Of a stretch of 64,000 nucleotides of DNA, positions 1 to 64,000 are shown piece by piece. The notes below the pieces were generated by a model that worked only from the letters and a program-made list of their open reading frames with translations, was not told where the DNA came from and did not search any database. Numbering within the stretch: the first letter of the stretch is position 1; the number at the start of each line of letters is the position of its first letter. Source of the stretch: Candidatus Anderseniibacteriota bacterium (GTDB lineage: Bacteria; Patescibacteriota; Andersenbacteria; UBA10190); assembly GCA_016197005.1 (NCBI GenBank), contig JACPWO010000001.1, positions 5,106-69,105 of the forward strand. Direction: 5' to 3'. The translations under genes were made by a program, and so were the position numbers.

Positions 1-681
1 GCTTGGATAAATGAGCAGCCATTTGATGAGCGTCTCCATATTGCCTCCTGGTATCCTTCCGTAATTTCACCTTTCTTTGAGGGACGCACAATGAGTTTGT
101 CATCACGAGATGACCATAGGGTGGGGTATGTGGTGACGTACCGAAATATGCTGGGGCGAGCCGGTGATACGATTGCGAGTGACGTCCTCGATGAGTTTAG
201 GAATCAGGTGCCCGCTCATACCGTTTATATTCAGGGTATGCCGTACGTTTGGGTGTATACCGTTCTCGGCCCCTATTATTTCCGGCAAAATGTAGGCGAG
301 TTGGTAACTGGTGTTGAAGTAGCTCAAACGGTTCCCATTTCCTTTACTAATTGGAAACAGATTGATTTCGGTCTGGCAACATTTGGTCGGCAGAATACCG
401 CTCCTCTTACGCTCCATATTAGGGAAGAGAAAAATGGACCAGACATCCGTACAGTTACAATTTCAACGGAGAATATTCCAGATCAAGGCTGGCAACCTTT
501 TGAATTTGCCGAAATTCCTAACTCCGCTGGTAAAACATATTATGTCGCGTTGACGAGCGAAATCGGACGACCAGGGAATGCGGTAACAGTTCGCTATTCG
601 AGTGAAGACTTTATGGCTGGTGTGGCTGTGTTTGGCGGCCGCGAGCGCGAAGGAGACTTAGCGTACCGACTCCAACCGTAA
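1..681 (+). CDS. C-terminal part of a GT-C-family membrane glycosyltransferase paralog (5' end lies outside the window)
   Basis: Frame 1 is open from nt 1 with no stop before the listed Met at 91. The translation (…NEQPFDERLHIASWY…VVTYRNMLGRAGD…HTVYIQGMPYVWVYTV) matches the conserved C-terminal domain of the paralogs at 6678..8624, 17968..19461 and 40049..41581. Confidence 0.6.
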   Translation, partial: AWINEQPFDERLHIASWYPSVISPFFEGRTMSLSSRDDHRVGYVVTYRNMLGRAGDTIASDVLDEFRNQVPAHTVYIQGMPYVWVYTVLGPYYFRQNVGELVTGVEVAQTVPISFTNWKQIDFGLATFGRQNTAPLTLHIREEKNGPDIRTVTISTENIPDQGWQPFEFAEIPNSAGKTYYVALTSEIGRPGNAVTVRYSSEDFMAGVAVFGGREREGDLAYRLQP

Positions 682-2488
682 GAAGAGAAATACTTACCCC
701 AAGAAGAAAGCCGGGCGAACGATACTGAAAGATGAGACGATGAGTGCCACCTACTTCTACTATCCAACCAACGCGGTTACTAATATTTTGCGCGGGTTGT
801 CCATTTACTTGCCACCCACTGGCGTAATTCGTATTGAGAATTACTGGTGTATCGGGTGGAGTTTCAACTTTCAATACAACTCGGTTTGGTGACCATTCTT
901 CAATAGTGTATGTTCCGCGTTCGTGCGTTTGTTCATTCTCTATATAGGCTGTGCCGTTGCCAATTTCGTCAGTTACCACTCGGACCGCTGGGGAAGGAGT
1001 AAGTACCGAGCAGTAATTCATACTGCCATATCCTTGGAGAATATCGGTGTACGCTCGAGAGTAGTCAACCTCATTATGACGTGTTTTGTAGGCAAAAGGT
1101 GAGTGTTGTAGTGGTTCCTTGGCGGGTGGTAAGGATTCCAGTGACCGCGGAAGAACAAATGCCTGCTCAGATAAGGGGTAGGACATAGTAAAGAGATCGA
1201 GAGCGATAAGAGCGAGGATTACGTAACTTATACCGCGCGTAGCAGCTTTCTTTTTGTTTTTTATTAAACTCTCCATACCAAATCCGGACAACAAAGAGAT
1301 TGGAATAACAGCGAATAGAACAACACGAGAAATATTCGATCGGGGGAACCACGAAGCTTGATCGAAGAAAGGTTTCAGGGTAGGCCCCGTCGAAGATAGG
1401 AGAATAGCCAGTATGGTACTCATACCAAGTCCAACGACAACGCGCCGCCGCCAATTAAAAATCACTCCGATACACGCCAAAACGGCGGCTACGGGCCCTA
1501 TATATGCCCCATATTCATGCCAACCACTCCCTTGATTTGGAATAACGTTCTCGACTCCATGTAGGTATCGTCCCAAGAAAATTTTGTGGAGTGATCCCAA
1601 CGTAGACGTAGAGCCGGCATACATTTGATCCTGAAACTGAGATAGCCATAGCAACACAGGGATAAGTTTTACCGCTGCCAGTCCTAACGCCCACAAACCA
1701 CTGTGAATATTAACCACCCAAGCATCTTTCTTTCGAGAAGTGAAAAATGGAAGGATAAGAAAAGCGAGAGCAGTGTACATCAGTAGGTAGATGCCGCCTT
1801 GGAAGAAAGTAAAGGCTAAGAAAATACCAGTAATAATATTCCACTTCGTAGATTTTTCGCGGTACGCAGCTAGCCAAGCCCAAAAGATCCACGGAATAAA
1901 CATGGCTGCAAATACATTGGGATGTCCTTCAACAATTTCCAGTAAGGTTACAGAACCAAATGTTGCTACCATACTTGCAACAAGTGAAGAGTACACAGAC
2001 AGGCCCAGACGCTTTCCTAAAAGGAGCATACCAACTCCGCCGACAGCGGTTGCTAGCCAAATAGCGAGTGGAAAGCCGTTTTCAATACCAAAGGCGAGCT
2101 CCACTAAGAAGGTAGGAGTGAAGAAACGAAATTCTGGATCGGCTAGGGCAGCAGTTCCTCCACAGATATATGGATTCCAGTGAGGAAGTTGGTGGTAGGT
2201 AAGAATTGTCTCGCGGTAAGAATGATGGAGAGAAAAATAATAATCCCAATCAGAGATTCCAAGCTGCCCGGTTGAAAACCAAAACCCGAGGGTGGCGAGC
2301 GGGGTAATAGCAACAATAATAAGAGCAGCTAACTGCCAACGCAGACGAGGAAAGAAACGGATAAGCAATATGCCGAGTAGAAATATGCCAGCAACAACCA
2401 CTCCTTGGTGCACGCCAAAGAGGGTATCCGGTGTTATCCTGAGCCACTCAAGGACGAACGTAGATACGGGATTCATAGAGGACGTCAT
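611..2488 (-). CDS. large polytopic membrane protein, family unassigned; N-terminal region is a paralog of 42271..44283
   Basis: 625 aa ORF with more than 10 hydrophobic helices and a roughly 150 aa hydrophilic C-terminal domain. It shares a Trp/Pro-rich N-terminal region with the 42271 protein. No catalytic motif recognised. Confidence 0.55.
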   Translation of the reverse strand: MTSSMNPVSTFVLEWLRITPDTLFGVHQGVVVAGIFLLGILLIRFFPRLRWQLAALIIVAITPLATLGFWFSTGQLGISDWDYYFSLHHSYRETILTYHQLPHWNPYICGGTAALADPEFRFFTPTFLVELAFGIENGFPLAIWLATAVGGVGMLLLGKRLGLSVYSSLVASMVATFGSVTLLEIVEGHPNVFAAMFIPWIFWAWLAAYREKSTKWNIITGIFLAFTFFQGGIYLLMYTALAFLILPFFTSRKKDAWVVNIHSGLWALGLAAVKLIPVLLWLSQFQDQMYAGSTSTLGSLHKIFLGRYLHGVENVIPNQGSGWHEYGAYIGPVAAVLACIGVIFNWRRRVVVGLGMSTILAILLSSTGPTLKPFFDQASWFPRSNISRVVLFAVIPISLLSGFGMESLIKNKKKAATRGISYVILALIALDLFTMSYPLSEQAFVLPRSLESLPPAKEPLQHSPFAYKTRHNEVDYSRAYTDILQGYGSMNYCSVLTPSPAVRVVTDEIGNGTAYIENEQTHERGTYTIEEWSPNRVVLKVETPPDTPVILNTNYASGWQVNGQPAQNISNRVGWIVEVGGTHRLIFQYRSPGFLLGVSISLLTVGVGTLSLLRARGRQTQPHQP

Positions 2489-4712
2489 CTTTTCCTTGAG
2501 AACGATATTTCGCTACTTCCTTCCATGGCTGAGGCATAGAAGTAATATACTCGCTTGAGCTCACATCAATAATAGTATGTATGTCATTGGTCAAGGGCTG
2601 TCCCTCTGCCAAGATCGTCACCTGCGATATAGGAAGATAAAAGGCAGCCGGTAAATTAAGTTCTTCAATAGCATAGCGCGGTTCAAAAGACCGAGCTGTC
2701 CGGGCCGCCCGGTATAAAACAGAATCTAGAGCTGCCGTGAGATTATGGGCATCAATATATTGATCGACTTTATTGAAAATAAGCAGACTACCAATGACAA
2801 AGGGTATGAGAGCGACGACCGGGAAAAAACGAGCGGCCGTAAAACGAACACTGCGAGGCATAAGCGCTGCTGCGATCATCAAGCATATTAAGGGATATGA
2901 CTGTTGGTAGTGCTTCGCAAACGGATGGAACCATATGGCGATAAGTATCTGTGAGGCAAGAACGATCGTCACTAAAATGCCACGCCAGCCGGCGCTTGCG
3001 AGAAAAGGCAGTGGTGCTGCAATTGTGATGCCAGTAATAAGAATGGGAATAAGTTTATTCATTTTTAGCGGATCACTGATTGTCAGCCAGATTGCCCATC
3101 CAATTACAGCAACCGCAATTACGCCAGCAACTATTTGTACTGATTGAGGAAATGACTCTTTTCGCTTCATCCAATAAATCCACCAGGCTAGCACTCCAAA
3201 AAGAGCTAGAGAAACGTACCCGCTGTCATACGGCAAAATGAGTTCTTCTTGTGTCCACGATCGCTTCCACATCGAAGAAATAATTGACCATGTTGAAATG
3301 GAAGCGTCAGAAAAGGCTTGGAATGAGTCAACGATTTGTAGTCGCTCTCCCTCAAAATAGGGTGTGTATACAGGGTTACCATAACGAACTGCATTGTTCA
3401 CAAAAAATGGAAGCACCAGGAAAAAAGCTGGTAAAAACATCCGCAGCAACACAAAAGAAGTTTTTTTAAGTGTGGAATGCTTGGCGCGTATCCCAATAAT
3501 TTCTTGACTGATCGTAGCGGCTAACAAAATAGCAGCTAGCAAAAAGCCTTCCTGTCTTGTCATAGCGGCATATCCGATCGTTATTCCAAAAACAATTTGC
3601 TGCCAGTGATGCCGACGATTGAAAAATAGAACCAGACTTAAAAGAAGGAGACAAGCATATACGGTATACGGCTCAGAACGTAGCGATGTTTCGAAGAAAT
3701 CTCGCTGGAATGCAAGTAAAGCCGCTGCGGTAAAAGCGGCCGGCCATGGGAGTAAAAGACTTCGGGCGAGAAGGTAGACGAGGATAATTGAGAAGGCAGC
3801 AGCGACACTGGAAATACTACGCATGTACGTGTGAGCATCGATCGTGGGATTTATTACTGCTGGAATGAGAAGAATTGGATATCCCGGTAGTCGTTTATCG
3901 AATTCAAACGGATTTTTGAATTTAGTTAGACGAGCAGCAATAGAAAGATAGTTGTAGGGATCTCCTCCGGACACGCCTCCCAAATTCTCCTCGATATCAA
4001 GCCGAAGATTTAACGTAAGTGCCGCTAAACAAATAACTATTCCCAATCCCACTGCTTTCTGCTTTTGTGCTGACAGATGCCGCCAACCAAATCTTCCAAC
4101 GAGGAGAGTAAAAATAATAAGGAGAGCTAACAGCGACCCACTTACTATAAGTTCTTCTTGGTACTTTTCTGCCAAAGTAGCAATTGATTGCCAGAGTGGT
4201 ACTTCCTCTTTAAGACTAACTGCGAACGTTCCTGCCTGTGGTCGCCCCTTCTCGTAGCGAATTAATGATGAAGGGGTGTAATTAGGATCATACCGCCAGC
4301 CAATGGCAGATGCTTGGGTAGCGTCAGGAACGGATACGTCAATACGAAGCTTTCCTGCTTCTGCTGCAATAGGTGGATCTAGGAGAATGGTAGCAAAGCG
4401 ATCGTCGCGAATTTCTGAAGAGGGAATAATGCCAGTAAAAATAGATTGGTCATCTGACAGACGAACTATTTCAATATGAATTGGAGATGGAGACCCCGTA
4501 TTACGAATGTCACTCATGATGAGCCCTAATCCCAATAGTGGTTTTTCAAAAGAAATTTCCTGCGACAAGGTACGATCGCCGAACAGAAGCCGGTGAGTGT
4601 TATATGAGTCGACGCCCTCGCTTATAATTGTTTGCCGTGAGGCTGGTAAGAAAGCTCCGATAATAGCAACGACAACGAGTAGAGTTATACTTAACACGAC
4701 ACGGGTGTTCAT
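2448..4712 (-). CDS. GT-C-fold membrane glycosyltransferase with N-terminal anchored extracytoplasmic domain
   Basis: 754 aa. It has an N-terminal signal-anchor helix, a roughly 200 aa soluble domain, then a multi-TM PMT_2/ArnT-like region (…AAMTRQEGFLLAAILLAA…). The architecture is shared with 12806, 15557 and 37755. Confidence 0.6.
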   Translation of the reverse strand: MNTRVVLSITLLVVVAIIGAFLPASRQTIISEGVDSYNTHRLLFGDRTLSQEISFEKPLLGLGLIMSDIRNTGSPSPIHIEIVRLSDDQSIFTGIIPSSEIRDDRFATILLDPPIAAEAGKLRIDVSVPDATQASAIGWRYDPNYTPSSLIRYEKGRPQAGTFAVSLKEEVPLWQSIATLAEKYQEELIVSGSLLALLIIFTLLVGRFGWRHLSAQKQKAVGLGIVICLAALTLNLRLDIEENLGGVSGGDPYNYLSIAARLTKFKNPFEFDKRLPGYPILLIPAVINPTIDAHTYMRSISSVAAAFSIILVYLLARSLLLPWPAAFTAAALLAFQRDFFETSLRSEPYTVYACLLLLSLVLFFNRRHHWQQIVFGITIGYAAMTRQEGFLLAAILLAATISQEIIGIRAKHSTLKKTSFVLLRMFLPAFFLVLPFFVNNAVRYGNPVYTPYFEGERLQIVDSFQAFSDASISTWSIISSMWKRSWTQEELILPYDSGYVSLALFGVLAWWIYWMKRKESFPQSVQIVAGVIAVAVIGWAIWLTISDPLKMNKLIPILITGITIAAPLPFLASAGWRGILVTIVLASQILIAIWFHPFAKHYQQSYPLICLMIAAALMPRSVRFTAARFFPVVALIPFVIGSLLIFNKVDQYIDAHNLTAALDSVLYRAARTARSFEPRYAIEELNLPAAFYLPISQVTILAEGQPLTNDIHTIIDVSSSEYITSMPQPWKEVAKYRSQGKDDVLYESRIYVRP

Positions 4713-4733
4713 AATTTGATAGTATAGCGGTAT

Positions 4734-6164
4734 ATGAGGACTGATAAAGCAACGATTTTTATACTTTTTACCCTCTTTTGCTTAGCTAATGTAGCATTTC
4801 TTAACCGTGTCCCAGGGTTACTTGGAGATGAAGCTTCGGAAGGTGAAAATGTGTATGAACTTCTTACGAATGATTCGATTACGGTAGTAGGCGAACGATC
4901 ATATATCGGCCCAGCGATTGATTACGTACGTGTGCCTTTTGCCGCTGTTTTTGGATATACAACTCTGGCACTGCGAATACCAATGTTCATATTCTCGGTC
5001 GCCACTTTTTGGTTAGCCTGGAGTGTCCTTAAAAAACAATTTGGGGAAACAACTGCACTGTATGCACTCACATTACTTACGTTTTCTCCTGTCTATGTAC
5101 TCTATCAACGTCTGGGTTGGGCAATTACACTTTTCCCGTTCTTTACATTTCTTATCATTTGGTTGGCACAGCAATCATGGCGAACAAAGTGGTTATGGGT
5201 TGGGGTAGCAGCCGGGTTAGGATTGGCTAATCATATTTTATTTTTACCGATACTGGTTGGATTTATTAGCGGATATATTACTTTTGCTGTGGTGCGGCGC
5301 CTGTTGTTATCCACTAACCGCTCAACTAGTTCCCAGTCATTGTGGCATACGGTTTTACTGGGCGTTATTACCGCATGCGTTGGCTTTTGGGCTGGATTTG
5401 GCATGCAATTTGCTGTGTTGCAATTGCATACGGACGATCAAGGTAGCATCAAGGCTACCACCCAGCTTTTCTCGGAACGGGTGAGCGATTTTATTAGTGC
5501 CGCTCCGCTGTACATCTCCGGCTCATCGTATGTTGCTCAATATATGGGACAGGAATTCACACCAAGTATCACATTACTAGTTGTAATCGTCTTATTAGTT
5601 CTTGTCGGTGTAGCAATTATTTTGAATTGGAGAAATCCGTACTTGTGGGCGTATGTTTTGGGGCTGGTGCTGCATCTCTCTGCCATGCTGTACATGATCG
5701 ATCGATTTAATTTAAGGTACTTCACAACATTTGCCCTAGGCATTTGGCTTCTGGCCGGTATGGGTTTGGGGAGCATATTACGCCGGGTACCGAAAATGCA
5801 GATCGGCGTACCACCTTTAGCGGTCCTGTTGCTTCTTTGGCTCGCAGGAGGTGTTCTTATCCCATTTCTTCACACCGGAGGAGCAGTCGCTGAGTTTTCG
5901 CTTGGTAATCGCACGAATGATGCTGCGGCGTTTGTAGACACCCGACCGCTCATTAGTTGTTTACGAGGGAAAGGTCCACTTTACTCGGAAAATATTCACA
6001 TCTGGAACCGATTACAATATCTAAGTCACTACTATGATGATTTAGTAGTAGTGCCTGAAGATCGAAAGAGAGAGGCAACAGTACAGGTGGCGTATATGGA
6101 TCCGAAAATATCGTATCGAGGAGGAATTTGTCCTGATCTGCAGCATTTCCAGGTGGGAAATTGA
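4734..6164 (+). CDS. GT-C-fold (PMT_2/ArnT-like) membrane glycosyltransferase
   Basis: 476 aa, multi-pass membrane protein with an acidic first loop (LLGDEASEGEN) and a PMT_2-like TM arrangement. The start is only 21 bp from the divergent upstream gene. Confidence 0.55.
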   Translation: MRTDKATIFILFTLFCLANVAFLNRVPGLLGDEASEGENVYELLTNDSITVVGERSYIGPAIDYVRVPFAAVFGYTTLALRIPMFIFSVATFWLAWSVLKKQFGETTALYALTLLTFSPVYVLYQRLGWAITLFPFFTFLIIWLAQQSWRTKWLWVGVAAGLGLANHILFLPILVGFISGYITFAVVRRLLLSTNRSTSSQSLWHTVLLGVITACVGFWAGFGMQFAVLQLHTDDQGSIKATTQLFSERVSDFISAAPLYISGSSYVAQYMGQEFTPSITLLVVIVLLVLVGVAIILNWRNPYLWAYVLGLVLHLSAMLYMIDRFNLRYFTTFALGIWLLAGMGLGSILRRVPKMQIGVPPLAVLLLLWLAGGVLIPFLHTGGAVAEFSLGNRTNDAAAFVDTRPLISCLRGKGPLYSENIHIWNRLQYLSHYYDDLVVVPEDRKREATVQVAYMDPKISYRGGICPDLQHFQVGN

Positions 6165-6618
6165 CAAAAAAGAATAAAGGATTATTGTGTTTGTAGCCGC
6201 GGCGAGTTCAGGCCCGCATTTGCCGCAGGTAAAGGAGTGGTTCTAGCTCGTGCTGGAATCACTCCCGAATCCAAGCCGTTCTTTTCAGGGCTAGAACGGA
6301 TAAGATAATATGGTGTATCGCTGTGGAGGGTACTAGGAATTTGATGTAATTGTTGCATCAAACCATCTACAGCAACCTCGATGGAGAAAAGGCTATGAAG
6401 AGCCTCAGCTGTTTTAAGAAAAATTGAAAACACCTCGGCGCCGGCCATCTTCCTCCACCTCGCCAAGGAGACACCATGAACCGTATTCGCGGTCCCCCGT
6501 GAGTACCCGCTGTCGCGTTGATCCGTTACCACAAGGTGTCGAGTGGACTTTGTCCCTCAGGTGATTCAGCACGCTAGGTCGTTGCTGTCACAATGAAAAT
6601 ACTCGTCACTTGTGCGCC

Positions 6619-6653
6619 GCCCCGCTGCTACATGCACGGGGCTTTCTTTTTTT
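6619..6653 (+). terminator. rho-independent terminator (GCCCCG, 12 nt loop, CGGGGC, then TTTCTTTTTTT)
   Basis: Read directly: a 6 bp GC stem at 6619-6624 / 6637-6642 followed by a U-tract. It lies at the 3' end of the roughly 450 nt non-coding stretch 6165..6677. Confidence 0.5.
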
Positions 6654-6677
6654 ATACAAAGCAGTAGTGTAGTGGGC

Positions 6678-8624
6678 ATGTTCAAGGACTGGAGGACCTA
6701 TAAGATAGATATCCTTTTTGTTTTACTTATTTTTTTCGTTGCCCTTATTCCACGAATCGTCGATCTAGGTATATTTTTAACTGCTGACGAAAAAAACTGG
6801 ATTGGCCGATCCTATGAGTTTATTAAAGCGTTTAAAGATGTTCGGCTGAACGATATGTTGCAGACTACCCATCCTGGGGTACCGGCGTTGTGGCTTATGG
6901 GAATAGCCGTTACGGCAAAAATGTTTTTATCCCATATTCCGTTTTCGTCTGACACACTTCCTCAATTTATCTGGGCCACTCAGTTTCCCATCGCTTTCGT
7001 CAATGCACTCGCGGTGCCTACTATATACATTTTCCTTCGCAAACTAACTTCTGGTTACAAGATCCCTATTATTGCATCTCTCTTTATTGCTTTGGACCCA
7101 TTTATTATCGGCTATTCGCGGGTCGCTCACGTCGATGCACTTGTCATGAGCTTCCTATCTTTAGCAGCCCTCGCGACCATTATCTATGTTAGTAAGAACT
7201 TTGATCGACGCTGGCTGCTTGTTTCTGCCGTATTGTCCGGTTTGGCAATACTGACCAAGGCCCCAGCGATATATATAATTCCATTTTTCTGGTTAGCGGT
7301 GCTTTGGAAAAATGGCCTAAAACACTTTTCTTGGGATGGTCTCTCCGGGCGAGTACGGGATTTTGTCCTCTGGTCTCTTTTGATTGCAGTCATGATCGCA
7401 GTTATCTGGCCGGTATTTATTACGGTCGTAAACCCAAAGGGAAATGCAAATATATTACGACGTGACCTAAGTGTGGCTATAGCGACACCACATCACATGT
7501 CTGAAAACTATTCAGTGAAGGCTTGGCATTACCCAGCCGCTTTGCTAGTACGAACGAACCCCGTAACACTTGTGTTTGCTCTAGTGGCGGTCCTTTGGGT
7601 TGTGGTTGCAAGCATTCGCCGGCAGTCATCTCCGACCACCTATTGGTTACTCATAGCGTATGTTTTCTTCTTCGTTCTAATGATGACGCTTGGGGCCAAG
7701 AAGGGGGATCGGTATATACTGCCGGTCTTCCCGGCTATTGATGTATTAGCAGCAATTGGTCTCGTGTCCTTGGTAAAATTTACTAAATCCAGCTCTTTTA
7801 CAAAGTTGCTTCCAGCAGCTGCTGTTTTATATCTCGCCTTTACGGTATATACATATCACCCATACGCATTGGCGTATGCGAACCCCTTCTTTCCAGATAA
7901 TTTGAGCCAGGAGTTGGGGTGGGGTGAGGGACTGGAACAAGTAGCAAACTGGTTCAACGAGAACGATCCCAAAGCTCACGTCGCCTCTTGGTATGACCAA
8001 GAGCTTGGTGCATATACGACTGCGCGCGTTGTTTCGATTGGAGCGCACGAGCAACCACATATTAAATACGTCGTGCTATACAAAAACATGTTTGGTAGAG
8101 CGGCTGATCATCCAGCAAATGATTATATTGACGAATATTACAAAAAACGAGAGCCAGTATTTGTCGCGCACGTTCTTGGGAAGGAGTTTGCCTGGGTTTA
8201 TAAGAAGCAGGTGTATGAAACAATAACCGGCGAACTTTTACCGGGACAAAAAGTTAAACAAGTACTTGCTGCTGATACCGAGCCAATCGTTGGTCTTGAT
8301 ATCCAGATGGCTACATACAACGGGCGGGCAACAAGCGGGCAGGTAATAATAACATTAGAAGATTCCACCGAGAATCTGATCCATACCTGGACTATTCCCG
8401 TCTCCGACATTGCAGATGACAGCTGGCGCCGTCTCTTACTGCCTACACGTGCAGAAAAAGGAGAAATGCACGTTAGTATAACTGCCGAAGGGACTACTCG
8501 AGGGAATGCTCCGACTATTCGACGTACAACCGAGGGAATAGTAGCGGTTCGACTTTTATACGGTATACCCAGCAACCCCTACCACTCCGAGCAAACCAAG
8601 TTACTCCCTTCAAAGCTTAAATAG
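6678..8624 (+). CDS. GT-C-fold glycosyltransferase (GT39/83-like DE motif) with conserved C-terminal domain family
   Basis: The ORF-track start at 6612 would read through the terminator hairpin, so the start is moved to ATG 6678 (MFKDWRTY…). It has the loop-1 motif TADEKNW, many TM helices, and a C-terminal GWGEGLEQ / YVVLYKNMFGRAADHP block shared with four paralogs. Confidence 0.6.
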   Translation: MFKDWRTYKIDILFVLLIFFVALIPRIVDLGIFLTADEKNWIGRSYEFIKAFKDVRLNDMLQTTHPGVPALWLMGIAVTAKMFLSHIPFSSDTLPQFIWATQFPIAFVNALAVPTIYIFLRKLTSGYKIPIIASLFIALDPFIIGYSRVAHVDALVMSFLSLAALATIIYVSKNFDRRWLLVSAVLSGLAILTKAPAIYIIPFFWLAVLWKNGLKHFSWDGLSGRVRDFVLWSLLIAVMIAVIWPVFITVVNPKGNANILRRDLSVAIATPHHMSENYSVKAWHYPAALLVRTNPVTLVFALVAVLWVVVASIRRQSSPTTYWLLIAYVFFFVLMMTLGAKKGDRYILPVFPAIDVLAAIGLVSLVKFTKSSSFTKLLPAAAVLYLAFTVYTYHPYALAYANPFFPDNLSQELGWGEGLEQVANWFNENDPKAHVASWYDQELGAYTTARVVSIGAHEQPHIKYVVLYKNMFGRAADHPANDYIDEYYKKREPVFVAHVLGKEFAWVYKKQVYETITGELLPGQKVKQVLAADTEPIVGLDIQMATYNGRATSGQVIITLEDSTENLIHTWTIPVSDIADDSWRRLLLPTRAEKGEMHVSITAEGTTRGNAPTIRRTTEGIVAVRLLYGIPSNPYHSEQTKLLPSKLK

Positions 8625-8674
8625 AGCTTAATAGAGCCGCTAATAGTCGCTGCTACTAAGGCAGTAAAATAGAT

Positions 8675-8703
8675 TTGACATATTTTCTAATATCATGTAA
8701 GAT
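8675..8703 (+). promoter_or_regulatory. sigma70-type promoter, TTGACA-17-TAAGAT
   Basis: The -35 box TTGACA is at 8675-8680, followed by a 17 nt spacer and the -10 box TAAGAT at 8698-8703. An AAGGT Shine-Dalgarno sequence sits at 8724-8728, ahead of the ATGs at 8732 and 8741. Confidence 0.5.
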
Positions 8704-8731
8704 GTCGAGTTAAATTCTAATTTTAAGGTTT

Positions 8732-9973
8732 ATGTTAACTATGACAAATATCTTACAGCTACGCCTGCGCGGTATCCGGTACATCTTACCGGTTGCTTTG
8801 ATCGTCGTGGGTACAGCATTATTCACCTCAAACCTTGAATCAGCTACCGGCGCTGGTAGTAACGGTATTACCGTCATCAACCCTCGCCTTTCCGCTGGTT
8901 ACAGTAACCTGCCTCGCACTCTGCGAGATCAGCCAGTTATTGAGGTATTCGTTAATTCACCAATTCATAACGCTCCAGCTGGAACATACGACAAGAACGC
9001 CGTTCCTTTCAGTTATAGCGTGAACTTCTTAGTCTGTAACAACATCCTCTTCAATGCTCGAGTTTTGTCTCGCTTTGATGCAATGGGTGGACACCACAGC
9101 AACTATGAAGGTACTGCACAGAGTAACTGGATTAAGCTTACTGATGATTCTCATGGCGAGAACCACTGTGGCGGATCTCTGTACTGTGTTGCTAGTCGAA
9201 CTGGTAGCCATACCCTTAACTTCTCAAGCCTGAAAGCTGGAGAAACAAAAGCTACCTTGCAGGTAGTTGGTAAGTGGCTCCGAAAACAACAGCCAAGCGA
9301 TTCCTTTGATCGGAATGATGCTTCCTTCACGGACAACAAAGCTACTGCTGTGAACATTTGGCTTAACTTTGGTGGATCAACTCCAACTCCTACCCCAACA
9401 CCTACGTCTACGCCAACAACTACTCCAACTCCTACCCCAACACCTACACCGACTCCAGCGCCAGGTGAACCGGGAATCCGAGTAACTAAGACTGATAACC
9501 GAGATATCACTCGTCCAGGACATACCTTGACGTATGAAATCAAAGTAGAAAATGTCGGTGAAGTTGATATGGGAGACGTTGAAATCAAAGATACCGTTCC
9601 TTCTTACCTTAAGATCACATCTGTCAGTGACAGTGGTCACATCTCTGGTCAGGTTGTTACCTGGAATGGAATTGATCTTGACACTGATGAATCTAAAACC
9701 TTCTACGTTAATGTAACGGTAAAGGATTCTGCCCCAAACGGCACCAACCTTCTTAACACCGTAGAAGCTTGTTCAGATGATCAGGACGTCTGCGATGAAG
9801 ATGACGATACAACTATTGTGGAAAAACCTCCGGTTGTAAAAGGAGTAACCAAAACAGTTGTTATCAAAGAAGTCCCAGTAACCGCTAAAACCGGTGGTGC
9901 AGCCTCTCTTGCTTTAACCAGCCTTGCTGGTGGAGCCAGTGGCCTCATTTACCTCAAGCGTCGTTACTTCTAA
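8732..9973 (+). CDS. secreted/cell-surface protein: signal peptide, unknown N-domain, Thr/Pro-rich linker, DUF11 repeat domain, sortase-like C-terminal signal
   Basis: The signal-like N-terminus is LRGIRYILPVALIVVGTALF. A 28 aa TP-rich linker is followed by a DUF11-type block (TLTYEIKVENVGEVDMGDVEIKDTVPSY…VTWNGIDL…). The C-terminus has a motif (VPVTAKTG), a hydrophobic helix and a KRRYF tail. The gene has its own promoter and terminator. The alternative start is ATG 8741. Confidence 0.7.
   Translation: MLTMTNILQLRLRGIRYILPVALIVVGTALFTSNLESATGAGSNGITVINPRLSAGYSNLPRTLRDQPVIEVFVNSPIHNAPAGTYDKNAVPFSYSVNFLVCNNILFNARVLSRFDAMGGHHSNYEGTAQSNWIKLTDDSHGENHCGGSLYCVASRTGSHTLNFSSLKAGETKATLQVVGKWLRKQQPSDSFDRNDASFTDNKATAVNIWLNFGGSTPTPTPTPTSTPTTTPTPTPTPTPTPAPGEPGIRVTKTDNRDITRPGHTLTYEIKVENVGEVDMGDVEIKDTVPSYLKITSVSDSGHISGQVVTWNGIDLDTDESKTFYVNVTVKDSAPNGTNLLNTVEACSDDQDVCDEDDDTTIVEKPPVVKGVTKTVVIKEVPVTAKTGGAASLALTSLAGGASGLIYLKRRYF
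9380..9464 (+). repeat. low-complexity ACN-CCN tandem repeat encoding (TP)n, with an internal 42 bp direct repeat
   Basis: The sequence ccaactcctaccccaacacctac occurs at 9384 and again at 9426. It encodes STPTPTPTPTSTPTTTPTPTPTPTPTPAP. Confidence 0.6.
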
Positions 9974-10000
9974 CAAATACTCTTAAATCAAACAAAACAG

Positions 10001-10034
10001 CCAACCCCGCTCTAACGCGGGGTTGGTTTTATTA
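10001..10034. terminator. bidirectional rho-independent terminator between convergent genes
   Basis: CCAACCCCGC, TCTAAC loop, GCGGGGTTGG, then TTTTATTAT on the + strand. On the - strand the same hairpin is followed by CTGTTTTGTTTG. The hairpin overlaps the last four codons and the stop of the - strand gene 10012..12816. Confidence 0.6.
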
Positions 10035-12816
10035 TAGGGAGGAAAAAAAGTAAACTTCCTATCAGTACTCCCGATAGGGTTAATATGCGCGCCCACATTA
10101 CTGCGGGTGATTTATATTTAAAGGAAATGATATGAGTACCAGTGGGTATCTCCGCAGTTTTAAAGATGGAATTACCAACAAGTTGCACTGATTCTTTTCC
10201 ATCAATATAGGTATGCCACTGAGGGGTAGTAGAATCCGTAAGTACCACATAGGCAGGTTGATCTGACGTCACCTCAATGTCCACCTGCGTGGGTTCGTAC
10301 CGTTTAATAACCGCGTTAGCGTTAACAGGTTGGGAAGAAGTTAAGATCTTTTCAGGTGGCTTCGGACCAGATAAATACACAACATTCCTTGGATCGAAGT
10401 CGGTGGCACTCATGGCGTGTCGTGTTTCATCAGCGGCAGATTTCCAGATACCAGAGGGAACGACAAACGCATGAGGATAGGCATTAGGATTGCTATATAA
10501 ACGAGCTGTTTTTGTACCAATGGGCACTTCTGCGACCACTTTATATCCGGCTTCTACCATCGTGTCGCTGTTAACTGATGATAAAAGTTGGCCCAAGTGA
10601 GTAATCCCAGCCATGTCCAAGAGTTTACGGCTACGTTCAATGGCGTGGATATTATCACCGTCAAGCGGCTCCTGATCATTCGCAAAAAAGAATTCAATAA
10701 ATTGTCGATACGGACGTATGGAAAGAGCACCAATCCAGCGGGCGCTGGAAGCGCCGGCAATGACATTAGTATGCCGCTCCAGAAGAGCAGCTTCAACGTC
10801 ATATGATGTTATAAGGTCTGGCTCAATGAGAGTTTGGACGGTTTTTTGGGAACGTTCCCACTCAGCTTCGGTTGGGTCAGAAGTGCGAACAAAATAGGCT
10901 TGATGTTCAACGTCAGGTTGTTCAATAAAAGGAACGGTAACATTGGAGTTAAAATCAGCGGATAGTGAAATCCAGGTCGTTGCTTCCGGTGAAATAATAC
11001 CTTCGTCAAAACAAATATGCTGTCGTGCACCCTGACCAACTCGGTGCAAGGATAAAGAAATTACTTGTTGGGGTGGCTGTCTTGGATCCCTGTACGCCCC
11101 TACATTTATCTCCCCTTCCTGACCGGCGAGGGCAGCTTCGAGTGGAAGATAGATGCAGTGAAAATCTTCAGTTGTTGGCGGGATCGGTTGGTAAACAGAG
11201 AATGTCGGCGAAATATGATCAGTATAACGAACAGCGGCAACATCTTCCGGTTTTTTTTGTAGGAGCAGCGGTCGGACATATAACCGGGGTGGCACCAGGT
11301 TTTGATCAGCAGCACGTACTGCTTCTTCAAGCGGAGAGACCGCAAAGGCGGTAGTGGCAGGTGTGGTTGGATTATAATTCCAGGCATAACTGAGCAATGT
11401 AACAACTGTCAGAATTGATAGTCCGTACATTTGCACTCGCCTTCCTCCTTTTCCGTGGACGACAAGTGCAATGACTAGGAAAATAATACTGAACGCAACC
11501 AAAAGAATATGTGGATCATTATGCTCCCATAGATATCGCAACTCGTGTTGTTCCACTCCTTCTTCCCATACCCTCATTAAGAAGGGACTTAAAAGAATAA
11601 GAGGAAAAGCAAGGGCGCTAATACCAAACCAGATTTTTTTTCTCCTACTTCCATGGAGAAATGCCTCGATGCCCGCGGTTGCTAACAGCGCGATGCCAAT
11701 GTCAAAGAAAAATACAAAGCGAGAGGCAATTGCAAACGAAGAGAAAATGAGCTTCTCAACTAAGTAGTGATAAAGTGGTGAGTACTTTCCTAAAGCTAAT
11801 AGAATTGAGAGTGCGACGAGAAGTCCACCCGCTGCATGTTCTGCTCTCCAGCGACGACGTTGGGTGAGCGCAGCGCCAGCTAATGCGAGTGGAATAATTC
11901 CGACGAATGCAGCTAGTTCCTGAAAGCCCTTTGCTCCCCAGTGGGTACTGTGATTTCCAAAGAAGTACGGGAGTATAAGTGTGACGGCGTGAACTGGTGG
12001 GTAGCTAAACTCCACTAACTCTTGTCGGGAGAGCGCCTCAGCTCGTTCGGTCTCGGGAATGAATTCCCAGAGAGGGAGTATGGCGAACGAAGATATACAA
12101 AGAGCTAGTAGTCCGGCTATAACGGTGTGTCCCATAACCTTACCAAAGTGCCGCCAGCTTGTTGCGTACTCAGCAAGGAAGCAGGCTCCAATAATGGCCG
12201 CGGCAATAAATGTGAGAAGAACAACTTGCGGCTGCGCTGACAATACAATTGCGGTTGCAATTGCTGCCAATGTCAGGTTGGAACGGAGAACGGGATGCTC
12301 AACGACACGGAGAGCGGCTAAGACTAGCCATGGCAACAGCATTGTCCCTGTATAAAAGTTAACGTGATTCAAATGCCCAATAGAAAATCCACTGAAGACA
12401 AAGACAATAGCTCCGACTGCGCTTGGGATTTCAGAAAAATGACGACGGCGCAGAAGAGCATAGAATCCGAGTAAACCGATCAAAAAGTAACTGGCAATCG
12501 AGATTTGGAGGAGCGTAAGTGGATGAAAACCGATCAGTCGTAGCAGAACATGAAGCGGGGTAAAGAAACCGAGCTGTCCCCACGCTAGGAGGGGATGTCC
12601 AAACCCAAATTCGTTGCTCCAAAGTGGGAGCTGCCAATTGTGTTGAAATTCCGCGTAGGCTTTTTCCAGTGGATAATAAATAATTTTAAGGTCGTCGAGA
12701 AAGAAGATATTACCAGCAAGAAATATGCGACCAAAAAAAATCGCCCACGTTAAAATAATAAAACTCAGCCCCACCCGATTTTGGTGAATGTACGTGAGTA
12801 ATCGGCTATTGTTCAT
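10012..12816 (-). CDS. YfhO-like GT-C-fold polytopic membrane protein with large C-terminal extracytoplasmic domain
   Basis: 934 aa. It has about 13 N-terminal TM helices with conserved His/Trp-rich loops, followed by a roughly 400 aa soluble C-terminal region and a final TM helix. The YfhO assignment is by architecture only. Confidence 0.5.
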   Translation of the reverse strand: MNNSRLLTYIHQNRVGLSFIILTWAIFFGRIFLAGNIFFLDDLKIIYYPLEKAYAEFQHNWQLPLWSNEFGFGHPLLAWGQLGFFTPLHVLLRLIGFHPLTLLQISIASYFLIGLLGFYALLRRRHFSEIPSAVGAIVFVFSGFSIGHLNHVNFYTGTMLLPWLVLAALRVVEHPVLRSNLTLAAIATAIVLSAQPQVVLLTFIAAAIIGACFLAEYATSWRHFGKVMGHTVIAGLLALCISSFAILPLWEFIPETERAEALSRQELVEFSYPPVHAVTLILPYFFGNHSTHWGAKGFQELAAFVGIIPLALAGAALTQRRRWRAEHAAGGLLVALSILLALGKYSPLYHYLVEKLIFSSFAIASRFVFFFDIGIALLATAGIEAFLHGSRRKKIWFGISALAFPLILLSPFLMRVWEEGVEQHELRYLWEHNDPHILLVAFSIIFLVIALVVHGKGGRRVQMYGLSILTVVTLLSYAWNYNPTTPATTAFAVSPLEEAVRAADQNLVPPRLYVRPLLLQKKPEDVAAVRYTDHISPTFSVYQPIPPTTEDFHCIYLPLEAALAGQEGEINVGAYRDPRQPPQQVISLSLHRVGQGARQHICFDEGIISPEATTWISLSADFNSNVTVPFIEQPDVEHQAYFVRTSDPTEAEWERSQKTVQTLIEPDLITSYDVEAALLERHTNVIAGASSARWIGALSIRPYRQFIEFFFANDQEPLDGDNIHAIERSRKLLDMAGITHLGQLLSSVNSDTMVEAGYKVVAEVPIGTKTARLYSNPNAYPHAFVVPSGIWKSAADETRHAMSATDFDPRNVVYLSGPKPPEKILTSSQPVNANAVIKRYEPTQVDIEVTSDQPAYVVLTDSTTPQWHTYIDGKESVQLVGNSIFKTAEIPTGTHIISFKYKSPAVMWARILTLSGVLIGSLLFFLPIIKPTPR

Positions 12817-15004
12817 ATCCGGGGTAGAATGCGGTCTTACCAGTCATGTCGATAATAATATCATTGGCAGCTACGGAATCAGGTATAGAATCATACCGCT
12901 CTATTGATACTGGGGAAGTGCTTCCTAAGAGACGGAATAAATAAGCTGAGAGTGAAGTAGTTTGATCGGGATGAACACCAATGAGCAAAATACGAGCGTG
13001 CGGATCTACCGGTTGTTGTTGTTGCTTGTATTGGCGAGCTGCTTCTTGGATGTATTCGGCTTGCTCTCGGTAAAAGCGAGTCCGTTCAGGCACCCGTGCT
13101 TGCCATGTACCGTAGATAACTAAGACAAGTAACAGTGTCCCGCCAACCCGTGTCCGATATAGAGCCGGTACCCGCAGTACGAGAAAGCCGACAAGTAACG
13201 CTAATCCGAATACGGATAAGTATATCCAGCGAAAACGCCAATCGTTAGCTAGGAAAAGAACAGGACCGAGAAATGCGAGCCACCATACTCCAGCGAGCAA
13301 GATTCCATGAAAGACTTTTTCATCTTTTCGTAGCCACATAAGCAAGCCGGCGTATAGTAGTAATAAAACGATGCCTGGATAGTAGGGAGATTGAAGCCGA
13401 GATTGATTAAATAGAGTACTAAGAGGTTTTTCCACTACCGAAATTCCTGGAACGTTAATTGGCCACAACCAGTTTTCAGCCGTCCAGTCAGCATACGTAA
13501 GCAGATTTTGTCCGAGCATTGAGGGTGTAAGTCTAGTTGTGTATGTATCATTTGTTGCGGTAACTGGAGGAAGGGTGGGATCACTAAACACAGCTGCGCG
13601 CAAGAACAAAAGCAGACACGCTACTACAACATATGGAGCAGCTGCTACCGCCGCTGACTTTTTAAGTGTCTTCAGTGTTAGAACATCAATTGCAAACGCA
13701 ATGACAGGTAAGATAAGAACATGTTCCTTAGAGAGAAACGCAAGTGCGTACAATACAAGCGAGGCACATAAGTAACGTCCTTGTGCTTTAGAGCGCCACC
13801 AAATGAAACAAAGAAGAGATGCTATGGCAAATAAGCCAGCCAAGATGTCATGGTTTGAGCTCCACCAATACGCAGTACCAATTTTTGAACTATGTGCAAT
13901 CCAAGTAGCCGCCGTCGCTGCAGCAGCAATAGGTGAGCGAAGAATAATAAGAGCCAGTACGAATAGTCCGACGGCAGTGATAGCAATAAGGAGAATATTC
14001 AAAAAGTAAGCAGCTTCTGCTTTCGGCCCGACGCTATGCCAGATAATTGATGAAAACAAGCCGGCACTTACTGGTCGCCAAAAATGAAGATCAAATTGAG
14101 AATATTCGTCAGCTTCCAGATAATCATGCGCCAAAAAAAGTTTCCAGCTATCCGCGCCTTTATACTGTTCGGCCCGCGCAAGCAAAGCGAGATCATCATG
14201 GAAATAGAATAAATGCGTTGCTGGCCAGTAAATACATAGTGTTGCCACGATGAGGCCACCCGCCCACAACGCGAATGCTCGGTGGGAGAGTGTGGTGAGT
14301 CCCTCCAGAGCATCAGGTATCGGCTCGGGAAAACCGTATAATTTGAGAGCAAGGCCCCCTATAACAATAAGCGCCAATGCAGCAAGTAAGTGATGGTGTT
14401 GGGTATCTGTTAACCAACGAACAAGGAGAATAGCAATAGGTGGTCTCTCGTACAAAACAAATCCGATATTACCTTGCTTTTCCTCTCGTTGAGAAAATGT
14501 TTTTCCTTCTAAGTATTTAGATGCATCACTTTCATACCGTATATGAATCGCGTCGGCTTTTGAGACGCTAAGCGTCTCAAGTGTAAAGTCATACGTTTTA
14601 CCACTGGTGCCAGTGATCGGTTCAAAAAGGAAAAAAAGAGTTGGAACATAAGAATCCAGTTGCTGCTGAGCATCGACGTATTGAATATGTGTCTGATCAT
14701 AAAACTGGGCAGCAGGCCCAGATAAACTACGAATAGTCTCATTACTTTCTACTTCCTTTACGGTGAAAATGACTTCAGTTTCTGAAGCAGGAATTTCCGT
14801 ACTTGCTAACCAAAATCTAAAACCATGCAAAGAGTTGGTGGGAGCAACAATACGTTGGGTAAGTGGATTCCCGGCGAATACTTGATGGATGTGTTTGTCA
14901 TCGGGGGTTTGCACTAGGCTAACAGTTCGAAATGGTCGTTTGCCTCCACTAAAGATGAGCCCGACCAATAGGATCGCAAGGAGTATTACTATTTTTTTAT
15001 TCAT
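12806..15004 (-). CDS. GT-C-fold membrane glycosyltransferase with N-terminal anchored extracytoplasmic domain
   Basis: The start is taken at the internal ATG (MNKKIVILLAILLVG…), which is preceded by AAGGA and removes the overlap with the upstream gene. The rest is a roughly 200 aa soluble domain followed by a multi-TM region. Confidence 0.55.
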   Translation of the reverse strand: MNKKIVILLAILLVGLIFSGGKRPFRTVSLVQTPDDKHIHQVFAGNPLTQRIVAPTNSLHGFRFWLASTEIPASETEVIFTVKEVESNETIRSLSGPAAQFYDQTHIQYVDAQQQLDSYVPTLFFLFEPITGTSGKTYDFTLETLSVSKADAIHIRYESDASKYLEGKTFSQREEKQGNIGFVLYERPPIAILLVRWLTDTQHHHLLAALALIVIGGLALKLYGFPEPIPDALEGLTTLSHRAFALWAGGLIVATLCIYWPATHLFYFHDDLALLARAEQYKGADSWKLFLAHDYLEADEYSQFDLHFWRPVSAGLFSSIIWHSVGPKAEAAYFLNILLIAITAVGLFVLALIILRSPIAAAATAATWIAHSSKIGTAYWWSSNHDILAGLFAIASLLCFIWWRSKAQGRYLCASLVLYALAFLSKEHVLILPVIAFAIDVLTLKTLKKSAAVAAAPYVVVACLLLFLRAAVFSDPTLPPVTATNDTYTTRLTPSMLGQNLLTYADWTAENWLWPINVPGISVVEKPLSTLFNQSRLQSPYYPGIVLLLLYAGLLMWLRKDEKVFHGILLAGVWWLAFLGPVLFLANDWRFRWIYLSVFGLALLVGFLVLRVPALYRTRVGGTLLLVLVIYGTWQARVPERTRFYREQAEYIQEAARQYKQQQQPVDPHARILLIGVHPDQTTSLSAYLFRLLGSTSPVSIERYDSIPDSVAANDIIIDMTGKTAFYPGYEQ

Positions 15005-15015
15005 ATCCTTGATAG

Positions 15016-15534
15016 TCAGTTGCGACATTGCGTCTCCGTACCACCACACACGCGATAGAGTGCTTTATCATCCTCATGAAGAATTCGATAATCAAATTTT
15101 CGTGTTTCGTCTTCATCAAAAGCAATCACATCATTTTGAGGAAGTTCCAAGCTTGCTTCGAAGAAATATCCCTTAGCTTCTCCTTTTCGTATGTCTGTAA
15201 CACAGTAACGATAGTACTGTGTATCTGACTCGCGAATATCGTGTGGGGAAACATCAATATATTGGCCCTTTACGATTGGTGATTGTGGTCCAAAAAACCA
15301 GCTGTCAACCGTGCGAGAATCGGTGCAATGAGGCTTTGATTTCGGGGGGGTGGGGTAATACTCGCGGTCGTTGTGATATACCTCTACTGCTTGTTTCAAA
15401 TTGGTTATGTCTTCTACCCGTAAGTGATCGCGTGCCTGGGTACGGGCGTAGAGAAAAGCTGGTATAAGAATAATTAAGGCAATCCCGGCGGCAATCCCGA
15501 TTGCCAATAGTTCCCATTTCAGGTCATGATTCAT
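15016..15534 (-). CDS. pseudopilin-like (GspG/type IV pilin-like N-terminal helix) small secreted protein, paralog of 36125..36631
   Basis: Start placed at Met80 of the long ORF (MNHDLKWELLAIGIAAGIALIIL), by analogy with the paralog. The ARTQARDHLRVEDITNLKQAVEVYHNDREYYPTP block resembles the GspG 'AR-D-L-AL-Y-DNG-YPT' region. SWFFGxQSP, IPHDVRES, YCxTDIR and YRVCGGT blocks are shared with 36125. The exact start is uncertain. Confidence 0.45.
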   Translation of the reverse strand: MNHDLKWELLAIGIAAGIALIILIPAFLYARTQARDHLRVEDITNLKQAVEVYHNDREYYPTPPKSKPHCTDSRTVDSWFFGPQSPIVKGQYIDVSPHDIRESDTQYYRYCVTDIRKGEAKGYFFEASLELPQNDVIAFDEDETRKFDYRILHEDDKALYRVCGGTETQCRN

Positions 15535-15556
15535 ACTATGTATATCCGTGTGAATT

Positions 15557-17971
15557 TTGGTACCAGCTCCAATGGTGCGATGGTATAACATCCAGTATAC
15601 CGGAGGCAAGCTGCTTACTTCTCGGTGGCTATGGGTGTCTGAGTTAGTTCTCGTATTAGGTGTTCTTTGGTTAAGTAGTCCCGTTGATATAATAGAAGAA
15701 GTTCGCTCACCCGGAGACATAAATTCTCGATTTTTGCTGGGAGATACCCGGACAGTTGGGCAAACATTCACAGCTATTCCTAATTTAAGGGTTCTTGAAT
15801 TACCAGTAGAGGTCGAGCCGGGCGCCCAGGGACCAATAATTCTCCATATTCGTCGTGATTATTTTGGCAGGGATCTTCGCAGTAGTGTTATCTTTCGTCC
15901 TGGGTCAGGAACTCAAACATTTGTTTTTGAACCTATCAACGTAGCGCGAGGGGAGACATTAATGTGGGTTTTAGAAAATCCCCATGATCCCGATCGCTCC
16001 ATTTCAGTGTTTCGAGAAATTGACGGCAGTCTTTATTTAGGCGGGGAGGCATATACCAAGGGAAAGGAATTGGCCGGAGATTTTCAATTTAAGATATTCG
16101 GAAGTCGTCCTTTAGTTACTGCGATTCCCTCTATGTTGGCCGGAGCTACAAATGAGTTCATCTTCCTTGATGATGGAGAGCGTCAAGCACTTATTGTTGG
16201 TTTAATCGTAGCGTTAATTGCTTGGCTTTTCGCCCCCAGGATTGTTCAACTTCTGCGGTGGTTTCTATACCGTCCGCGCCTAACACTTGTTTTATTAATG
16301 GTAGTTACGTTTGCGCTCCATATAACGACAGCGAAAACAATACCACTTAATAACGATGAAGGAGCCTATCTACAGGATGCTTTGCAAGCGCAAGAAGGGT
16401 TTGTCCCCGTTAAAGATTTCTTAACAAAGGGTCCGGTGTATGTGTATGTACTCTCAATCTGGACTAATCTTGTTCCATTTGCTGTGCCTTTTTTGCGCCT
16501 CTTAAGCACAGGGGCGTGGATTGCGGGAGTATTGCTTGTTTACCGTCTTTCTCGCGAGCTTGGATTATCGGTGGGGATTGCACTTACGGCGGCGGCCCTC
16601 CTTGCTCTTTCTCCAGCGGCAGTCTTGCTCAGTACGCCACTATTATTGCAATCAATCAGTGCAGTATTGGTTTTAGGCGGCCTTCTTCTTACCATTATGG
16701 GAGCAAAACGAGAAAATGTATGGTTCGTTGTTGTCTCGGCAATTTGTATGGTGGCTGCATATTTAACCCGCGCTAGTAGTATCCCTGCAGCAGTAGTTGG
16801 GCTCGGAATAATCCTATGGTTTTCCGAGCGCAATCGTTTCCGCTTAGCTGCCACGTACACGATAGTCGGATTACTTGTTACCGGATCCTTATTTACTGCT
16901 GCCACCTTGTACATGGGTCTTGAGAAAGCGACGGTCGCGTTCAATATTGAAGCACTCGCTGTATCGCAAGCGCGCGAAATAATAGAGACAACACCGGAAG
17001 AACCAATTGTTCGTTGGTCAATCGAAAGTGCGATGGTGTTGTGGAGTATGTCTCCCTGGTTTATCGCTGGTGTTCTCGCCCTTCCTTGGTTTTTGTTTAA
17101 GTACGTCTCGCGTTGGCAGACAATTCTTCTTCTTGCCCTTTGGCTGCTCCTAGCGTCTCATGTTTGGTTTCACCTTAATGACATGTCGTATTTCGTGGGT
17201 GCCCTTCATAAAGTTGCCCGAGTATTAGTCATTTTCTCGGTTATATTGCCGCTGTTTATAGCAGCGGTGCGTTGGTTACTTGATAAACCAGCACCCGCGT
17301 TGTCGCAGACACAAGCTCGGGTCCTTATTCTTATGCTGGCATGGATATTAATGCTGGGAATGATTTATCGCGTATGGAGCGACTTTCGACCAAATTACCT
17401 ATTAGAATTTTTGCCACCACTAGCACTGATAACTGCTCAATGGGGAAGGAATATCTGGGCAGCTATTACTACTCGTCCTCACCGGAATGCCACGCGCTTT
17501 GCGCTGGGGGCAGTAGTGCTTATTGCGGTTACTGGTGGGTTGGCTGGTTGGCGATTGGGACTACGGTTTCCGCCGAGTGGAACAATGGATCTTGGAGCAC
17601 TTAGCGACATTGTAAATGAAGTAAAAACGTATGTGCCGCCACGCGAGCCTCTCTTTACCGCACAATCAGCCGTCACCGCTTTAGCCCGACGGCCAATGAT
17701 ATTTCAGTATAGTCATTCTGGTTGGTATTTATATGAACGACAGGGACTGGTACCAACGGAACTTTTACAGTTATTTTTCCAAAGTCCTGAATCTATTACT
17801 TCGTATTTAGACAAAACCGTTCAATTCATCTTAGTTGATCGACGAACTCAGCAGGTGTACTTCGATACGTATGAAGAGCGGCAGCGAATTCTAGCTGAAG
17901 ATTTTGAGAGTATCGTTACGGTAAAAAACGGTGATGACACATTTGAACTTTATCGACGAAAGATCAACTAG
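15557..17971 (+). CDS. GT-C-fold membrane glycosyltransferase with N-terminal anchored extracytoplasmic domain
   Basis: 804 aa starting at TTG (or at ATG 15572). It has an N-terminal TM helix, a roughly 180 aa soluble domain (…TRTVGQTFTAIPNLRVLELP…) and more than 12 TM helices. The exact start is uncertain. Confidence 0.55.
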   Translation: MVPAPMVRWYNIQYTGGKLLTSRWLWVSELVLVLGVLWLSSPVDIIEEVRSPGDINSRFLLGDTRTVGQTFTAIPNLRVLELPVEVEPGAQGPIILHIRRDYFGRDLRSSVIFRPGSGTQTFVFEPINVARGETLMWVLENPHDPDRSISVFREIDGSLYLGGEAYTKGKELAGDFQFKIFGSRPLVTAIPSMLAGATNEFIFLDDGERQALIVGLIVALIAWLFAPRIVQLLRWFLYRPRLTLVLLMVVTFALHITTAKTIPLNNDEGAYLQDALQAQEGFVPVKDFLTKGPVYVYVLSIWTNLVPFAVPFLRLLSTGAWIAGVLLVYRLSRELGLSVGIALTAAALLALSPAAVLLSTPLLLQSISAVLVLGGLLLTIMGAKRENVWFVVVSAICMVAAYLTRASSIPAAVVGLGIILWFSERNRFRLAATYTIVGLLVTGSLFTAATLYMGLEKATVAFNIEALAVSQAREIIETTPEEPIVRWSIESAMVLWSMSPWFIAGVLALPWFLFKYVSRWQTILLLALWLLLASHVWFHLNDMSYFVGALHKVARVLVIFSVILPLFIAAVRWLLDKPAPALSQTQARVLILMLAWILMLGMIYRVWSDFRPNYLLEFLPPLALITAQWGRNIWAAITTRPHRNATRFALGAVVLIAVTGGLAGWRLGLRFPPSGTMDLGALSDIVNEVKTYVPPREPLFTAQSAVTALARRPMIFQYSHSGWYLYERQGLVPTELLQLFFQSPESITSYLDKTVQFILVDRRTQQVYFDTYEERQRILAEDFESIVTVKNGDDTFELYRRKIN

Positions 17972-19461
17972 GGCTTGTTCTCAAAAATCCAAACCATCGG
18001 CAATCCGTTAATAGTCACAGTGTGCACGGGTGTTTGTTGATCCAGATATATATGGATCAAATCTGATTCAGGGCTATCAGCACTGCGTTCAAACATGGAG
18101 CGGTACAATACTACAAAACTAGGAGTGTTTTCTGGAATATGTGCTAGCGACTCAACGCTACCGTGGCCATTATAAAAGTATTTAAAAACGCGAGGGTAAT
18201 ATGTGGCTACTGAGCGATTTGGATCGTGCTCCTCAACCCAACGAGCCGCTTGTTCAAGGCCCTGGCCCCAGCCGAGTTTATGGTCCGCTTCCAAGGGATA
18301 GAATGGGTTAACATAGGACAAGTAGTAGGGGTGAAGTCTAGCGTCAATTATAAATAATGACAGCAAGATGAAGATGATCGCTCCTAAACGTGCCTTCTCA
18401 ACATTTAAATGCCAACGCTTTTGCGACCAATCAAGAAGTAGCTGTAAGCCAACTAATCCAGAAACTGTGATTGTAAGTAAAGAAAATAAAATATAGCGAA
18501 CACTTCGTTCACCACGCAAACTCAAAATTACTGCATATAGAACACCAGTTAGTAGCAACACTCCTGCTGTTCGGCCCATTCGTGTATGTCTATTACGCCA
18601 AATAGCGAGAAGCGAAAAAGGAAGAAAAATAAGAGCAAAAGGTGAAAGTCGAACAGCGCTTTCTCGTATGTAGTACCACCACTGATCAGTTACTTCACCC
18701 GTTCGTGTTCCGTCTTCATATTGTGAAATACCATCGTACATAGCATGAACAGTGTCAGCTACGTTCACCCAAAGCGCTGGCCAAACAAAAAACAGAGTAG
18801 CTACCGCTGTTAGCAGCCAAAGAGTAAAACTCAGTATTATTCGAGAGAGCGGGAGACGCTGTGTCCTTACGTAAAAAAGAATAATGATTGCGTGGGCGGG
18901 TATGATGGCTAGGGCAAAAACTTTTGTTAAAACTGCCAACCCTAGTAATATTCCGCTGAAAGCGGCGTAGCGCTTATCGGTAATTTTTTTCTCTTGCCCT
19001 GTCCTCTCCAGATACACTAGAAGCGAAAGCGTGCTAGTCAGAAGAAAAAGACCAAGCAAAGCGTCAGTATGTACGACGCGACTATGCCCGATCAGAAATG
19101 GATCGAGAGCAAGCAGAAAAGTAGCTGACCATGCCCAGAAAGGTGGCCACAGACGACTCAAGAAATACCCACTCAGGAGAATAAGAAGAGCAGTTACCAC
19201 TGCGATGGAAGATTGGGAAACCGCCAACGATCCAAAACGAGCAACTGATCCAGAAATCCAGGCAGTTGTTACTCCTGGCTGCAGGGCAGGGACAGATTCG
19301 GCAAATTGAAGTGTAGCCACGCGCTGCACAAATACTGCACCGCGATCTATCCATAGTGGTTCATCGATAGTGAGTACTTGCCCAAGGCTGAAGAGACGAG
19401 GAGTGAAAAGGGCAAATCCAAGAGCTATTCCAATGCTAATACCTAAAACAATATTTTTCAT
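17968..19461 (-). CDS. GT-C-fold glycosyltransferase (DE-motif, GT39/83-like) with conserved C-terminal domain family
   Basis: Loop-1 motif TIDEPLW. Close paralog of 40049..41581 (shared blocks QPGVTTAW, HSRVxHTDALL, GWGQGLEQ, …TVTINGLPMVWIF). Confidence 0.65.
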   Translation of the reverse strand: MKNIVLGISIGIALGFALFTPRLFSLGQVLTIDEPLWIDRGAVFVQRVATLQFAESVPALQPGVTTAWISGSVARFGSLAVSQSSIAVVTALLILLSGYFLSRLWPPFWAWSATFLLALDPFLIGHSRVVHTDALLGLFLLTSTLSLLVYLERTGQEKKITDKRYAAFSGILLGLAVLTKVFALAIIPAHAIIILFYVRTQRLPLSRIILSFTLWLLTAVATLFFVWPALWVNVADTVHAMYDGISQYEDGTRTGEVTDQWWYYIRESAVRLSPFALIFLPFSLLAIWRNRHTRMGRTAGVLLLTGVLYAVILSLRGERSVRYILFSLLTITVSGLVGLQLLLDWSQKRWHLNVEKARLGAIIFILLSLFIIDARLHPYYLSYVNPFYPLEADHKLGWGQGLEQAARWVEEHDPNRSVATYYPRVFKYFYNGHGSVESLAHIPENTPSFVVLYRSMFERSADSPESDLIHIYLDQQTPVHTVTINGLPMVWIFENKP

Positions 19462-19549
19462 ACCTGGTCAATTCGGACAAATAATAGCATTGTAGTGGTC
19501 TTTCAACAGCACGGTAGCATAGCTTTACTTCCTTTGCTACGATGCGGAT

Positions 19550-20266
19550 ATGTATGAGCGTATTAAGGCAGGCTGGGCAGCCTCCTCGCAAGAATTTGCG
19601 GGGAGAAATAGTTTTTGGGATAGGAGTGCATTGGTTATGTTACTTCGTCGCGTAGTTGATTCTAAGCTCAAGAAGTACGCCTCAGGTGACCTTCTGGACG
19701 CTGGTGCTGGCACGCTAGCCTATCGTGGTATGGTCAAAAAATATACTTCGTCATATACCAGTGTTGATTTTAAGGCAACTCACCCTGAACTGGATCGAGT
19801 AGCAGATATACAAGCGTTGCCGTTTGAGAGTGCATCATTTGATACCGTCCTGTGTGTGGAAGTACTCGAGCATGTGCCATATCCAGCCAAAGCTCTGGCT
19901 GAGTTGTATCGTGTGCTGCGGCCAGGTGGTTATATAGTTATTACAGTTCCGCATCTTGGGTATTTACATAACGAACCTCATGACTACTATCGATTCACCA
20001 ACTATGGCTTAAACGTTCTACTTAAAGACGCCGGATTTGAAATAATTTCAATAGAGCCTAACGGTGGGTTTATCTCTTTCATTCAACATATTCCGGCAAC
20101 TTTTTTAGTCGGCATGACCCATGGTATTCCTATTATTCAAGGACTAGTCCAAGAGATTAATCGACTGTGCAGCTACCTTACAATTTGGTTAGATGATCGA
20201 ATTGATAAACGTAAATTATTTGCCGTGCACTTTGTAGCCGTAGCGAAAAAATCTGGCCATGCTTAG
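19550..20266 (+). CDS. class I SAM-dependent methyltransferase
   Basis: Motif I is LDAGAGTL, and the post-I region reads VLCVEVLEHVPYP…LRPGGYIVITVP. Confidence 0.7.
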   Translation: MYERIKAGWAASSQEFAGRNSFWDRSALVMLLRRVVDSKLKKYASGDLLDAGAGTLAYRGMVKKYTSSYTSVDFKATHPELDRVADIQALPFESASFDTVLCVEVLEHVPYPAKALAELYRVLRPGGYIVITVPHLGYLHNEPHDYYRFTNYGLNVLLKDAGFEIISIEPNGGFISFIQHIPATFLVGMTHGIPIIQGLVQEINRLCSYLTIWLDDRIDKRKLFAVHFVAVAKKSGHA

Positions 20267-21131
20267 TATTCTTGTTCCTCTCTATAATGAAGAAGGTGCG
20301 ATCAAAAAGACACTCAGTGATCTCACGTCGACTGGCGATGAGTCAAGGATTGAGTATGAAATTATCGTTATTAATGATGGTTCGCGAGATAAAAGTGAAT
20401 CAGCCGTTCGATCCTTTCAGCGCGTTCGTCTTTTAACTCACCGACGGAATCAGGGGTATGGAGCAGCGCTTAAAACTGGACTGCGACACGCGAAGGGGGA
20501 ATGGATTGCAATTATTGATTCTGATGGTACATACCGCCCTGTCGATCTCTTTCGGTTATATCGCCTGGCTGAAGAGCGCGAGCTCGACATGATGGTTGGA
20601 GATAGGACTGGGTATCGTAATTCTATTCCTTGGTACCGACGTCCAGGGAAAGTAGTTATTTATTGGTTAGCCGCCTTTCTAGTTTGGCAAAAGGTGCCTG
20701 ATATTAATTCAGGATTGCGAGTATTTAAGAAATCTATGGCTGAGAAGTTTATGCATCTCTACCCACAAGGTTTTTCTTTCACGGTAACTATTACGTTAGC
20801 CGCGCTTACCAGTAATTACTTAGTAGAATGGGATCCTATTAGGTATGACAAACGGATTGGAAAATCGACGATGAATTTTTGGCGCGGACTCTTTCACACC
20901 TTCCCTAATTTTATAGCTTTAGTAATCCGGATCGTTACGTATTTTAAACCCCTTCGTTTTTTTATGATTCCCGCCCTTCTTTTCTTCTTGGTAGGTGTCG
21001 GTAACCTTGTGCGTACCCTTGTTTATGAAAGTAATATTAGTGATGCTTCACTTTTGCTACTTATGGTCGCAACGCAAGTGGGACTAATGGGTCTTATTGC
21101 TGACGTCGTCGTAAAAAGCCGAAGTCGTTGA
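20259..21131 (+). CDS. GT2 polyprenyl-phosphate sugar transferase (Dpm1/GtrB-like) with C-terminal TM helices
   Basis: LSILVPLYNEEGAI…IIVINDGSRD…DSDG, plus two C-terminal hydrophobic helices. It overlaps the previous gene by 8 nt (ATGCTTAG). Confidence 0.7.
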   Translation: MLSILVPLYNEEGAIKKTLSDLTSTGDESRIEYEIIVINDGSRDKSESAVRSFQRVRLLTHRRNQGYGAALKTGLRHAKGEWIAIIDSDGTYRPVDLFRLYRLAEERELDMMVGDRTGYRNSIPWYRRPGKVVIYWLAAFLVWQKVPDINSGLRVFKKSMAEKFMHLYPQGFSFTVTITLAALTSNYLVEWDPIRYDKRIGKSTMNFWRGLFHTFPNFIALVIRIVTYFKPLRFFMIPALLFFLVGVGNLVRTLVYESNISDASLLLLMVATQVGLMGLIADVVVKSRSR

Positions 21132-21133
21132 AT

Positions 21134-21994
21134 TTACTCCCACCCGAGCGGGTGTGCATGAATAAGTTCCTCACTATAAACAGGAACGTCCTGACAAGCG
21201 CGAATCTCGCGGAAGATACCAGTCGGTTCGTCGCTTAAAATATTCCCCCGAATTTGTACTGGTAGCGGATCGGTATTTCGTGCCTTAATAGTGATTCCGG
21301 TATCAATCCAGCGAGTAGGTGGGCGATCAAATGGAGTATGATCACACGTTGGTTGCCAGGTCTTGCCGCCATCGATTGATAGTTCAAGCCATCCTCGGGT
21401 TAGGAAGGCTTTACAGTCAGCGAGGATATGAAGAGGTGTGTTTAAATACGACTTACTTATAGAAAACTGCCAAGACGCCGTACATGCTCCATTACACTGC
21501 AAGTCTGGTGGGTAATCGTCATTTGGTATAAAACCGGTGAACTGATCTAATCCTGTCGTACGATCCCCAGAAATAGTCTCCGGACAGGTCAGATCAGTTA
21601 ATTCTCGGTCATGTACGCGATAGATGTACCAAAGCAGGTAACCTTTAACAGAAATTGTTTCTATTAGAGAAAGATGAGGTCCATGTCGTTCCACAAATGC
21701 AGAAACTAAAAATATATTGTCACAAGCTGGGTGCTGCTCTCGATAATCTTCAAGCGTATAAACACGATGTTGTCCGGCCATAGTCCATAGGCGCACATAG
21801 TCTCGGTAAGCGCTATTAAGAACAAGGCACGAATCCGGGGCAATTTGTCTAAAGCTGGCTCTAAGTATTCGAGCCGCTCCTTCGAAACAGTGGAAACGGA
21901 TCGCAACGTATAGGGTACAAGCGGCGCGATAACAAGTGTGGACAGGAGAAGATAAGTAGTAACGCTTTTTCGCGTCAGGCGTGTTAAAAACCAC
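21134..21994 (-). CDS. Cys-rich soluble domain ORF, probably the displaced C-terminal extracytoplasmic domain of the 21706..23061 GT-C gene (frameshift)
   Basis: 286 aa with no signal peptide or TM helix. The domain is globular and Cys-rich (…ETISVKGYLLWYIYRV…QCNGACTASW…). Its 288 nt overlap with the upstream gene suggests a +/-1 shift. Confidence 0.4.
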   Translation of the reverse strand: MVFNTPDAKKRYYLSSPVHTCYRAACTLYVAIRFHCFEGAARILRASFRQIAPDSCLVLNSAYRDYVRLWTMAGQHRVYTLEDYREQHPACDNIFLVSAFVERHGPHLSLIETISVKGYLLWYIYRVHDRELTDLTCPETISGDRTTGLDQFTGFIPNDDYPPDLQCNGACTASWQFSISKSYLNTPLHILADCKAFLTRGWLELSIDGGKTWQPTCDHTPFDRPPTRWIDTGITIKARNTDPLPVQIRGNILSDEPTGIFREIRACQDVPVYSEELIHAHPLGWE

Positions 21995-23061
21995 GCAGAC
22001 AGAAGAATTGGCAGAGGATAGATCAGGTCAAAATACCGTTCATTAGTGGCGACGCAGCGGTCGCTACCTAGCCATTTACTAACTGTTCCGCACCAGCCCG
22101 CATCCAAGGCAACCGATTGAGTTGCTGCCACAATGAATGGCATCGTTAAGGCAGCGGCGACTACAGACATTACTAAAAAACGCGCCAACTCGTTGTGACG
22201 ACGCAAACCCTGCCACATGGCCCAGAGAAGAGCAACAAGAAAAAGTATTGCAAGGGGGCCATGTAATGTGTGAAAGAGTGTCGCTACAATACCAACCATC
22301 CGAACAATAGCATCTTGAAATGATTCAGGGTTATCATTTCCTCCCGATCCGGCGTAGTTGCTAAAAAGATCCCAACCTTTTAGCCAGCTCGCATATAAAA
22401 ATGGGGCTAGGGCCATAAGTCCACCGGCGAGTGCACTTAATGTAGCGAGCAACTTCTCTTTCCAGGTCGTTTTTGTCAGTAAAATAGCGAGGCCATACGG
22501 GATTGTTTGAACAATAATGTACAGATGTCCATTTGCGGCTAGTCCTAAAAACAACCCGGATAATCCAGCCAGCCACCACCGATGGGATCGCATGTACTGA
22601 TAAAGAGCAAAGGCAGCCAAAACTATAAAGAGAACATTAGGACCCATTTCCCACGTGACGCGGGACCAATTCACCATCCATGACGAAAATAGCGCTATAA
22701 GAAGTCCGGTGATTGCTCCTCGAATACCGGCCAATTTTTTCAGCCATATAAAAAGAACAAGTGAAGCGGCAACACTTGCCAGTGCGGGAGTTAAGCGAGC
22801 AACGAACACACTGGGACCAAAGAGAGCAAAAAAGCCAGCAGTTATGTAATGAGCGACCGCGCCAAAGTGAGCGGTGACACCTCGAAAAATAAACACATGA
22901 TCACGCAGTATTCGTAGTGCCAAGTATCCGTTGTTACCCTCATCCGTCGCAAAATTATTGGAGTAGCTAAGATTGTAGAGCCGAAACGCGGTGGTAAGTG
23001 CTAAAAGCACAAATGCAACAATAAGAATGCGTAAGCGGTAAGAGAAGGTGCTTATAGGCAT
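21706..23061 (-). CDS. GT-C-fold (ArnT/PMT_2-like) membrane glycosyltransferase; 3' end possibly disrupted
   Basis: Loop-1 motif NNFATDEGNNGY and about 11 TM helices. The last roughly 60 codons overlap the next ORF in another frame. Confidence 0.6.
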   Translation of the reverse strand: MPISTFSYRLRILIVAFVLLALTTAFRLYNLSYSNNFATDEGNNGYLALRILRDHVFIFRGVTAHFGAVAHYITAGFFALFGPSVFVARLTPALASVAASLVLFIWLKKLAGIRGAITGLLIALFSSWMVNWSRVTWEMGPNVLFIVLAAFALYQYMRSHRWWLAGLSGLFLGLAANGHLYIIVQTIPYGLAILLTKTTWKEKLLATLSALAGGLMALAPFLYASWLKGWDLFSNYAGSGGNDNPESFQDAIVRMVGIVATLFHTLHGPLAILFLVALLWAMWQGLRRHNELARFLVMSVVAAALTMPFIVAATQSVALDAGWCGTVSKWLGSDRCVATNERYFDLIYPLPILLSAWFLTRLTRKSVTTYLLLSTLVIAPLVPYTLRSVSTVSKERLEYLEPALDKLPRIRALFLIALTETMCAYGLWPDNIVFIRLKIIESSTQLVTIYF

Positions 23062-23146
23062 GTAAGAAATATAGATAATAGAGATACTAGAGTCTAATAA
23101 CTGCTCGTGTCTTGATCGCTTGGTTGAGGTAATTTACTGTTGATGC

Positions 23147-24598
23147 ATGTTACGTTCGACGGAAGCGAAGACAGTTATTCTCGGAGCCGGCCCGGCCGGA
23201 ATGGCGGCGGCAATGGAACTTTGGAAGAAAAAACATCCCACGGTGATTATAGAGAAAAATACTCAAGTAGGTGGATTAGCTCGAACACTTGAATTTAAGG
23301 AAGGTAACGATGTATTTCGGACGGATATTGGCCCACATAGATTTTTCAGTAAAAATCAATATCTGTACGATTTTATTGGTGACTTGCTCGGTGAGGAGTG
23401 GATAACGGTTAACCGATTAACTCGGTTTTTTATTCGCGGCAGGCTCTACTCTTATCCAATTGAATGGAAGAATGCACTCAAAAACTTGGGCATAAGCAAG
23501 TCAATCCATCTTTTACTAGATTACATGTGGGAACGATTGAAAGATGTCGTCTACGGTAAGCGCGTGCCGCGTAATTTTGAAGAATATACGGTTCGTACAT
23601 TTGGACGGACTTTAGCGGAACTAAATATGCTTAACTACACAGAAAAGATTTGGGGGCTTCCTTGCTCTGAGCTCTCGGTAGATTGGGCAGATCGCATTAA
23701 GGGACTCTCATTTTGGGCAGCAATCAAAAACACTGTATTAAAACGTTCCCATGACTCGCCGAAAACACTCGTAGACCAATTCTACTACCCAGAATTTGGT
23801 GCTGGTATGGTCTATGAAAAGATCAGAGAACGGATTAGTTTGGATATTCCATTTCTCTTTTCATCTCAGCCCACGCACATCCGACATGACGCTAAGCGAG
23901 TTACCAGTGTGACTATTACTACTCCGTCCGGGGAAGTTGAGATTGCACCCGAGACCGTTGTTACTTCAATTCCTATTGTAGACTTACTACCGCTTTTACA
24001 ACCACTTCCGCCTCCGGAAATTCTCGCTCATGCCAAAGCCCTACGACATCGATCGCAAGTATATCTTTTTATTACAGTTAATAAGAAGCAAATTTTTCCT
24101 GACCAGTGGATTTATCTGCCAGATTCCCACGTTCCGTTTGGACGAGTCTCAGAAATGAAGAACTTCAGCTCAAAGATGGCGCCTAAAAATGCGACTTCAT
24201 TGTTTATCGAATTTTTTTGCTGGGAGGGTGACAGGGTATGGGAAGCGGACGCGGAGACCCTCCTTACTATGTGCTTACCATTTTTTGAAAAATGGAAATG
24301 GCTTACACGAGAAGATATACGAAAAAGTTATATTCATCGGCAATCCAAGGTGTACCCAGTGTATGACCTTGAATATAGAGGCCACATTGATGCTATTAAA
24401 AAATATGTAGATAGTTTTTCTAATCTTTATTCCATTGGCCGGCCCGGAAGATTTAAATACAACAACCAAGATCATTCGCTTGAGATGGGAATTATGGCTG
24501 CGACAGGAATAATCAATCACACAGCTGTGGATTTTGACGCAGTTATGTCAGGTAAAGAATATATGGAGTCAGGAGCAGCACCTCTTAAGAAAAAGTAA
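23147..24598 (+). CDS. FAD/NAD(P)-binding oxidoreductase, amine-oxidase/UDP-galactopyranose-mutase-like superfamily
   Basis: N-terminal Rossmann GAGPAGMAAA, the GGLART block, and IGPHRFF (compare the UGM 'YGPHIFH' motif). At 483 aa it is longer than a canonical Glf. Confidence 0.55.
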   Translation: MLRSTEAKTVILGAGPAGMAAAMELWKKKHPTVIIEKNTQVGGLARTLEFKEGNDVFRTDIGPHRFFSKNQYLYDFIGDLLGEEWITVNRLTRFFIRGRLYSYPIEWKNALKNLGISKSIHLLLDYMWERLKDVVYGKRVPRNFEEYTVRTFGRTLAELNMLNYTEKIWGLPCSELSVDWADRIKGLSFWAAIKNTVLKRSHDSPKTLVDQFYYPEFGAGMVYEKIRERISLDIPFLFSSQPTHIRHDAKRVTSVTITTPSGEVEIAPETVVTSIPIVDLLPLLQPLPPPEILAHAKALRHRSQVYLFITVNKKQIFPDQWIYLPDSHVPFGRVSEMKNFSSKMAPKNATSLFIEFFCWEGDRVWEADAETLLTMCLPFFEKWKWLTREDIRKSYIHRQSKVYPVYDLEYRGHIDAIKKYVDSFSNLYSIGRPGRFKYNNQDHSLEMGIMAATGIINHTAVDFDAVMSGKEYMESGAAPLKKK

Positions 24599-25542
24599 TG
24601 TCGATTCTTATTACTGGCGGTGCTGGATTCATCGGATCGCACATCGCTCACCGGCTCGTCTCAGAGGGTGAAGAAGTGGTACTGGCTGATATATTTACCT
24701 CACAGGTATATCCAGCTGAGCTGAAACGACGGCGAGTTCAGGCGCTGGTGCCGGAGATGACAATCCATAATATTGATATTTGCAATGCGGAAGAAGTTGC
24801 TGAATTTATTAGTAAAATTCAGCCCTCGGTCATTATTCACCTTGCCGCCCATGCGAGTGTTACGGATAGCGTTTTGTTTCCTCGTGAATACATGGAGACG
24901 AACAGTATTGGCACTCTTAACATCGTGCGGGCGGCTACGAGGACTGGGAGTAAAGTCGTACTAGCAAGTAGTAGCACAATTTATGAGGATGTACATCATG
25001 CAGTTTCTGAGCATGAGCCGGCGCATCCGCTCTCTCCCTACGGACTAAGTAAACAATCGGCAGAACAAGTAGCACGTCTGTGGCACGATCTCTATGGTGT
25101 CTCCACAGCAATTCTTCGTCTCTTTAGTGTGTATGGCCCGTGGGGGAGGCCAGATATGGCTCCACAACTTTTTACTGAAGCTATACTGCATTCTCGGCGT
25201 TGTGCAGTCACTGTCGGTGCCGGTCGTGATTATGTGTATATTGATGATGTCGTTGAGGCGTTTCTGGCAGTAGCCATGAAGACAAGTAACTGGGAGGTAC
25301 TAAATATTGGATCAGGAGTTGTGACACCACTCACTAGTCTAGTAGAAACGATTGGTCGATCTTTGCATAAGATTCCTGAGATAACTATGTCAGTAGGACG
25401 ACCGGGTGAAATGAAAACTACGGCCGCTAATATTACTGCTGCGAATGAACACCTTGGCTGGGAGCCAACGTGGCCATTAAAAGCTGGTATAGATCAGTTA
25501 GTAAGCTGGTATGTGACGGCTATGCAGAAGCAACGATTCTAA
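24598..25542 (+). CDS. NAD-dependent sugar epimerase/dehydratase (extended SDR)
   Basis: TGGAGFIGSH, catalytic YGLSK, 314 aa. Confidence 0.75.
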   Translation: MSILITGGAGFIGSHIAHRLVSEGEEVVLADIFTSQVYPAELKRRRVQALVPEMTIHNIDICNAEEVAEFISKIQPSVIIHLAAHASVTDSVLFPREYMETNSIGTLNIVRAATRTGSKVVLASSSTIYEDVHHAVSEHEPAHPLSPYGLSKQSAEQVARLWHDLYGVSTAILRLFSVYGPWGRPDMAPQLFTEAILHSRRCAVTVGAGRDYVYIDDVVEAFLAVAMKTSNWEVLNIGSGVVTPLTSLVETIGRSLHKIPEITMSVGRPGEMKTTAANITAANEHLGWEPTWPLKAGIDQLVSWYVTAMQKQRF

Positions 25543-26885
25543 GTGAGTCTGAATGTTGTCGTTTTAAGTCCGGCTCGTTTTTGACCGCTTGAAAATCGTT
25601 TCCAGGTAATTCGTAACCCATTGAAAATAGGACCGATAATTGTGAGGGGAATATGTTCAATAAGGATATGAGCAATCCGGGTGCTGCCGACAACAAATAG
25701 CCCAGAAATAATAAATTCAACGATATAACGAGATAGAGGTATATGATTCGGCTCGTACCCAAATGTAGGATTTTGTTTTCCAAGGAATCGACGCCATTGC
25801 ATTCGTATAAATGATCCACGCTTCTTAAAGTCAATCATGTGGCTATGCATTGAAACCACTTTCTCATAAGTAACTGGAGTTAATTTAACAAGATTATGCT
25901 GTTCCATTTCTTCGAGAAGACTTTTTCCTATAGTGGAACGGGCAAGAATAACGGAATATCCACCACGCTTCTTTTCATACTCCGGCGCCCAGGCGTCACC
26001 TACTGAAATGTCAGTTAATTCATTTGTAAAATCTACTGCTAAACGAGAGCTACGCTTCGTGATAAAGAATGGAATAAGATAGTTATAATAAAATTTCTCC
26101 GCGCGCAAAATCTTACCGCCACGAAGCCTTATCTCTAAGTACCCCGGCCACTCACCAGCGCGGTAAGAAAGCGAAGTTACTTGCCCAAGCGTAGCGTTAT
26201 TGGCTCGTAGGTAGCTGTTCAGCGCACCAAATCGCATTACTGTGCCAGTGTATGGCCCTAAAATATATTTAATGCTACGCACAGAGGAATGGTTCAGCTT
26301 TTGTAGCATTCGAATAGCTGCGACTTGATCCGGTAAGCCGACAAATGCAAGTGGACCCTCTTCTTTTCTTAATTTTTCCAAAATAGTTAGAGGTGCCGAT
26401 TCGGTATAAATGCTCCCGGCCGATGATAGTATTTCTTCGCGGGAACGAGCAATAATGGGCTCAACGAGATAAGGAATATCTTTTCGCAATCGTAGAACAA
26501 CAGCCCCGGTAATGCGTTTTGTTTGTAAAAGATATAGTAATGTCTGCGTCAGCACACCGCCGGATGCGGCTTCGATTCGCACGCTATCATCCAGAGCATA
26601 ACCAACGTACGCCTGCTTGAATTCACCAGTAAGCCAAGAAGAAGGATGTTTGCCGAAAATAAATGTATTCAAATTTGGATACGGCAGTCCCCGGTCCGGT
26701 AAAGCTTCCCAAATTGCCGGATCAAGATTGAGTTGTTCTTCCGGAACGGTCGGTTGTGGGGTTAGGTCGTGAGGCGGGTTTTTGAGTCGCAGTTGACCAC
26801 GTGACAACCCTACTTCTAAACCCGTGTGGCTTGAAAGTCCTTCCTTAATGATATTGTCTTGGATTTTTTGCCAGGTTTTGTCCAT
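25539..26885 (-). CDS. FrhB/FdhB-like (coenzyme F420 hydrogenase beta-subunit family) protein
   Basis: AASGGVLTQTLLYLLQTKRITGAVV matches the FrhB N-domain signature. No Fe-S Cys clusters were seen. The start is placed at the internal ATG (MDKTWQ…) to limit overlap; a GTG at 26933 is also possible. Confidence 0.4.
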   Translation of the reverse strand: MDKTWQKIQDNIIKEGLSSHTGLEVGLSRGQLRLKNPPHDLTPQPTVPEEQLNLDPAIWEALPDRGLPYPNLNTFIFGKHPSSWLTGEFKQAYVGYALDDSVRIEAASGGVLTQTLLYLLQTKRITGAVVLRLRKDIPYLVEPIIARSREEILSSAGSIYTESAPLTILEKLRKEEGPLAFVGLPDQVAAIRMLQKLNHSSVRSIKYILGPYTGTVMRFGALNSYLRANNATLGQVTSLSYRAGEWPGYLEIRLRGGKILRAEKFYYNYLIPFFITKRSSRLAVDFTNELTDISVGDAWAPEYEKKRGGYSVILARSTIGKSLLEEMEQHNLVKLTPVTYEKVVSMHSHMIDFKKRGSFIRMQWRRFLGKQNPTFGYEPNHIPLSRYIVEFIISGLFVVGSTRIAHILIEHIPLTIIGPIFNGLRITWKRFSSGQKRAGLKTTTFRLT

Positions 26886-27603
26886 CTTTTCGATAAATAA
26901 ATATTCTACGTAATGCGGTATGCCGACGAACACCTTCCCCGACTATTGCTTCTAATTTTTCACCCAATGCTAGTAACCACGGTGGACCTGCCGGTATAAA
27001 AACAGTAGTTTTCTCCTTAAGTTTAGTGCAGGCAGCTCCGGCAAAGGTCGATGTGATAAGACGCCTTTGTACCATTCGATGCGGGCCTTCAGAATGATGT
27101 AATCCTAGGACGGGCGCAAGTAAATGGATCGGTTCCCAGGCAACGGTTGGCGTTGTCAAGACGATAGCTCCTCCAGGTTTTGTAACACGTACTAGTTCTT
27201 GTATATATTTTCGCGGCCAAGGTACGTGTTCTAACGTTTCGTAACTTAACGTTACATCAAAGGTATTGTCAGCAACAGGAAGTGGAAGATTAGTAAATTG
27301 TTGGACAACCGCTGGAACATTCGCTGCCTGTAACCGTTTAGTCGCAACATCCTTAAAAAATTGAGAAACAACCAAACAGGTAAAAGAAAGGTTTTTATCT
27401 TTGTTGCGTTCATAGAAAAATTGCGAACCGATTCCTGTGCGAGCATCAATGTCTAACACATGAGCGCCAGACGGAATAACAAAAAGTGGAGCGCTATCTG
27501 TAAACCGCCGCTCGTAGGACGCCGTTTTGGCATTTATTTCGTCATAACCAACCGTTTTATCCCAATGTTGGGCCACATCTGCCAAACTCCAATTACGCTT
27601 CAT
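26845..27603 (-). CDS. class I SAM-dependent methyltransferase
   Basis: VLDIDARTGIGS…TLEHVPWP…VTKPGGAIVLTTP. Confidence 0.65.
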   Translation of the reverse strand: MKRNWSLADVAQHWDKTVGYDEINAKTASYERRFTDSAPLFVIPSGAHVLDIDARTGIGSQFFYERNKDKNLSFTCLVVSQFFKDVATKRLQAANVPAVVQQFTNLPLPVADNTFDVTLSYETLEHVPWPRKYIQELVRVTKPGGAIVLTTPTVAWEPIHLLAPVLGLHHSEGPHRMVQRRLITSTFAGAACTKLKEKTTVFIPAGPPWLLALGEKLEAIVGEGVRRHTALRRIFIYRKDGQNLAKNPRQYH

Positions 27604-27621
27604 GTGTGTTACTATACGCGC

Positions 27622-29196
27622 ATGTTAGGGTTGCGCGCCAGACTCAGAGATCCTGGTTTTTGGATAGATTTTTTAGTCGTTGCTTTACTGGGGAACTTCG
27701 GAATTATTTTTCGGACAATGCTTGTGCAGAACCGAATGCGAATGCCGGCAGGAGACGCCTTTAATTTTATCAATGGTGCGACTGAGTTGCTGTATGGCAA
27801 GTATCCACCTCAAGAGAAACGGCCCCCATTTTTTTCCTTCCTGATAGCCATTCTGGACTCGTTTATTCAAGATCCTATCGATACTTCGCACATCATTATA
27901 GTAATTAGCGGAGTTTTGGGGATTATATTTATGTACTTTATTGGACGTTATTTTGGTGTTTACCGACCAGTCATGGCTGGATTTTCTTTTCTTGCTCTTT
28001 TTGACCCGCTTCTTGCCCTTTATGGAGTTCGTCCACTTTCGCAAGGGCTATTTTTTGCGTTACTGACGCTAACAGTACTCCTGGCCCTTCATATAAAAAC
28101 ATCCCGCTGGTACTTGGCTGCTATGGCTTTATCCTTTACGGCATTGGCGCTTACTCGGCAGGAAGGTGTTCTCATATCTGCGGTTGTTTGGGCTCTCCTG
28201 TTTTTAAAGTTACCGTGGAAGAAAGTACTTCTCGTCGCGCTAATGAGTTGCGTATTTGTAGCTCCTTGGTTTGTGGTGATTGCGCGCTCAACCGGCTCAC
28301 CTTTTAAATTTCCCGGCAGTGAAGCGTACGTAGAAGAATTCGCGAGCGGGGAGAGGGGAACAAAGGATCCTCGGGTAGTGTTGGCAGGGATTGCGGAAAT
28401 AAGTATGGAAACGTGGGCGATTGCCTGGAATTCTTCTGTTCTTGTTACTCCGGAAGGAGAGGAAAGTGCTGACAATACACCTGACGCGATTGCTGCGTTT
28501 TTGGTAGCGTTGTTGGCAATTATTGGGCTCGGCTGGATGACTGTTCGCCGCCCAAAAGATATGGCAATATTTTTTGCTGCTTTTGCTCTCATTGTAGTAA
28601 TTGCTGCCTGGTACCGGGCGTCGGGAAAATATGCGTCGCCATTTATCAGTACCTGGTACATTTGTGCCGCGGCCGGGCTTACCGCCGTCAGCGAAATAGT
28701 ACGGCGGCTTTACTCAGGGGCAGCCTTTAGCGGTCGCCTTGGAGCATATATTGCCACGATAGCTATCGTTTGGCCCCTGGCCCCCGCTCTCGCTATAAGT
28801 GGCACCAGCTATATCGTGTCAGAGAGAGGAATGAACTGGGCTCGGGTGCAAGCAGTCCGTTATGTGAGAACATTTGAAGCTCCCGTACTAATACCCGACT
28901 TTACCCTATTGAGCCGGTCATACTTTGGGAAAGTTGGCGAAAAAACCGAACCACCTCACCTGGGGATATATCTAATAAATGTTTCTGAGCAATCCGTGGA
29001 GGAACAGAGGACTTATATTATTTCGAAAGGAGCACAATACATTATTGACGATGGAACGGAAGGTATTTTGAAGCTCACGCAATACTTGCAAGAACGCAAA
29101 GAAATTACTTTAGAAAAACTATTTGTTTCGTATCTTGAGGGTGACCAGACGGGTCAACTTATATACGTCTATCGGTTTTCTCCGCGGTGGCGCTAG
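27622..29196 (+). CDS. GT-C-fold (PMT_2-like) membrane glycosyltransferase
   Basis: The start is moved to ATG 27622 (MLGLRARL…), which avoids overlap with the divergent gene. It is multi-TM and carries the FTALALTRQEGVL block shared with the 2448 protein. Confidence 0.55.
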   Translation: MLGLRARLRDPGFWIDFLVVALLGNFGIIFRTMLVQNRMRMPAGDAFNFINGATELLYGKYPPQEKRPPFFSFLIAILDSFIQDPIDTSHIIIVISGVLGIIFMYFIGRYFGVYRPVMAGFSFLALFDPLLALYGVRPLSQGLFFALLTLTVLLALHIKTSRWYLAAMALSFTALALTRQEGVLISAVVWALLFLKLPWKKVLLVALMSCVFVAPWFVVIARSTGSPFKFPGSEAYVEEFASGERGTKDPRVVLAGIAEISMETWAIAWNSSVLVTPEGEESADNTPDAIAAFLVALLAIIGLGWMTVRRPKDMAIFFAAFALIVVIAAWYRASGKYASPFISTWYICAAAGLTAVSEIVRRLYSGAAFSGRLGAYIATIAIVWPLAPALAISGTSYIVSERGMNWARVQAVRYVRTFEAPVLIPDFTLLSRSYFGKVGEKTEPPHLGIYLINVSEQSVEEQRTYIISKGAQYIIDDGTEGILKLTQYLQERKEITLEKLFVSYLEGDQTGQLIYVYRFSPRWR

Positions 29197-30391
29197 TGGC
29201 GTGCGCTTTAGGAACTCGTTTTCGTTTCTGAGTCTTTGTAGATACGAATTTTGGTAAAAACTTTTTATCAAAATCTGCAAAGGCTTGGATGATCCGGGTA
29301 AAATCCTCTTTTGTCAGATCTGGGTAAATAGGTAAGCTTAAAATCTCTTCGGCAACGCGATCAGTCACTGGTAGACTAACAGTGTAGGGTTCAAAGAGAG
29401 GATGTTTAGTTAAGGGCATGTAATGTACACCGGTACTAATGAGTCGATGAGCCAAAAACTGGCGGAGCGGCTCGCGCTCAGGAACACGGATGACGAAATT
29501 GTGCTGTGATGTAACGGAATCAGGTCGCAGCTGTAAAAGTTTTACCCAAGGGTATTTTTTTAATTCATTACGGTACGCACTCGCAATTTCACGACGTTTG
29601 GCATTGCCGGCTTCGAGCTTAGCCAATTGGATCAACCCCAATGCGGACGAAATGTCATTTGGGTGATATTTATATCCCACTTCTTTAATTTCGTAGTACC
29701 AATCGTATCGGGCATCATTTCGGTTTTCGCGAGCCCAGGTATCCTTATCGATACCTACCCAACGTAGTCGTTTCAACATAAGAGCCTCTTCCTCGCTACG
29801 TGGAATAATCATGCCGCCATCACCCATGGCTAGATTTTTTACGGCATGAAAGGAGTAACAAGTAAGATTGCCGTGAGTACCAATCCGTTTTCCTTGGTAA
29901 CTACTGCCACAAGCATGGGCGGCATCTTCAATAACTGGAATATTAGCCTCGGTAGCAATTGTCATAAGCCTTTCCATGTCAGCCGGGGTTCCACCGTAAT
30001 GGACTGGGATAATGGCCCGCGTTCTCATTGTTATTTTTTGCCGTACGTCTTCCGGATCTAGTGTTAAAGTATCCTCTTCAACATCGGCAAAAACAGGAGT
30101 CGCACCCACATATAACGGAGCGACCGCGGTTGCTGCGAACGTCATAGCGGGGACAATAACCTCATCGCCAGGTTTTAACCCCAAAGCAATACAAGCCAGG
30201 TGAAGCGCAGCGGTTCCGGAATTAAGTGAGACAACGTGGGGCACACCAATATAGTCGGCAAAAGCGCGTTCAAAAGCGGCAGTTTGTGGACCTAACCCGA
30301 TCCAGCCAGATTTTAGGACATCGGTAACAGCAGCAATTTCTTTGTCGTCAAATGATGGGCGAAAGACAGGGATAAGTGAGTGGTCAGACAT
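29159..30391 (-). CDS. DegT/DnrJ/EryC1/StrS-family PLP-dependent sugar aminotransferase
   Basis: FDDKEIAAV…SGW; PVHYGG; CYSFHAVKNLAMGDGGMI (the lysine site). A basic C-terminal tail (…KRKRVPKAH…) of about 35 aa. Confidence 0.75.
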   Translation of the reverse strand: MSDHSLIPVFRPSFDDKEIAAVTDVLKSGWIGLGPQTAAFERAFADYIGVPHVVSLNSGTAALHLACIALGLKPGDEVIVPAMTFAATAVAPLYVGATPVFADVEEDTLTLDPEDVRQKITMRTRAIIPVHYGGTPADMERLMTIATEANIPVIEDAAHACGSSYQGKRIGTHGNLTCYSFHAVKNLAMGDGGMIIPRSEEEALMLKRLRWVGIDKDTWARENRNDARYDWYYEIKEVGYKYHPNDISSALGLIQLAKLEAGNAKRREIASAYRNELKKYPWVKLLQLRPDSVTSQHNFVIRVPEREPLRQFLAHRLISTGVHYMPLTKHPLFEPYTVSLPVTDRVAEEILSLPIYPDLTKEDFTRIIQAFADFDKKFLPKFVSTKTQKRKRVPKAHATSATAEKTDRRI

Positions 30392-30400
30392 ACAGAAATA

Positions 30401-31612
30401 CTAAGCGAAATAATGGCGTTGAGCGAGTCGGTACGCCTTAGTCATACGAGTAGCCACTGCATCCCAAGAATAGTCAGCTACAGCTTTGCTACGCACCTGT
30501 TGGGAAAGTCGCTCTATCTCATCCGGACTCTTTAGGAGCCGAGCCATAGTATTTGCAAGTCCAGTAACATCACCAATTTCTTTTACGTATACGCCAAGAT
30601 CACCTAAGATATCGTGATTTACGACCGTATCAAAAGCAACCGTCGGCAGTCCGCAGGCCATGTAGTTATATATTTTGCCATTAGCTTCGGTTGCCGACCG
30701 CTTAGGAGAAACCGCGATATTGCCCAGGGCAAGGTAGCGCGGTGCTTCGTCGTAAGGGATTTTACCGGTGACTAATACACTTTTTTCAACGCCAAGTTCT
30801 TTCACTCGAGCTCGGTACTTATCTTCATTCGGATAACCCATAAGCAAAAGGAATGCATCGGGGACTTCTTTGATTACGGCGGGCCAGGCTGCTACCAAAT
30901 CATCAGTACCTTGATGCTCAGCAAGGCCACCTAAATACACAATGACTTTGGCATTTTCTGGGATACCTAATTGACGTTGAAGTGCTTTATCTGGCTCTTG
31001 CGGGATAAATGTATTGGTATTTACGCCATCATATGTGAGTACGACACGATCAGCTCCTACTTTAAAAAGATTTATGAGTTCATTTCGCATATCGGTGGAT
31101 TGAGTTACTACCATATCGGCCCGCTGATCAATCCATCGTTCAAAGCCATACCACAAATCCTGTAACCACTTGGCCTTGGCCAAACTAAATTTGTAAGATA
31201 AAAGTTCTCCGGTAAGACTACCTTGTAAATCAAACAATAATGGCGCTCGATAAAATTGCTGGACAAGCCAACCAATAACGCATCCTTCATGAAGATGACC
31301 GTGTATGACGTCAGGTTTAAACTCACGAGCTACCGCGTAGGCCTTGAAAGCCAAAAGCGGGTCCAAATAAAATTTATGCAGCGTTGGACCAGCTTCTAAT
31401 TTTGTGTACCAAGGGAAGAAACCAATACGATCAGTCTTTATGTAGGGAACATCTCGCCCCAAACCATACGTGACCAGGCGAACTTCATATCCTTGACGCT
31501 GGAGTGCCCAAATCTCCTCAGCAATCTGTACATGACAACCCCGGTCGGCAAAGAATGGTGTGGGAGCAATCATCAGAATACGACGTGGTTCGGCAAGAGC
31601 GGGTTTCGTCAT
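30401..31612 (-). CDS. GT4-family glycosyltransferase (GT-B fold)
   Basis: RILMIAPTPFFADRGCHVQ N-domain; C-domain E-x7-E region (…YNYMACGLPTVAFD). Confidence 0.7.
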   Translation of the reverse strand: MTKPALAEPRRILMIAPTPFFADRGCHVQIAEEIWALQRQGYEVRLVTYGLGRDVPYIKTDRIGFFPWYTKLEAGPTLHKFYLDPLLAFKAYAVAREFKPDVIHGHLHEGCVIGWLVQQFYRAPLLFDLQGSLTGELLSYKFSLAKAKWLQDLWYGFERWIDQRADMVVTQSTDMRNELINLFKVGADRVVLTYDGVNTNTFIPQEPDKALQRQLGIPENAKVIVYLGGLAEHQGTDDLVAAWPAVIKEVPDAFLLLMGYPNEDKYRARVKELGVEKSVLVTGKIPYDEAPRYLALGNIAVSPKRSATEANGKIYNYMACGLPTVAFDTVVNHDILGDLGVYVKEIGDVTGLANTMARLLKSPDEIERLSQQVRSKAVADYSWDAVATRMTKAYRLAQRHYFA

Positions 31613-31653
31613 ATTTCACATCGTATGGTACCTACGTGCTTCTCGTAAAGCAG

Positions 31654-32853
31654 CTATGAACTAGTAACAATATCTAAAATTGTTTTAATAATATGGCCTA
31701 CCTGTTTATCGGTAAGAGCAGGATAATTCGGCAAATTTACAAGCTCCCGCACAATTGTTGATCCGTTGGGAAATTTTTCTGGTGTGTCTTTGCGGTAGAG
31801 GGGTAGTTCGGGCACCAGATAATCAAATGTCACTCCTGATTCTATCCCAGCGGCACGCAGTTTTTCCCGCACTTGCAGTTTATCTCGGTTAGGAACACGA
31901 AGAGCATAGTGCGAGAGGTGGCTATTGTCGAAAATAGTCATGGGTATAAGCTCCTTGTGTCCTGAGAAGGCACGTGTGTACTGCTGCGAGATATGTTGTC
32001 GTCGGTGAAGAAATAGTTCGGTTCGCGGTAGTTGTCGCAGTCCAAGAGCAGCCTGAGAAGGAGAGAACTCTACCATAGCGTCGGAGGGAAACGTTCCTTC
32101 GTCAAGACTTCTGGTATCAAGTTGATGTCGCAGTAAGCGACTATACCGTAAACGATCTATAACTGAATACAGGTAGGGGCCAAAGGCACCAATAAGAGCG
32201 GCGAGTTGAAGCAAAAACACTATCCTCTCTCGGATGTTTGATGCACGGAGATTTTTGCTTTGCCATTCACGCAGTTTATTTACTAATTCGAAATCATCAG
32301 TTGCCACTACACCACCTCGAATTGTAGACAAGATTTTATTTGAACCAAGACTGTATACTGTCGCAACGGTCAGTTTAGGGTTTGGGCTTTTCCAGGCTGG
32401 GTGCATGCTGAGCGACGCATCCTCAATTACAACCATTGGTCGTGACAATTCGTTAAGTTCGTCCAAGACTAATCGGTTGCCATACATATGAGTAGGAACA
32501 ATAGCCGCAGTTCGGTCATCAACTTTTTCAAGAAGAGTGGATACTGGTGCATTAAAATCCTTAGCTCGTACATCAATAAAGTGTGACTTAAGGTGAGCAC
32601 GAGTAATAGCGTGAGCAACGACCGAACACGTATATGCTGGTAGTACGACAAACTGGCCTGGTGTCGTGGTTACTTCAAGGAGAGCCTGAATAGCTACTCG
32701 GCAGTATGGAAACGTAACGGCGAATGTGGTGCCAACTTTTCTTGCAAATGCCCGTTCAAACTTCCCTACAGCCGTCGGTGACGCAAATGCAGCCGATATA
32801 AAATCCAGCCCAGTATGTGAGGGACGATTTTTTGATATAAGGGTTTTCATCAC
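31654..32853 (-). CDS. DegT/DnrJ-like PLP-dependent aminotransferase (second copy, divergent)
   Basis: VVLPAYTCSVVAHAI…IVPTHMYG…VIEDASLSMH…YSLGSNKIL…GGVV follows the DegT block order, including the Lys. Confidence 0.55.
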   Translation of the reverse strand: MMKTLISKNRPSHTGLDFISAAFASPTAVGKFERAFARKVGTTFAVTFPYCRVAIQALLEVTTTPGQFVVLPAYTCSVVAHAITRAHLKSHFIDVRAKDFNAPVSTLLEKVDDRTAAIVPTHMYGNRLVLDELNELSRPMVVIEDASLSMHPAWKSPNPKLTVATVYSLGSNKILSTIRGGVVATDDFELVNKLREWQSKNLRASNIRERIVFLLQLAALIGAFGPYLYSVIDRLRYSRLLRHQLDTRSLDEGTFPSDAMVEFSPSQAALGLRQLPRTELFLHRRQHISQQYTRAFSGHKELIPMTIFDNSHLSHYALRVPNRDKLQVREKLRAAGIESGVTFDYLVPELPLYRKDTPEKFPNGSTIVRELVNLPNYPALTDKQVGHIIKTILDIVTSS

Positions 32854-33824
32854 TTATTCCGCTGCAGAATATATTCCGTTCGACCGCTTTTCTTAAAGAA
32901 TTTAGCCAGGGCCGCAATTGGCGTTAGTACTGCCAGTAGAAATGGATTCTTGATATCACAAAAGGGAACTAGGAATCGAGCATGATCAAGTGCCCAGTAA
33001 CGCAGACCCCAAATCCAGTTATTGGGATTAAGTTCATGCTCAACTTCTTTAACAGTAAACCCATATTTTTTCGCATACGCAGCCGTGGTTTGGGGTGTGA
33101 GGTAAATCATGTGTCTTGGAATTTCCCAACCATGCCAGTACCGCTTCAAAATAGCCGCTTCCCAGGAGTCATTGTTAGGAATTTGCAGTACAAAGTAACC
33201 ACCAGGACGAATAATACGAGCGAGTTTTTCAAAAGCTTTCGCGGGAGAAGGTAGATGATCGAGCGTATACTTCATAATGACGCAATCGTATAGAGTATCT
33301 TCAGGAAACGCCTCAAAGGATTCCACGCGAACATTAAGTTTTAAGACATTACGGGCGTATTCAATGCTGCCGGGATCAGTATCAATACCAGATAGTTCCC
33401 AGTCTCCAAGCGTTTTAAGCATCGCTAGGAACCCACCCCAGGAGCAGCCAACATCTACTATTTTTTCTTTCGGGCCGACGTACCTGAGAACTTTTAATGC
33501 TTTTCGGCGATCAAAAAATGCTTTTACTCGTGCCAGGCCACCCGTTACTTGGCGAGGGTTGAAAGGGTTGTAGTTCGGTGGATAATACACAAAAATATCC
33601 TGATCGGTTGGCCGGGGGTCAGGAAACATGACTCCGCAATTGTCACATATCGCTACGTTGAATGTATCAGGCCAATCCAGGTCATAGTCACGTATCTTTT
33701 CGATATAATAGTGCCGCTTGGTAGATCCGCAAAAGTCACAAGGAACATGGATAACCTGCACCGGTGAGTGAGCTGGGCTAGTTAAAGTGGATGAAGAGGA
33801 AGCGTTAATCAACATGTTCGGCAA
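32850..33824 (-). CDS. class I SAM-dependent methyltransferase with N-terminal Cys4 zinc-ribbon
   Basis: CDFCGS…CDNCGV, then VDVGCSWGGF, then FVLQIPN. Confidence 0.65.
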   Translation of the reverse strand: MPNMLINASSSSTLTSPAHSPVQVIHVPCDFCGSTKRHYYIEKIRDYDLDWPDTFNVAICDNCGVMFPDPRPTDQDIFVYYPPNYNPFNPRQVTGGLARVKAFFDRRKALKVLRYVGPKEKIVDVGCSWGGFLAMLKTLGDWELSGIDTDPGSIEYARNVLKLNVRVESFEAFPEDTLYDCVIMKYTLDHLPSPAKAFEKLARIIRPGGYFVLQIPNNDSWEAAILKRYWHGWEIPRHMIYLTPQTTAAYAKKYGFTVKEVEHELNPNNWIWGLRYWALDHARFLVPFCDIKNPFLLAVLTPIAALAKFFKKSGRTEYILQRNK

Positions 33825-34539
33825 TTACAAATAATATGCTGCCCTGATTTGTCCACGAAAACAAATCATCAATGAACAATCCAATATAGGCCAAACGAGA
33901 AGCGAGGCTGGCCGACGTTTTTTTGGTTTGGTTGTTCCAGAGTGTATCCTGATTTACCCAGGTCATCAGACGATACCAAATCCGATACAGGGGCCATCCC
34001 CAAGTTTTCATTACAACCGGTCGTAAATGAGCACTCTGGAGTAAAGCAGCCATATCTGTTCGCTCATACCGACGTTTGTTGCCAGCTTCTTTATCTTTTC
34101 GTGTCCAGTATTTCTTTCGATGAGGAGTAATAATAAAAAGTCGACCATCCTTCTCAAGCATTGCGGCCATATTCTTTATGGCCATAACATCGTCAGACAT
34201 TTCTTCAAGAGCGTTCGTACAAAAAATCATTGAGAATTTTTCCGGTAGGGAATCATTCTCAATATTCAGAAGTTGCCAACGGATTTCTGGAGAAAATCCA
34301 GACGCTTTATCTAGCGCAAGTTGGGATATGTCCGTTCCGGTCATCTCGTATGTAGTTGGAAGGGCTCGAAGTAGTTCCCCAGTCCCACACGCAATATCGA
34401 GTACTTTATTACCTGGTCCGTACGTCCGAACGAGTTTAAGGAAAATACGAAGTTTGTGGCGAAAGCTAGGACCACTCGCAAAAAGGGTGTTTTCTGGTCG
34501 CTTCCACAGAGTGTCCCAAGCTGATTTCACATTTGTCAT
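33805..34539 (-). CDS. class I SAM-dependent methyltransferase
   Basis: VLDIACGTGELL…IFCTNALEEM…DGRLFIITP. The start is taken at the internal Met (MTNVKSAWDTLW…) to remove the 76 nt overlap with the divergent 34614 gene. The 34689 start is possible instead. Confidence 0.6.
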   Translation of the reverse strand: MTNVKSAWDTLWKRPENTLFASGPSFRHKLRIFLKLVRTYGPGNKVLDIACGTGELLRALPTTYEMTGTDISQLALDKASGFSPEIRWQLLNIENDSLPEKFSMIFCTNALEEMSDDVMAIKNMAAMLEKDGRLFIITPHRKKYWTRKDKEAGNKRRYERTDMAALLQSAHLRPVVMKTWGWPLYRIWYRLMTWVNQDTLWNNQTKKTSASLASRLAYIGLFIDDLFSWTNQGSILFVIAEHVD

Positions 34540-34613
34540 GGGCTGCACTGTACCACAATATAGCCGTAGCTGCTGCATTGACGGACCGACGAACGTAATG
34601 AGAGAATTCTCGC

Positions 34614-36128
34614 ATGAGTCACGAAAAACTCGTCCTGCGAGTTGTTGTCCTAGCCGTATTCCTACCTCGTCTTCTTTTTCCTGACGCATTTACTCAATTA
34701 GATGAGCAGCGGTGGGTTTTTAGAGCTAATGACGCTATGGATGCATTTGTGACTGGAGATTTCTCTAACACTGGTTCACTTGGATATCCAGCTGTAACTC
34801 ACATGGCCACAATTGCCCCGGTTATCGTTATGTACCGCACCATCGCTGGACTTGAAGGTCACACAGATTCTTGGCCACTGGAACACCAACATTACGTAAT
34901 TGTGTGGGCTCGCCTAGTAATCGGTTTGGTGACGGGATTTATAAGTCTCCTGTTATATTATCTTCTCCGTAAATCACCCCTGTTTGATGGAAATAGTTGG
35001 ATGATTGGTGCCTTAACAATTGCGATTGCGAATGAACCCTGGTTACTCGGCATGAGTCGCATAATGATGATGGACGCCTATATTAGTTTTTTTATTATTC
35101 TGTCTCTTGTCGCTGGTCTTGTGTCTCGCTGGAGAAGCAATCACCAATTCCTTATTCTTTCCGGTGTGGCGTTTGGGCTCGCATTTATAACCAAGAGTAC
35201 CGCTTCATTTTTTGGACCCTTCCTGCTTATCCCGTTTATCGCTGGTTCACTTAGGGAGTCTAGTAAACGCATCGCGTGGTGGTGTGGAATAGGAGCTTTA
35301 ACGATTTTTGTTTTTTGGCCGGCTATGTGGGTGCATCCAATCGAGCGCATTGGTGAGTTGTTATTCTGGGACAGTACTCATGCGTTAGAATTGCGTGAAC
35401 CACTTTACTGGCCTGGATGGCACCCGCCTTTCGCTTTCCTAGTGTTAGCGGTACCGAGTTTCATCGGTCTTATTGCATATATTGGTCTACGCATGCATGA
35501 CTTCTATCGTCGACACCATGTTTCGGGAATGCTTTTAGGTGATCTCGCTTTCGGTATGGCACTCGCTTTTCAACTTATTATGGCCTACGTGGTAGCTGAT
35601 CGTTCTCGCTGGATTCTTCCAGCGATCGCGCTTTTTGCCATCCCGGGAGCAATCGGGCTGCTTCGGCTATTACGACTGTGGCTGGCTCCAAAAACAGCCG
35701 CACTCGTACTTATCGTCGCGTCTGTTATCACTGTCGTGTACTGGCATCCTTATCCAACATTAGCAGTGAATCCACTTTTTTATACTGAATCGGCTACATG
35801 GCAATTGGGAATGGGCGAGGGATCAAGACAAGTGGCTGAGTATCTAGCACAGTTACCACCCAATTCGTCGGTAGCAACTAAGATCCCGAGCCTCATTGAT
35901 CGTTACTTAACCTACTCACATGTCGAAGTTACTCGATTCCCTCAATCTAATGATTTTTCTGAATTGCCTGATAATACAACACATCTCGTTTTGCCCATGA
36001 GTAGGAATCGTATTTTGTTTGAGGAAAATATTGGCGACGTATACGAATGGATGGACGAGCACACCCCGGAATTCGTCGTTAATCTTCGTGGAATACCGTT
36101 ATACGGTATTTATGGCTACGAGCGTTAA
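34614..36128 (+). CDS. GT-C-fold glycosyltransferase (DE-motif) with conserved C-terminal domain family
   Basis: Loop-1 motif QLDEQRW; many TM helices; C-terminal GMGEGSRQ…HTPEFVVNLRGIPLYGIY, a divergent member of the shared domain. Confidence 0.6.
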   Translation: MSHEKLVLRVVVLAVFLPRLLFPDAFTQLDEQRWVFRANDAMDAFVTGDFSNTGSLGYPAVTHMATIAPVIVMYRTIAGLEGHTDSWPLEHQHYVIVWARLVIGLVTGFISLLLYYLLRKSPLFDGNSWMIGALTIAIANEPWLLGMSRIMMMDAYISFFIILSLVAGLVSRWRSNHQFLILSGVAFGLAFITKSTASFFGPFLLIPFIAGSLRESSKRIAWWCGIGALTIFVFWPAMWVHPIERIGELLFWDSTHALELREPLYWPGWHPPFAFLVLAVPSFIGLIAYIGLRMHDFYRRHHVSGMLLGDLAFGMALAFQLIMAYVVADRSRWILPAIALFAIPGAIGLLRLLRLWLAPKTAALVLIVASVITVVYWHPYPTLAVNPLFYTESATWQLGMGEGSRQVAEYLAQLPPNSSVATKIPSLIDRYLTYSHVEVTRFPQSNDFSELPDNTTHLVLPMSRNRILFEENIGDVYEWMDEHTPEFVVNLRGIPLYGIYGYER

Positions 36129-36631
36129 TCGCACTCAGTAGCTGTACCACCACAGACCCGGTATATCACGCGCTTATCGTCTGGAACCAGCTTAAAATCA
36201 AAGCCGGGCTCTTCCTTAATAACGTCGCCTTCAAGAATACTCTCTAGATAGTAACCGTGGGCCCCATCATCACGAATATCCGTAGCACAATATGTATATG
36301 TTCGACGTGATGATTCCCGAACATCGTGGGGAATAGCTTCTAGATAGCGAGCAGACAAGAGAGGGGATTGTTTGCCAAAAAACCAACTCTTTTTATCATG
36401 TGTAGTTGTGCAGAGTAGAAAGTTAGGCGCTGGAGTAGGATAAAAAACATTATCGTTTCCAAATTTCTCAATTGCTGCTCGCAGAGTAGTCAAATGTTCT
36501 TGTCGTAACGTGTCTCGAGTCTCCAGGCGCGCTTGTCGAACAGCGGGAACAAGAAAAATCCAAAAAAGAAAGGCCACCGTCACCAAAAATATAATCTCTT
36601 GTCTATTATCTTTATCCATAACAGTTGCCAT
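36125..36631 (-). CDS. pseudopilin-like small secreted protein, paralog of 15016..15534
   Basis: N-terminal hydrophobic helix, then AVRQARLETRDTLRQEHLTTLRAAIEKFGNDNVFYPTP (a GspG-like block), then SWFFGKQSP, IPHDVRES, YCATDIR and YRVCGGT. Its stop overlaps the stop of the convergent gene (TTAA). Confidence 0.5.
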   Translation of the reverse strand: MATVMDKDNRQEIIFLVTVAFLFWIFLVPAVRQARLETRDTLRQEHLTTLRAAIEKFGNDNVFYPTPAPNFLLCTTTHDKKSWFFGKQSPLLSARYLEAIPHDVRESSRRTYTYCATDIRDDGAHGYYLESILEGDVIKEEPGFDFKLVPDDKRVIYRVCGGTATECD

Positions 36632-37758
36632 TAGATGTTAGACGAGCTCCCATCGGTTACCCCGGGAGTTACTCGGTATGCCGCTTCATATCTTGCCGTA
36701 ATTGTTGGCCAATTAAATAACTTTGCTCGTTCCCGCCCTTTGTTGCCCAGCTCTTCTCGTAAAGTTTTGTTATTTATGAGCTTTAATACGGCCTCTCGAA
36801 TTTGTTGTGGATTATTTGGCTCAACTAGGAGGGCAGTATTCTCTACAACCTCAGGTAACGCACTAACATTCGTTGTAATAATAGCGAGGCCAGCACTCAT
36901 TGCTTCAAGTAGAACCACCCCAAACGACTCATTCTGAGACGTAAAGATAAAAATAGAAGAGGTTTCGTACAGATAATGGAGCTGATCATTTTGAACGAAG
37001 CCGGTAAAGTTCACACGAGGCTTTATATTCTCGGCCTGTTTCTTTAGTTGTGGTAAATATGGACCATCTCCAGCGACAATGATTTCCCAGTCCAGATCCA
37101 TATCTTTTATTGCCTCTAGAAAATATTGCACTCCCTTGCGCCGAAAGATACGACTAACAATAAGAATCTTGCGTTCTCGGATGGAAGGAGCAATCAGTTC
37201 CATCCGAAAGCCATTTGGGATAACGGTTACAGGAATATTCGCAAATGTTTGAATGTGATGCTTTAGATACTCTGAAGGCGCAATCAATGTATCAATGCTA
37301 CGGACAACTTTTCGCCACATAGGATGGAGTAATCGATGAAGAAAACGAAATCGGTCGGGATTGTATAACGGTATGTCGGAACCGTGAGCGGTTACTACTA
37401 ATGGCACTTTTGTTCGCCATTTCAGAACAGCACCGACAACGCCAGTCGGGAAAATGAAATGAGCGTGAATAAGGTCATACTTATGTTTCCTCATTCGTTG
37501 CAAACAGAACGGTATAGCTGAGGCAACGTATGTTGCCATTTCGTAGGGGTAACAAATTTCGTTTTTGCGACGCAAGGAAAGTACACGAAATATGTTAATT
37601 CCATCTACCACTTCAAATCGCTTAGTGCCCCGCGCATGCATCGTAACCACATCCACTACATGACCACGACGTACTAATTCGCGACACAGTTCAAAACTTA
37701 CAGGAGCACCGCCACCCCCAATAGGCGGAAACTCGTAATTCAGCATAAGTATTCTCAT
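36631..37758 (-). CDS. GT4-family glycosyltransferase
   Basis: MRILMLNYEFPPIGGGG…; C-domain …ESFGVVLLEAMSAGLAIITT. Confidence 0.7.
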   Translation of the reverse strand: MRILMLNYEFPPIGGGGAPVSFELCRELVRRGHVVDVVTMHARGTKRFEVVDGINIFRVLSLRRKNEICYPYEMATYVASAIPFCLQRMRKHKYDLIHAHFIFPTGVVGAVLKWRTKVPLVVTAHGSDIPLYNPDRFRFLHRLLHPMWRKVVRSIDTLIAPSEYLKHHIQTFANIPVTVIPNGFRMELIAPSIRERKILIVSRIFRRKGVQYFLEAIKDMDLDWEIIVAGDGPYLPQLKKQAENIKPRVNFTGFVQNDQLHYLYETSSIFIFTSQNESFGVVLLEAMSAGLAIITTNVSALPEVVENTALLVEPNNPQQIREAVLKLINNKTLREELGNKGRERAKLFNWPTITARYEAAYRVTPGVTDGSSSNI

Positions 37759-40043
37759 CGCTTCAGGCGCAGCAAAGTAAATGGGCGAGTGCCTTCATTC
37801 TCTATTTCCACTTCAACTTCATATAAATTTTTAATGGCCTCATCAATACGTGGGTGACGACGATAGGTATCAGCCAACAATTTTCCATCAAGCACCCATT
37901 CAACGTTGCCGGCTTCAATATCGTCGGCAATAGGGTCAAACAGCGCATAGTAACGAGGATCTGGTTCGCCTCGAAATGTTGGTTCAAGCCAGGAAGGATG
38001 AGACACAGGATAGGCAAGCTGTTTGTGTGCCATTAGGGGAACCAGAACGGAAGCAGCCAGGATACGTTCGTCATCAGCAACATGATTCTTTAAATATTCG
38101 ATGCTATCTCTCACGGCGCCTTGAGCGATTGTTCCGGCGTACGGGTAGTCAAAAGGGTAATAAGTCCACGGTGGAAGTAGGTAAGCTAATAAAAGTAATG
38201 CCACCGCTGCCGCTATGCTTCGGCGATACCACAAAGATTCAAGAACAGATGCTAGTCCTAGGCCAGCAAATAAAACTAAGGCGGGGATAAATTCGGCTAA
38301 ATACTTGTCGTTAACCTTGTGAAAAATTGCGTATGTCAAAAGAGGAGGTACTAAAAATGCCATTGCATCCATTATGGTTCTACGTTTGTATTTTCCGCCG
38401 ACGCCGACGCCGACAAGCAGAAAACCTAAAGCCAGTCCAAAAAATACCATGGACGAAATAGGGTAATGAGGAAAGATTTCATCACCCTGCCAAGCCGGAA
38501 AGAATAGTAAGGCAAATAGGGCAGCGAAAATGGAATATAATATCCGTCGCTTTATCGGGAAGCCATTCAACACCAGCAAAGCTGGCAACATCAACAAACT
38601 CAACCGAAGTGCGGGCTGACGCCAAAGTAAAAATTTAGCAATCCAGCCTTCTTCAGCCGACGCCTCAAAAAATTCGATAAATAAACCACCAATTTGATAT
38701 TTCACCAGGATTTCGGGAAAGAGAGCTAGAAATGCAGTCCCACCCGCGACAAAGGGAGCGGCTAGCCAGACTAGTCTCCGACTAAATTCTTTTAACGAAC
38801 TATCTCGAAGTAAAATTGCAATCCCAACTAGCCAAAATATTGCGCTCCAGCGGACCGCTGTGGCGAGACCAGTAAGCCCAGCAATGAGAACAAGTTGCCA
38901 CCATGTGATGCGACCTTTATTTCGATAAAATAAGGTAAGCGCAATGGCAGCCATAAGCGGGAGCATCATAAACTGCTCCGTCATGATAATGGAGGTGTAT
39001 GACATAACGGTAGGTACAAAAAAACCAACCAGTAACGTTATCCACCCAGCTGTTTTACCGCCGATCTGGCGAGCATTATATGACAACAGTGAGAGTGCAC
39101 CAACGCAGCTAATAATTATAAGGAGGCGGATTGTAACAAGTGAGTCAATTCCAATAATAGCAGTCCACACACGAAGTGTGCTTATAAGGAGCGGAGTCTT
39201 CCAAAAATGTGGATCGTGAATGTTATACAAAATTGAGTCATACACATAAAATTGTTCGTCGTTTACGAGCGGAAGATTTGATGCCATCCACACCCGCCCA
39301 GTGACCGCCCCAATAACTAATAGAACAAAGAGGAAAATAAGGGAGCGCTTTGGAATTACTTTAGGTATCTGCAAAAATGTACCCAAAAAGGCGAGAAGAA
39401 GTATGACAATTGTGCTAACAACGACTATACTAGCTGCTCGTACATAGTCCTGCCGCTCGCTGACTGTCTGATCTACCCAACGAGGGTGCCGTGAAGCAAG
39501 AATGAGAGATAAGGTAAAGCCTTGGGGTGTAGGTGCATTACTGTCGTCTCGAATTGTTGTTGCTTCAAAACTACCTGGCGGGTATTCGTCGGCAACTATT
39601 GCTACTACTGTATCCGAAGTAGGTAGTAATGAAAGGTGAACGGTGTATGAAGAACCCGTTTCCAATCCAGGTGGCAGTGGCCACGTTGCTCCAGATATTC
39701 CTTGGGTACCAACAGTCAGAAGCTCAGGGCGGCCGTTTCCCAGTGAGAAAGTTTTGCCGGAATGAGACTCGGTAAGATTTGCAGTAATTCGATGTCCCTC
39801 ATCTGGTGTATCAAGTGCAATAAATAACGCGTCGATATCTTCACTGGGAATGGTAATTTTTTGCTCAAAGGATGTTTGTGGCGTGAGGTGAGCTAGCACG
39901 CCTCGTCCAGTTGACCCGCTTACGAGCTTAAGTTGAGGGTAAACAGCATATAAAAAAATGCCTAGGAGGGTGAGGCCGGAGACAAGCAAAACCATGATTA
40001 CAATTTCTCGAATGTATCCCAAATTCCACGTAGTATTGGACAT
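37755..40043 (-). CDS. GT-C-fold membrane glycosyltransferase with N-terminal anchored extracytoplasmic domain
   Basis: 762 aa with an N-terminal TM helix, a roughly 200 aa soluble domain, and then more than 12 TM helices. Confidence 0.6.
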   Translation of the reverse strand: MSNTTWNLGYIREIVIMVLLVSGLTLLGIFLYAVYPQLKLVSGSTGRGVLAHLTPQTSFEQKITIPSEDIDALFIALDTPDEGHRITANLTESHSGKTFSLGNGRPELLTVGTQGISGATWPLPPGLETGSSYTVHLSLLPTSDTVVAIVADEYPPGSFEATTIRDDSNAPTPQGFTLSLILASRHPRWVDQTVSERQDYVRAASIVVVSTIVILLLAFLGTFLQIPKVIPKRSLIFLFVLLVIGAVTGRVWMASNLPLVNDEQFYVYDSILYNIHDPHFWKTPLLISTLRVWTAIIGIDSLVTIRLLIIISCVGALSLLSYNARQIGGKTAGWITLLVGFFVPTVMSYTSIIMTEQFMMLPLMAAIALTLFYRNKGRITWWQLVLIAGLTGLATAVRWSAIFWLVGIAILLRDSSLKEFSRRLVWLAAPFVAGGTAFLALFPEILVKYQIGGLFIEFFEASAEEGWIAKFLLWRQPALRLSLLMLPALLVLNGFPIKRRILYSIFAALFALLFFPAWQGDEIFPHYPISSMVFFGLALGFLLVGVGVGGKYKRRTIMDAMAFLVPPLLTYAIFHKVNDKYLAEFIPALVLFAGLGLASVLESLWYRRSIAAAVALLLLAYLLPPWTYYPFDYPYAGTIAQGAVRDSIEYLKNHVADDERILAASVLVPLMAHKQLAYPVSHPSWLEPTFRGEPDPRYYALFDPIADDIEAGNVEWVLDGKLLADTYRRHPRIDEAIKNLYEVEVEIENEGTRPFTLLRLKR

Positions 40044-40048
40044 ACGGT

Positions 40049-41581
40049 ATGCTCACATTACACCATCCTATGCCTCTCGATTTCAAACATGTTTCGTGGT
40101 TTCAACTTTTGCTTACTACTGGGCTTGTATTTGCAATTATACTTCCTCGGTTTATTTCTTTGGGATTTGTCTATACCACGGATGAGCGATTGTGGATTGC
40201 TCGTGGGGCAGATTTTATTCAGGCCTTCAGTAATTTTCACTTTGCAGATACTGCCATTGCCTTTCAACCAGGCGTTACTACAGCTTGGTTGGCAGCAGTT
40301 ACCACGCACTTTCATTCTTTAGCGGCAACCCAAGCGTCAGTAGCGGCTGCTACGAGTATCCTGCTTCTTATCATTTCTTACTTCTTTGTTAGATTATTCG
40401 GTTGGCAATGGGGGATGATCACGGCGTATGCAGTGGCAATGAACCCTGTTCTCATTGCGCATAGCCGAGTTATTCATACTGATGCCCTACTTGCTCTCTT
40501 TTTGCTCGCTTGTGCGCTTTCGCTTTTTTATTCGCTAGATTCACAGCTCACATCTAGCCAAGCGAGGCGCTATCTCATTGCTAGCGGGATATTAGCGGGC
40601 CTTGCTCTCCTGACTAAAATATTTGCCTTATTCGCGATCCTACCACTTCTTCTCATTCTCATTGGCAAAACCTGGCAAGCAAAGAGAAGCCTAAAATCGG
40701 TTGCACAAGAGTTGGGTATTTGGATCGGAGTTGCGGCCCTTACTGTGTTTATAGTGTGGCCGGCACTTTGGACTCATGCCTGGGGAACAGGAATGTATAT
40801 TTGGGAAAATGTTACGCAATATTCTTCCGGACGACGAGTAGGTGAGGTCTCTACTTCTTGGTGGTTCTATTTGCGAGAAATATATGTTCGTACCAGCATA
40901 GTCACGACCATACTACTACCGTTTGGTATTTTAGCTGTTGTCTCAAAATGGCGACGACAACCAGTATTTGTCCTTCTGTCGCTACTTTTAACCAGTGCGT
41001 TTTATGTGCTACTACTACACACCGGTGAGGATCGAGATGTAAGATATCTCATTATTTTTCTGTTGACACTGGATATCTGGGCGGTCTTCGGCCTTCGTTT
41101 CATAATTGAATTTTTTAGAGGCGAGAGAACTCATAAAATTGTCTCTTATACACTTATTAGTGCCTTTCTTTTGTACCTGGGTTTCCAAACAATCCACTTG
41201 CACCCGTACTACCTTGCCCATTACAACTATGCCTACCAGATGCCGGCGAGATACAAGATTGGGTGGGGTGAGGGATTAGAGCAAGCAGCTATGTACTTAG
41301 CCGCAAGAGATCCGAAGGCAGAGATTGCGGTGTTCTATGCTTCCGTATTCGAATATGCATGGGAGAAATATGGCGGGGTAGGAACCGTTGGTGGTTCCGA
41401 TCATTTATCCGAGTCAACTGATTATCTAGTTATATCGCGGGCTATGTTTGAGCGAGCACCTGACTCTATCCAAACGGAACTTGTAAATCGCTACTTAAGC
41501 GAAGATAGTCCGAAGCCAATCCATACGATTACTATTAATGGGTTACCGTATATTTGGATTTTTGATGTTCGACAACAATAA
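40049..41581 (+). CDS. GT-C-fold glycosyltransferase (DE-motif) with conserved C-terminal domain family
   Basis: Loop-1 motif TTDERLW; HSRVIHTDALL; GWGEGLEQ; …ISRAMFERAPDS…HTITINGLPYIWIF. Confidence 0.65.
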   Translation: MLTLHHPMPLDFKHVSWFQLLLTTGLVFAIILPRFISLGFVYTTDERLWIARGADFIQAFSNFHFADTAIAFQPGVTTAWLAAVTTHFHSLAATQASVAAATSILLLIISYFFVRLFGWQWGMITAYAVAMNPVLIAHSRVIHTDALLALFLLACALSLFYSLDSQLTSSQARRYLIASGILAGLALLTKIFALFAILPLLLILIGKTWQAKRSLKSVAQELGIWIGVAALTVFIVWPALWTHAWGTGMYIWENVTQYSSGRRVGEVSTSWWFYLREIYVRTSIVTTILLPFGILAVVSKWRRQPVFVLLSLLLTSAFYVLLLHTGEDRDVRYLIIFLLTLDIWAVFGLRFIIEFFRGERTHKIVSYTLISAFLLYLGFQTIHLHPYYLAHYNYAYQMPARYKIGWGEGLEQAAMYLAARDPKAEIAVFYASVFEYAWEKYGGVGTVGGSDHLSESTDYLVISRAMFERAPDSIQTELVNRYLSEDSPKPIHTITINGLPYIWIFDVRQQ

Positions 41582-42203
41582 AAGTCGGAGACAAAAAATC
41601 AATACCGCGAGTAATAATAATTTTCACCAGAGTATAAGGGAAGAATCCGTATATATGAGCCCGAGGAAATAACCGCCGCATGTCGGCGAGCGAAAAGAAT
41701 TGTTTATGATCCGGGTTTTGAATGGTTGCTGGTTTTATGCCAAAAGGCAGAAGTAGGCGGTACAACCAAAAGTGAGAATTGGGAGTGGTAACAATAATTC
41801 TTCCATCTGGTTTTATGATCCGACGCATTTCCGAGACAAATTGATCAACGTTGCGAATATGCTCAATAACTTCTGAGGACCATATCAAATCAAACTCTTG
41901 GTTAGAAAAGGGGAATGGTTTTTCGGCGTCCACTTCGATGGTATCGGGACTTCGAAAATCATACCCATCAGCTGATGTTACTTGCCAGTTATGCCCCTTC
42001 AATTTTCGCGACCAAAAACCATCACCACATCCTAAATCTAAAGCTCGCCTGCCGTGTCCATCACCAGTCATGCGAAAAGCCGTAACTTTCGCCTTTGTCG
42101 TGTGGCGATAGTGCCCTTGTCCCAAATCAATAGGGAGGCGTTTTATGAGATCAAGAAAATTCACGATTTCTAAAAGGTAACACGGGCTGATCACATCAAC
42201 CAA
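41535..42203 (-). CDS. class I SAM-dependent methyltransferase
   Basis: ALDLGCGDGFW…WSSEVIEHI…IKPDGRIIVTTPN. The start is TTG. It overlaps the convergent upstream gene by 47 nt. Confidence 0.6.
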   Translation of the reverse strand: MVDVISPCYLLEIVNFLDLIKRLPIDLGQGHYRHTTKAKVTAFRMTGDGHGRRALDLGCGDGFWSRKLKGHNWQVTSADGYDFRSPDTIEVDAEKPFPFSNQEFDLIWSSEVIEHIRNVDQFVSEMRRIIKPDGRIIVTTPNSHFWLYRLLLPFGIKPATIQNPDHKQFFSLADMRRLFPRAHIYGFFPYTLVKIIITRGIDFLSPTFIVVEHQKSKYTVTH

Positions 42204-42270
42204 AATTTTTCCTATTTATTCAAACAGAAAAACTTGATGGGTGCCACCGAAGCCGAGTATCCTCTAGCGT

Positions 42271-44283
42271 ATGACGCGCTGGCAGACCCACGGCATTGTT
42301 TTGTGCTTGTATGCCGTACTTGCAATTGGAATGACGTGGCCGGTTGTACCAAACATAACAACCCGGGTAGCCGGATCAGGTGGAGACCCGTGGCAAACTA
42401 TGTGGCGATTTGAAACTAAGGACCGAGCTGGCTGGAACGAGTTTATTAAGGACGTAACTGGTCAAGGAGAGGCAAGGCTTATTAACCTGTCTGTATGGCC
42501 TTGGATGCCCCTACACTTCGCTTTCGGGCAGCCTACAGCGTATAACATTGTCTGGCTTCTCTCGTTCATTTTGTCTGGATATGCAGTGTATCTACTTGTG
42601 TACACTCTTGCTGATCCATCATCTAATCAAACCAAAGTAGCGGCATGGCTAGCTGGACTTGCCTACATGTTTTTGCCATATCATGTAGCTCATTCTTTTG
42701 GCCACTTCGGTGCCATGCAAATACAATGGCTTCCTTTTATTATTGTTGCGGCTATTTCGTGGTGGCGTCGACCAAGGATCATAATGGCAATTGTGCTTGT
42801 GTGTTTATTTACTATCCAAGTGTGGAGTGAGCACCACTACGCACTGTGGCTTTCCCTTTTCGCGCTTGTGGCGGCTATCTACTGGCGAGCGCAGATTCGG
42901 GTAATGAGTGGACAACGATTGCGTTGGATCTTCGCAATGATACTAATCGGCTTGCTTGGTGGTGGTGCTGCATATATTCCAACTGCTCGACTAGCTTTTC
43001 AAAACAGCTCTCCGTTGGAACTTGGTCGCGAACAGTTACTTCGTTTTTCGGCCGATCCCTTTGCCTTCATTATTCCCGCCTCATTTCATAGCGTGTGGGG
43101 AAATCTGGTGGATGCGTTATTTAATCAGCATTTTACCGGCAATGTCGCCGAGTCAACGCAGTACTTGGGAATCATTGTTTTACTCGTTTCACTCTTTTTC
43201 CATCAGCTCGTTCCAGTCGGCATTAAGAGATTTTGGCTAATAGTCGGAATACTTTTTTTCGTAATTTCACTCGGGCCCCAGCTTCATATTTTGGGAAACA
43301 TTATGCCGGTGCCTCTGCCGTATGGGGTAATAGATAGCTTGCCTGTATTTTCGGCAATTCGCGCTGTGAGTCGAGCCGGTGTGATGGTAGGTTTGGCAGT
43401 CAGCGTTTTCTTTGGCCTAGTACTTGCAACCCAACTGCGCCGCAAATGGAGTGCTGCAGTAATCACTGCATTACTCCTCCTAGATTTTTTGTTTATACCA
43501 GTTCCTACCCAATCGGCCGCTATCCCCGAGGTATATGAAAAAATTTCTTCTCTTTCCGGCAGAACGGTTCTTGAGATTCCGGCTGCTACTAATTACACTA
43601 TTGCTTCGCGAGCTCTGTACGGATCCACGGTGCACGGCAAGGAAGTGTTGGGAAATATTGCATTAGAGCGAGCGCATACCGAGGATGAATTGGCAGAAAT
43701 CAAGCAATTACCTGGCGTTCGACAGTTGCTCTATCTACGAACAACAGAATTACGCCAAGATCGAGCTGAATTTTTTGACCAGAATTTAGCTGAAACCCTA
43801 CCCGATGCCATGGCGTCAAAGGATGCTACGGCCATTATTGTGCATCCAGACTCATTGTCCATTTTGCAATGGATGTCTATAAAAAACTTCTTGGAAGAAA
43901 ACTTGCAGCTTACTCCGCAGCCAATTGCCGATACCGTTTTGTATGAGTTAAACGGAAAAGTAGCAACTGATGGTGTATTGCTGACCAGAAAAGCTGGTTG
44001 GGAACACATTGGTTTTGATGCCGAACGTAATAGTATATTTGCTGAGATCCCTACTACAGCTACAGCGACGCTACTAAATGTTACCGATCAGGATAAAGTA
44101 GTAGACCTGTTGTTTACCATAGCTCCCGAGTCTCTTAGCAGCGTAGCGGTAGTAATAGACGGCAAACTATCTGAGGGCCCGATTATTCTTCCTCCCGGAC
44201 AACTGGATATTCAATTTGTTGCATCTGGCGAAGGAAAGGCTATTATCATGAATCCTCGACTTAACGTTAAAAATATCAAATGA
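42271..44283 (+). CDS. large polytopic membrane protein, family unassigned (paralog of 611..2488), with C-terminal soluble domain
   Basis: 670 aa. N-terminal Trp/Pro-rich region (…AGSGGDPWQTMWRF…), about 12 TM helices, and a roughly 250 aa C-terminal hydrophilic domain. Confidence 0.55.
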   Translation: MTRWQTHGIVLCLYAVLAIGMTWPVVPNITTRVAGSGGDPWQTMWRFETKDRAGWNEFIKDVTGQGEARLINLSVWPWMPLHFAFGQPTAYNIVWLLSFILSGYAVYLLVYTLADPSSNQTKVAAWLAGLAYMFLPYHVAHSFGHFGAMQIQWLPFIIVAAISWWRRPRIIMAIVLVCLFTIQVWSEHHYALWLSLFALVAAIYWRAQIRVMSGQRLRWIFAMILIGLLGGGAAYIPTARLAFQNSSPLELGREQLLRFSADPFAFIIPASFHSVWGNLVDALFNQHFTGNVAESTQYLGIIVLLVSLFFHQLVPVGIKRFWLIVGILFFVISLGPQLHILGNIMPVPLPYGVIDSLPVFSAIRAVSRAGVMVGLAVSVFFGLVLATQLRRKWSAAVITALLLLDFLFIPVPTQSAAIPEVYEKISSLSGRTVLEIPAATNYTIASRALYGSTVHGKEVLGNIALERAHTEDELAEIKQLPGVRQLLYLRTTELRQDRAEFFDQNLAETLPDAMASKDATAIIVHPDSLSILQWMSIKNFLEENLQLTPQPIADTVLYELNGKVATDGVLLTRKAGWEHIGFDAERNSIFAEIPTTATATLLNVTDQDKVVDLLFTIAPESLSSVAVVIDGKLSEGPIILPPGQLDIQFVASGEGKAIIMNPRLNVKNIK

Positions 44284-45425
44284 ATATATTACTCATCAAT
44301 TATGAGTACCCGCCCCTCGGGGGTGGAGGCGGAGTTGCTACGAAAGAGCTGGCAGAAGAGCTGGCAAAAAAACACACCGTGCATGTACTGACTACGGCGT
44401 TTTCTGGCTTACCATATGACGAAGTAACTGCAGGTGTTGTTATTCATCGCGTTTCAGTCCTCGGGCGTAAGCAAGAGGCTACGGCTACGGTCCTATCAAT
44501 GCTCACGTTTGCACCAATGGCCTTACTACGAGGATGGACAATTTGTCGACGATATAAATTTGATGTTATTAACGCTCACTTTGTACTTCCCAGCGGAGTG
44601 CCGGGAGCAATCTTAGCTAAGCTGTTTAGCATCCCGTTCGTCCTTAGTTTTATTGGGGGAGACTTATATGATCCGAGTAAGGGAATTTCTCCTCATCGAC
44701 ATCCCTTACTGCGAGCGGTTATTCGACAAATTGCTAATGTGTCCTGTGCCCGAACAGCAATCTCGGAGGATACAAAACAACGCGCAACTTCTCTCCATGA
44801 TGTGAGTAGTGATATTACCGTAATACCAATTGGGCTCGTGCCTCGTTCCTTTTCGGTTGGAACCCGGGAGGAACTCGGATTACCATCTGGATTAATTGCT
44901 GTAAGTATTGGACGCCTCATTCCGCGGAAAGGGTTCGATCGGCTTATTGAAGCGTGGGCCGATATTCCAGATGTTCATTTGGTTATTATTGGCGAAGGCC
45001 CATGGCGGGAAAAGCTAGAGAAGCAGAGTAGAGCAACCGGAGCTTCTGATCGCATTCATTTGCTTGGACGACTATCTGAGGAGCGTAAGTGGCAAGTACT
45101 TCGAGTGGCTGACATGTATGTATCTGCCGCTCAGCACGAAGGATTTGGGATTGTGTTCCTCGAGGCGATGGATGCCACCTTGCCTATTATTGCCCCACGA
45201 AAAGGAGGACAGAATGACTTTTTAGTTAATGGTGAAAATGCTCTTTTAATTGATTCATCCGATCGCGCGGTGTTGCAAACGGCAATTAAAGAATTAAGCC
45301 ATGATGCTTCTCGACGCAAGATAATGGGAGAGGCAAACAAGAGGAAAGTAGTAACGTACTACATTGATCAGACAGCCGGCCGTTTTGAGGCCTTACTTCT
45401 TACAGCGGCGAAAGAGAGGGCGTGA
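44280..45425 (+). CDS. GT4-family glycosyltransferase
   Basis: MNILLINYEYPPLGGGGG…; EGFGIVFLEAMDATLPIIAP. It has an ATGA overlap with the upstream gene. Confidence 0.7.
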   Translation: MNILLINYEYPPLGGGGGVATKELAEELAKKHTVHVLTTAFSGLPYDEVTAGVVIHRVSVLGRKQEATATVLSMLTFAPMALLRGWTICRRYKFDVINAHFVLPSGVPGAILAKLFSIPFVLSFIGGDLYDPSKGISPHRHPLLRAVIRQIANVSCARTAISEDTKQRATSLHDVSSDITVIPIGLVPRSFSVGTREELGLPSGLIAVSIGRLIPRKGFDRLIEAWADIPDVHLVIIGEGPWREKLEKQSRATGASDRIHLLGRLSEERKWQVLRVADMYVSAAQHEGFGIVFLEAMDATLPIIAPRKGGQNDFLVNGENALLIDSSDRAVLQTAIKELSHDASRRKIMGEANKRKVVTYYIDQTAGRFEALLLTAAKERA

Positions 45426-45426
45426 T

Positions 45427-46542
45427 ATGAAAATAGCTATTGAAGCACGGGGATTGATTGGAGCACGCGGAGTGCGCACGTATATCTATCAATTGGTTCG
45501 GCACCTGATAAAGAATTCTCCATCTGATGAGTTAGAAATTTTGCATGGTAGTAGAGAAACAATGAAGGATTTCCCGACAGCGACTAATTCTTTTATTCCG
45601 CTCCCCCATGATGCCATTGTGCAATGGTGGCTTAGTAGGGCTGTTAGTCAACATTTACGGCGATCCAAACCTACCATTGTTCATTTTACCAAAGCAGATG
45701 TGCCATCCCGAAAACTTTCCATTCCTGCAGTTACCACAATTTTTGATGTTATCCCATTACAACTACCCAGCACACAATCTTTTCTTCGTCGCCTGTATTG
45801 GCGCAAGGCCTTGCAACGAGCAGGTACCTTAAGTGATCACATTATTACCATTTCTGAAGCCAGTAAGAAAAATATTATTGAGTTACTTCAAGTTGATCCG
45901 AATAAGATAACGGTAACGCCGATGGCAGTGGATTTAGATCATTTCAAACACACAGAGGTCACTTCGCAAGGTTCTCCGTACATTCTTTTTGTCGGTCGAT
46001 GGGATGAGCGGAAAAATATTCCAGCTTTAATTAAAGCATTCGCAATTATCAAAGATGTGATTCCACATAACCTTATTATCGCCGGACGGCCAGCTGACAA
46101 GCCGATCAACTTGAAAGCTGTTGCTAAACGTGCAGGGGTAGAAGGCCGAGTTATTTTTCGCGAGAACGTTTCATATACAGATTTACCCGCGCTGTATTCA
46201 GGTGCAGACGTGTTCGTATATCCATCAGTGATAGAGGGCTGGGGATTTCCGCCACATGAGGCGATGGCCTGTGGCACTCCCGTTATTGTAAGTAATGGCG
46301 ACCCTCTACCTGAAGTTGTCGGTGAGTCAGGAGAGGTTGTTGTGTTCTCTACAAATGATCTCCTCGGTCGCTTAAACGACAGCGAGTTTATCTCTCGGCT
46401 GGCTGACAAAATTCAAGGCGTATTAATAAATGCTGATCGTCGACAACAAATGAAGACAATGGGACCTAAGCAAGCCAGAAAATTTTCCTGGGATACAGTC
46501 GCGGAGGAAACACTTCGTGTTTATCATAGGATTACTCAATGA
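45427..46542 (+). CDS. GT4-family glycosyltransferase
   Basis: The start is moved to the internal ATG 45427 (MKIAIEARG…), which lies directly after the upstream stop and an AGAGAGGG SD. EGWGFPPHEAMACGTPVIVSN. Confidence 0.7.
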   Translation: MKIAIEARGLIGARGVRTYIYQLVRHLIKNSPSDELEILHGSRETMKDFPTATNSFIPLPHDAIVQWWLSRAVSQHLRRSKPTIVHFTKADVPSRKLSIPAVTTIFDVIPLQLPSTQSFLRRLYWRKALQRAGTLSDHIITISEASKKNIIELLQVDPNKITVTPMAVDLDHFKHTEVTSQGSPYILFVGRWDERKNIPALIKAFAIIKDVIPHNLIIAGRPADKPINLKAVAKRAGVEGRVIFRENVSYTDLPALYSGADVFVYPSVIEGWGFPPHEAMACGTPVIVSNGDPLPEVVGESGEVVVFSTNDLLGRLNDSEFISRLADKIQGVLINADRRQQMKTMGPKQARKFSWDTVAEETLRVYHRITQ

Positions 46543-47648
46543 TTATTGATTATATAAATAACGCACCAAGGTATTCCGGGGTAGGTGCCCGTGCTTATCG
46601 TATTTTACAGGAATTGCAGAAGATGCAGATAGATCAGCACTTGGAGCTACAGGAGAAGATTATTGACCCGCAGCAAACTAATCTTAAGTCTTGGCCTGGG
46701 GTGTTGGGTAGCAAAAGTGTTGGTTGGGTCAGGCTGGGAAGAAAGTACTCCAAGAGAGCAAAAGCTGATGTCTTTGATATCACAAATCAAACGATGTCAT
46801 TTTTGGCGCGAAGATTGTCTCCATCGGTTGTAACGGTGCACGACATAATTGAGCTTCTTGAACCACAGGATAAACGAGCGGCACTTTTAAATAAGTATCT
46901 ATACAGTGGCATTCCGCGAGCCAGCCACATCATTGCGGTCTCAGAGTACACCAAACAAAGTATTAAGGAGCATTACGAAGTACAAGGAAGTAAAATTACT
47001 GTTATTCCGAACGGGGTAGGTGAAGAGTTTTATCCGATTGAGAATTTTGAGCAGACAATTGGGTACCAAGAGCTCCGACAAACATTGAAGTTGAATGATG
47101 CGCACCCGATCATTTTGTATGTAGGCTCGGATCACCCTCGAAAGAATGTGCCTATCGCTTTGGAAGTATTCGCTCGTCTGGCTACAAAGCGTCCTGACGC
47201 AATCTTTGTGAAAGTGGGAAGACCTGGCATTGCTAGTGGGCGGGAGGAAACGGTAGCCAAAATTGAGGAGTTGGGAATTGAAAATCGAGTTCGCTTTCTA
47301 GGTGATATTTCAGATGAAAAGTTAAATGAACTATATAATTTGGCTGATGTCTTACTATTTCCTTCTCGACTAGAAGGATTTGGACTCCCGCCCCTACAGG
47401 CAATGGCGGCGGGCTTACCAGTAGTTTCTTCCAATGCGACATCCCTTCCAGAAGTTGTAGGGGATGCCGCGATACTATCCGCACCGAATGATGTCGACAA
47501 TTTACTTAAAGGAGTAGAAAGGATTATTGAAGACACTAAGACAGCTGCTGAATACCGAAGGCGTGGTCTTATGCGGGCGAAGAATTTTTCCTGGGAAAAG
47601 GCGGCACGGCAGGTGCTTGGCGTGTACAAAAAGGTTGCCGGGATATGA
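46539..47648 (+). CDS. GT4-family glycosyltransferase
   Basis: EGFGLPPLQAMAAGLPVVSSN; ATGA overlap with the upstream gene. Confidence 0.7.
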   Translation: MIIDYINNAPRYSGVGARAYRILQELQKMQIDQHLELQEKIIDPQQTNLKSWPGVLGSKSVGWVRLGRKYSKRAKADVFDITNQTMSFLARRLSPSVVTVHDIIELLEPQDKRAALLNKYLYSGIPRASHIIAVSEYTKQSIKEHYEVQGSKITVIPNGVGEEFYPIENFEQTIGYQELRQTLKLNDAHPIILYVGSDHPRKNVPIALEVFARLATKRPDAIFVKVGRPGIASGREETVAKIEELGIENRVRFLGDISDEKLNELYNLADVLLFPSRLEGFGLPPLQAMAAGLPVVSSNATSLPEVVGDAAILSAPNDVDNLLKGVERIIEDTKTAAEYRRRGLMRAKNFSWEKAARQVLGVYKKVAGI

Positions 47649-47651
47649 AAA

Positions 47652-47680
47652 CACCCGGGGAATGAAGATTCCCGCGGGTG
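47652..47680. terminator. imperfect GC hairpin between convergent genes; T-rich flank on the - strand side
   Basis: CACCCGGGGAAT, GAAG loop, ATTCCCGCGGGTG; on the reverse strand it is followed by GTTTTCATA. Confidence 0.35.
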
Positions 47681-47692
47681 GTTGTGTACTAA

Positions 47693-48229
47693 TTAGCGAT
47701 GGGCAACTGACCGCGCTGATGCTGGCTTTTGCGGCTCGGAGTTGGGTCGCTTTTCTGGAACAGGAGTTTCGAGAGGCGGCTCAATGGATATGAAGGGTAC
47801 AATCTCACCGTTATCGTCGCGGCGCACTTGAAACTCTCCTGGCGGTACAAAAGTCAATGTATACACCCGAGTATCGTCCCCTTCGTGGTATTGGGATTCG
47901 GTCGAGAGGTAGTAGAGATTCAAGGCTTTCATTTTGCCACTGTCTGCTCCACGACTGATTGTGGTGAGCCGATATACGGTCCCGTCTGCTCGCAGATGAT
48001 GCTCTTCGAACGGTAGACCATTGGGCTCATTGATTGCCTGGAGAATTATCCGACCGTTTGGACCAGCGAAGATTAGCGCAAATAATACACTGCCAAGTCC
48101 AAGGATGATGTGAACTGATCGGGATTTTGCGATTGGAATCGTTGCAATTACTGCCCCGAGGCCTCCTGCACCAAGAGAAGTGAAAAGTACAAAAATCCAA
48201 AACATAGCACTGTTAGCTGGCGTGTCCAT
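47693..48229 (-). CDS. small membrane protein (2 TM) with C-terminal soluble domain, hypothetical
   Basis: The start is placed at the internal ATG (MDTPANSAMFWIFVLF…), which has a GAGGGA SD 4-5 nt upstream. Confidence 0.4.
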   Translation of the reverse strand: MDTPANSAMFWIFVLFTSLGAGGLGAVIATIPIAKSRSVHIILGLGSVLFALIFAGPNGRIILQAINEPNGLPFEEHHLRADGTVYRLTTISRGADSGKMKALNLYYLSTESQYHEGDDTRVYTLTFVPPGEFQVRRDDNGEIVPFISIEPPLETPVPEKRPNSEPQKPASARSVAHR

Positions 48230-48261
48230 GTGTCCCTCGAGGTTGCAATTGACAAGCACCA

Positions 48262-49509
48262 TTGCTGGCCAATAGCATTGGGTTATCACTTATATCTGAC
48301 CACGTCAAGGTGAATATCCTTTTTCTTTCTGGACAGTACCCTCCGCACAGCAAAGGTGGCGGAGAAATTTCAACGTCCCTCATTGCCGATGGTTTGCGCA
48401 ATAGGGGAGTATCGGTCGAGGTAGTAACCGATACTGACTTGCCGGGCCTGATAGCGAAACCACTTTTTGAGCGATCTCATGCGCAAAAACTCGCACGAAT
48501 TTTGGCTGCTCAAAAGAAAGGCGGCGCAGAAACAATAGGGCACGCGCACGATTTTCGTAGTGGATTAGTTTTATATGAGCTCATGCAGATGGGAGTGATA
48601 GAACCTAAGCAAGCCTACATTACTCTACGTGACTATGCAGCTATCTCAGGGGATACAAATAACATTGTGAAACCTGGCAGCATTACGAAGGAGCCGCTTA
48701 GTATGCACGCCAGTTGGAAGTCGTACCGCGTGCAAGAGGCCCCTTTTCCGCGTAATATAGCCCGTTTTTGGCAGTATACATATAACATCCGCTATCGGAA
48801 CAAGGCACTTAGCTCCATTCCCAACCGCATTTATATATCGAATGCGCAGCGACAATATATCGAGCAACACCTTCCTGTACCACAGCAAAAGACTAGGATT
48901 ACGACGATATACAACCCCGTGGCACCGGAATATTTTCAATCTCCCGCTCCTACCAAGAATACATTCGAGGTGCTGTATGTAGGGCGCATTGAGGAATACA
49001 AGGGAGTGCGTCTGCTCCTTACCGCATGGCGAGAGGTTGTGGTGCAGGTTCCGCAAGCTCGCTTAAAACTTGTTGGGCGTGGTGCACAAGAGACGGAGTA
49101 TGTAGATCTCGTGAGGGAATGGGGTTTGGAAAAATCAGTGACTTTTGTGGAGCACGTGCCGTATGAGCAGATGATCAAACTGTATGATGCGGCAGGCATT
49201 ATTGTGTCGCCTCATCTCTGGGCGGAACCATTTGGTCGATCAGTCATTGAGGCAATGGCCCGGGCCCGGGTTGTGATAGCGGCGAATCACGGTGGCCCAG
49301 CCGAACTTATTCAGCCAGAAAAGACTGGGATACTCTTTTCGAAGGGATCAGTAGGGGCGCTTAGCACGTCACTCGTGAGTGCGCTGCACATGCCGATAGA
49401 GCGACGACAGGCCATAGGAGCAGCTGCCAGACAGTGGACGGAGCAGCACCTCTCAGTTGACCATATTGCTCGTCAGTACAAACAATTTTATCGCGAGACG
49501 AGTATCTGA
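48262..49509 (+). CDS. GT4-family glycosyltransferase
   Basis: …VNILFLSGQYPPHSKGGGE…; EPFGRSVIEAMARARVVIAAN. The start is uncertain (TTG 48262 or GTG 48310). The 3' end overlaps the convergent GT9 gene by 22 nt. Confidence 0.6.
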   Translation: MLANSIGLSLISDHVKVNILFLSGQYPPHSKGGGEISTSLIADGLRNRGVSVEVVTDTDLPGLIAKPLFERSHAQKLARILAAQKKGGAETIGHAHDFRSGLVLYELMQMGVIEPKQAYITLRDYAAISGDTNNIVKPGSITKEPLSMHASWKSYRVQEAPFPRNIARFWQYTYNIRYRNKALSSIPNRIYISNAQRQYIEQHLPVPQQKTRITTIYNPVAPEYFQSPAPTKNTFEVLYVGRIEEYKGVRLLLTAWREVVVQVPQARLKLVGRGAQETEYVDLVREWGLEKSVTFVEHVPYEQMIKLYDAAGIIVSPHLWAEPFGRSVIEAMARARVVIAANHGGPAELIQPEKTGILFSKGSVGALSTSLVSALHMPIERRQAIGAAARQWTEQHLSVDHIARQYKQFYRETSI

Positions 49510-50582
49510 TTAACTCGATTGGTGACCATGGCGACAGTAAGGGAGAGAATGGTTTCGTGAGGTTGTTTCTCAAGATTTGCGCTCGCTTCGGTTCTATATA
49601 TCGGCTTTGTTCCTGGTGCTCTGGCAATAGAAGATTTTTTCCCTCGTGGACCGGTTGCTATTTCGCTAGTTGGACCAAATAATCCAAGTGTTTCGACTCC
49701 AGCAGCTGCGGCCAAATGCATAAGACCAGAATCGTTGGCAATCATGAGACGACAGCGCTGCATAACTGCAGCCGTCGTGAAAAGTGAACTAGAGATAGAC
49801 GTAACAGAAGACGATCTTATTAATGATCGTAGCTGCTCCTTCTGCCCCTCTTCTTCTGGGCCACCGAATAGCAAAATGTGTGCCTTGTGATCTTTAATGA
49901 GTGCCTGAGCTACTTCCGCAAACCGTTCAATTGGCCAGCGCTTGAAGGCTAAATCCGGAGCAGAACCGGCATGCAGGCCAATAATCATCTGATGAGGCGA
50001 AAGGTTTATCCCTTTCAGCAGTGCAGTTGCTTCACCGCGATATTGCTCAGAAACGTTTATCTTGTAGCCATTATCATGGACGGAGATACCGAGCGGCCCC
50101 AGTAAGCGCAAATTTTGCTCTATATCATGTATACTTCGTTCTTCTTCTATCGTGTCAGTAAGGAGAAACGTACTGGCAGGTGAGTTAAAAAATGGATAGC
50201 TAGCACCGATTCGACGAGTAATTCCCCCTAGGTACAAATAGGCAGCACTTTTTACGAGCTGGCCAGGGGAGAGAACGATCCCAATATCGAATTTCTTTTT
50301 ATAGAGTGATAGCACTTGTCGTACATGTTGCGCTGCCGTCGTCTGAATTGGCATTTCAATAATACTATCCACGTTTGGATCGTTTTCCGCTAAGAATTTT
50401 GTCCCGCGCGGTGCTACCCACACGGCAATCGAAGAATTTGGAAATTTTTCCTTAGCTGCGGCGATAGCTGGCGATTGCATAATATAATTTCCAATCCCTG
50501 ATAGCGCCAAGAAGAGAATACGAGGATTTTCTTTAGTGCGATTTGCGGAGATCGTCATAGAGAGAAATGATTTTATTAACAC
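49488..50582 (-). CDS. GT9-family glycosyltransferase (ADP-heptose:LPS heptosyltransferase-like fold)
   Basis: ILFLALSGIGNYIMQSPAI…; LHAGSAPDLAFKRWPIERFAEV…ILLFGGPEE. Confidence 0.6.
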   Translation of the reverse strand: MLIKSFLSMTISANRTKENPRILFLALSGIGNYIMQSPAIAAAKEKFPNSSIAVWVAPRGTKFLAENDPNVDSIIEMPIQTTAAQHVRQVLSLYKKKFDIGIVLSPGQLVKSAAYLYLGGITRRIGASYPFFNSPASTFLLTDTIEEERSIHDIEQNLRLLGPLGISVHDNGYKINVSEQYRGEATALLKGINLSPHQMIIGLHAGSAPDLAFKRWPIERFAEVAQALIKDHKAHILLFGGPEEEGQKEQLRSLIRSSSVTSISSSLFTTAAVMQRCRLMIANDSGLMHLAAAAGVETLGLFGPTSEIATGPRGKKSSIARAPGTKPIYRTEASANLEKQPHETILSLTVAMVTNRVNQILVSR

Positions 50583-51687
50583 TTGTGTCCCAGGAAAAGT
50601 TTATAGCCACGAAGTCCTTAGCCTTGCGGGCGTCAAGCTCCCGACCCATTGTATCTTTCGCGAGCGTATCCATAATATTTCGTACTAACTGCTCGGAGGA
50701 AGAGAAGAGCATCTCTTGGTACATTGGTGCAGTTACAAATGGGATTGCCGCAGTATCTCGCGCAATAATTGGGGTTCCTGCAGCTTGTGCCTCAGCAATA
50801 ACGATACCAAACGCCTCATAATATGAGGGATGGATGAAGATAGTTGCTTGCTGGTAGGCGCCAATAAGTTCCTCTCGAGAGAGTTTACCTAAAAAATGAA
50901 TACTTGAGTCGACACCTATACGACGAGCTAGTACGCGAAGCTGCTCAAGCAAACCAAAATCTTCGCCAACAACTACAAGTTGTATATCGGGGATCTGGCG
51001 ACGGACAGTTGGTAAAACCTGGATAAGATCCTCTAATCCTTTTCCTGGCGACAAACGAGAAACCGTGAGTAAAATTGTTCCCCTTATTTTTCTCTTCAAA
51101 AAAGGATTTATACGAGGGCGCTCAAATTCGTCTACATCTACTCCGGGCGGAATTACTTCAAATCGTTTTACTGGAAAACAAGCAGCTTCAATTAATTTTT
51201 GCTCAAACGGAGATATAACTACTACGACATCAGCTGCTTCAAATGTTTTTCTACCAATATATTTTTTATATAACTGCCATGTTTTTTTCTGCCTTGTTTT
51301 ATTCTCGTAATACATGGGATGAAAAATAAATGGAACAGCATGTTCACGTGCATACCGAGCGGTTACATCGGCTGGCTGATACCAAAAACTGTAGCCGTGT
51401 AAGATATCTGGCTTATGGTGGGTGAGATAATATCGCAGAGCTTGGAGTCGGGGGTAAGAGAGTAATGGAGTCTTCAAATGATGGAGACGTTGGACGTATG
51501 GTGGGTCATTTAGTAAAAGCTCTGGGTTGAGTTCCTCAATCGGGCTATGCATTCGCATCTTGCTGGTTAATACGCGAACATCCCGACCTTCATTAATGTT
51601 TCTAGTGCGTTCCACAAGCTCTTGGACATACGTTTCAACCCCACCGGTTGAAGGTGGGTACCGCAAACAGGTATGTACTATTCTCAT
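50533..51687 (-). CDS. GT4-family glycosyltransferase
   Basis: MRIVHTCLRYPPSTGGVETYV…; YYEAFGIVIAEAQAAGTPIIARD. Confidence 0.7.
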   Translation of the reverse strand: MRIVHTCLRYPPSTGGVETYVQELVERTRNINEGRDVRVLTSKMRMHSPIEELNPELLLNDPPYVQRLHHLKTPLLSYPRLQALRYYLTHHKPDILHGYSFWYQPADVTARYAREHAVPFIFHPMYYENKTRQKKTWQLYKKYIGRKTFEAADVVVVISPFEQKLIEAACFPVKRFEVIPPGVDVDEFERPRINPFLKRKIRGTILLTVSRLSPGKGLEDLIQVLPTVRRQIPDIQLVVVGEDFGLLEQLRVLARRIGVDSSIHFLGKLSREELIGAYQQATIFIHPSYYEAFGIVIAEAQAAGTPIIARDTAAIPFVTAPMYQEMLFSSSEQLVRNIMDTLAKDTMGRELDARKAKDFVAINFSWDTSVNKIISLYDDLRKSH

Positions 51688-52481
51688 ATGTGTTTTTTCA
51701 CCATATTTAGATATTTATTGCCCATTTCCCATTCATAGTATCCAGATAAGAGGGCCCACATAAAGCCGGCGTAGCCATCCCGTAGACCTCCACGATAAAA
51801 CGCTAATTTTATAAATTGCCGCACAGCCAACGTACATGGAAGAAGTTTTGAAGGCTTAATTGATCGTCCAGAGCGATGTTTTCCGCTTGCAGCCATTTGG
51901 GCAGCGTCGAGTGAGGTGTACCCGTGCATTTTTTCTAAATAGGAAGAAACTGTTGCGTGACTATGGTGAATCAAAAAAGCTGGAATCATTCCAGAATTGT
52001 CACCACCTAGTTTTACAATTCTATCCCCGGAAGCATTGATAAGCTCCATTTGCTCGTGGACAGCTCGATTAGTCCATTGCGCTTGTCCTTTTCTTACGAG
52101 GCGAGGGTTGTTTCCAGTCAGGTGCTTGAGTGGACGACCAAGAAAAATATCTACTACTCGTACCCAGTAGACCGAATATTGGGTTGTTCCCGAGAGTACT
52201 GTAGTAATTTCCTGCCTCAATGCCGGAGAGATTTCTTCATCGGCATCCAAAAAGAAAACCCATTTAGAAGTTGCTGCAGATAATCCTCGATTCTTTTGCG
52301 ATCCATATCCCTCCCACTCGTTTTGAATGATTCTCGCACCTGCTGCTGTTACTATCTCCGCAGTTCGATCTTGACTTGAGTCATCGACAACAATAATCTC
52401 ATCGGCAAATGTAGCACTCTGGATAGCCCGAGCAATGACTTTTTCTTCATTCTTGGCAGTAATTACAACGGTAAGGCTCAT
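51684..52481 (-). CDS. GT2-family glycosyltransferase
   Basis: LTVVITAKNEEKVI…IIVVDDSSQD…LDADE. Confidence 0.7.
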   Translation of the reverse strand: MSLTVVITAKNEEKVIARAIQSATFADEIIVVDDSSQDRTAEIVTAAGARIIQNEWEGYGSQKNRGLSAATSKWVFFLDADEEISPALRQEITTVLSGTTQYSVYWVRVVDIFLGRPLKHLTGNNPRLVRKGQAQWTNRAVHEQMELINASGDRIVKLGGDNSGMIPAFLIHHSHATVSSYLEKMHGYTSLDAAQMAASGKHRSGRSIKPSKLLPCTLAVRQFIKLAFYRGGLRDGYAGFMWALLSGYYEWEMGNKYLNMVKKHI

Positions 52482-53134
52482 AGCTCAATCACTTGTTGAA
52501 TTGTTTTAACAGCAATGGGGAGCTTTGAAACAAATGCAACGTGTCGGGCAAAATCATCAGTGGAGATAGTGTGCTCCTTCTCATGTTCGCTATTGTCAAC
52601 GATGTGAAATGTTTCAACTAGCCACTTGTTAGAGACAACTGCCCAGATTGCTAAAAGATTTGCCTTCCAGACACGAAAATTTCGACGAGTGAAGTCGAAT
52701 GATCTGATTTTATAGGGATCAGTTGGCGGCGTAGTTTCCAGTCCGCGTACTAAACTCCGAGCCGCCGAATAATGCTGAGCTGTGGCCTTTCGAACATTGT
52801 CATTGTGAGCACCACCGGGATAGACGAGGGTTTTTGCGGCAAGCTTTTGGACTGGTTCAGCGAGTTCTTGGGTAAGTTGCTCAGCCGTAATCTTCGTGAG
52901 ATCAACGTGATTAATAGAATGGGCGGCAATTTCATGTCCGTGCTTAGTCAAGTCAAGCCAGGCTGACCATGGTCGTATTGATCGTCCTTCCTTCGCTTCC
53001 ACCCGAGCCGAATTAAGCGGAAGAGCAAAAACTCCAGGCATCTCATGCTGGTTTAATATTGGGAGAACATTTTCGTACGTCTGACTGTACCCATCGTCAA
53101 ACGAAAAAGTTATTACTCCCCGTGTAGTACTCAT
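52478..53134 (-). CDS. polysaccharide deacetylase (CE4 / NodB homology domain)
   Basis: ITFSFDDGY…; HGHEIAAHSINH. Confidence 0.65.
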   Translation of the reverse strand: MSTTRGVITFSFDDGYSQTYENVLPILNQHEMPGVFALPLNSARVEAKEGRSIRPWSAWLDLTKHGHEIAAHSINHVDLTKITAEQLTQELAEPVQKLAAKTLVYPGGAHNDNVRKATAQHYSAARSLVRGLETTPPTDPYKIRSFDFTRRNFRVWKANLLAIWAVVSNKWLVETFHIVDNSEHEKEHTISTDDFARHVAFVSKLPIAVKTIQQVIEL

Positions 53135-54309
53135 GAAACGTATTTTTTAATTTCCGCTAATACTTTTTTACTAGCCGTGCCATCCGTAGTTGTGACCATG
53201 CGCTGGAGGGTAGATGTTACGGCAGCTTGTTTCTCTTTCGGGTTTTGTAATGCGCGATCAATTGCTTTGATTAGTTCCTTCTTGTTATTAGCGACATAGG
53301 TGCCATTGTCTGCCAGTACGTCTACGTAGTGCTCTTTAAAATCATGAGATACCGGCGACCGTTTCCAGCGAATCCAATCAAACGGAGCACCATATGTAAT
53401 ATTGATGACAGGCTGGCCTGCTAGCATGGACTCAAGAGCGACGCTGGAAGAGTGATTTATAAGAACATTGGTATGTTTAAATAGGGCAACTAACATATAA
53501 ATGTCTTCCTGTGTCGGCCGATAGGCAAAAGCAGGGTGGGGGGCTGGATCTTTACGACCGAAGGAAAAGCGAACGGTAACTCCTAGCTGCTGTAGTTTCT
53601 GGTGCTTTTTCATATTTCCTCCCGGGTGAACTGATGCATACAAGTGAGAGCGGGGAATATTACCCCTCTGCATTGCAGCGATTACTGCTTCAACTACGTA
53701 ATCCAATGGATATAGTTCAGTGGTGGCAAAGTGAAGCAGAGGCAGAGAAGTATCCGTGAAGCCGAGATACTGAAAAAGGGCATCTTTACTGGGAATGTGG
53801 TCGTCGTGGCTAAAGTAATCCAGTCGAGGAGCTCCGATAACAATAACTTGATCCTCTCGCACCGATGGAATGAGTCGTAGTAAATGTGATTTCATCATGG
53901 TGTTCCAAACAATAAGGTGATCAGCGATGTGGATCGGTTTCTTATTCTGCATAAGCCGCCCAATTTTCCAAACATTATCCCAGCTCGCAATGAATGTCAG
54001 AGTAGAAATTTGCAGAGCTCCTGCACTTTTGAGCAATGGATAATCTAGTTCGTCATGGCCGACAGTATCGGTAATGACAATATCGGGAGCAAGATGCTGA
54101 AGGAGTTTCTCGTGGCCTGCCATATCTTTGGGATTTTCGTAATATGAAAACTTTGATGAAAAGTCAGAGAAAATCTCCTGTGCCACGGCAGCTGCCGGCG
54201 TAACAATATACACACCGGTAATATCCGAATCGTTCTCAATATATTGCCGCAGTGGCAACACGAGCTCACGCAGGTGATACCCAGTCGGCACAGAAAAAAG
54301 CAATTTCAT
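53131..54309 (-). CDS. GT-B-like transferase, possibly CDP-glycerol glycerophosphotransferase (TagB/TagF) family
   Basis: The C-terminal block LINHSSSVALESMLAGQPVINI resembles the TagF 'LITDYSSV' region. No other diagnostic motif was seen. Confidence 0.35.
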   Translation of the reverse strand: MKLLFSVPTGYHLRELVLPLRQYIENDSDITGVYIVTPAAAVAQEIFSDFSSKFSYYENPKDMAGHEKLLQHLAPDIVITDTVGHDELDYPLLKSAGALQISTLTFIASWDNVWKIGRLMQNKKPIHIADHLIVWNTMMKSHLLRLIPSVREDQVIVIGAPRLDYFSHDDHIPSKDALFQYLGFTDTSLPLLHFATTELYPLDYVVEAVIAAMQRGNIPRSHLYASVHPGGNMKKHQKLQQLGVTVRFSFGRKDPAPHPAFAYRPTQEDIYMLVALFKHTNVLINHSSSVALESMLAGQPVINITYGAPFDWIRWKRSPVSHDFKEHYVDVLADNGTYVANNKKELIKAIDRALQNPKEKQAAVTSTLQRMVTTTDGTASKKVLAEIKKYVS

Positions 54310-54310
54310 A

Positions 54311-55036
54311 TTATTTACCGGTTAGGCGTAGTCGCCACGCGAGTAGAAGAGCTTCCTGAACAATATTCCCATTCATCTTTGATTGCCCGTCCCGTCGTTC
54401 CGTAAATATAATCGGAATTTCGCGAAGTTTTTGTCCGGTCTTCCACGCTCGAAAATTCATAGCAATCTGAAACCCATATCCATTTGCATCTATTGTTTCG
54501 AAGTTAATTGCCTTAAGCGTATCCGTTTTCCACGCCTTAAAACCGCCAGTGGCATCATGTATAGGAATGCCGGTGACGATACGAGCATACCAATTACCAG
54601 CCAGACTAATAAGAAGTCGTCGTAAAGGCCAGTTAACCACACTAATACCGTGGCTGTACCGGGAACCAATTGCTACATCAGCTGACTCCAGAGCGCCGAG
54701 GAGTCGGGGTAGATCTTCTGGATCGTGCGAAAAGTCAGCATCCATTTGAACAATTGCGTCAGCCCCATGATCTAGCGCGTACCGAAACCCAGCGACGTAC
54801 GCGCGTCCTAGGCCAGCTTTGGCGGGCCGTGTTTTCAAATGGAGGGCCGGAAACGCCTTTTGCATCGAGGCAACAATCTCACCCGTTTTATCCGGGGAAG
54901 AATCATCGACAATAAGCACTGATAATCGAGGAATAGATAGACTAAATAAAGACTCAATTAAGCGTTTTATATTATCGCGCTCGTTATAGGTAGGGATGAC
55001 TACCCAGGGATTCTTAATCGGCATGGAAGTGATCAT
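54311..55036 (-). CDS. GT2 polyprenyl-phosphate mannosyl/glycosyl transferase (Dpm1-like, soluble)
   Basis: VVIPTYNERDNI…LIVDDSSPDKTGEIV…DADFSHDP. Confidence 0.7.
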   Translation of the reverse strand: MITSMPIKNPWVVIPTYNERDNIKRLIESLFSLSIPRLSVLIVDDSSPDKTGEIVASMQKAFPALHLKTRPAKAGLGRAYVAGFRYALDHGADAIVQMDADFSHDPEDLPRLLGALESADVAIGSRYSHGISVVNWPLRRLLISLAGNWYARIVTGIPIHDATGGFKAWKTDTLKAINFETIDANGYGFQIAMNFRAWKTGQKLREIPIIFTERRDGQSKMNGNIVQEALLLAWRLRLTGK

Positions 55037-56093
55037 TAAGGACAGTCATTACTTCGTCAACTGTGATAACAGAAAGGATGCTTTTCGTATGCTGACGCCC
55101 AGGTGTTTGCCAACCTGTATATCCTTGTGTCTTCGCTTCAGCCGGTGTGAGACTAACAAACGGCGCATTATTTTTCAGTAAACGAATATCCGAGTAATTA
55201 GTTACCCCCAGGAGTGTGCGGTGCTTACGCTTCGAGTTTCGAATATATTCGTTTAAAAAGTAAGCGGGAGCAGCCCGATGAAGAGGATGATCACCATATA
55301 AACAAATAGTTGGGCATCCAACCGCCGCAGCAAAATGCATTGGCCCGGATAGAACTCCAATTGCCACATCGGCATGAAGTAATGTTGCAATATTCTCACG
55401 AAGCGATAGTTTGCGACCTTGATATTCTGGAACGTGTTTACCACCAAACCAGATAGGTTTTACGCCAAACTTTTTCTCAATCATAACCTCGAGTACAGAA
55501 ACTTTTTCCGGATCCCAACCTCGGGTCGTTGCGCCTTCAATTCCTTCGAGCAGCACAATTCGTGGTCGTGGACTATCCTTCATCACGGCAGCGGCTACTT
55601 CTGTATCCTGATTAGAAAAATATAGCTGGTAGTTACTATATGTCTCTTCCGGCAAGCGCAGTACGTCCTTAAATGCATGTTCGATCGGATTGCTTCCATG
55701 TCCGATACCAAAATCGAGCTCGTATACTACATCATAATCGCCTGATTTTTTTTGCTGTTCATAATATTTTTTGCTCCACGTAGGAAACGATCGTCCCTCT
55801 TCTCTGCAAATAGTACCGTCGAGTGACAACGCTGCGTCGTGATAATGCACAAGCTGATCAATATGTGGATTTGTCATCATAAGAGCAATGCAAAATCCAC
55901 TTTGATTTCGCTGTCCCCACCGTGCTCGTTTTAAATAGAAAGGGGGACGACGTTTTACTTCTTTGAACCCCCATGCAGTTACAAGTGTTATGTGGGAGGA
56001 AGGGTATCTCTTTTTTAGCACCTCCAACACTGGTGGCACGATAAATATCATATCGCCCATATTGCCGACGTGTTTTACAAGTATTTTTTTCAC
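55014..56093 (-). CDS. GT9-family glycosyltransferase (heptosyltransferase-like)
   Basis: MKKILVKHVGNMGDMIFIVPPVLEVLKKRYP…; C-domain …GVLSGPMHFAAAVGCPTICLYG. Confidence 0.55.
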   Translation of the reverse strand: MKKILVKHVGNMGDMIFIVPPVLEVLKKRYPSSHITLVTAWGFKEVKRRPPFYLKRARWGQRNQSGFCIALMMTNPHIDQLVHYHDAALSLDGTICREEGRSFPTWSKKYYEQQKKSGDYDVVYELDFGIGHGSNPIEHAFKDVLRLPEETYSNYQLYFSNQDTEVAAAVMKDSPRPRIVLLEGIEGATTRGWDPEKVSVLEVMIEKKFGVKPIWFGGKHVPEYQGRKLSLRENIATLLHADVAIGVLSGPMHFAAAVGCPTICLYGDHPLHRAAPAYFLNEYIRNSKRKHRTLLGVTNYSDIRLLKNNAPFVSLTPAEAKTQGYTGWQTPGRQHTKSILSVITVDEVMTVLNDHFHAD

Positions 56094-57181
56094 AGTTCTG
56101 AAACTAGCTGTTGAATACGTTCAGCTGATCGTTGATAGTTATATTGCTGAAGACGTTGCCGAGCCGTATCTACAACGCTAGCATACAACACCTCATCTTG
56201 AAGAAGACGCGAGCCTTGAGCCACCAAGTCTGCAACTGATTGTTCACGCGAAGCGGGTAGTGCTGGAAATAAGTCCATTTGTCCGTCGGAATTAGCCCCA
56301 ATACTAGGCGTTCCAATGGCAGCACAATCAACCTGCACACGTCCGCGAGTTTGCGTATAGTCAGTATTTACTACCAGGGAAGTCTGAGTCAGATACTCTA
56401 GATGCTGTCGCCATGGTTCAAACCGAATAACTTCAAAGACGGAGTGCTGCAATGCGGAGACATCTGGCTCAGAGCCTGGTTCACCCAACGTTGCAATATG
56501 TATGACATACTCAGGAAACTGTTTCTGAATTTGAGCCGCTACTTCGACTCCCTTGGTAATATTATCTCGGTTCGTAAGTCCGGCCACAAAAATGATCTTC
56601 TTTTTCTCACGAAAAGGTTTAAAAAACTGAGCCGCATATTCAACTGGATACGGTTGGGGGATATAGCGCACTTGCTGTGCGTGATCGGGAACCAGTGCCC
56701 GCCAATCCTTCTCAGTAGATTTAACAATCGTCACAAATATGTCGCACGCTTTAATAAATCCCTTAAAATCCTTTAGCCAGTCCAGGTTTTCGGTCCAGTA
56801 ATCTTTTAGTATTCCGTAGGGTTGAGTGGGAACGCCTAAAATTTTAATACTCGGTATTTCCTTCTTTATACGCTTGGTCAAGGCGGTGATCTCGTGTCCA
56901 TTACTAATTTGATGGACAATCATAAGCGTATCGAATTGTTTGAGATACGAGATGTCATATGCTGGCCACGAGCCAGTCAGTTTTTTATAGACTCGTTTTA
57001 AAATTGTCGGCTTGATTAGAAACGTTAAAGGAATATGTTCGCCTTCGAGAGCGGATACATAGCAACCAAAACTCGTTGGATCGAGTTCTTTTTGGGGATC
57101 ACTCAAATAGTTAGGTCTCTCTGGTGTATGTCGCCACACCGCCCCCGTTTTTGATGTGTATTCAAGAACTGCAAATTTCAT
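56090..57181 (-). CDS. GT-B-fold glycosyltransferase, family unassigned
   Basis: Two Rossmann-like halves. C-domain …RGRVQVDCAAIGTPSIGA…. Confidence 0.4.
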   Translation of the reverse strand: MKFAVLEYTSKTGAVWRHTPERPNYLSDPQKELDPTSFGCYVSALEGEHIPLTFLIKPTILKRVYKKLTGSWPAYDISYLKQFDTLMIVHQISNGHEITALTKRIKKEIPSIKILGVPTQPYGILKDYWTENLDWLKDFKGFIKACDIFVTIVKSTEKDWRALVPDHAQQVRYIPQPYPVEYAAQFFKPFREKKKIIFVAGLTNRDNITKGVEVAAQIQKQFPEYVIHIATLGEPGSEPDVSALQHSVFEVIRFEPWRQHLEYLTQTSLVVNTDYTQTRGRVQVDCAAIGTPSIGANSDGQMDLFPALPASREQSVADLVAQGSRLLQDEVLYASVVDTARQRLQQYNYQRSAERIQQLVSEL

Positions 57182-57184
57182 AGG

Positions 57185-58735
57185 CTATACTTTGCGCCAC
57201 TTTACGAGTTTTCCACGAATAATTGCAAGCACTGTTTCCATTTCTTCCACCTTCCACAGCCAAGCGCCACCAAAGAAGACGACGCACCCAATAAGAGTGG
57301 GTAGGAATAATTGTGTTAGTGAAATTCCTGGAAGTTCTACAGTGCGGATAAATAAAATAACAGCTGCCAGTAAAATTGCGAGACAAGCAGTTTTTAAAAA
57401 CGTTATGTGATGAAACGCCCTGGTAAGATTCGGAATATGTCGACGGAGATAAAAACCATACAAAAGTGCCGTACTTATTGGCACGAGCGAAGAAGCCAGC
57501 GCCAGTCCAGCGTGGCCCATGGGTGGAACTAAAAGCAAGAAGAGGGAAATTGCGACAATCTGAGAGGCGATGGAGACAATAACAGCTGCTTTTGTCTTTT
57601 GTAGAGCCAGTACCGCATGTCCGAAAACTGAACTAATGCCATTAGTTGTCAGCCCAAGTACTAAGAAAAGCAGTGCAATACTCGTCATAGCGGCATCCTG
57701 CTTTGAAAAGGATCCATGCTGATACACAAAATCAATGAGGGGTTCACGCAACAATGCAACGCCAATAACCAAAGGAACTGTGACAAAAGTAATGAGGCGA
57801 ATCGCTGAGCTTATAGTCACCAACATCCCAGCGGCATCTTTTTTACTAGCTTTTTGCGATAGAAGCGGAAAAATAACCAATGTTACCGAATTAAGAAACA
57901 TGATAGTCAGAAGTTGAGTAATTTTTTCCGCAAATTTTAGCGAGGCGAGACTTCCCTCAGTTAAATCAGACACGAGCATACGATATACGATTCCTGCTAC
58001 CTGCGTCACTAATACAGAGAAGATGAAAGGGTAGACCATATACGCCAGTTGGCGAACAATTGGATCACGAATATTAAAGATAAAACGGTACTTAAGTCCG
58101 GCTCTGCGTAGTCCAATCATTAATACTAGAAATTGGAAAAGCGAACCTATGGCCACTCCAATTGCGAGTGCGGCAATTCCCATACGTGGTGCCAGTGTGA
58201 CAATCGCGATAATAGATATGGCTGGTGCCAGAAGGCGCATTGAAGCAGGTAACGCAAACCGCTGAAGTGAATGGAGCATGGAGGTCGCAAACTCAACCAA
58301 AAACAGGAATAGGAACGACGGAAGAAGAATGTAGAGCAAATAGACTGTGAGTTCAAAAGTCTCGGGCGCAAAACCGGGCGCTATGAAATGAATGAAGGGG
58401 CGAGCAAACAATGTAAGAATGGCAATCATCATAATATATAGCACCGCAGTTATATGAAATATATTGAGCGCCATATGCCACGCATCTTGTCGTCGCCCAT
58501 TCGACAGCTTCTGTACAAACATAGGGATAAATACCGCGGTAATTGAGCCTCCTAACAAAAGCTTTGATAGCAGCTCTGAGGTTGATTGCGCCATAAAGAA
58601 TGCATCGGTTTCGGCAGCGGCTCCGAAATAGTAGGCAACCAGCAATTGTAGTACGAAGCCAACCAAGGCTCCCCCAAACGCCGTCAGTCCGATTACACCA
58701 GCATTGCCAGTTGTACGTTCAAACTCTGTTTTCAT
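57185..58735 (-). CDS. MurJ/MviN-like MOP-superfamily flippase
   Basis: 14 predicted TM helices. …VAYYFGAAAETDAFFMAQSTSELLSKLLLGGSITAVFIPMF matches the MurJ N-terminal signature. Confidence 0.65.
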   Translation of the reverse strand: MKTEFERTTGNAGVIGLTAFGGALVGFVLQLLVAYYFGAAAETDAFFMAQSTSELLSKLLLGGSITAVFIPMFVQKLSNGRRQDAWHMALNIFHITAVLYIMMIAILTLFARPFIHFIAPGFAPETFELTVYLLYILLPSFLFLFLVEFATSMLHSLQRFALPASMRLLAPAISIIAIVTLAPRMGIAALAIGVAIGSLFQFLVLMIGLRRAGLKYRFIFNIRDPIVRQLAYMVYPFIFSVLVTQVAGIVYRMLVSDLTEGSLASLKFAEKITQLLTIMFLNSVTLVIFPLLSQKASKKDAAGMLVTISSAIRLITFVTVPLVIGVALLREPLIDFVYQHGSFSKQDAAMTSIALLFLVLGLTTNGISSVFGHAVLALQKTKAAVIVSIASQIVAISLFLLLVPPMGHAGLALASSLVPISTALLYGFYLRRHIPNLTRAFHHITFLKTACLAILLAAVILFIRTVELPGISLTQLFLPTLIGCVVFFGGAWLWKVEEMETVLAIIRGKLVKWRKV

Positions 58736-59934
58736 AAAGCTAGTTCAATTACGCGAGCATACACAGCTAGCAAATCAAGAAGTGCTAAGAATGTAAGAGC
58801 ATAAAGGATTAACTCAGCTATTTTTCCATGCGAACGTAGATAGGAAGAGATACCCGCTAAGCCAACAGCACTCGTATACGCAATTGCAAGAACAGTCAGA
58901 ATAGGAGTGATGAAGCATCCAATTGTTATAAAGATGATAGATGACCCAAACACTCTTCTACTTTGTCGCCACAACAAAATGAGGCCGATACCGGTGCAGA
59001 TAAGTGCGGGGATGCCAATATATGCACCGATCGGCATAACCGCAATCTGATTGGGATCAAGAAATACATCTTTAAGATGTCCAAGTGAGGTTAGTCCTGT
59101 CCAAGGTACTCTCCCGGCTATTACTAAAGCCCAAAATGTTGTAAAAGCCGCAATATGGGCTCCAAACAAAGTTGCTGGTGGACGTAGCGAACGACGCTTT
59201 AGCAAAAACAACACACCCCACACAATGCCCGCTTGTAAAACAACGAGAAGAAAAGATTGAATACTTACGTCACGTACTAAGAGTGGGAGAGATGCGGACA
59301 CCGACAGTCCGATTGCGTATAGCGGATACAACAGGTGCTTTGCAGAACGATGCCAGACGATAAGAAAAGTAGCCGCGATGAGTAGTAATCCTCCCATTTG
59401 TAATGTAATTGCTGGTCGAACTGACATAAATACCTCGTATGCAGCGGGACTCGATTGTGGAGCTCCATCGATAAACAAAACGGCATCGCGATTAAAAGTC
59501 TCATCCTGTTGGCGCTGCATAAGTCCCACTTTTCCCGAAAGGGAAGGGGGTACAGAAATTGCCAAAACTAATTTCTCGCGATGAACGGTTTCAAAAGGTG
59601 AAGATAGTCGCAAGAAAACCGGAGCGTTAGCATTTAAAAAGGATGACGGAAATACTTGTTGACCAATATTTTCCCCACTCCGTCGCAGGTTCAGCGTTAT
59701 GGTATCTACGGGTATGTCTTGGACAAGTGGTTTTACATACACCCCTACTCGACTAATATTAGCGGCAGAATTCACAAATTCCTGCTCGTAGATTTTGTCT
59801 GATATAAGTGGCACTACCAGACTTGCATCCTCTGAGGGAGATAAGACAATAATTTGTCGATCAGCTTGAATAAGCAGTAGTCCGACTGCGGTTGCTGCCA
59901 GCAGTAGCGCACCAATTACTGTGCGATATGTCAT
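58732..59934 (-). CDS. membrane protein, hypothetical (N-terminal TM, roughly 170 aa soluble domain, then about 7 TM helices)
   Basis: The start is moved to the internal ATG (MTYRTVIGALLL…), which forms an ATGA overlap with the stop of the upstream small ORF. Confidence 0.45.
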   Translation of the reverse strand: MTYRTVIGALLLAATAVGLLLIQADRQIIVLSPSEDASLVVPLISDKIYEQEFVNSAANISRVGVYVKPLVQDIPVDTITLNLRRSGENIGQQVFPSSFLNANAPVFLRLSSPFETVHREKLVLAISVPPSLSGKVGLMQRQQDETFNRDAVLFIDGAPQSSPAAYEVFMSVRPAITLQMGGLLLIAATFLIVWHRSAKHLLYPLYAIGLSVSASLPLLVRDVSIQSFLLVVLQAGIVWGVLFLLKRRSLRPPATLFGAHIAAFTTFWALVIAGRVPWTGLTSLGHLKDVFLDPNQIAVMPIGAYIGIPALICTGIGLILLWRQSRRVFGSSIIFITIGCFITPILTVLAIAYTSAVGLAGISSYLRSHGKIAELILYALTFLALLDLLAVYARVIELAL

Positions 59935-60107
59935 AGCGGTCGTCGCCATAACACACCAACTGCTGCCACCACACCAATACTCAATAGAATCGTGGTCAGA
60001 GAACTAGAAAAAATGGCGGGGTGAAACCAACGTGCAATACCAACCAATGCCGCTGTTAGGAATGCGGCCCAACTCGTGACGAATAAAATTGAAGAAGAAT
60101 GCATCAT
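59931..60107 (-). CDS. unlisted small ORF: 58 aa two-helix membrane protein
   Basis: MMHSSSILFVTSWAAFLTAALVGIARWFHPAIFSSSLTTILLSIGVVAAVGVLWRRPL. The start ATG overlaps the stop of the upstream gene (ATGA), and the stop TGA overlaps the ATG of the downstream gene (ATGA). Confidence 0.35.
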   Translation of the reverse strand: MMHSSSILFVTSWAAFLTAALVGIARWFHPAIFSSSLTTILLSIGVVAAVGVLWRRPL

Positions 60108-60673
60108 TGCGCTCGCTCACGCCTAAGAACACTGCGAATATAGTCCTTTGTTTCAGCAATCGTTGGCCAGGTATACCTTACCCGAGCAGATAACTCACGT
60201 ACTTCCCAGGAGGCAGTTTGGTTTATTCCAGCATCAATATCCGTCGGAGTGTCAGTTTCTGCAAAAAACATAAGATCAATTGAACGGTCAGTCTCCTGAA
60301 ACTTATTAGTAAGCGGTACAGTAATCGTCCGCTCCTGCCATTCATGCGCATTTCCAGCCGTCCAAAGTACTACCGGTGGATAGCTTAGCCAGAAATCATT
60401 TTCTCGAACTCCGACGGTAAGATTTTTCGTATTACCAGGATGGAATCGTATTGTTAACTCCAGCTCCTTCATAAACACCGGTTCGCGTAAATAGATATCC
60501 GCATGAGCAAGCTTCTCACTTATCTGAACGCTGTCATCTAGGCGAGGATATGGGATGCCAGCAATTGACTCGAGAGCAGAGACTTCTCGAGGACCACGCT
60601 GAGCAACATCAAAACAAAAACCAGCCACGATAAGCAGTACGACAACCCCTCCAATTTTTAGCCCGGTGTTCAT
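60104..60673 (-). CDS. membrane-anchored extracytoplasmic protein, hypothetical
   Basis: N-terminal TM helix (GGVVVLLIVAGFCF), then a roughly 160 aa soluble domain. Confidence 0.45.
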   Translation of the reverse strand: MNTGLKIGGVVVLLIVAGFCFDVAQRGPREVSALESIAGIPYPRLDDSVQISEKLAHADIYLREPVFMKELELTIRFHPGNTKNLTVGVRENDFWLSYPPVVLWTAGNAHEWQERTITVPLTNKFQETDRSIDLMFFAETDTPTDIDAGINQTASWEVRELSARVRYTWPTIAETKDYIRSVLRRERAQ

Positions 60674-62124
60674 TTCTTAAGAAAACTGAGGCGGGGGTGG
60701 ATACTAGCAAGTAGTGCCCGATCACTCGGTTTAACTTCTCCTAAAATCCACAACACTACGATATAGAGGCCAAGTAATACTACATATTGAAGAGGGAGCA
60801 AGAATGGAGAAACTTCCCAAACATATGTAGGCAAAACGGCTGCCGCGGTCGCAATAACAATGTTAATTGTGCTCTTTACCGGATAGGGAATACGGAAAGT
60901 GGAGAAAATATATATCGTTAGCGCAATTAAACCAACAAAAGCAGCAATGGTTGTCTGCCAAGCCGCTCCTACGAGTTGGTACCGAGGAATAAGAATAAAG
61001 CCAGCAATTAAGCTAACAATTATCATGAGAATAGTAATTCCAAGTGCAGTCTTAGCCTTATTTGCTCCGGCGGCAATATTAGCGAGAAGTAAATAGAAAG
61101 AAAGAATACCTACCCCTAACATCAGAACAGTAAGTGCTGGTGCCCCCGGTACAAAAGAAGACGAGAAGAATAAGATAACGAGCTGTTCACTAGTGGCCGC
61201 TGCCAACGTAATTGACGGAATAATGAGAGCAATAAGATATCGCAACATTCGACTGATAAAAGAGACGGCTTGAGTTTGTGATGCACCCGGCTTCGTCAAC
61301 TTTGAGACACTGGGCAAAACGATAAATGATAAGCCTTGAAGTAAGAAGTATGAGATACGCGAGAGCGTAACGGCAGCGTTGTAGTAACCAGCCTGCACAT
61401 CATCACGGAGAAGTGATTTCACCATAAAAAGATCAATGCTCATCAGTAGTTGTAACCCCGCCAGAATAAGGACATACATTCCAGCAAAAGAGAGAAACTC
61501 CTTAAGCGGTAATTTCGCAGTGGTCTTTTTATTACGAGTTGCTCGCGTCCAATACCACCCAAGCATAGCGGCAATAACTCCACCGATAGCAAATCCCGAA
61601 AAGGCACCAAAAACATCAAAGGCGTAGAGCAGCGCAACCGCTCCAGCTAGCTTGGCGATAGCGTAAATAATAGTAAGGAGTGCCTGCCGGTTAAAGCGAT
61701 GCAAGCCGCTAAAGTACTGAACGTATATGGGGTAAAAAGCTTGCAAAAAGAGTACGGCGGCAACGAAAGCAATAAGTGGCGTTAACGTAGGGTCATTTAA
61801 AAGAAAAGCAATACCTGGTGAAAATATGGCCACAATTGCGGACAATCCAAACGCCAGGAGTGTTTGGATTTTAAGCGCCTGTCGTAAAATACTTTCAGCA
61901 TGAACTTCATCTTGAGCGACAAAACGAGAAACGGCACTTGGTACTCCAAGCGTAAGTAAAATACCGAGAATTGTTTGCAAAGATAAAACAACGCCATATA
62001 TTCCATACGGCCCGGGTCCGAGGAAACGACCAATCCACAAGTGCGTAACGTACCCCAGCATGAGCACAACGGCTTGGGCTATAAGGAGGGCCATTGCCCC
62101 CGTTATTCGAGATTGCTTTGGCAT
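60670..62124 (-). CDS. Wzx-like polysaccharide/oligosaccharide flippase (MOP superfamily)
   Basis: 484 aa with 12-14 TM helices. The N-terminal LMLGYVTHLWIGRFLGPGPYGIYG is typical of 'polysaccharide biosynthesis protein' flippases. Confidence 0.6.
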   Translation of the reverse strand: MPKQSRITGAMALLIAQAVVLMLGYVTHLWIGRFLGPGPYGIYGVVLSLQTILGILLTLGVPSAVSRFVAQDEVHAESILRQALKIQTLLAFGLSAIVAIFSPGIAFLLNDPTLTPLIAFVAAVLFLQAFYPIYVQYFSGLHRFNRQALLTIIYAIAKLAGAVALLYAFDVFGAFSGFAIGGVIAAMLGWYWTRATRNKKTTAKLPLKEFLSFAGMYVLILAGLQLLMSIDLFMVKSLLRDDVQAGYYNAAVTLSRISYFLLQGLSFIVLPSVSKLTKPGASQTQAVSFISRMLRYLIALIIPSITLAAATSEQLVILFFSSSFVPGAPALTVLMLGVGILSFYLLLANIAAGANKAKTALGITILMIIVSLIAGFILIPRYQLVGAAWQTTIAAFVGLIALTIYIFSTFRIPYPVKSTINIVIATAAAVLPTYVWEVSPFLLPLQYVVLLGLYIVVLWILGEVKPSDRALLASIHPRLSFLKK

Positions 62125-62142
62125 AGGCTTACTGTATTTCCT

Positions 62143-64000
62143 TCAGGGAATTCGCGCCAATCCAAGCGCGATTAGATCAATTCCAATTGGTTTTTCTTCT
62201 GGATTGAGCATTTTAAGCTCAAGAAGACCTTTGTCGTTATATATAACTGAGTGTGCGGGAATAGTAAGAGGTTGGCCCATTGTAAGTTCAACACGAGAGT
62301 CGTCAGGAAGAACAACCTCTAACTTTTCTGGTCCATATACAGCCTTTACGAGTAATTCAAGATTCACTGTTGGATGTCCGGTATCTTCTTGATCCCATAG
62401 TACTGCAACATAACTGCGAGGATTGAATACAAGAGGAATTACGGAAGCGGACACGGAACGGAATGTTGCTGTACGTTCACGCTGCGGCGAAGAGAGACGG
62501 CTGCTTCGTACACTAGCCGGGAGATGAGCAAACGTATCCTCGCCATCACCGATATCGTTAGCGAGCGTGCTTGTTTTGAGCAACCACGCCGTTTCTTCAT
62601 TGAGGGTACGTTTAGATTCAACAGAAAATAGAATAACGTCAGCACCGCGCGCCTTTTCTTGCAAGATTGGATTGCTCGCAAAGGCGCTATCACTACTCTT
62701 TTCAACTCCCGTTATGTACTTAATATTGTGTTTTTGCAGTAGCTCGCCAATTTCTGACATCGAACCAAGTGAAAAGATTTTCTCGAAGTCCAGCTGTTTC
62801 AAATATAAATCCATCCGCGTCTCTGATTGTCTAGCTTCATTCATCTGCCGCTGAAGATCAGCCGCAATGCGAGTATACATAGGTTTACCCGACAGGATGA
62901 GCCACGAAGAAGAGCGCCGGTTATAGTCGTCGACAAGGACAGCGGCTCGGGAACTGTCTTGTGCGATTATGCCGGCTAAGTACTCGTGTTCAGGTAGTAA
63001 AGTAGAGTTTGTTCGAATCGTATGATTAGTTGTCGCGAATGCGCGCTGGGTTGTTTGAAAAGCAGGCCAGCCCACCAAGATAATTAACGCAATATAACCC
63101 AGACGGCGAGGTAGTTTTGAAAACTCTGAAAAATAATGCCGTAATTGCATAATAAAGTACGCAGCTAGGATGCTTAACGGTACAACGGAGTAAAAAAGCG
63201 CCCGTACCGGAGGAATATCAATAAAAAGACGAGGGCCTTGTGATAGGAGAAGAAAAACTACGACACTAATAGTAAAAGCGATGATCTGTGGATTACGCGA
63301 ACCGAAAGCTTGCTTAGCGAGAAGAATAAATCCAGCCAACCCCAAGAAAAACCAAACTCCACCGGTTATAGCTGGGTAATCTGTTAGATTTGGAACATCA
63401 GCTAAAAGATGGGGGGCAGTAGTAAATAAATGAGGGAGCTTATCATAAAAACCAAATGGAATAGCTGCTACCAAAAGGAGAATAATAAGAGCGCCACCCG
63501 ACACCACACTATAAAAGGCCTGTCGTGAATGGTGGCGCAAACGACTAATTCGGACAAGAAAGAAGGAGGCAGCTACTGGCACAAGAGTGAAGACGGCCAT
63601 AAATACAGAAAACTGATGCGTCAAAATGAGTGCAGCAAGACAGGTAACAGCGAGCGAGAAATCCTGCCAAGAAAATTTCTTAATAAGACGAAGGCCAAGT
63701 AACAAAAGTCCAAATAAAAATATTTCACCAAATATATTTTGATAGTGATAACCCGGTTCCCGCAGGTATCGTAAAAAACGAGTATTTGTCAAAACAAAAA
63801 AGGCAGCTACCAGTGGCAAGATAATGTGCGAATCACCCTTAAATAACTCCCGGCTAATAGTTGCCGCTAACCACGCAACAACAATGCAACCGACAATGGC
63901 GAACACCCCAACGCTCATAAGTGGATACGGCGACAGGGTCATAACGAGGGCAGTTAGCGTGTGCAAGCCTGGGGTAAAAAAATCTCCAGGGTCTCGGTTG
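62143..64000 (-). CDS. polytopic membrane protein with C-terminal soluble domain (5' end lies outside the window)
   Basis: The listed start at 63966 is a TTG. The frame stays open to nt 64000 with no stop (…NRDPGDFFTPG-LHTLTALVM…). About 10 TM helices, then a roughly 300 aa hydrophilic region. Confidence 0.5.
   Translation of the reverse strand, partial: NRDPGDFFTPGLHTLTALVMTLSPYPLMSVGVFAIVGCIVVAWLAATISRELFKGDSHIILPLVAAFFVLTNTRFLRYLREPGYHYQNIFGEIFLFGLLLLGLRLIKKFSWQDFSLAVTCLAALILTHQFSVFMAVFTLVPVAASFFLVRISRLRHHSRQAFYSVVSGGALIILLLVAAIPFGFYDKLPHLFTTAPHLLADVPNLTDYPAITGGVWFFLGLAGFILLAKQAFGSRNPQIIAFTISVVVFLLLSQGPRLFIDIPPVRALFYSVVPLSILAAYFIMQLRHYFSEFSKLPRRLGYIALIILVGWPAFQTTQRAFATTNHTIRTNSTLLPEHEYLAGIIAQDSSRAAVLVDDYNRRSSSWLILSGKPMYTRIAADLQRQMNEARQSETRMDLYLKQLDFEKIFSLGSMSEIGELLQKHNIKYITGVEKSSDSAFASNPILQEKARGADVILFSVESKRTLNEETAWLLKTSTLANDIGDGEDTFAHLPASVRSSRLSSPQRERTATFRSVSASVIPLVFNPRSYVAVLWDQEDTGHPTVNLELLVKAVYGPEKLEVVLPDDSRVELTMGQPLTIPAHSVIYNDKGLLELKMLNPEEKPIGIDLIALGLARIP

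What the first reader, a model, noticed from the sequence alone, without database searches (positions are those of the whole stretch)
1..64000. Exceptionally dense cell-surface glycosylation island with an expanded repertoire of GT-C-fold membrane glycosyltransferases
Within 64 kb there are at least 14 large polytopic GT-C/PMT_2/YfhO-like genes, about 9 GT4, 3 GT2 and 2 GT9 glycosyltransferases, 6 SAM methyltransferases and 2 DegT aminotransferases. There are also an epimerase, a UGM-like flavoprotein, a deacetylase and two flippases. No housekeeping genes interrupt the island. Five of the GT-C genes carry the loop-1 'DE' motif typical of protein O-mannosyltransferase/ArnT-type enzymes. That points to lipid-linked glycosylation of proteins or wall polymers on the outer face of the membrane, on a scale far beyond a normal O-antigen or capsule locus. 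The paralog sub-families may form an uncharacterised surface-decoration system.
Basis: partly seen in the sequence, partly recalled or inferred. Interest (0 to 1): 0.8.

Follow-up and report, generated by a model that had tools for sequence, protein, structure and literature searches.

The report
Giant GT-C glycosylation island, Andersenbacteria
A tiny-genome groundwater bacterium (Candidatus Andersenbacteria) devotes a contiguous stretch of at least 77 kb to making surface sugars, and almost half of the 64-kb window codes for membrane glycosyltransferases that work on the outer face of the cell membrane, an unusually heavy and so far undescribed investment in its surface coat.

Summary
The window is part of a 492-kb contig of a Candidatus Andersenbacteria MAG (GCA_016178385.1). 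Per-run assemblies cover about 37 kb of the window in three segments and are 100% identical there.

Of 50 genes, 14 large polytopic proteins are tied to the GT-C (PMT_2/PMT/YfhO) superfamily by Pfam, profile-profile comparison or AlphaFold plus Foldseek. Three more (g1, g47, g50) are partial or probable members, and three further polytopic proteins lie in the flanks. GT-C genes fill 42-48% of the window.

Also present:
- 7-8 GT4, 3 GT2, 2 GT9 and 5 methyltransferases
- 2 DegT aminotransferases, an SDR epimerase, a flavoprotein and a deacetylase
- a MurJ equivalog and a Wzx-type flippase

Two GT2s best match polyprenyl-phosphate-sugar synthases. The paralogs are old, and the island is syntenic in other Andersenbacteria.

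A new detail is a small pilin-like protein (g9, g27). It was flanked by GT-C genes in all 11 loci picked by its own sequence.

The most likely function is multi-enzyme glycosylation of a wall glycan and/or surface proteins outside the cytoplasm, from lipid-linked sugars. The acceptor is unknown. I rate it a new variant of a known kind, interest about 0.62.

The parts
1..681 (+). g1: C-terminal third of a 639-aa family-A GT-C that starts left of the window. It carries a beta-sandwich module.
   Evidence: The frame is open from base 1. The full protein in L008 has 10 TM segments and a DE motif, is 30% identical to g5 (3e-73), and hits PMT_2 at 9e-5.
611..2488 (-). g2: YfhO-like GT-C, about 12 TM segments.
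   Evidence: blastp to g7 at 6e-9. Orthologues are 52% identical in L015.
2448..4712 (-). g3: GT-C with an N-terminal beta-sandwich after TM1. D251 (GGDPYNY) is invariant.
   Evidence: Five relatives hit PMT_2. AlphaFold pLDDT is 88.8. Foldseek hits include ALG9, AglB, EmbA/B, ArnT, PglB, AftB and Pmt4.
4734..6164 (+). g4: PMT_2 GT-C with a DE motif at residues 32-33.
   Evidence: PMT_2 at 2.6e-8, 34.7 bits.
6612..8624 (+). g5: family-A PMT-like GT-C with DE at 59-60 and a C-terminal beta-sandwich.
   Evidence: PMT_2 at 1.5e-7. Alignment A1. The module is shared with g1 and g3.
8732..9973 (+). g6: secreted DUF11 surface protein. It has a (Thr-Pro)n linker and a C-terminal hydrophobic tail ending KRRYF. 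It is a candidate O-glycosylation substrate.
   Evidence: DUF11 at 2.5e-12. Sequence. The linker is the only DNA repeat in the window. It is not conserved at this position in L010 or L015.
10012..12816 (-). g7: YfhO-family GT-C, 934 aa, DD at 41-42.
   Evidence: YfhO at 1.1e-13, 51 bits against a cut-off of 28.5.
12806..15049 (-). g8: N-family GT-C (TM1, beta-sandwich, then GT-C core), DD at 285-286.
   Evidence: PMT_2 at 2.3e-5. hhalign N-family against A at 98.5%.
15016..15537 (-). g9: pilin-like membrane-anchored protein of 172 aa with 4 conserved Cys. It sits just upstream of g8 on the same strand (the longest-ORF GTG start of g8 overlaps it by 34 nt; the start called in the record leaves a 12-nt gap) and is divergent from g10.
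   Evidence: The A3 profile hits type IV pilins and GspG in the PDB at 1.5e-5 to 7e-3. It is flanked by GT-C genes in 11 of 11 independent loci.
15557..17971 (+). g10: N-family GT-C, DE at 267-268.
   Evidence: PMT_2 at 5e-4. hhalign. Orthologue 38% identical in L013.
17968..19461 (-). g11: family-A PMT-like GT-C, DE at 33-34.
   Evidence: PMT at 5.4e-7, 29.8 bits against a cut-off of 22.7.
19550..21131 (+). g12 is a SAM methyltransferase. g13 is a GT2 with two C-terminal TM segments, a candidate polyprenyl-phosphate-sugar synthase.
   Evidence: Pfam. The best NCBIfam hits of g13 are AglJ, dolichyl-P hexose transferase, PpgS and ArnC over its full length, all below the equivalog cut-offs. TM segments.
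21134..23061 (-). g14 is an unknown protein of 215 aa. g15 is a PMT_2 GT-C with DE at 40-41.
   Evidence: PMT_2 at 4.5e-12. g14 has no family hit.
23147..25542 (+). g16 is an FAD oxidoreductase (PRK07208 family, weakly UGM-like). g17 is an SDR epimerase/dehydratase.
   Evidence: NF005548 at 412 bits, Epimerase at 1.6e-53.
25539..27603 (-). g18 is an FrhB/FdhB-like protein. g19 is a methyltransferase.
   Evidence: Pfam.
27460..29196 (+). g20: GT-C of the g3 type, without the N-terminal module.
   Evidence: hhalign g3 against g20 at 99.4%. Weak Agl23 hit.
29159..34689 (-). g21 DegT aminotransferase, g22 GT4, g23 DegT-like, g24 and g25 methyltransferases.
   Evidence: DegT at 1e-114, with PseC and ArnB-like best hits. 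GT4.
34614..36128 (+). g26: family-A GT-C, DE at 30-31.
   Evidence: PMT_2 at 2.3e-5. Alignment A1.
36125..40043 (-). Operon g29 (N-family GT-C, DE at 262-263), g28 (GT4), g27 (pilin-like paralogue of g9, 42% identical).
   Evidence: The same g31-g28-g29-g30 block is in L013, with g28 75% identical.
40049..41581 (+). g30: family-A PMT-like GT-C, DE at 45-46.
   Evidence: PMT at 2.8e-9, 37.3 bits. 50% identical orthologue in L013.
41535..42203 (-). g31: SAM methyltransferase.
42271..44283 (+). g32: GT-C with no Pfam hit, invariant D39 (GGDPWQ), and a C-terminal beta-sandwich resembling CBM6/CBM35.
   Evidence: AlphaFold pLDDT 87.7. Foldseek top 21 are STT3, PglB, AftD, ArnT, AftA, EmbB and AglB. 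hhalign to the YfhO-like family at 98.6%.
44280..49509 (+). g33, g34, g35 and g37 are GT4 glycosyltransferases. g36 (47693-48289, minus strand) is an unknown small membrane protein.
   Evidence: The block is syntenic in L013, L081 and L082.
49488..57181 (-). g38 GT9, g39 GT4, g40 GT2, g41 polysaccharide deacetylase, g42 TagF/BFO_1060-like, g43 GT2 (PpgS-like, no TM segment), g44 GT9, g45 weak GT4.
57185..58735 (-). g46: MurJ-family MOP flippase.
   Evidence: PF03023 at 5.8e-73. TIGR01695 at 254 bits against a cut-off of 235.55.
58732..60673 (-). g47: TM1, beta-sandwich, then 8 TM segments related to the YfhO-like core. It has no EL1 acidic motif. g48: TM segment plus an unknown 160-aa domain.
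   Evidence: The family has 80 cluster representatives and no Pfam or PDB hit. hhalign to family Y at 98.2% and to the g3 N-terminal domain at 97.6%.
60670..62124 (-). g49: Wzx-type (Polysacc_synt) MOP flippase.
   Evidence: PF01943 at 2.7e-23.
62143..64000 (-). g50: C-terminal 607 residues (up to 618 codons of the frame are open to the window edge) of a 765-aa, 14-TM protein. It is a probable GT-C-like protein and runs off the window.
   Evidence: The frame is open to the window end. The full protein hits DUF6541 at 1.8e-6, 27 bits against a cut-off of 29. No link to the other families by hhalign.

Best explanation
The window is the centre of a conserved cell-envelope glycan super-locus of Candidatus Andersenbacteria (CPR/Patescibacteria). 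The proposed mechanism has five steps.

1. Cytoplasmic enzymes make and tailor nucleotide sugars: the SDR g17, flavoprotein g16, DegT aminotransferases g21 and g23, five methyltransferases and deacetylase g41.
2. Cytoplasmic GT-B and GT-A transferases (GT4 x7-8, GT9 x2, g40, g42) build a lipid-linked oligosaccharide or polymer.
3. The GT2 enzymes g13 and g43 load single sugars onto polyprenyl phosphate.
4. The MOP flippases g46 and g49 carry lipid-linked intermediates to the outer face of the membrane.
5. There, 14 to 17 GT-C enzymes each add one kind of residue or linkage from polyprenyl-phosphate sugars to a growing wall-associated glycan, and possibly also to surface proteins. These enzymes use an acidic residue in the first outer loop. 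Many carry a beta-sandwich (CBM-like) module, and some are paired with a pilin-like partner protein (g9, g27).

The logic is that of the GtrABC/Arn/YfhO 'three-component' systems, multiplied many times, as in mycobacterial arabinogalactan and LAM assembly.

Shown: family and fold assignments, gene content, conservation, gene coupling. Inferred: donors, topology of action, acceptor, division of labour.
For: - GT-C identity: Pfam, hhalign network, two confident AlphaFold models whose full-length Foldseek hits are only GT-C enzymes.
- An acidic loop-1 motif is present in all 14 firm members.
- Donor-synthase candidates g13 and g43 best match AglJ, dolichyl-P-hexose transferase, PpgS and ArnC. A related locus, L081, carries the classic GT2 + DUF2304 + large membrane protein triad and a PMT_2-GtrA fusion.
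- Two MOP flippases are present. A MATE/MOP flippase is the carrier in the published three-component pentofuranose system (PMC11194591).
- CBM-like or beta-sandwich modules are shared across GT-C families, as in EmbA/B/C and AftD.
- Orthologues (38-75% identity) are closer than paralogues (25% or less, up to 41%), and gene order is kept in other Andersenbacteria. The set is therefore old and maintained by selection.
- The window has no recent DNA repeats.
Against: - No initiating phosphoglycosyltransferase (WecA/MraY or WbaP type), no recognisable Wzy polymerase and no GtrA-type small flippase were found in the window.
- g13 and g43 are below every equivalog cut-off, so donor synthesis is a family-level inference.
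- No biochemical, expression or glycan-structure data exist for any CPR GT-C.
- PMT and PMT_2 similarity and the pilin-like partner would fit protein acceptors equally well.
- g46 may simply be the housekeeping lipid II flippase.
Confidence: 0.55

Rival explanations
1. The island is mainly a protein O-glycosylation machine. The PMT-like GT-C enzymes transfer sugars from polyprenyl phosphate directly to Ser/Thr of surface proteins. Candidate targets are the pilin-like proteins g9 and g27, the Thr-Pro-linker protein g6, and S-layer or pilus proteins encoded elsewhere. This would resemble actinobacterial Pmt, or TfpW on Pseudomonas group IV pilins.
For: - Eight proteins have a DE motif in loop 1, and PMT (PF02366) hits are above threshold for g11 and g30. 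The family-A profile hits yeast Pmt1 in the PDB.
- The g9-like pilin-like gene is flanked by GT-C genes in 11 of 11 loci chosen only by g9 similarity. That arrangement resembles pilA-tfpW (bioRxiv 10.1101/2020.04.19.049825).
- g6 has a 30-residue Thr/Pro linker inside the GT-C-rich arm.
Against: - g9 and g27 lack a prepilin-peptidase site: there is no Gly at -1.
- g6 is not conserved at this position in related loci.
- No PMT_4TMC or MIR domain was detected.
- CBM-like modules, and the many cytoplasmic GT4/GT9 enzymes and flippases, point to a glycan acceptor.
- PMT_2 also covers ArnT, which acts on a lipid.
Confidence: 0.3
2. The island is a glycan-diversification locus. The many GT-C paralogues are alternative, strain-variable decorators that change surface epitopes non-stoichiometrically, as phage-derived Gtr systems do. 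Their purpose would be to evade phages or to switch host specificity, not to build one obligatory structure.
For: - The GT-C-rich arm is rearranged between Andersenbacteria genomes, while the g32-g42 block is fixed.
- The window has about 20 strand switches, so many small independent transcription units.
- Pilin glycosylation is known to block pilus-specific phages (bioRxiv 10.1101/150227).
Against: - The paralogues are ancient, and each has clear orthologues in other genomes.
- There are no repeats, IS elements, invertible segments or phase-variable tracts.
- Composition is uniform, so there is no sign of recent horizontal acquisition.
Confidence: 0.12
3. The finding is an artefact, or the proteins are misassigned. 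Either the island is an assembly or binning chimera, or the large membrane proteins are transporters or other non-glycosyltransferase proteins.
For: - Six of the polytopic proteins (g2, g3, g20, g32, g47, g50) have no Pfam hit above threshold.
- The sequence comes from a MAG.
Against: - Three independent per-run assemblies are 100% identical to the window over the segments they cover, about 37 kb.
- Synteny holds in at least five other genomes or contigs.
- Fold searches return GT-C enzymes as all the significant full-length matches.
Confidence: 0.02

Closest known systems
Three-component extracytoplasmic glycosylation systems (GtrABC, ArnC/ArnEF/ArnT, CsbB/GtcA/YfhO, and the pentofuranose system of Kelly et al. 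2024; PMC11194591)
   Same: It has a GT2-type polyprenyl-phosphate-sugar synthase candidate (g13, g43), a flippase and a GT-C transferase with an acidic loop-1 residue. It also has DegT, SDR and deacetylase enzymes that recall ArnB, ArnA and ArnD.
   Different: - It has 14-17 GT-C enzymes from at least 6 deeply diverged sub-families at one locus, instead of one.
- No GtrA-type small flippase was found in the window; only MOP flippases are present.
- The GT-C genes are coupled to pilin-like proteins.
- The host is a CPR bacterium.
Mycobacterial and corynebacterial arabinogalactan, LAM and PIM assembly (EmbA/B/C, AftA-D, PimE and others)
   Same: - Many GT-C enzymes each make one linkage outside the membrane from polyprenyl-phosphate sugars.
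- The GT-C enzymes carry periplasmic CBM-like domains.
- AftD, AftA, AftB and Emb are among the best structural matches.
- An FAD enzyme and an SDR sit next to a donor synthase, which recalls DprE1 and DprE2.
   Different: - The mycobacterial genes are scattered over a 4.4-Mb genome (my own knowledge); here they are packed into one island of at least 77 kb.
- There is no sequence-level membership in the Emb or Aft Pfam families.
- g16 belongs to a different flavoprotein family from DprE1.
Protein O-mannosyltransferases (GT39: eukaryotic Pmt1/2/4, actinobacterial Pmt)
   Same: It has the GT-C fold, a DE motif in loop 1, and PF02366 hits above threshold for g11 and g30. The family-A profile hits Pmt1 (6P25) at 1e-3.
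   Different: It has no MIR domain and no PMT_4TMC domain. Identity is very low. There are many paralogues with added beta-sandwich modules. A protein acceptor is unproven.
TfpW-PilA(IV) pilin arabinosylation in Pseudomonas aeruginosa
   Same: A GT-C gene lies directly beside a pilin-type gene. The g9/g27 N-terminal helix, with its conserved Glu, aligns to pilin alpha1.
   Different: g9 and g27 have no prepilin leader or Gly at -1, and they have a distinct 4-Cys globular domain. They are flanked by two GT-C genes of different families. There is no evidence that they are glycosylated or assembled into fibres.
Tandem family-A GT-C arrays in Chloroflexota (loci L041, L028, L020)
   Same: The same GT-C sub-family (24-30% identical to g5) occurs as 5-7 consecutive paralogues.
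   Different: The Chloroflexota arrays seen here are made of one sub-family and are uncharacterised. The Andersenbacteria island mixes at least 6 sub-families with full sugar-tailoring and flippase sets.

Membership tests
GT-C glycosyltransferase superfamily | Polytopic membrane protein with the GT-C fold (conserved N-terminal TM module plus variable module). | tested here: met
   The g32 and g3 AlphaFold models (pLDDT 87.7 and 88.8) have GT-C enzymes as all their significant full-length Foldseek hits. Ten other proteins hit PMT_2, PMT or YfhO. g2 and g20 are linked by blastp and hhalign.
GT-C glycosyltransferase superfamily | Acidic catalytic residue(s) in the first extracytoplasmic loop. | tested here: met
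   DE in 8 proteins, DD in g7 and g8. Asp is invariant in the g3 family (D251) and the g32 family (D39). g2 has SDWD and g20 has AGD. g47 lacks such a loop.
GT-C glycosyltransferase superfamily | Use of a lipid-phosphate-linked sugar donor. | not testable with these tools
   Only indirect evidence: the GT2 candidates g13 and g43.
Protein O-mannosyltransferase (GT39, PF02366 plus PF16192) | PMT domain above the Pfam gathering score. | tested here: inconclusive
   Met for g11 (29.8 bits) and g30 (37.3 bits) against a cut-off of 22.7. g5 is below it at 20.1 bits. The others hit only PMT_2.
Protein O-mannosyltransferase (GT39, PF02366 plus PF16192) | C-terminal PMT_4TMC domain and, in eukaryotes, MIR domains. 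| tested here: not met
   No PF16192 or MIR hit in any protein at E up to 0.01.
Protein O-mannosyltransferase (GT39, PF02366 plus PF16192) | Transfer of mannose to Ser/Thr of secreted proteins. | not testable with these tools
   The candidate substrates g6, g9 and g27 are suggested only by their position.
YfhO family (PF09586) | Profile match above the gathering score. | tested here: met
   g7 scores 51 bits against a cut-off of 28.5, covering the first half of the model (4-444 of 835). g2, g32 and the g47 core are related only by blastp or hhalign.
Three-component glycosylation system (synthase, flippase, GT-C) | GT2 polyprenyl-phosphate-sugar synthase. | tested here: inconclusive
   The top NCBIfam hits of g13 and g43 are AglJ, DPhHxTase, PpgS and ArnC over their full length, but all are far below the equivalog cut-offs.
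Three-component glycosylation system (synthase, flippase, GT-C) | Dedicated flippase for the lipid-linked monosaccharide (GtrA/ArnEF type or MATE type). | tested here: inconclusive
   No PF04138 or DUF2304 protein is in the window. MOP flippases g46 and g49 are present, and g46 also hits MatE. GtrA and DUF2304 genes are present in the related locus L081.
Wzx/Wzy-dependent O-antigen or capsule locus | Initiating phosphoglycosyltransferase, Wzx flippase, Wzy polymerase and a chain-length regulator. | tested here: not met
   Only Wzx (g49) was found. There is no PF00953, PF02397, Wzy_C or Wzz hit. g47 is a possible but unproven polymerase-like protein.
Type IV pilin / pseudopilin (for g9 and g27) | N-terminal hydrophobic alpha-helix with a conserved Glu (E5). 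| tested here: met
   The A3 profile hits Geobacter PilA (1.5e-5), GspG (2e-3) and PilA (7e-3), with the invariant Glu aligned to E5.
Type IV pilin / pseudopilin (for g9 and g27) | Class III signal peptide with Gly at -1 for prepilin peptidase. | tested here: not met
   In 12 family members the protein starts 6-9 residues before the Glu, and none has Gly at -1. No Pfam pilin domain scores above 0.05.

The most novel reading that the evidence does not exclude
Andersenbacteria, and perhaps other CPR bacteria and Chloroflexota, build a lineage-specific envelope layer almost entirely outside the cytoplasm. A battery of 14 to 20 GT-C enzymes, of which 14-16 are firmly assigned, works with leaderless pilin-like membrane proteins (the g9/g27 family). 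These proteins would serve as dedicated acceptors or scaffolds: a glycosylated pilin-like coat, or a GT-C/pilin-like holoenzyme, a pairing not described for any GT-C. In an episymbiont with a genome of about 1 Mb, this coat would be the main determinant of host recognition and phage resistance.
Probability: 0.2. Interest if true: 0.85.

Novelty: new variant of a known kind. Interest (0 to 1): 0.62.

Why it matters
CPR/Patescibacteria are ultra-small, mostly uncultured episymbionts. Their genomes average about 0.92 Mb (PMC13293708), and their attachment to hosts depends on the cell surface. Published accounts say only that they have 'several' or '20' glycosyltransferases per genome (PMC8080830, PMC5220378).

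If this genome is of typical size, an island of at least 77 kb would be roughly 8% of it (range about 4-18%). The island includes 14-17 GT-C enzymes in the window alone. That would make extracytoplasmic glycosylation one of the largest functional investments of the cell.

The island also offers several useful things:
- a compact, co-located and conserved set of at least six uncharacterised GT-C sub-families, two of which had no Pfam hit in the window proteins, for studying GT-C specificity
- a new genetic coupling between GT-C genes and pilin-like genes that can be tested directly
- a link to unexplained tandem GT-C arrays in Chloroflexota
- candidate markers and targets for lectin- or antibody-based capture of these uncultured cells

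Tried and rejected
- **Transporter or other family for the Pfam-negative membrane proteins.** Rejected by hhalign and by fold search.
- **Assembly chimera.** Rejected over the covered segments.
- **Recent tandem duplication or a mobile element.** No direct or inverted DNA repeats, tRNAs, IS-like genes or Rfam hits were found, and the paralogues share 41% identity or less.
- **Chloroflexota origin**, my first guess from GC content and the DUF11 domain. Rejected: NCBI names the proteins Candidatus Andersenbacteria, and the best relatives are CPR.
- **g47 as a Wzy or O-antigen-ligase member.** No Pfam or PDB support in 43 family members. It shows only YfhO-core similarity.
- **g50.** It could not be linked to the other families and has only a near-threshold DUF6541 hit. 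I could not verify what DUF6541 is.
- **Sequence search of g32 and g3 against the PDB.** Nothing found.
- **The search for homologous proteins for g27.** Only 2 hits, because of the word-index limit. The first metagenome scan with alignment A3 failed, so I repeated it with the tighter alignment A6.
- **Walking further along the contig.** Not possible, because look-ups are restricted to window proteins. The true ends of the island are therefore unknown.
- **Literature searches.** Searches for GT-C, PMT or mannosyltransferase together with CPR, Patescibacteria, Parcubacteria or Andersenbacteria found nothing relevant.

Full report
**Source and integrity**

The window equals positions 292,319-356,318 of contig JACOTL010000006.1 (492 kb) of NCBI assembly GCA_016178385.1. 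NCBI labels its proteins 'Candidatus Andersenbacteria bacterium', locus tags HYR90_03005 to HYR90_03155. This is a member of the CPR/Patescibacteria.

Contigs assembled independently from three sequencing runs (Logan) are 100% identical to the window over 1-7765, 19159-40391 and 56041-64000. GC content is flat at 0.44-0.49. There are no tRNAs, Rfam hits or DNA repeats apart from a Thr-Pro linker. The island is therefore not a chimera over the covered segments and not a recent duplication.

**Gene content**

Fifty genes fill 98% of the window.

- Ten large polytopic proteins hit PMT_2, PMT or YfhO.
- The six without a hit were examined one by one:
  - g2 is related to the YfhO protein g7.
  - Relatives of g3 hit PMT_2, and one is named GT39. 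Its AlphaFold model (pLDDT 88.8) matches ALG9, AglB, Emb, ArnT, PglB, AftB and Pmt4.
  - g20 is a g3 relative (hhalign 99.4%).
  - The g32 model (pLDDT 87.7) has its 21 best PDB matches all among GT-C enzymes, and a CBM6/35-like C-terminal domain.
  - g47 combines the shared beta-sandwich with a TM core that aligns to the YfhO-like family, but it lacks an acidic first loop.
  - g50 (765 aa in the record) is just under the DUF6541 threshold.
- g1 is the end of a 639-aa family-A GT-C that begins outside the window.

This gives 14 firm GT-C genes, one partial and two probable, covering 42-48% of the window. All 14 have an acidic motif in the first outer loop.

- 7 clear GT4 plus one weak
- 5 methyltransferases
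- 3 GT2 and 2 GT9
- 2 DegT aminotransferases
- an SDR epimerase and a PRK07208-family flavoprotein with weak UGM similarity
- an FrhB-like protein, a deacetylase and a TagF-like protein
- a Wzx-type flippase, and a flippase that passes the MurJ equivalog cut-off

**Extent**

The island continues on both sides.

- Left: a GT4, an epimerase, an 861-aa N-family GT-C and the 639-aa family-A GT-C.
- Right: the rest of g50, a GT4, two ATP-grasp enzymes around a MATCAP homologue, a methyltransferase, a GT2 and another polytopic protein.

It is therefore at least 77 kb long, and the ends were not reached. Within that span there are 20 polytopic proteins that are GT-C or possibly GT-C. Sixteen are firmly linked to the superfamily: the 14, the 639-aa protein containing g1, and the 861-aa protein. 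g47 and g50 are probable members. The partial 582-aa right-flank protein has no family hit at all.

**Families and age**

Profile-profile comparison joins the proteins into one network with at least six sub-families:
- A: g5, g11, g26, g30
- N: g8, g10, g29
- g3/g20
- S: g4, g15
- Y: g2, g7
- g32

Paralogues share 41% identity or less, mostly under 30%. Orthologues in other Andersenbacteria share 38-75%, often in the same order. Conserved blocks include g8-g9-g10-g11, g31-g28-g29-g30, and g32 through g42. The repertoire is therefore old and maintained. The g32-g42 block is fixed, and the GT-C-rich arm is rearranged between genomes.

A module of about 110-130 residues, which is a beta-sandwich in the g3 model, is shared by several families. 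It sits after TM1 in g3, g8, g10, g47 and the 861-aa protein, and at the C-terminus in g5 and g1.

**Pilin-like partner**

g9 and g27 (42% identical) are small proteins with one N-terminal helix and a 4-Cys outer domain. A profile of the family matches the N-terminal helix of type IV pilins and GspG, with an invariant Glu aligned to pilin E5. There is no Gly at -1 and no leader.

In 11 of 11 metagenome loci retrieved only by similarity to this protein, it is flanked by GT-C genes. A g10-like gene is transcribed divergently upstream, in all 9 loci where upstream sequence encoded a recognisable gene. A g7- or g8-like gene follows directly downstream on the same strand, in 8 loci. The window has the same layout. 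This coupling is the most original element found.

**Mechanism**

The established model for GT-C enzymes has three components: a GT2 loads a sugar on polyprenyl phosphate, a flippase moves it, and a GT-C transfers it outside the membrane (PMC11194591). The island has candidates for each step:
- synthases: g13 and g43 best match AglJ, dolichyl-P-hexose transferase, PpgS and ArnC
- flippases: the MOP proteins g46 and g49
- transferases: the GT-C set

It also has a large set of cytoplasmic transferases and sugar-tailoring enzymes. The number of GT-C enzymes, their CBM-like modules and the structural matches to AftD, AftA, AftB and Emb point to stepwise building or branching of a complex wall-associated glycan, as in mycobacteria. 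I take this as the best explanation (0.55).

Protein O-glycosylation is a serious, non-exclusive rival (0.3). It is suggested by the PMT hits, the DE motif, the pilin-like partner and the Thr-Pro-linker protein g6.

Three things limit the model:
- No initiating phosphoglycosyltransferase, Wzy or GtrA-type flippase is in the window.
- All donor and acceptor assignments are inferred.
- g46 may simply be the housekeeping lipid II flippase.

**Context and novelty**

The literature I could search says only that CPR bacteria have elaborate surfaces with 'several' or about 20 glycosyltransferases per genome (PMC8080830, PMC5220378). I found no report of GT-C expansion or of this island.

Patescibacteria genomes average 0.92 Mb (PMC13293708). 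At that size an island of at least 77 kb would be about 8% of the genome, but the size of this genome is not known to me.

Tandem arrays of 5-7 family-A GT-C genes also occur in Chloroflexota. The theme is therefore wider than one lineage.

The kind of system is known: GT-C-dependent extracytoplasmic glycosylation. The new features are its scale, its compaction, two sub-families whose window proteins have no Pfam hit, and the pilin-like coupling. I rate it a new variant of a known kind, with interest 0.62.

Noticed in passing
L005:1463-7697 (record about 356.7-363 kb, just right of the window): Inside the glycan island lies a bacterial homologue of MATCAP, the microtubule-associated tyrosine carboxypeptidase (PF08014, E=1e-25). 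It sits between an ATP-grasp_3 protein and a RimK-like ATP-grasp ligase. This looks like a peptide-tail ligase/trimming set of unknown target.
   Followed up: partly
window 15016-15537 (-), 36125-36631 (-); loci L084-L094: The leaderless pilin-like protein family (g9/g27) has an invariant Glu aligned to pilin E5 and four conserved Cys. It always sits beside GT-C genes: divergent from a g10-like gene and directly upstream of a g7- or g8-like gene.
   Followed up: yes
window 57185-58735 (-): g46 passes the NCBIfam MurJ (lipid II flippase) equivalog cut-off and sits in the middle of the 13-gene minus-strand operon g38-g50. Either the housekeeping flippase is embedded in the island, or a MurJ paralogue has been recruited for glycan export.
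   Followed up: partly
window 8732-9973 (+), repeat at 9380-9463: g6 is a secreted DUF11 protein with a (Thr-Pro)n linker, which is the only DNA repeat in the window. Its C-terminal hydrophobic tail ends KRRYF and resembles a sorting signal. It is absent from the same position in related loci.
   Followed up: partly
window 20259-25542: The FAD oxidoreductase g16 (PRK07208 family) and the SDR g17 sit next to the putative polyprenyl-P-sugar synthase g13 and the GT-C g15. The layout recalls DprE1/DprE2 epimerisation of a lipid-linked sugar, but g16 belongs to a different flavoprotein family. This is speculation only.
   Followed up: no
N-termini of g3, g8, g10, g47; C-termini of g5, g1; C-terminus of g32 (residues about 560-670): A shared module of about 110-130 residues, a beta-sandwich in the g3 model, has been shuffled between different GT-C sub-families, sometimes N-terminal and sometimes C-terminal. 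g1 has a weak DUF4082 hit. The g32 C-terminal domain resembles CBM6/CBM35.
   Followed up: partly
loci L041, L028, L020 (Chloroflexota genomes): Runs of 5-7 consecutive family-A GT-C paralogues, each about 500-1000 aa, occur in Anaerolineae and Chloroflexia MAGs. These arrays are uncharacterised and related to the window's g5.
   Followed up: partly
window 21134-21781 (-), 47693-48289 (-), 60104-60673 (-), 6182-6448 (-): g14, g36, g48 and an 88-aa ORF have no family hit in Pfam. g36 and g48 have N-terminal TM segments. Their function is unknown.
   Followed up: no
L081:1-9978: A related Andersenbacteria contig carries a PMT_2-GtrA fusion protein and a GT2 + DUF2304 + 680-aa membrane protein triad next to the g32 block. 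These are classic three-component modules that are missing from the window itself.
   Followed up: no

Follow-up and report, generated by a model that had tools for sequence, protein, structure and literature searches.

EmbA, EmbB, and EmbC of Mycobacteriales (GT53; PDB codes 6x0o and 7bvc) have two extra N-terminal TM helices and a periplasmic jelly-roll, followed by a core of 13 TM helices with an acidic motif in its first loop and then by a C-terminal periplasmic domain, a Ca-binding jelly-roll CBM (PMC7341804, PMC7305291). In EmbB, the CBM at the N-terminus is held by the first two TM helices and precedes the GT-C fold (PMC7341804; PMC7305291). Enzymes of the PMT_2/GT39-GT83 type (ArnT and PMT-like proteins) also possess a multi-TM GT-C_A core, and their acidic motif, of DE or DD type, comes right behind TM1. 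In ArnT, however, a soluble domain is missing, and PMTs carry a MIR domain inside a loop; neither has an N-terminal TM-domain-TM cassette. A further point of comparison is TfpW of Pseudomonas aeruginosa group IV pili, a GT-C encoded directly downstream of pilA that glycosylates pilin (bioRxiv 10.1101/2020.04.19.049825).

We analysed a window of 64,000 nucleotides from a Candidatus Andersenbacteria (Patescibacteria/CPR) genome. Glycan-assembly genes are dense in it, including those for GT2, GT4, and GT9 enzymes, sugar aminotransferases, an epimerase, MurJ, and a Wzx-like flippase, with GT2 polyprenyl-phosphate-GT-like genes and flippases both represented. A preliminary description of this DNA had noted a TM anchor, a soluble domain, and a multi-TM core in four genes, here called A to D. 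All four ORFs are present, and the basic observation was confirmed by hydropathy and by the structure model of A. The N-terminal TM helices span residues 3-20 of A, 5-21 of B, 18-38 of C, and 14-34 of D (hydropathy, with AlphaFold secondary structure for A), and each is followed by a hydrophilic stretch of 164-182 aa and then by many TM helices. The order common to the four proteins is a TM helix, a soluble domain of 150-180 aa, a second TM helix (TMx), a GT-C core, and a small C-terminal domain. The database gene models, which place the start of B at 15004 (732 aa, P0084) and that of C at 15572 (799 aa, P0068), were adopted for the following features.

2448..4712, minus strand: gene A, 754 aa; TM0, jelly-roll ectodomain, helix and TMx, GT-C core, C-terminal alpha/beta domain
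4653..4706, minus strand: TM0 of A, residues 3-20, N-in/out signal-anchor helix
4197..4646, minus strand: N-terminal beta-sandwich (jelly-roll) ectodomain of A, residues 23-172
4098..4196, minus strand: amphipathic helix (173-183) and TMx (185-205), the second extra TM helix of A, taking the chain back to the cytoplasm
2694..4070, minus strand: GT-C core of A, residues 215-673; its first helix, TM1 (215-241), precedes the EL1 motif
3948..3980, minus strand: EL1 motif of A, GGVSGGDPYNY, residues 245-255
2451..2690, minus strand: small C-terminal alpha/beta soluble domain of A, residues 675-754
12806..15004, minus strand: gene B, 732 aa, architecture as in A
14396..14941, minus strand: N-domain of B, residues 22-203
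14333..14395, minus strand: TMx of B
14192..14209, minus strand: EL1 motif of B, FYFHDD
15572..17971, plus strand: gene C, 799 aa, named 'glycosyltransferase family 39 protein' by NCBI
15686..16189, plus strand: N-domain of C, residues 39-206
16190..16246, plus strand: TMx of C
16349..16369, plus strand: EL1 motif of C, NNDEGAY
37755..40043, minus strand: gene D, 762 aa, core and C-terminal domain homologous to those of C
39942..40004, minus strand: TM0 of D
39429..39941, minus strand: ectodomain of D, residues 35-205
39372..39428, minus strand: TMx of D
39246..39266, minus strand: EL1 motif of D, VNDEQFY (NDEQ conserved)

Several details of the preliminary description required revision. The soluble domain had been given as 180-220 aa, whereas its folded part covers about 150 aa (residues 23-172 of A), and it does not follow a single anchor into the core: given that the domain is trailed by its own TM helix, TMx, the module is TM-domain-TM. 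A richness in Gly and Thr holds for D (0.20) and C (0.16) but not for A (0.12) or B (0.14), against a background of 0.123. All four proteins possess a C-terminal soluble domain as well, and the N-domain is thus no substitute for one. Nor are the N-domains low-complexity regions.

The product of gene A is 100% identical to HYR90_03005 of a Candidatus Andersenbacteria MAG. AlphaFold modelled the whole protein with a pLDDT of 93.2 and a pTM of 0.91, assigning helices to residues 3-20, 173-183, 185-205, and 215-241 and strands to residues 23-172, and the N-domain in isolation reached a pLDDT of 95.8. This domain adopts a galactose-binding/CBM/PHR-type jelly-roll beta-sandwich fold, for which structural matches are strong; the best neighbours are virion proteins, not CBMs, and PHR domains are also among them. 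Jelly-roll folds also serve protein-protein contacts, as in PHR, APC10, and virion proteins.

The whole A model matched GT-C structures in Foldseek with a probability of 1.0 and E values of 5e-7 to 1e-3, including ALG9 (5e-7), ArnT (2e-6; structure 5f15), and EmbB (9e-6) as well as AglB, STT3, PglB, Pmt, AftB, and PimE. Given that its core has no Pfam match and that the A profile found no solved GT-C among PDB sequences, the GT-C identity of A rests on the predicted fold and the motif. Within that motif, D251, the putative catalytic acid, is nearly invariant among 65 homologues. PMT_2 (PF13231) gave no match for A and scored 25.1 bits for B, 20.7 for C, and 21.7 for D (E 2e-5 to 5e-4), under the gathering threshold of 26.1 bits, which some homologues do exceed in precomputed annotation. 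With these just subthreshold scores, family-profile alignments to A at 96%, and the Foldseek matches of A, the assignment of a GT-C core made in the preliminary description was borne out. The PMT-type DE motif is present in C, where D262 and E263 are invariant in 12 homologues, and in D; B has HDD. The proposal that the four proteins form one sub-family is not supported. The A core is closest to a module-less paralogue at 27460..29196 (E 1.2e-11) and to core-only homologues of ~545 aa, five of which begin right at TM1 and GGVSGGDAYNY without the cassette, and C groups with D.

The resemblance of A to D to the Emb proteins lies in the two extra N-terminal TM helices that enclose a jelly-roll, a layout defined from PMC7341804 and recognised from the model for A and from the hydropathy pattern for B, C, and D. 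In both groups, the first core loop also carries an acidic motif and a C-terminal domain comes behind the core, and EmbB chains gave the longest Foldseek alignments with the A model (766-794 columns). A relationship at the level of sequence was not detected: A to D have no match to the Pfam family Arabinose_trans, and the A1 and A4 profiles found no Emb chain among PDB sequences. The present cores are PMT_2/ArnT/ALG-like and of about 450 aa, and the C-terminal domain of A is mixed alpha/beta and of about 80 aa (DSSP), unlike the 13-helix core and jelly-roll CBM of Emb, and the host is a CPR bacterium. An N-domain-first layout thus has a precedent in Emb, and what is new is the undescribed domain family that builds it.

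Profile comparison demonstrates that A, B, and C have homologous N-domains. In hhalign, A aligned with B at 76% (E 2e-5) and B with C at 82%, and the B domain matched a 187-sequence profile at 99.2% (E 3e-19), although pairwise BLAST of the N-regions was mostly non-significant. For D, the N-domain alone showed no significant similarity to the family, but full-length A-family and D-family profiles aligned co-linearly through it (96.2%, E 2.7e-9, A32-604/D45-637), which weakly supports homology of the D domain as well. In the A-domain family, G33, D35, H40, D103, D104, and R140 are invariant; the polar residues conserved across families are the Q of a VGQxF motif and R140. Further copies of the domain lie in the same window.

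58732..59949, minus strand: fifth protein with an N-terminal module, 405 aa; TM helix 10-28, then the domain, then ~7 TM helices
59410..59856, minus strand: domain of the fifth protein, residues about 32-180
8190..8588, plus strand: copy at the C-terminus of the PMT_2 GT-C 6612..8624, residues about 527-659
259..675, plus strand: copy at the C-terminus of a GT-C-like protein truncated by the window start, within ORF 1..681

The fifth protein, which has no Pfam match, is encoded directly upstream of MurJ (57185..58735). The two C-terminal copies matched the domain at 92-99.5% in hhalign. ORF 1..681 is the C-terminal end of a protein cut by the window start and not a short independent gene; it has a weak DUF4082 match of 16.5 bits.

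A profile search for relatives, as had been suggested earlier, found 1108 protein clusters with the domain (E<=1e-3). Among 113 new representatives of the best matches, the N-domain is combined with at least six TM helices in 67, and another 11 consist of the TM-domain-TM unit alone and measure about 200-245 aa. The layout of A, with the domain ahead of the core, recurs in no fewer than about 100 clusters (50% identity), and with EmbA/B/C built in the same way (PMC7341804, PMC7305291), the description of this N-terminal placement as unusual was overstated. The polytopic enzymes fused to the domain are heterogeneous and unrelated (PMT_2, DUF1616, DUF6541, YfhO, and Acyl_transf_3), and the taxa comprise CPR, Chloroflexota, Acidobacteriota, Firmicutes, Deltaproteobacteria, and ANME-1 and DPANN archaea. 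In three Anaerolineae genomes, a stand-alone cassette has GT-C-like genes on its upstream side and, immediately downstream, a gene for a Wzt ABC ATPase. What A to D have in common is thus a shuffled domain cassette that elsewhere is C-terminal or alone, demonstrably a mobile evolutionary unit, unlike the Emb arrangement.

The domain family is undescribed. No entry of Pfam, NCBIfam, or PDB covers it, the N-domains of A to D had no Pfam match even at E<=10, and the domain profile matched none of the PDB sequences. DUF4082 (PF13313), PHR (PF08005), and the present profile all fall on the same stretch of P0129, a distant family member (DUF4082 score 49.2 bits, above the 28.4-bit threshold). DUF4082, itself an uncharacterised family, gave no match in 59 of 60 representatives of the domain family.

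The predicted topology strongly supports an extracytoplasmic N-domain, as the preliminary description had assumed; a cytoplasmic placement was not obtained. The loop between TMx and TM1 is basic in A, C, and D, with two to three K/R in these proteins and the fifth protein, and the net charge of the ectodomains is acidic. The EL1 motif, likewise acidic and obligatorily external, follows right behind TM1 in all four proteins. Loop charges and this motif, one helix further on, together place the N-domain outside the cell. The B loop is acidic, with atypical charges, and the topology of B therefore rests on homology.

Pseudopilin-like genes had been reported beside two of the four genes. Small pilin-like genes are indeed found there.

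15016..15534, minus strand: pilin-like protein of 172 aa, 11 nt upstream of B on the same strand and 37 nt from the divergent C
36125..36631, minus strand: paralogous pilin-like protein of 168 aa, in the string D, GT4, pilin-like, one gene away from D

The two paralogues are 42% identical. The adjacency stands, but pilin likeness is weak: it is confined to the N-terminal helix (phmmer against Geopilin PilA-N, E 0.004; GspG, 0.49), and a regex for the prepilin peptidase motif (G|F/M-T-L-x-E), applied to every ORF of 60 aa or more, hit none of the small pilin-like ORFs and found the motif only in the interior of two large membrane proteins. The adjacency is kept in two other genomes, with C orthologues at 34-37% and a B orthologue at 36% identity. 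In L017, the order is YfhO, B orthologue, pilin-like gene (54% identity), divergently the C orthologue, PMT, methyltransferase, GT4, and D orthologue; in L018, a pilin-like gene (48% identity) adjoins the C orthologue. An S/T/P-rich patch behind the N-terminal helix is conserved in the pilin-like proteins (YPTPPKSKPHCT, YVTPPTTTSPCT).

Overall, the interpretation put forward in the preliminary description is partly supported. In our favoured reading, to which we assign a probability of roughly 0.55, A, B, C, and probably D are outer-face GT-Cs whose ectodomain cassette positions the acceptor. They are predicted to be polyprenyl-phosphate-sugar-dependent enzymes at the outer face of the cytoplasmic membrane. 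The N-in/out signal-anchor helix would lead into the ~150-aa jelly-roll, the amphipathic helix, and the second TM helix, which would return the chain inside so that the canonical TM1 of the GT-C can start. This would keep the beta-sandwich on the extracytoplasmic side, in a rigidly docked position next to the catalytic EL1 loop and the C-terminal domain. The comparison with the N-terminal CBM of EmbA/B/C suggests that the most likely role of the N-domain is to bind or position the acceptor, either a glycan growing on the cell surface or a surface protein that is glycosylated, and acceptor binding would set the acceptor specificity of each paralogue. The conserved pilin-like protein encoded directly upstream of B may be this acceptor. 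We infer with moderate confidence that the domain binds a ligand and takes part in acceptor selection.

We consider it unlikely that the N-domain recognises a protein acceptor instead of a glycan, with B, C, and also D being PMT-like protein O-glycosyltransferases that modify the co-encoded pilin-like proteins in the manner of TfpW and pilA, the PHR-like jelly-roll serving to dock this substrate. The pilin-like gene between B and C, an arrangement kept in L017 and L018 despite low orthologue identity, the PMT-type DE motif of C and D, the S/T/P-rich patch, the PHR domains among the structural neighbours, and the TfpW precedent for pilin glycosylation (bioRxiv 10.1101/2020.04.19.049825) are consistent with such a role. 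The likeness to TfpW is one of gene arrangement. In both systems handling of the acceptor is presumed to fall to an accessory soluble domain, but that of TfpW is a C-terminal TPR and that here an N-terminal jelly-roll. Against such a role, the small proteins, with their weak pilin match and no prepilin cleavage motif, are not canonical prepilins. In addition, no pilin-like gene neighbours A or the fifth protein, the domain family occurs on many enzyme types and beside Wzt polysaccharide exporters, and adjacency is silent on which part of an enzyme touches the substrate.

It is likewise improbable that the N-domain binds no ligand itself and serves as a structural or regulatory lid, one that steadies the mobile periplasmic loops or the C-terminal domain, mediates oligomerisation, or acts as a wall spacer. 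The pTM of whole A implies that the N-domain meets the remainder of the protein at a fixed interface, and the existence of core-only A homologues indicates that the core can function without the cassette. The domain also exists on its own with two TM helices, and unrelated enzymes carry it at one end or the other; this argues, however, for an autonomous function and not for a fold-specific brace, and the conserved polar residues (the VGQxF Q, R140, and D103-D104) are more typical of a binding site. A cytoplasmic N-region, or four unrelated low-complexity linkers, is essentially refuted: despite the BLAST results and the B loop charges, the A domain is a confidently modelled beta-sandwich, A, B, and C are homologous in profile-profile comparison, a TM helix stands on either side of the domain and the external EL1 motif follows one helix later, and the loops of A, C, and D obey the positive-inside rule.

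Returning to the reading of the cassette as an acceptor-positioning module, we tentatively propose a wider version of it, in which TM-jelly-roll-helix-TM might be a widespread portable acceptor-recognition subunit for extracytoplasmic, polyprenyl-dependent envelope enzymes, which in Andersenbacteria would belong to PMT-like GT-Cs that glycosylate a co-transcribed pilin-like surface protein. Such a subunit would partner with several GT-C families and with YfhO/DUF6541-like, DUF1616, and acyltransferase-3 proteins, and would work either as an N- or C-terminal fusion or as a protein of its own next to Wzm/Wzt exporters. If this proposal is true, these genes would provide a first genetic handle on protein and pilus glycosylation in Patescibacteria.

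The four open reading frames for which an N-terminal module ahead of a GT-C core had been proposed are all present in the window, and we refer to their products as A to D.

2448..4712, minus strand: A, GT-C gene with N-terminal module
12806..15004, minus strand: B, GT-C gene with N-terminal module
15572..17971, plus strand: C, GT-C gene with N-terminal module
37755..40043, minus strand: D, GT-C gene with N-terminal module

The four proteins are alike by hydropathy: an N-terminal transmembrane (TM) helix (TM0) precedes 164–182 hydrophilic residues, after which come many TM helices and, at the C-terminus, a soluble tail of 80–130 amino acids. The order of elements in the preliminary description was thus confirmed, but not its single membrane anchor, given that the soluble region is followed by two TM helices before the first conserved GT-C motif is reached. 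The elements in A to D are arranged as TM0, ectodomain, a second extra helix (TMx), a short loop, the first GT-C core helix (TM1), and an acidic motif in the first extracytoplasmic core loop (EL1), which reads GGVSGGDPYNY in A, FYFHDD in B, NNDEGAY in C, and VNDEQFY in D. It is established for the GT-C superfamily that the loop after TM1 faces outward and holds the catalytic acid (see also PMC11127046). The soluble domain, located two helices upstream of this loop, should therefore also lie outside the cell, with the N-terminus inside; the position of EL1 thus argues strongly for the extracytoplasmic location originally proposed and against a cytoplasmic one. The loop between TMx and TM1 is acidic in B, whereas in A, C, and D, as well as in an additional window protein (58732..59949), it contains two or three Lys or Arg and no acidic residues. 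The ectodomains carry a net negative charge. The Gly and Thr richness also attributed to them holds for D (0.20) and C (0.16), relative to a background of 0.123, but not for A or B.

An AlphaFold model of A, for which an alignment of 65 homologues served as input, had a mean pLDDT of 93.2 and a pTM of 0.91. The model comprises a helix at residues 3–20 (TM0), twelve strands (residues 23–172), a helix (173–183), the TM helix TMx (185–205), TM1 (215–241), a helical bundle that extends up to residue 673, and a small alpha/beta domain (680–752). The pTM implies that the N-domain is docked rigidly on the rest of the modeled protein. Given that gene A had no match in Pfam and that an A-family profile found no solved GT-C or CBM among PDB chain sequences, the structural match to GT-C enzymes is of importance: the top matches of the model in a Foldseek search of the PDB were all GT-C enzymes, with E values of 5e-7 for ALG9, 2e-6 for ArnT, and 9e-6 for EmbB, together with AglB, STT3, PglB, ALG12, Pmt4, AftB, and PimE. 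The longest alignments, of 766–794 columns, were those with Emb chains. The isolated N-domain of A, modeled from a 32-sequence alignment, gave a pLDDT of 95.8 and matched P1v1 (TMq of 0.67) as well as APC10, the furin P-domain, and CBM6 in Foldseek. The predicted structure is that of a galactose-binding-like jelly-roll rather than of a low-complexity linker.

Three other proteins of the window carry the same domain.

1..681, plus strand: final part of a longer GT-C-like protein that the window edge truncates; its tail holds the same beta-sandwich domain
6612..8624, plus strand: PMT_2/PMT GT-C with the domain C-terminal (residues ~527–659), not N-terminal
58732..59949, minus strand: 405 amino acids, a TM helix, the domain at ~32–180, then ~7 TM helices; no Pfam match

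The ORF 91..681 was considered as a small stand-alone protein; ORF 1..681 can be aligned to the C-terminal region of 6612..8624, however, so that it is the end of a cut GT-C, and this candidate was rejected. ORF 1..681 yielded the sole Pfam match to DUF4082 in the window, a weak one, and residues ~527–659 of 6612..8624 also matched DUF6212 weakly. The product of 58732..59949 is shorter than a typical GT-C, and its gene lies upstream of MurJ (57185..58735), the start of which it overlaps by 4 nt.

Pairwise BLAST of the four N-domains linked B with C (E = 6e-7) and found no other link. An HMM of the A-family N-domain matched three of the 306 ORFs of the window, with the N-domain of B (E = 1.5e-3) and the C-terminus of ORF 1..681 (E = 5e-9) among them. 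Probabilities obtained with hhalign were 76% for A and B, 82% for B and C, 92% for A and the C-terminus of 6612..8624, and 94% and 96% for A and C, respectively, with the C-terminus of ORF 1..681. The N-domain of B matched a 187-sequence domain profile at 99.2% (E = 3e-19), and the product of 58732..59949 matched it with E = 6.6e-9. A word-index search returned only one homologue of D, profile scans of genome contigs and metagenome contigs returned none, and a third orthologue (40% identity) was recovered by synteny in another genome (L017). The N-domain of D alone did not match the domain family significantly, even with a three-sequence profile. Full-length profiles of the A and D families were nevertheless co-linear through the N-domain (96.2%, E = 2.7e-9, A32–604/D45–637), and the local alignment of C with D begins within it, at C129/D118. 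D is thus, as judged from these alignments, a probable but unproven member of the family.

The four genes had been described as a GT-C sub-family. What they share is better described as a mobile cassette, consisting of TM0, the jelly-roll N-domain of ~150 amino acids, a helix, and TMx. Five homologues of A of ~545 amino acids (P0048, P0055, P0057, P0058, and P0060) are without TM0, the domain, and TMx and start directly at TM1 and GGVSGGDAYNY; they are natural deletion controls for the cassette, and one such core-only homologue, named from an Andersenbacteria genome, is present on 13 contigs. With core-only HMMs, the nearest window paralogue of A was the module-less 27460..29196 on the plus strand (E = 1.2e-11; 578 amino acids, 9 TM helices, no Pfam match), and the nearest to the core of C was D (6.9e-10), followed by 6612..8624 with its C-terminal domain. 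Possession of the cassette therefore does not define a monophyletic group of cores, and the idea of a monophyletic sub-family was rejected.

With a profile built from 28 domain sequences, a search of 1.84 billion cluster representatives yielded 1108 proteins at E ≤ 1e-3, 260 of them at E ≤ 1e-10. Among the best 150 of the 1108 matches were 113 new proteins, in 67 of which the domain lies at ~25–200 and is followed by at least six TM helices. Twenty-nine of the 113 are short (<400 amino acids) with few TM helices, including 11 complete proteins of ~200–245 amino acids with one TM helix on either side of the domain; four have many TM helices and then a C-terminal domain; and 13 fall outside these classes, some being large multidomain surface proteins. 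The cores behind N-terminal cassettes were heterogeneous, including A-like, B-like, and C-like GT-Cs as well as DUF1616, DUF6541/YfhO-like, DUF6798, and an acyltransferase-3. Neither Pfam (E ≤ 10) nor NCBIfam matched the isolated N- and C-domains, and the domain profile had no match among PDB chain sequences. DUF4082, which is uncharacterised in the literature, and PHR were each matched in only 1 of 60 representatives, both on P0129 (388–483 and 397–494, respectively), where both overlap the stretch that the domain profile matches.

Given that a 10-sequence alignment of the stand-alone proteins was too divergent, reference genomes were scanned with a 4-sequence subset. The domain was found as stand-alone proteins of 228–257 amino acids in Anaerolineae, N-terminal to 9–10 TM helices in proteins of 714 amino acids in Acidobacteriaceae, C-terminal on multi-TM proteins in Eubacteriales and a deltaproteobacterium, and in a 375-amino acid protein of an ANME-1 archaeon with TM helices before and after it. 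It is also present in a DPANN archaeal protein. In the Acidobacteriaceae protein (L012/L013 4851..6995), the domain at ~50–180 is followed by a long linker, and an apparent lipoprotein signal (…LLLSVCAC…) in place of the TM anchor may be a variant tether. Three Anaerolineae genes for the stand-alone form, with a TM helix before and after the domain (L002 4962..5648, L003 1138..1851, and L005 4845..5618), are immediately upstream of, or overlap, a gene for a Wzt ABC-transporter ATPase (ABC_tran plus the Wzt_C carbohydrate-binding domain), and another stand-alone copy adjoins GT2, DegT, and epimerase genes. Generic GT-C-like or DUF2142 membrane-protein genes are also located upstream at L002 and L005, and the one at L002 resembles 27460..29196 (28% identity over 177 amino acids). 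A Rosetta-stone reading of the Anaerolineae neighbours as specific orthologues of the core of A was rejected, their GT-C similarity being only generic and weak.

How GT-C enzymes, which build cell envelopes, select their acceptors is not well understood. Among their accessory domains, those studied best are the CBMs of Emb enzymes, which adjoin the ethambutol target site. EmbA/B/C also provide the closest described architecture, in which TMH1 and TMH2 flank a jelly-roll PDN and PL2 holds the catalytic DDX motif (Zhang et al., PMC7305291). The window proteins share with them an N-terminal beta-sandwich between two extra helices, whereas they have no sequence or Pfam relationship to Emb, their core is of a different type, and their C-terminal domain differs; the Emb N-CBM did not rank among the top structural matches to the N-domain. 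The layout, described initially as unusual, is so relative to ArnT and PMT-type enzymes, but the word is too strong for GT-Cs overall; the initial finding is real and, given the clear Emb precedent, does not define a new category.

Genes for envelope glycans are packed very densely in the window. At least a dozen encode polytopic GT-C-like proteins (PMT_2, PMT, YfhO, and DUF6541-like), and alongside them are genes for GT2, GT4, and GT9 enzymes, DegT aminotransferases, an epimerase, methyltransferases, a polysaccharide deacetylase, MurJ, and a Wzx-like flippase. Amid this CPR glycan-biosynthesis locus, 25539..26933 (minus strand) encodes an FrhB/FdhB-like protein of the F420 hydrogenase/dehydrogenase beta-subunit family. 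A Candidatus Andersenbacteria MAG encodes a protein, HYR90_03005, with 100% identity to A; HYR90_03140 is identical to D, and the protein identical to C bears the NCBI name 'glycosyltransferase family 39 protein'. These database matches share one 576-kb contig.

In the mechanism that we favour, the N-domain would bind or position the acceptor, to which sugar would be transferred from a polyprenyl-phosphate sugar. The CBM-like fold, the analogy to Emb, the glycan-locus context, and the autonomy of the domain as a free-standing protein lend moderate support to such a role. A rival, or special case, is that adjacent GT-Cs would glycosylate pilin-like proteins as candidate acceptors, two of which are encoded in the window.

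15016..15534, minus strand: 172 amino acids, pilin-like helix at the N-terminus; gene 11 nt upstream of B, divergent from C
36125..36631, minus strand: paralogue of 15016..15534 (42% identity), two genes downstream of D

Conserved in both paralogues are an S/T/P-rich patch (YPTPP...C-T) and, at the C-terminus, the motif YRVCGGTxTxC. Two other genomes encode pilin-like orthologues (L017 9389..9916 and L018 4817..5398, 48–54% identity) at the same position beside the orthologues of B and C. In L017 (GCA_040876835.1, Andersenbacteria), YfhO, the B orthologue, and the pilin-like gene (54% identity) are followed divergently by the C orthologue, PMT, a methyltransferase, and GT4, with the D orthologue a few genes beyond the conserved stretch; the order YfhO, B, pilin-like, divergent C, and PMT is thus kept between 10012..19461 of the window and L017 4364..13921, at protein identities of 36–54%. 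The neighbourhood is partly conserved in the third genome, L018. This conservation, despite enzymes only 34–40% identical in the three genomes, favours the pilin-like proteins as acceptors, as does the parallel with pilA-tfpW, in which the pilin gene lies just upstream of the gene for the GT-C that glycosylates its product (bioRxiv 10.1101/2020.04.19.049825). Neither of these small proteins has a prepilin cleavage motif, however, and their similarity to pilins is weak. Inside the GT-C cluster, 8732..9973 (plus strand) encodes a DUF11/DUF7507 surface-type protein with a long Thr-Pro repeat linker (PTPTPTPTSTPTTTPTPTPTPTPTP), plausibly another candidate substrate for O-glycosylation.

The Emb-type layout, an N-terminal CBM on two extra helices, is thus no mycobacterial oddity; it recurs with an unrelated, unannotated domain family that is without Pfam, NCBIfam, or PDB coverage and that spans about a thousand protein clusters in many phyla. 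The interest lies in this widespread family, in its split and fused forms, and in the conserved link to pilin-like genes; putative acceptor-recognition modules that are split, fused, and swapped amount to a natural experiment. Glycosylation of the envelope and pili of Patescibacteria is essentially unexplored and has been named an open issue (PMC11623550), and the conserved pilin-like/GT-C operon is a concrete candidate system for its study.

Follow-up and report, generated by a model that had tools for sequence, protein, structure and literature searches.

Warman et al. reportedly described in 2021 a bidirectional promoter architecture in which a −10 element is common to both DNA strands. The divergent start sites of such promoters are mostly 18 bp apart, separations of 10 and 23 bp being frequent too, and the two orientations of the polymerase are mutually exclusive (PMC10268837, PMC12825309). 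In the leaderless "group C" genomes of GeneMarkS-2, the motif TANNNT lies 6-8 nt from the start codon (PMC6028130), and the criterion by which a promoter is told apart from a ribosome-binding site is whether the motif also precedes operon-internal genes (PMC6028130). This motif has been validated experimentally in Deinococcus radiodurans, where it accompanies ~30% of ORFs and where expression is disrupted if the motif is moved closer to the start codon (PMC12340547), and leaderless-rich bacteria typically show weak conservation of the −35 element (PMC3848588). One subgroup of Parcubacteria, furthermore, is without the anti-Shine-Dalgarno (anti-SD) motif (PMC9297842). The mechanism considered here combines leaderless genes that have an adjacent −10 element with bidirectional promoters that share one, and is in that sense known; what appear to be new are the lineage, the apparent absence of Shine-Dalgarno (SD) use in any gene class, and the coincidence of predicted bidirectional start sites with start codons. 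A full-text literature search for leaderless mRNAs in CPR/Patescibacteria, Saccharibacteria and Parcubacteria found no description of them.

The DNA under study, hereafter the window, is a 64-kb stretch from the metagenome-assembled genome (MAG) of an uncultivated groundwater member of Candidatus Andersenbacteria (CPR/Patescibacteria) with a GC content of ~45%, and the genomes closest to it are MAGs of Andersenbacteria and other CPR at 41-51% protein identity. Exact protein matches put it on contig JACOTL010000006.1 (492 kb) of assembly GCA_016178385.1, and the protein that begins at 27622 is deposited under the name Candidatus Andersenbacteria. It holds a dense and very large cell-envelope glycosylation cluster, comprising at least nine GT-C membrane proteins (PMT/PMT_2-like, 450-800 aa) together with many GT2, GT4 and GT9 enzymes, methyltransferases, DegT aminotransferases and MurJ/Wzx-like flippases. 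Independent gene calls (NCBI/Logan) span essentially the whole window and supplied the 49 called starts used for statistics, 46 of which are ATG. The survey took in this glycosylation-rich window and ~0.25 Mb of related loci (~0.3 Mb in total); the gene sets of the relatives are crude ORF calls, and 129 genes from 14 related loci entered the spacer comparison.

Two of the tight divergent gene pairs in the window carry the argument. In pair 1, the minus-strand gene (2448..4712, ATG at 4712..4710, found both as an ORF and by the independent gene call) encodes a 754-aa membrane protein for which a Pfam search gave no match. Its M1 aligns with M1 of the ortholog at locus L005, and its N-terminus is conserved at L008 and L016, where the aligned orthologs begin only a few residues away. 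The plus-strand gene (4734..6164) encodes a 476-aa PMT_2-family membrane glycosyltransferase (Pfam PF13231), and an invariant LHRVPGL motif follows the deduced start of 14 orthologs at ~21-27 residues; TANNNT stands at N6-8 (that is, with a spacer of 6-8 nt before the start codon) in 9 of these 14. This 476-aa gene is, as a separate matter, a tandem duplicate in several relatives (loci L011, L012, L013 and L017). The two ATGs are 22 bp apart, and the 21-bp gap between them (4713..4733, aatttgatagtatagcggtat) contains the entire predicted bidirectional promoter core, a pseudo-symmetric TAGTATA at 4720..4726 that is common to both strands by direct reading and in the spacer table. On the plus strand, TAGTAT (4720-4725) stands at N8 from ATG 4734 and is preceded by TG at 4717-4718 (TGaTAGTAT-N8-ATG); the minus strand, gcTATACTatcaaattATG, has TATACT (4726..4721) at N8 and an overlapping TACTAT (4724..4719) at N6. 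With the usual distance of 7 nt from the −10 element to the start site, transcription would be predicted to begin at 4732-4734 on the plus strand and at 4714-4712 on the minus strand. The symmetric core predicts start sites 4732 and 4714, each 2 nt 5' of its ATG, and since both of its hexamers stand at N8 the canonical prediction is for leaders of 2 nt rather than for strictly leaderless transcripts; the overlapping minus-strand TACTAT, on the other hand, predicts a start site exactly at 4712.

Pair 3 is tighter still, its ATGs being 19 bp apart across a gap of 18 bp (27604..27621, by direct reading). The minus-strand gene (26845..27603, ATG at 27603..27601) encodes a 252-aa SAM-dependent methyltransferase (Pfam Methyltransf_11) whose first residues, MKRNW, form the conserved N-terminus at the orthologous loci L023 and L024, the translated upstream sequence not being conserved. 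The plus-strand gene (27622..29196) encodes a 524-aa membrane protein, HYR90_03095, with its start placed by homologs: a longer ORF, 27460..29196, was rejected, six homologs (511-529 aa) beginning no more than three residues from the column of its M55, which is ATG 27622. The common pseudo-symmetric core, again read directly on both strands, is TACTATA at 27610..27616, giving TACTAT (27610-27615) at N6 on the plus strand, with TG at 27607-27608 (TGtTACTAT-N6-ATG), and TATAGT (27616..27611) at N7 from the minus-strand ATG. Transcription is predicted to begin at 27622, which is the A of the plus-strand ATG, and at 27604/27603 on the minus strand, 27604 being 1 nt 5' of the minus-strand ATG. This arrangement is retained in relatives whose pair-3 proteins are only 47-48% identical to those of the window: in the 18-bp gap of the L024 ortholog TAGTATA stands at offset 6, as the core does in the window, the L023 ortholog has a 20-bp gap with TATTATA, and at both loci the plus-strand hexamer stands at N6, the minus-strand hexamer at N7, and the plus-strand promoter keeps its TGn extended −10.

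What pairs 1 and 3 have in common is the form 5'-TANNNTA-3', in which −11A and −7T of one strand base-pair reciprocally with −7T and −11A of the other, and a predicted separation of 18 bp between the divergent start sites (4714/4732 in pair 1, 27604/27622 in pair 3). The sequence-only reading, which had drawn attention to these gene pairs, did not notice that a single core could serve both strands. Divergent gaps cluster at 20-27 bp, and 14 divergent pairs of the window and the related loci, with gaps of 18-27 bp, form the tight set. Within it, TANNNT occurs at N5-8 on both strands in 10 of the 14 pairs and on at least one strand in 13, with the caveat that a match on the second strand is partly automatic when an A follows TANNNT. 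The full TANNNTA core is present in 11 of the 14 tight gaps against an expected 0.55 in random segments and 2.4 in composition-matched shuffles, of which 5000 were run without ever giving as many as 11. Rfam and tRNA scans of the whole window gave no match, and no rRNA gene lies within the 64 kb; given the empty Rfam and tRNA scans, structured RNA does not explain the short gaps.

One rival view is that the hexamers are a product of chance, thrown up by short AT-rich intergenic DNA and by mis-assigned starts. Such a view draws on the fact that one of the six starts of the three pairs first singled out (15557, a TTG) is doubtful, that pair 2 fails on closer inspection, and that the range of 4-8 nt and the "TATA(C/G)T-like" definition used in the sequence-only reading were loose. 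Against it stand the independent gene calls and homolog alignments that back the other five starts, the number of TANNNTA cores never attained by shuffling the gaps, and an enrichment of spaced TANNNT over matched controls at p=2e-11. Chance is already largely refuted by the statistics, the homologs and the shuffles, and the residual likelihood allotted to it is almost negligible.

TANNNT at a spacer of 6-8 precedes 16 of the 49 called starts in the window (33%), as against 44 (3.8%) of a control set of 1148 spurious ORFs in the window, each taken from the first ATG after an in-frame stop (binomial p=2e-11), and 3.9% of all other ATGs in the window. Among window genes with a divergent upstream neighbour the figure is 10 of 20. 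Spacer 6 alone accounts for 19% of window starts and for 19-20% in the relatives (129 genes, 14 loci), compared with 1-2% of internal ATGs; in the ~0.3 Mb surveyed, the hexamer-to-start distances thus show a sharp peak at spacer 6. In-frame upstream stops were considered as a source of this peak and rejected, the first-ATG-after-stop controls reaching merely their 3.8%. When 201 genes are pooled, 63 carry the motif (31%), distributed over spacers 6, 7 and 8 as 38, 14 and 11 genes; T1, A2 and T6 are conserved, TATACT (10) and TAGTAT (5) head the list of hexamers, and TATAAT is common as well. All four genes of pairs 1 and 3 have the spacing of group C genomes (4712(-) at N6/N8, 4734(+) at N8, 27603(-) at N7, 27622(+) at N6), and neither gene of pair 2 does. 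Judged by these motif positions, approximately one third of the genes seem to be transcribed right from the start codon.

Position within the operon is what distinguishes a promoter from a signal on the mRNA. In the window, 12 of 24 operon-first genes carry TANNNT against 4 of 25 operon-internal genes (p=0.012), and in the relatives 39 of 95 against 4 of 37 (p=5e-4), which amounts to 50% and 41% of first genes and to 16% and 11% of internal ones. On this motif count, about half of the operon-first genes appear to be without a 5' leader. The same depletion weighs heavily on the proposal that TANNNT is no promoter at all and acts on the mRNA as a ribosome-binding signal other than SD, like the motif of GeneMarkS-2 group B. 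That proposal is attractive insofar as the motif sits at a normal ribosome-binding-site distance, SD motifs are absent, and a subgroup of Parcubacteria without the anti-SD motif is on record (PMC9297842). A ribosome-binding motif would nonetheless be expected neither to be so strongly depleted at internal genes nor to be placed symmetrically on both strands of tight pairs, and the conserved positions and most frequent variants of TANNNT (TATACT, TAGTAT, TATAAT) correspond to a −10 element. The absence of the motif before most internal genes, combined with the conservation of T1, A2 and T6, favours a −10 element, and translation by such a motif is very improbable.

Two further features of the motif distribution deserve mention in their own right. 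A second, lesser enrichment lies at spacer 0, where TANNNT touches the ATG: 9-11% of starts have it, the figure for control first-ATGs being 1.4% (window and L004-L017); in the relatives 9 of the 15 spacer-0 cases have an in-frame TAA or TAG two codons upstream. Likewise, TANNNT-N6-ATG is found at genes that overlap or closely follow a gene on the same strand, as TAGGAT before 46539(+) and TAGTAT before 30391(-), and these two may be internal leaderless promoters situated in, or just past, the 3' end of the preceding gene.

The counterpart of this distribution is a general lack of SD signals. The sequence-only reading had noted that the minus-strand ATGs leave no room for an SD sequence, and direct reading bears this out and extends it, no SD-like sequence being present upstream of any of the six starts of pairs 1-3. 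SD-like 4-mers are not enriched, occurring at 12% of starts and 9% of control ATGs in the window and at 14.6% against 9.5% in the relatives; enrichment was sought in every gene class and found in none, the genes that remain once those with a spaced motif are set aside included. The sole 5-mer SD-like site in the window (gaggtGGAGGaagATG) precedes an 88-aa ORF without a Pfam match, 6182..6448(-), which adjoins the longest divergent intergenic region in the window (6449-6677, 229 bp, where Rfam was likewise empty). Operon-internal genes (20259-60673) largely have neither SD nor −10 motifs, and 9 of 25 internal genes share exactly 4 nt (ATGA) with the gene upstream, with five more at gaps of −1, +1 or +3 nt. 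As these genes are without either signal and mostly overlap an upstream stop, coupled translation is the probable mode of their expression. The lack of SD motifs fits the loss of the anti-SD reported for the Parcubacteria subgroup (PMC9297842).

In this SD-less genome start calling is unstable. The NCBI and Logan starts differ at four genes (33805-34578, 36631-37758, 47693-48289 and 48262-48310), with lengths under the discordant calls of 244 versus 257 aa, 375 versus 371 aa and 178 versus 198 aa, and longest-ORF calls give yet other starts at these genes. More broadly, gene finders trained on SD signals may produce systematically unreliable start calls when applied to CPR MAGs.

A more serious competitor is the view that the mRNAs are leadered after all, being transcribed from promoters within the neighbouring genes and translated from SD-less, unstructured leaders of the Bacteroidota type, with the hexamers close to the starts incidental. 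A scan for a full −35/−10 sigma-70 consensus detected no promoter and no TTGACA-like −35 at pairs 1 and 3, a result this view can claim for itself, and in the pooled motif alignment only a weak T-rich signal appears where a −35 would fall. It gains further from the roughly half of operon-first genes, both pair-2 genes among them, that have no spaced hexamer and must therefore be served by another route, and from some good −10 matches ~28 nt upstream of a start, such as TACAAT before 19461(-). It would not, however, predict a sharp peak at spacer 6, which is unexpected from composition alone, nor the conservation of the hexamer offset in orthologous pairs despite ~47% protein identity, nor 11 TANNNTA cores in 14 tight gaps where shuffles give 2.4. 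Leadered transcripts are on this balance an unlikely explanation, although a less remote one than either chance or ribosome binding.

Pair 2 shows where the pattern stops. Its minus-strand gene (15016..15534, ATG at 15534..15532, supported by the independent gene call) encodes a small membrane protein of 172 aa, and its start aligns with those of five homologs; the alternative GTG at 15771 was rejected on the homolog alignment and the gene calls. The plus-strand gene encodes a weakly PMT_2-like membrane protein of 799 aa, at 15572..17971 according to the independent gene calls, and its start is uncertain among TTG 15557, ATG 15572 (the choice of the gene callers) and GTG 15575. The gaps of 21, 22 and 18 bp given in the sequence-only reading stand for pairs 1 and 3; that of pair 2 depended on the TTG, and a start at ATG 15572 makes it 37 bp rather than 22. 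In the same way, start codons checked against homologs and independent gene calls hold up at 4712(-), 4734(+), 15534(-), 27603(-) and 27622(+), leaving 15557(+) doubtful. All three minus-strand hexamers it had reported (TATACT-N8, TATACA-N4 and TATAGT-N7) can be read in the sequence as described, yet the TATACA box of pair 2 (15539..15544, minus strand) lacks the T at −7 and lies too near the ATG, and an alternative GATATA at N6 lacks that T too. TANNNT is absent at N5-9 on either strand, the TANNNTA core is absent, and pair 2 is alone among the 14 tight pairs in being without a correctly spaced TANNNT on either strand. Matches from the sigma-70 consensus scan at this pair (CATGAT, AATCAT) were set aside as lying inside coding sequence and misplaced for both starts. 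Leaderless mRNAs from overlapping divergent promoters, originally proposed for all three pairs, agree with spacing, conservation and starts at pairs 1 and 3; for pair 2, which has no spaced TANNNT, the interpretation fails, and the earlier observation is because of such errors of detail only partly confirmed.

The orthologs of pair 2 at L005 are 84 bp apart and have one hexamer each, TAGACT-N6-GTG for the minus-strand ortholog and TATGCT-N6-ATG for the plus-strand ortholog, the latter protein beginning 7 residues ahead of the aligned block. The promoter of pair 2 may have decayed in the window, or may be organised differently there. Homologs of the 172-aa membrane protein also recur opposite a PMT-like glycosyltransferase in tight divergent pairs elsewhere (L016 12799-12827, L006 20150-20175 and L011 ~14652-14706), which hints at a functional link between this membrane protein family and the PMT-like glycosyltransferases. 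A fourth pair in the window, which escaped the sequence-only reading, is closer still: 37755..40043(-) and 40049..41581(+) are separated by 5 bp (40044..40048) at a near-palindrome, CATACGGTATG. The only TANNNT matches there are TAGTAT at N12 on the plus strand and TAATGT at N11 on the minus strand, both within the first codons of the partner, and they would give leaders of 5-6 nt with overlapping 5' ends. The start at 40049(+) is perhaps mis-called, as homologs of the plus-strand protein begin near M8 (40070).

In light of these results, the best explanation, to which a probability of approximately 75% is assigned, is that about half of the operon-first genes would be transcribed into leaderless mRNAs and that at pairs 1 and 3 one TANNNTA core would work as a two-way −10 element. 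For the two pairs themselves, leaderless mRNAs arising from shared −10 bidirectional promoters are a predicted outcome that is well supported computationally. A housekeeping sigma factor would recognise its −10 element (TANNNT, chiefly TATACT or TAGTAT) 6-8 nt before the ATG, and because of that distance RNA polymerase would begin either on the first base of the ATG or no more than ~2 nt from it. An mRNA made in this way would have its AUG at the 5' terminus and would be translated by the leaderless route, with no SD contact. In pairs 1 and 3 one 7-bp pseudo-palindrome would act as the −10 element for both strands, and since only one polymerase at a time could occupy the common core, the two genes would be expected to be rivals for it. 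A −35 element or upstream contacts, if any, would fall within the opening codons of the opposite gene, and on the plus strands the TGn extended −10 could replace a −35.

The implications reach past the individual pairs. A broader proposition, tentatively held and put at somewhat below even odds, is that Andersenbacteria, and perhaps the anti-SD-less Parcubacteria subgroup too, have abandoned SD initiation: first genes would be leaderless as often as in Deinococcus-Thermus, which has the highest frequency on record; translation of internal genes would be coupled; and many divergent pairs would rely on bidirectional promoters of 18-24 bp in which one 7-bp −10 core sets both the transcription and the translation starts. 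If true, this SD-free scheme would be a minimal architecture for gene expression, tied to the ribosome reduction of CPR bacteria, and, if confirmed, it would be the functional counterpart of the reported losses of the anti-SD and of ribosomal proteins in Parcubacteria. CPR/Patescibacteria, or at least Andersenbacteria, would upon confirmation join Actinobacteria and Deinococcus-Thermus as leaderless-rich lineages, and would do so without SD back-up. Similarly, tight divergent pairs in which one symmetric −10 element sets the transcription and translation starts of two genes may offer a compact design for promoter biology and synthetic biology. The scheme brings no new mechanism and makes no open question newly testable.

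Among the closest known systems are the group C genomes of Actinobacteria and Deinococcus-Thermus, which the locus, with its predicted start sites, resembles. As in that group, TANNNT stands 6-8 nt before operon-first starts, the −35 is weak or absent and ATG is dominant, and the share of genes with the motif, 33% in the window and 31% in window and relatives together, is close to the ~30% of ORFs in Deinococcus-Thermus (PMC12340547). It differs in belonging to CPR/Patescibacteria with ~45% GC rather than to the high-GC Actinobacteria or Deinococcus, and in that group C genomes use SD at their remaining genes whereas no class is enriched for SD here. Bacteroidota of group B likewise have no SD motifs upstream of their genes, but the group B motif is A-rich and precedes internal as well as first genes, whereas the motif here has the form of a −10 element and is found largely at first genes. 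Archaeal group D genomes offer a parallel in their high fraction of leaderless operon-first genes (in the present case a predicted one) and in their compact divergent intergenic regions, although in archaea the TATA box is found ~26 nt ahead of the start, whereas here the element is of the bacterial −10 type and stands at a distance of ~10 nt.

The tight pairs, finally, resemble bidirectional promoters of the Warman type (PMC10268837, PMC12825309) in their TANNNTA core, in the reciprocal −11A and −7T, in the predicted start-site separation of 18 bp, and in the exclusive binding of polymerase that follows from geometry; the 22-bp gap of one relative (L014) represents a second class that matches the 23-bp configuration. 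The T favoured at −18 is not clearly evident here: the plus-strand base is G at 27604 and A at 4714, and a T would come only with start sites moved to the ATGs themselves. The bidirectional promoters of E. coli and Salmonella produce transcripts with leaders or antisense transcripts, unlike those predicted here. A departure from the Warman type is that each of the two predicted start sites coincides with a start codon, with the consequence that a single gap of 18-21 bp would give rise to two leaderless mRNAs.
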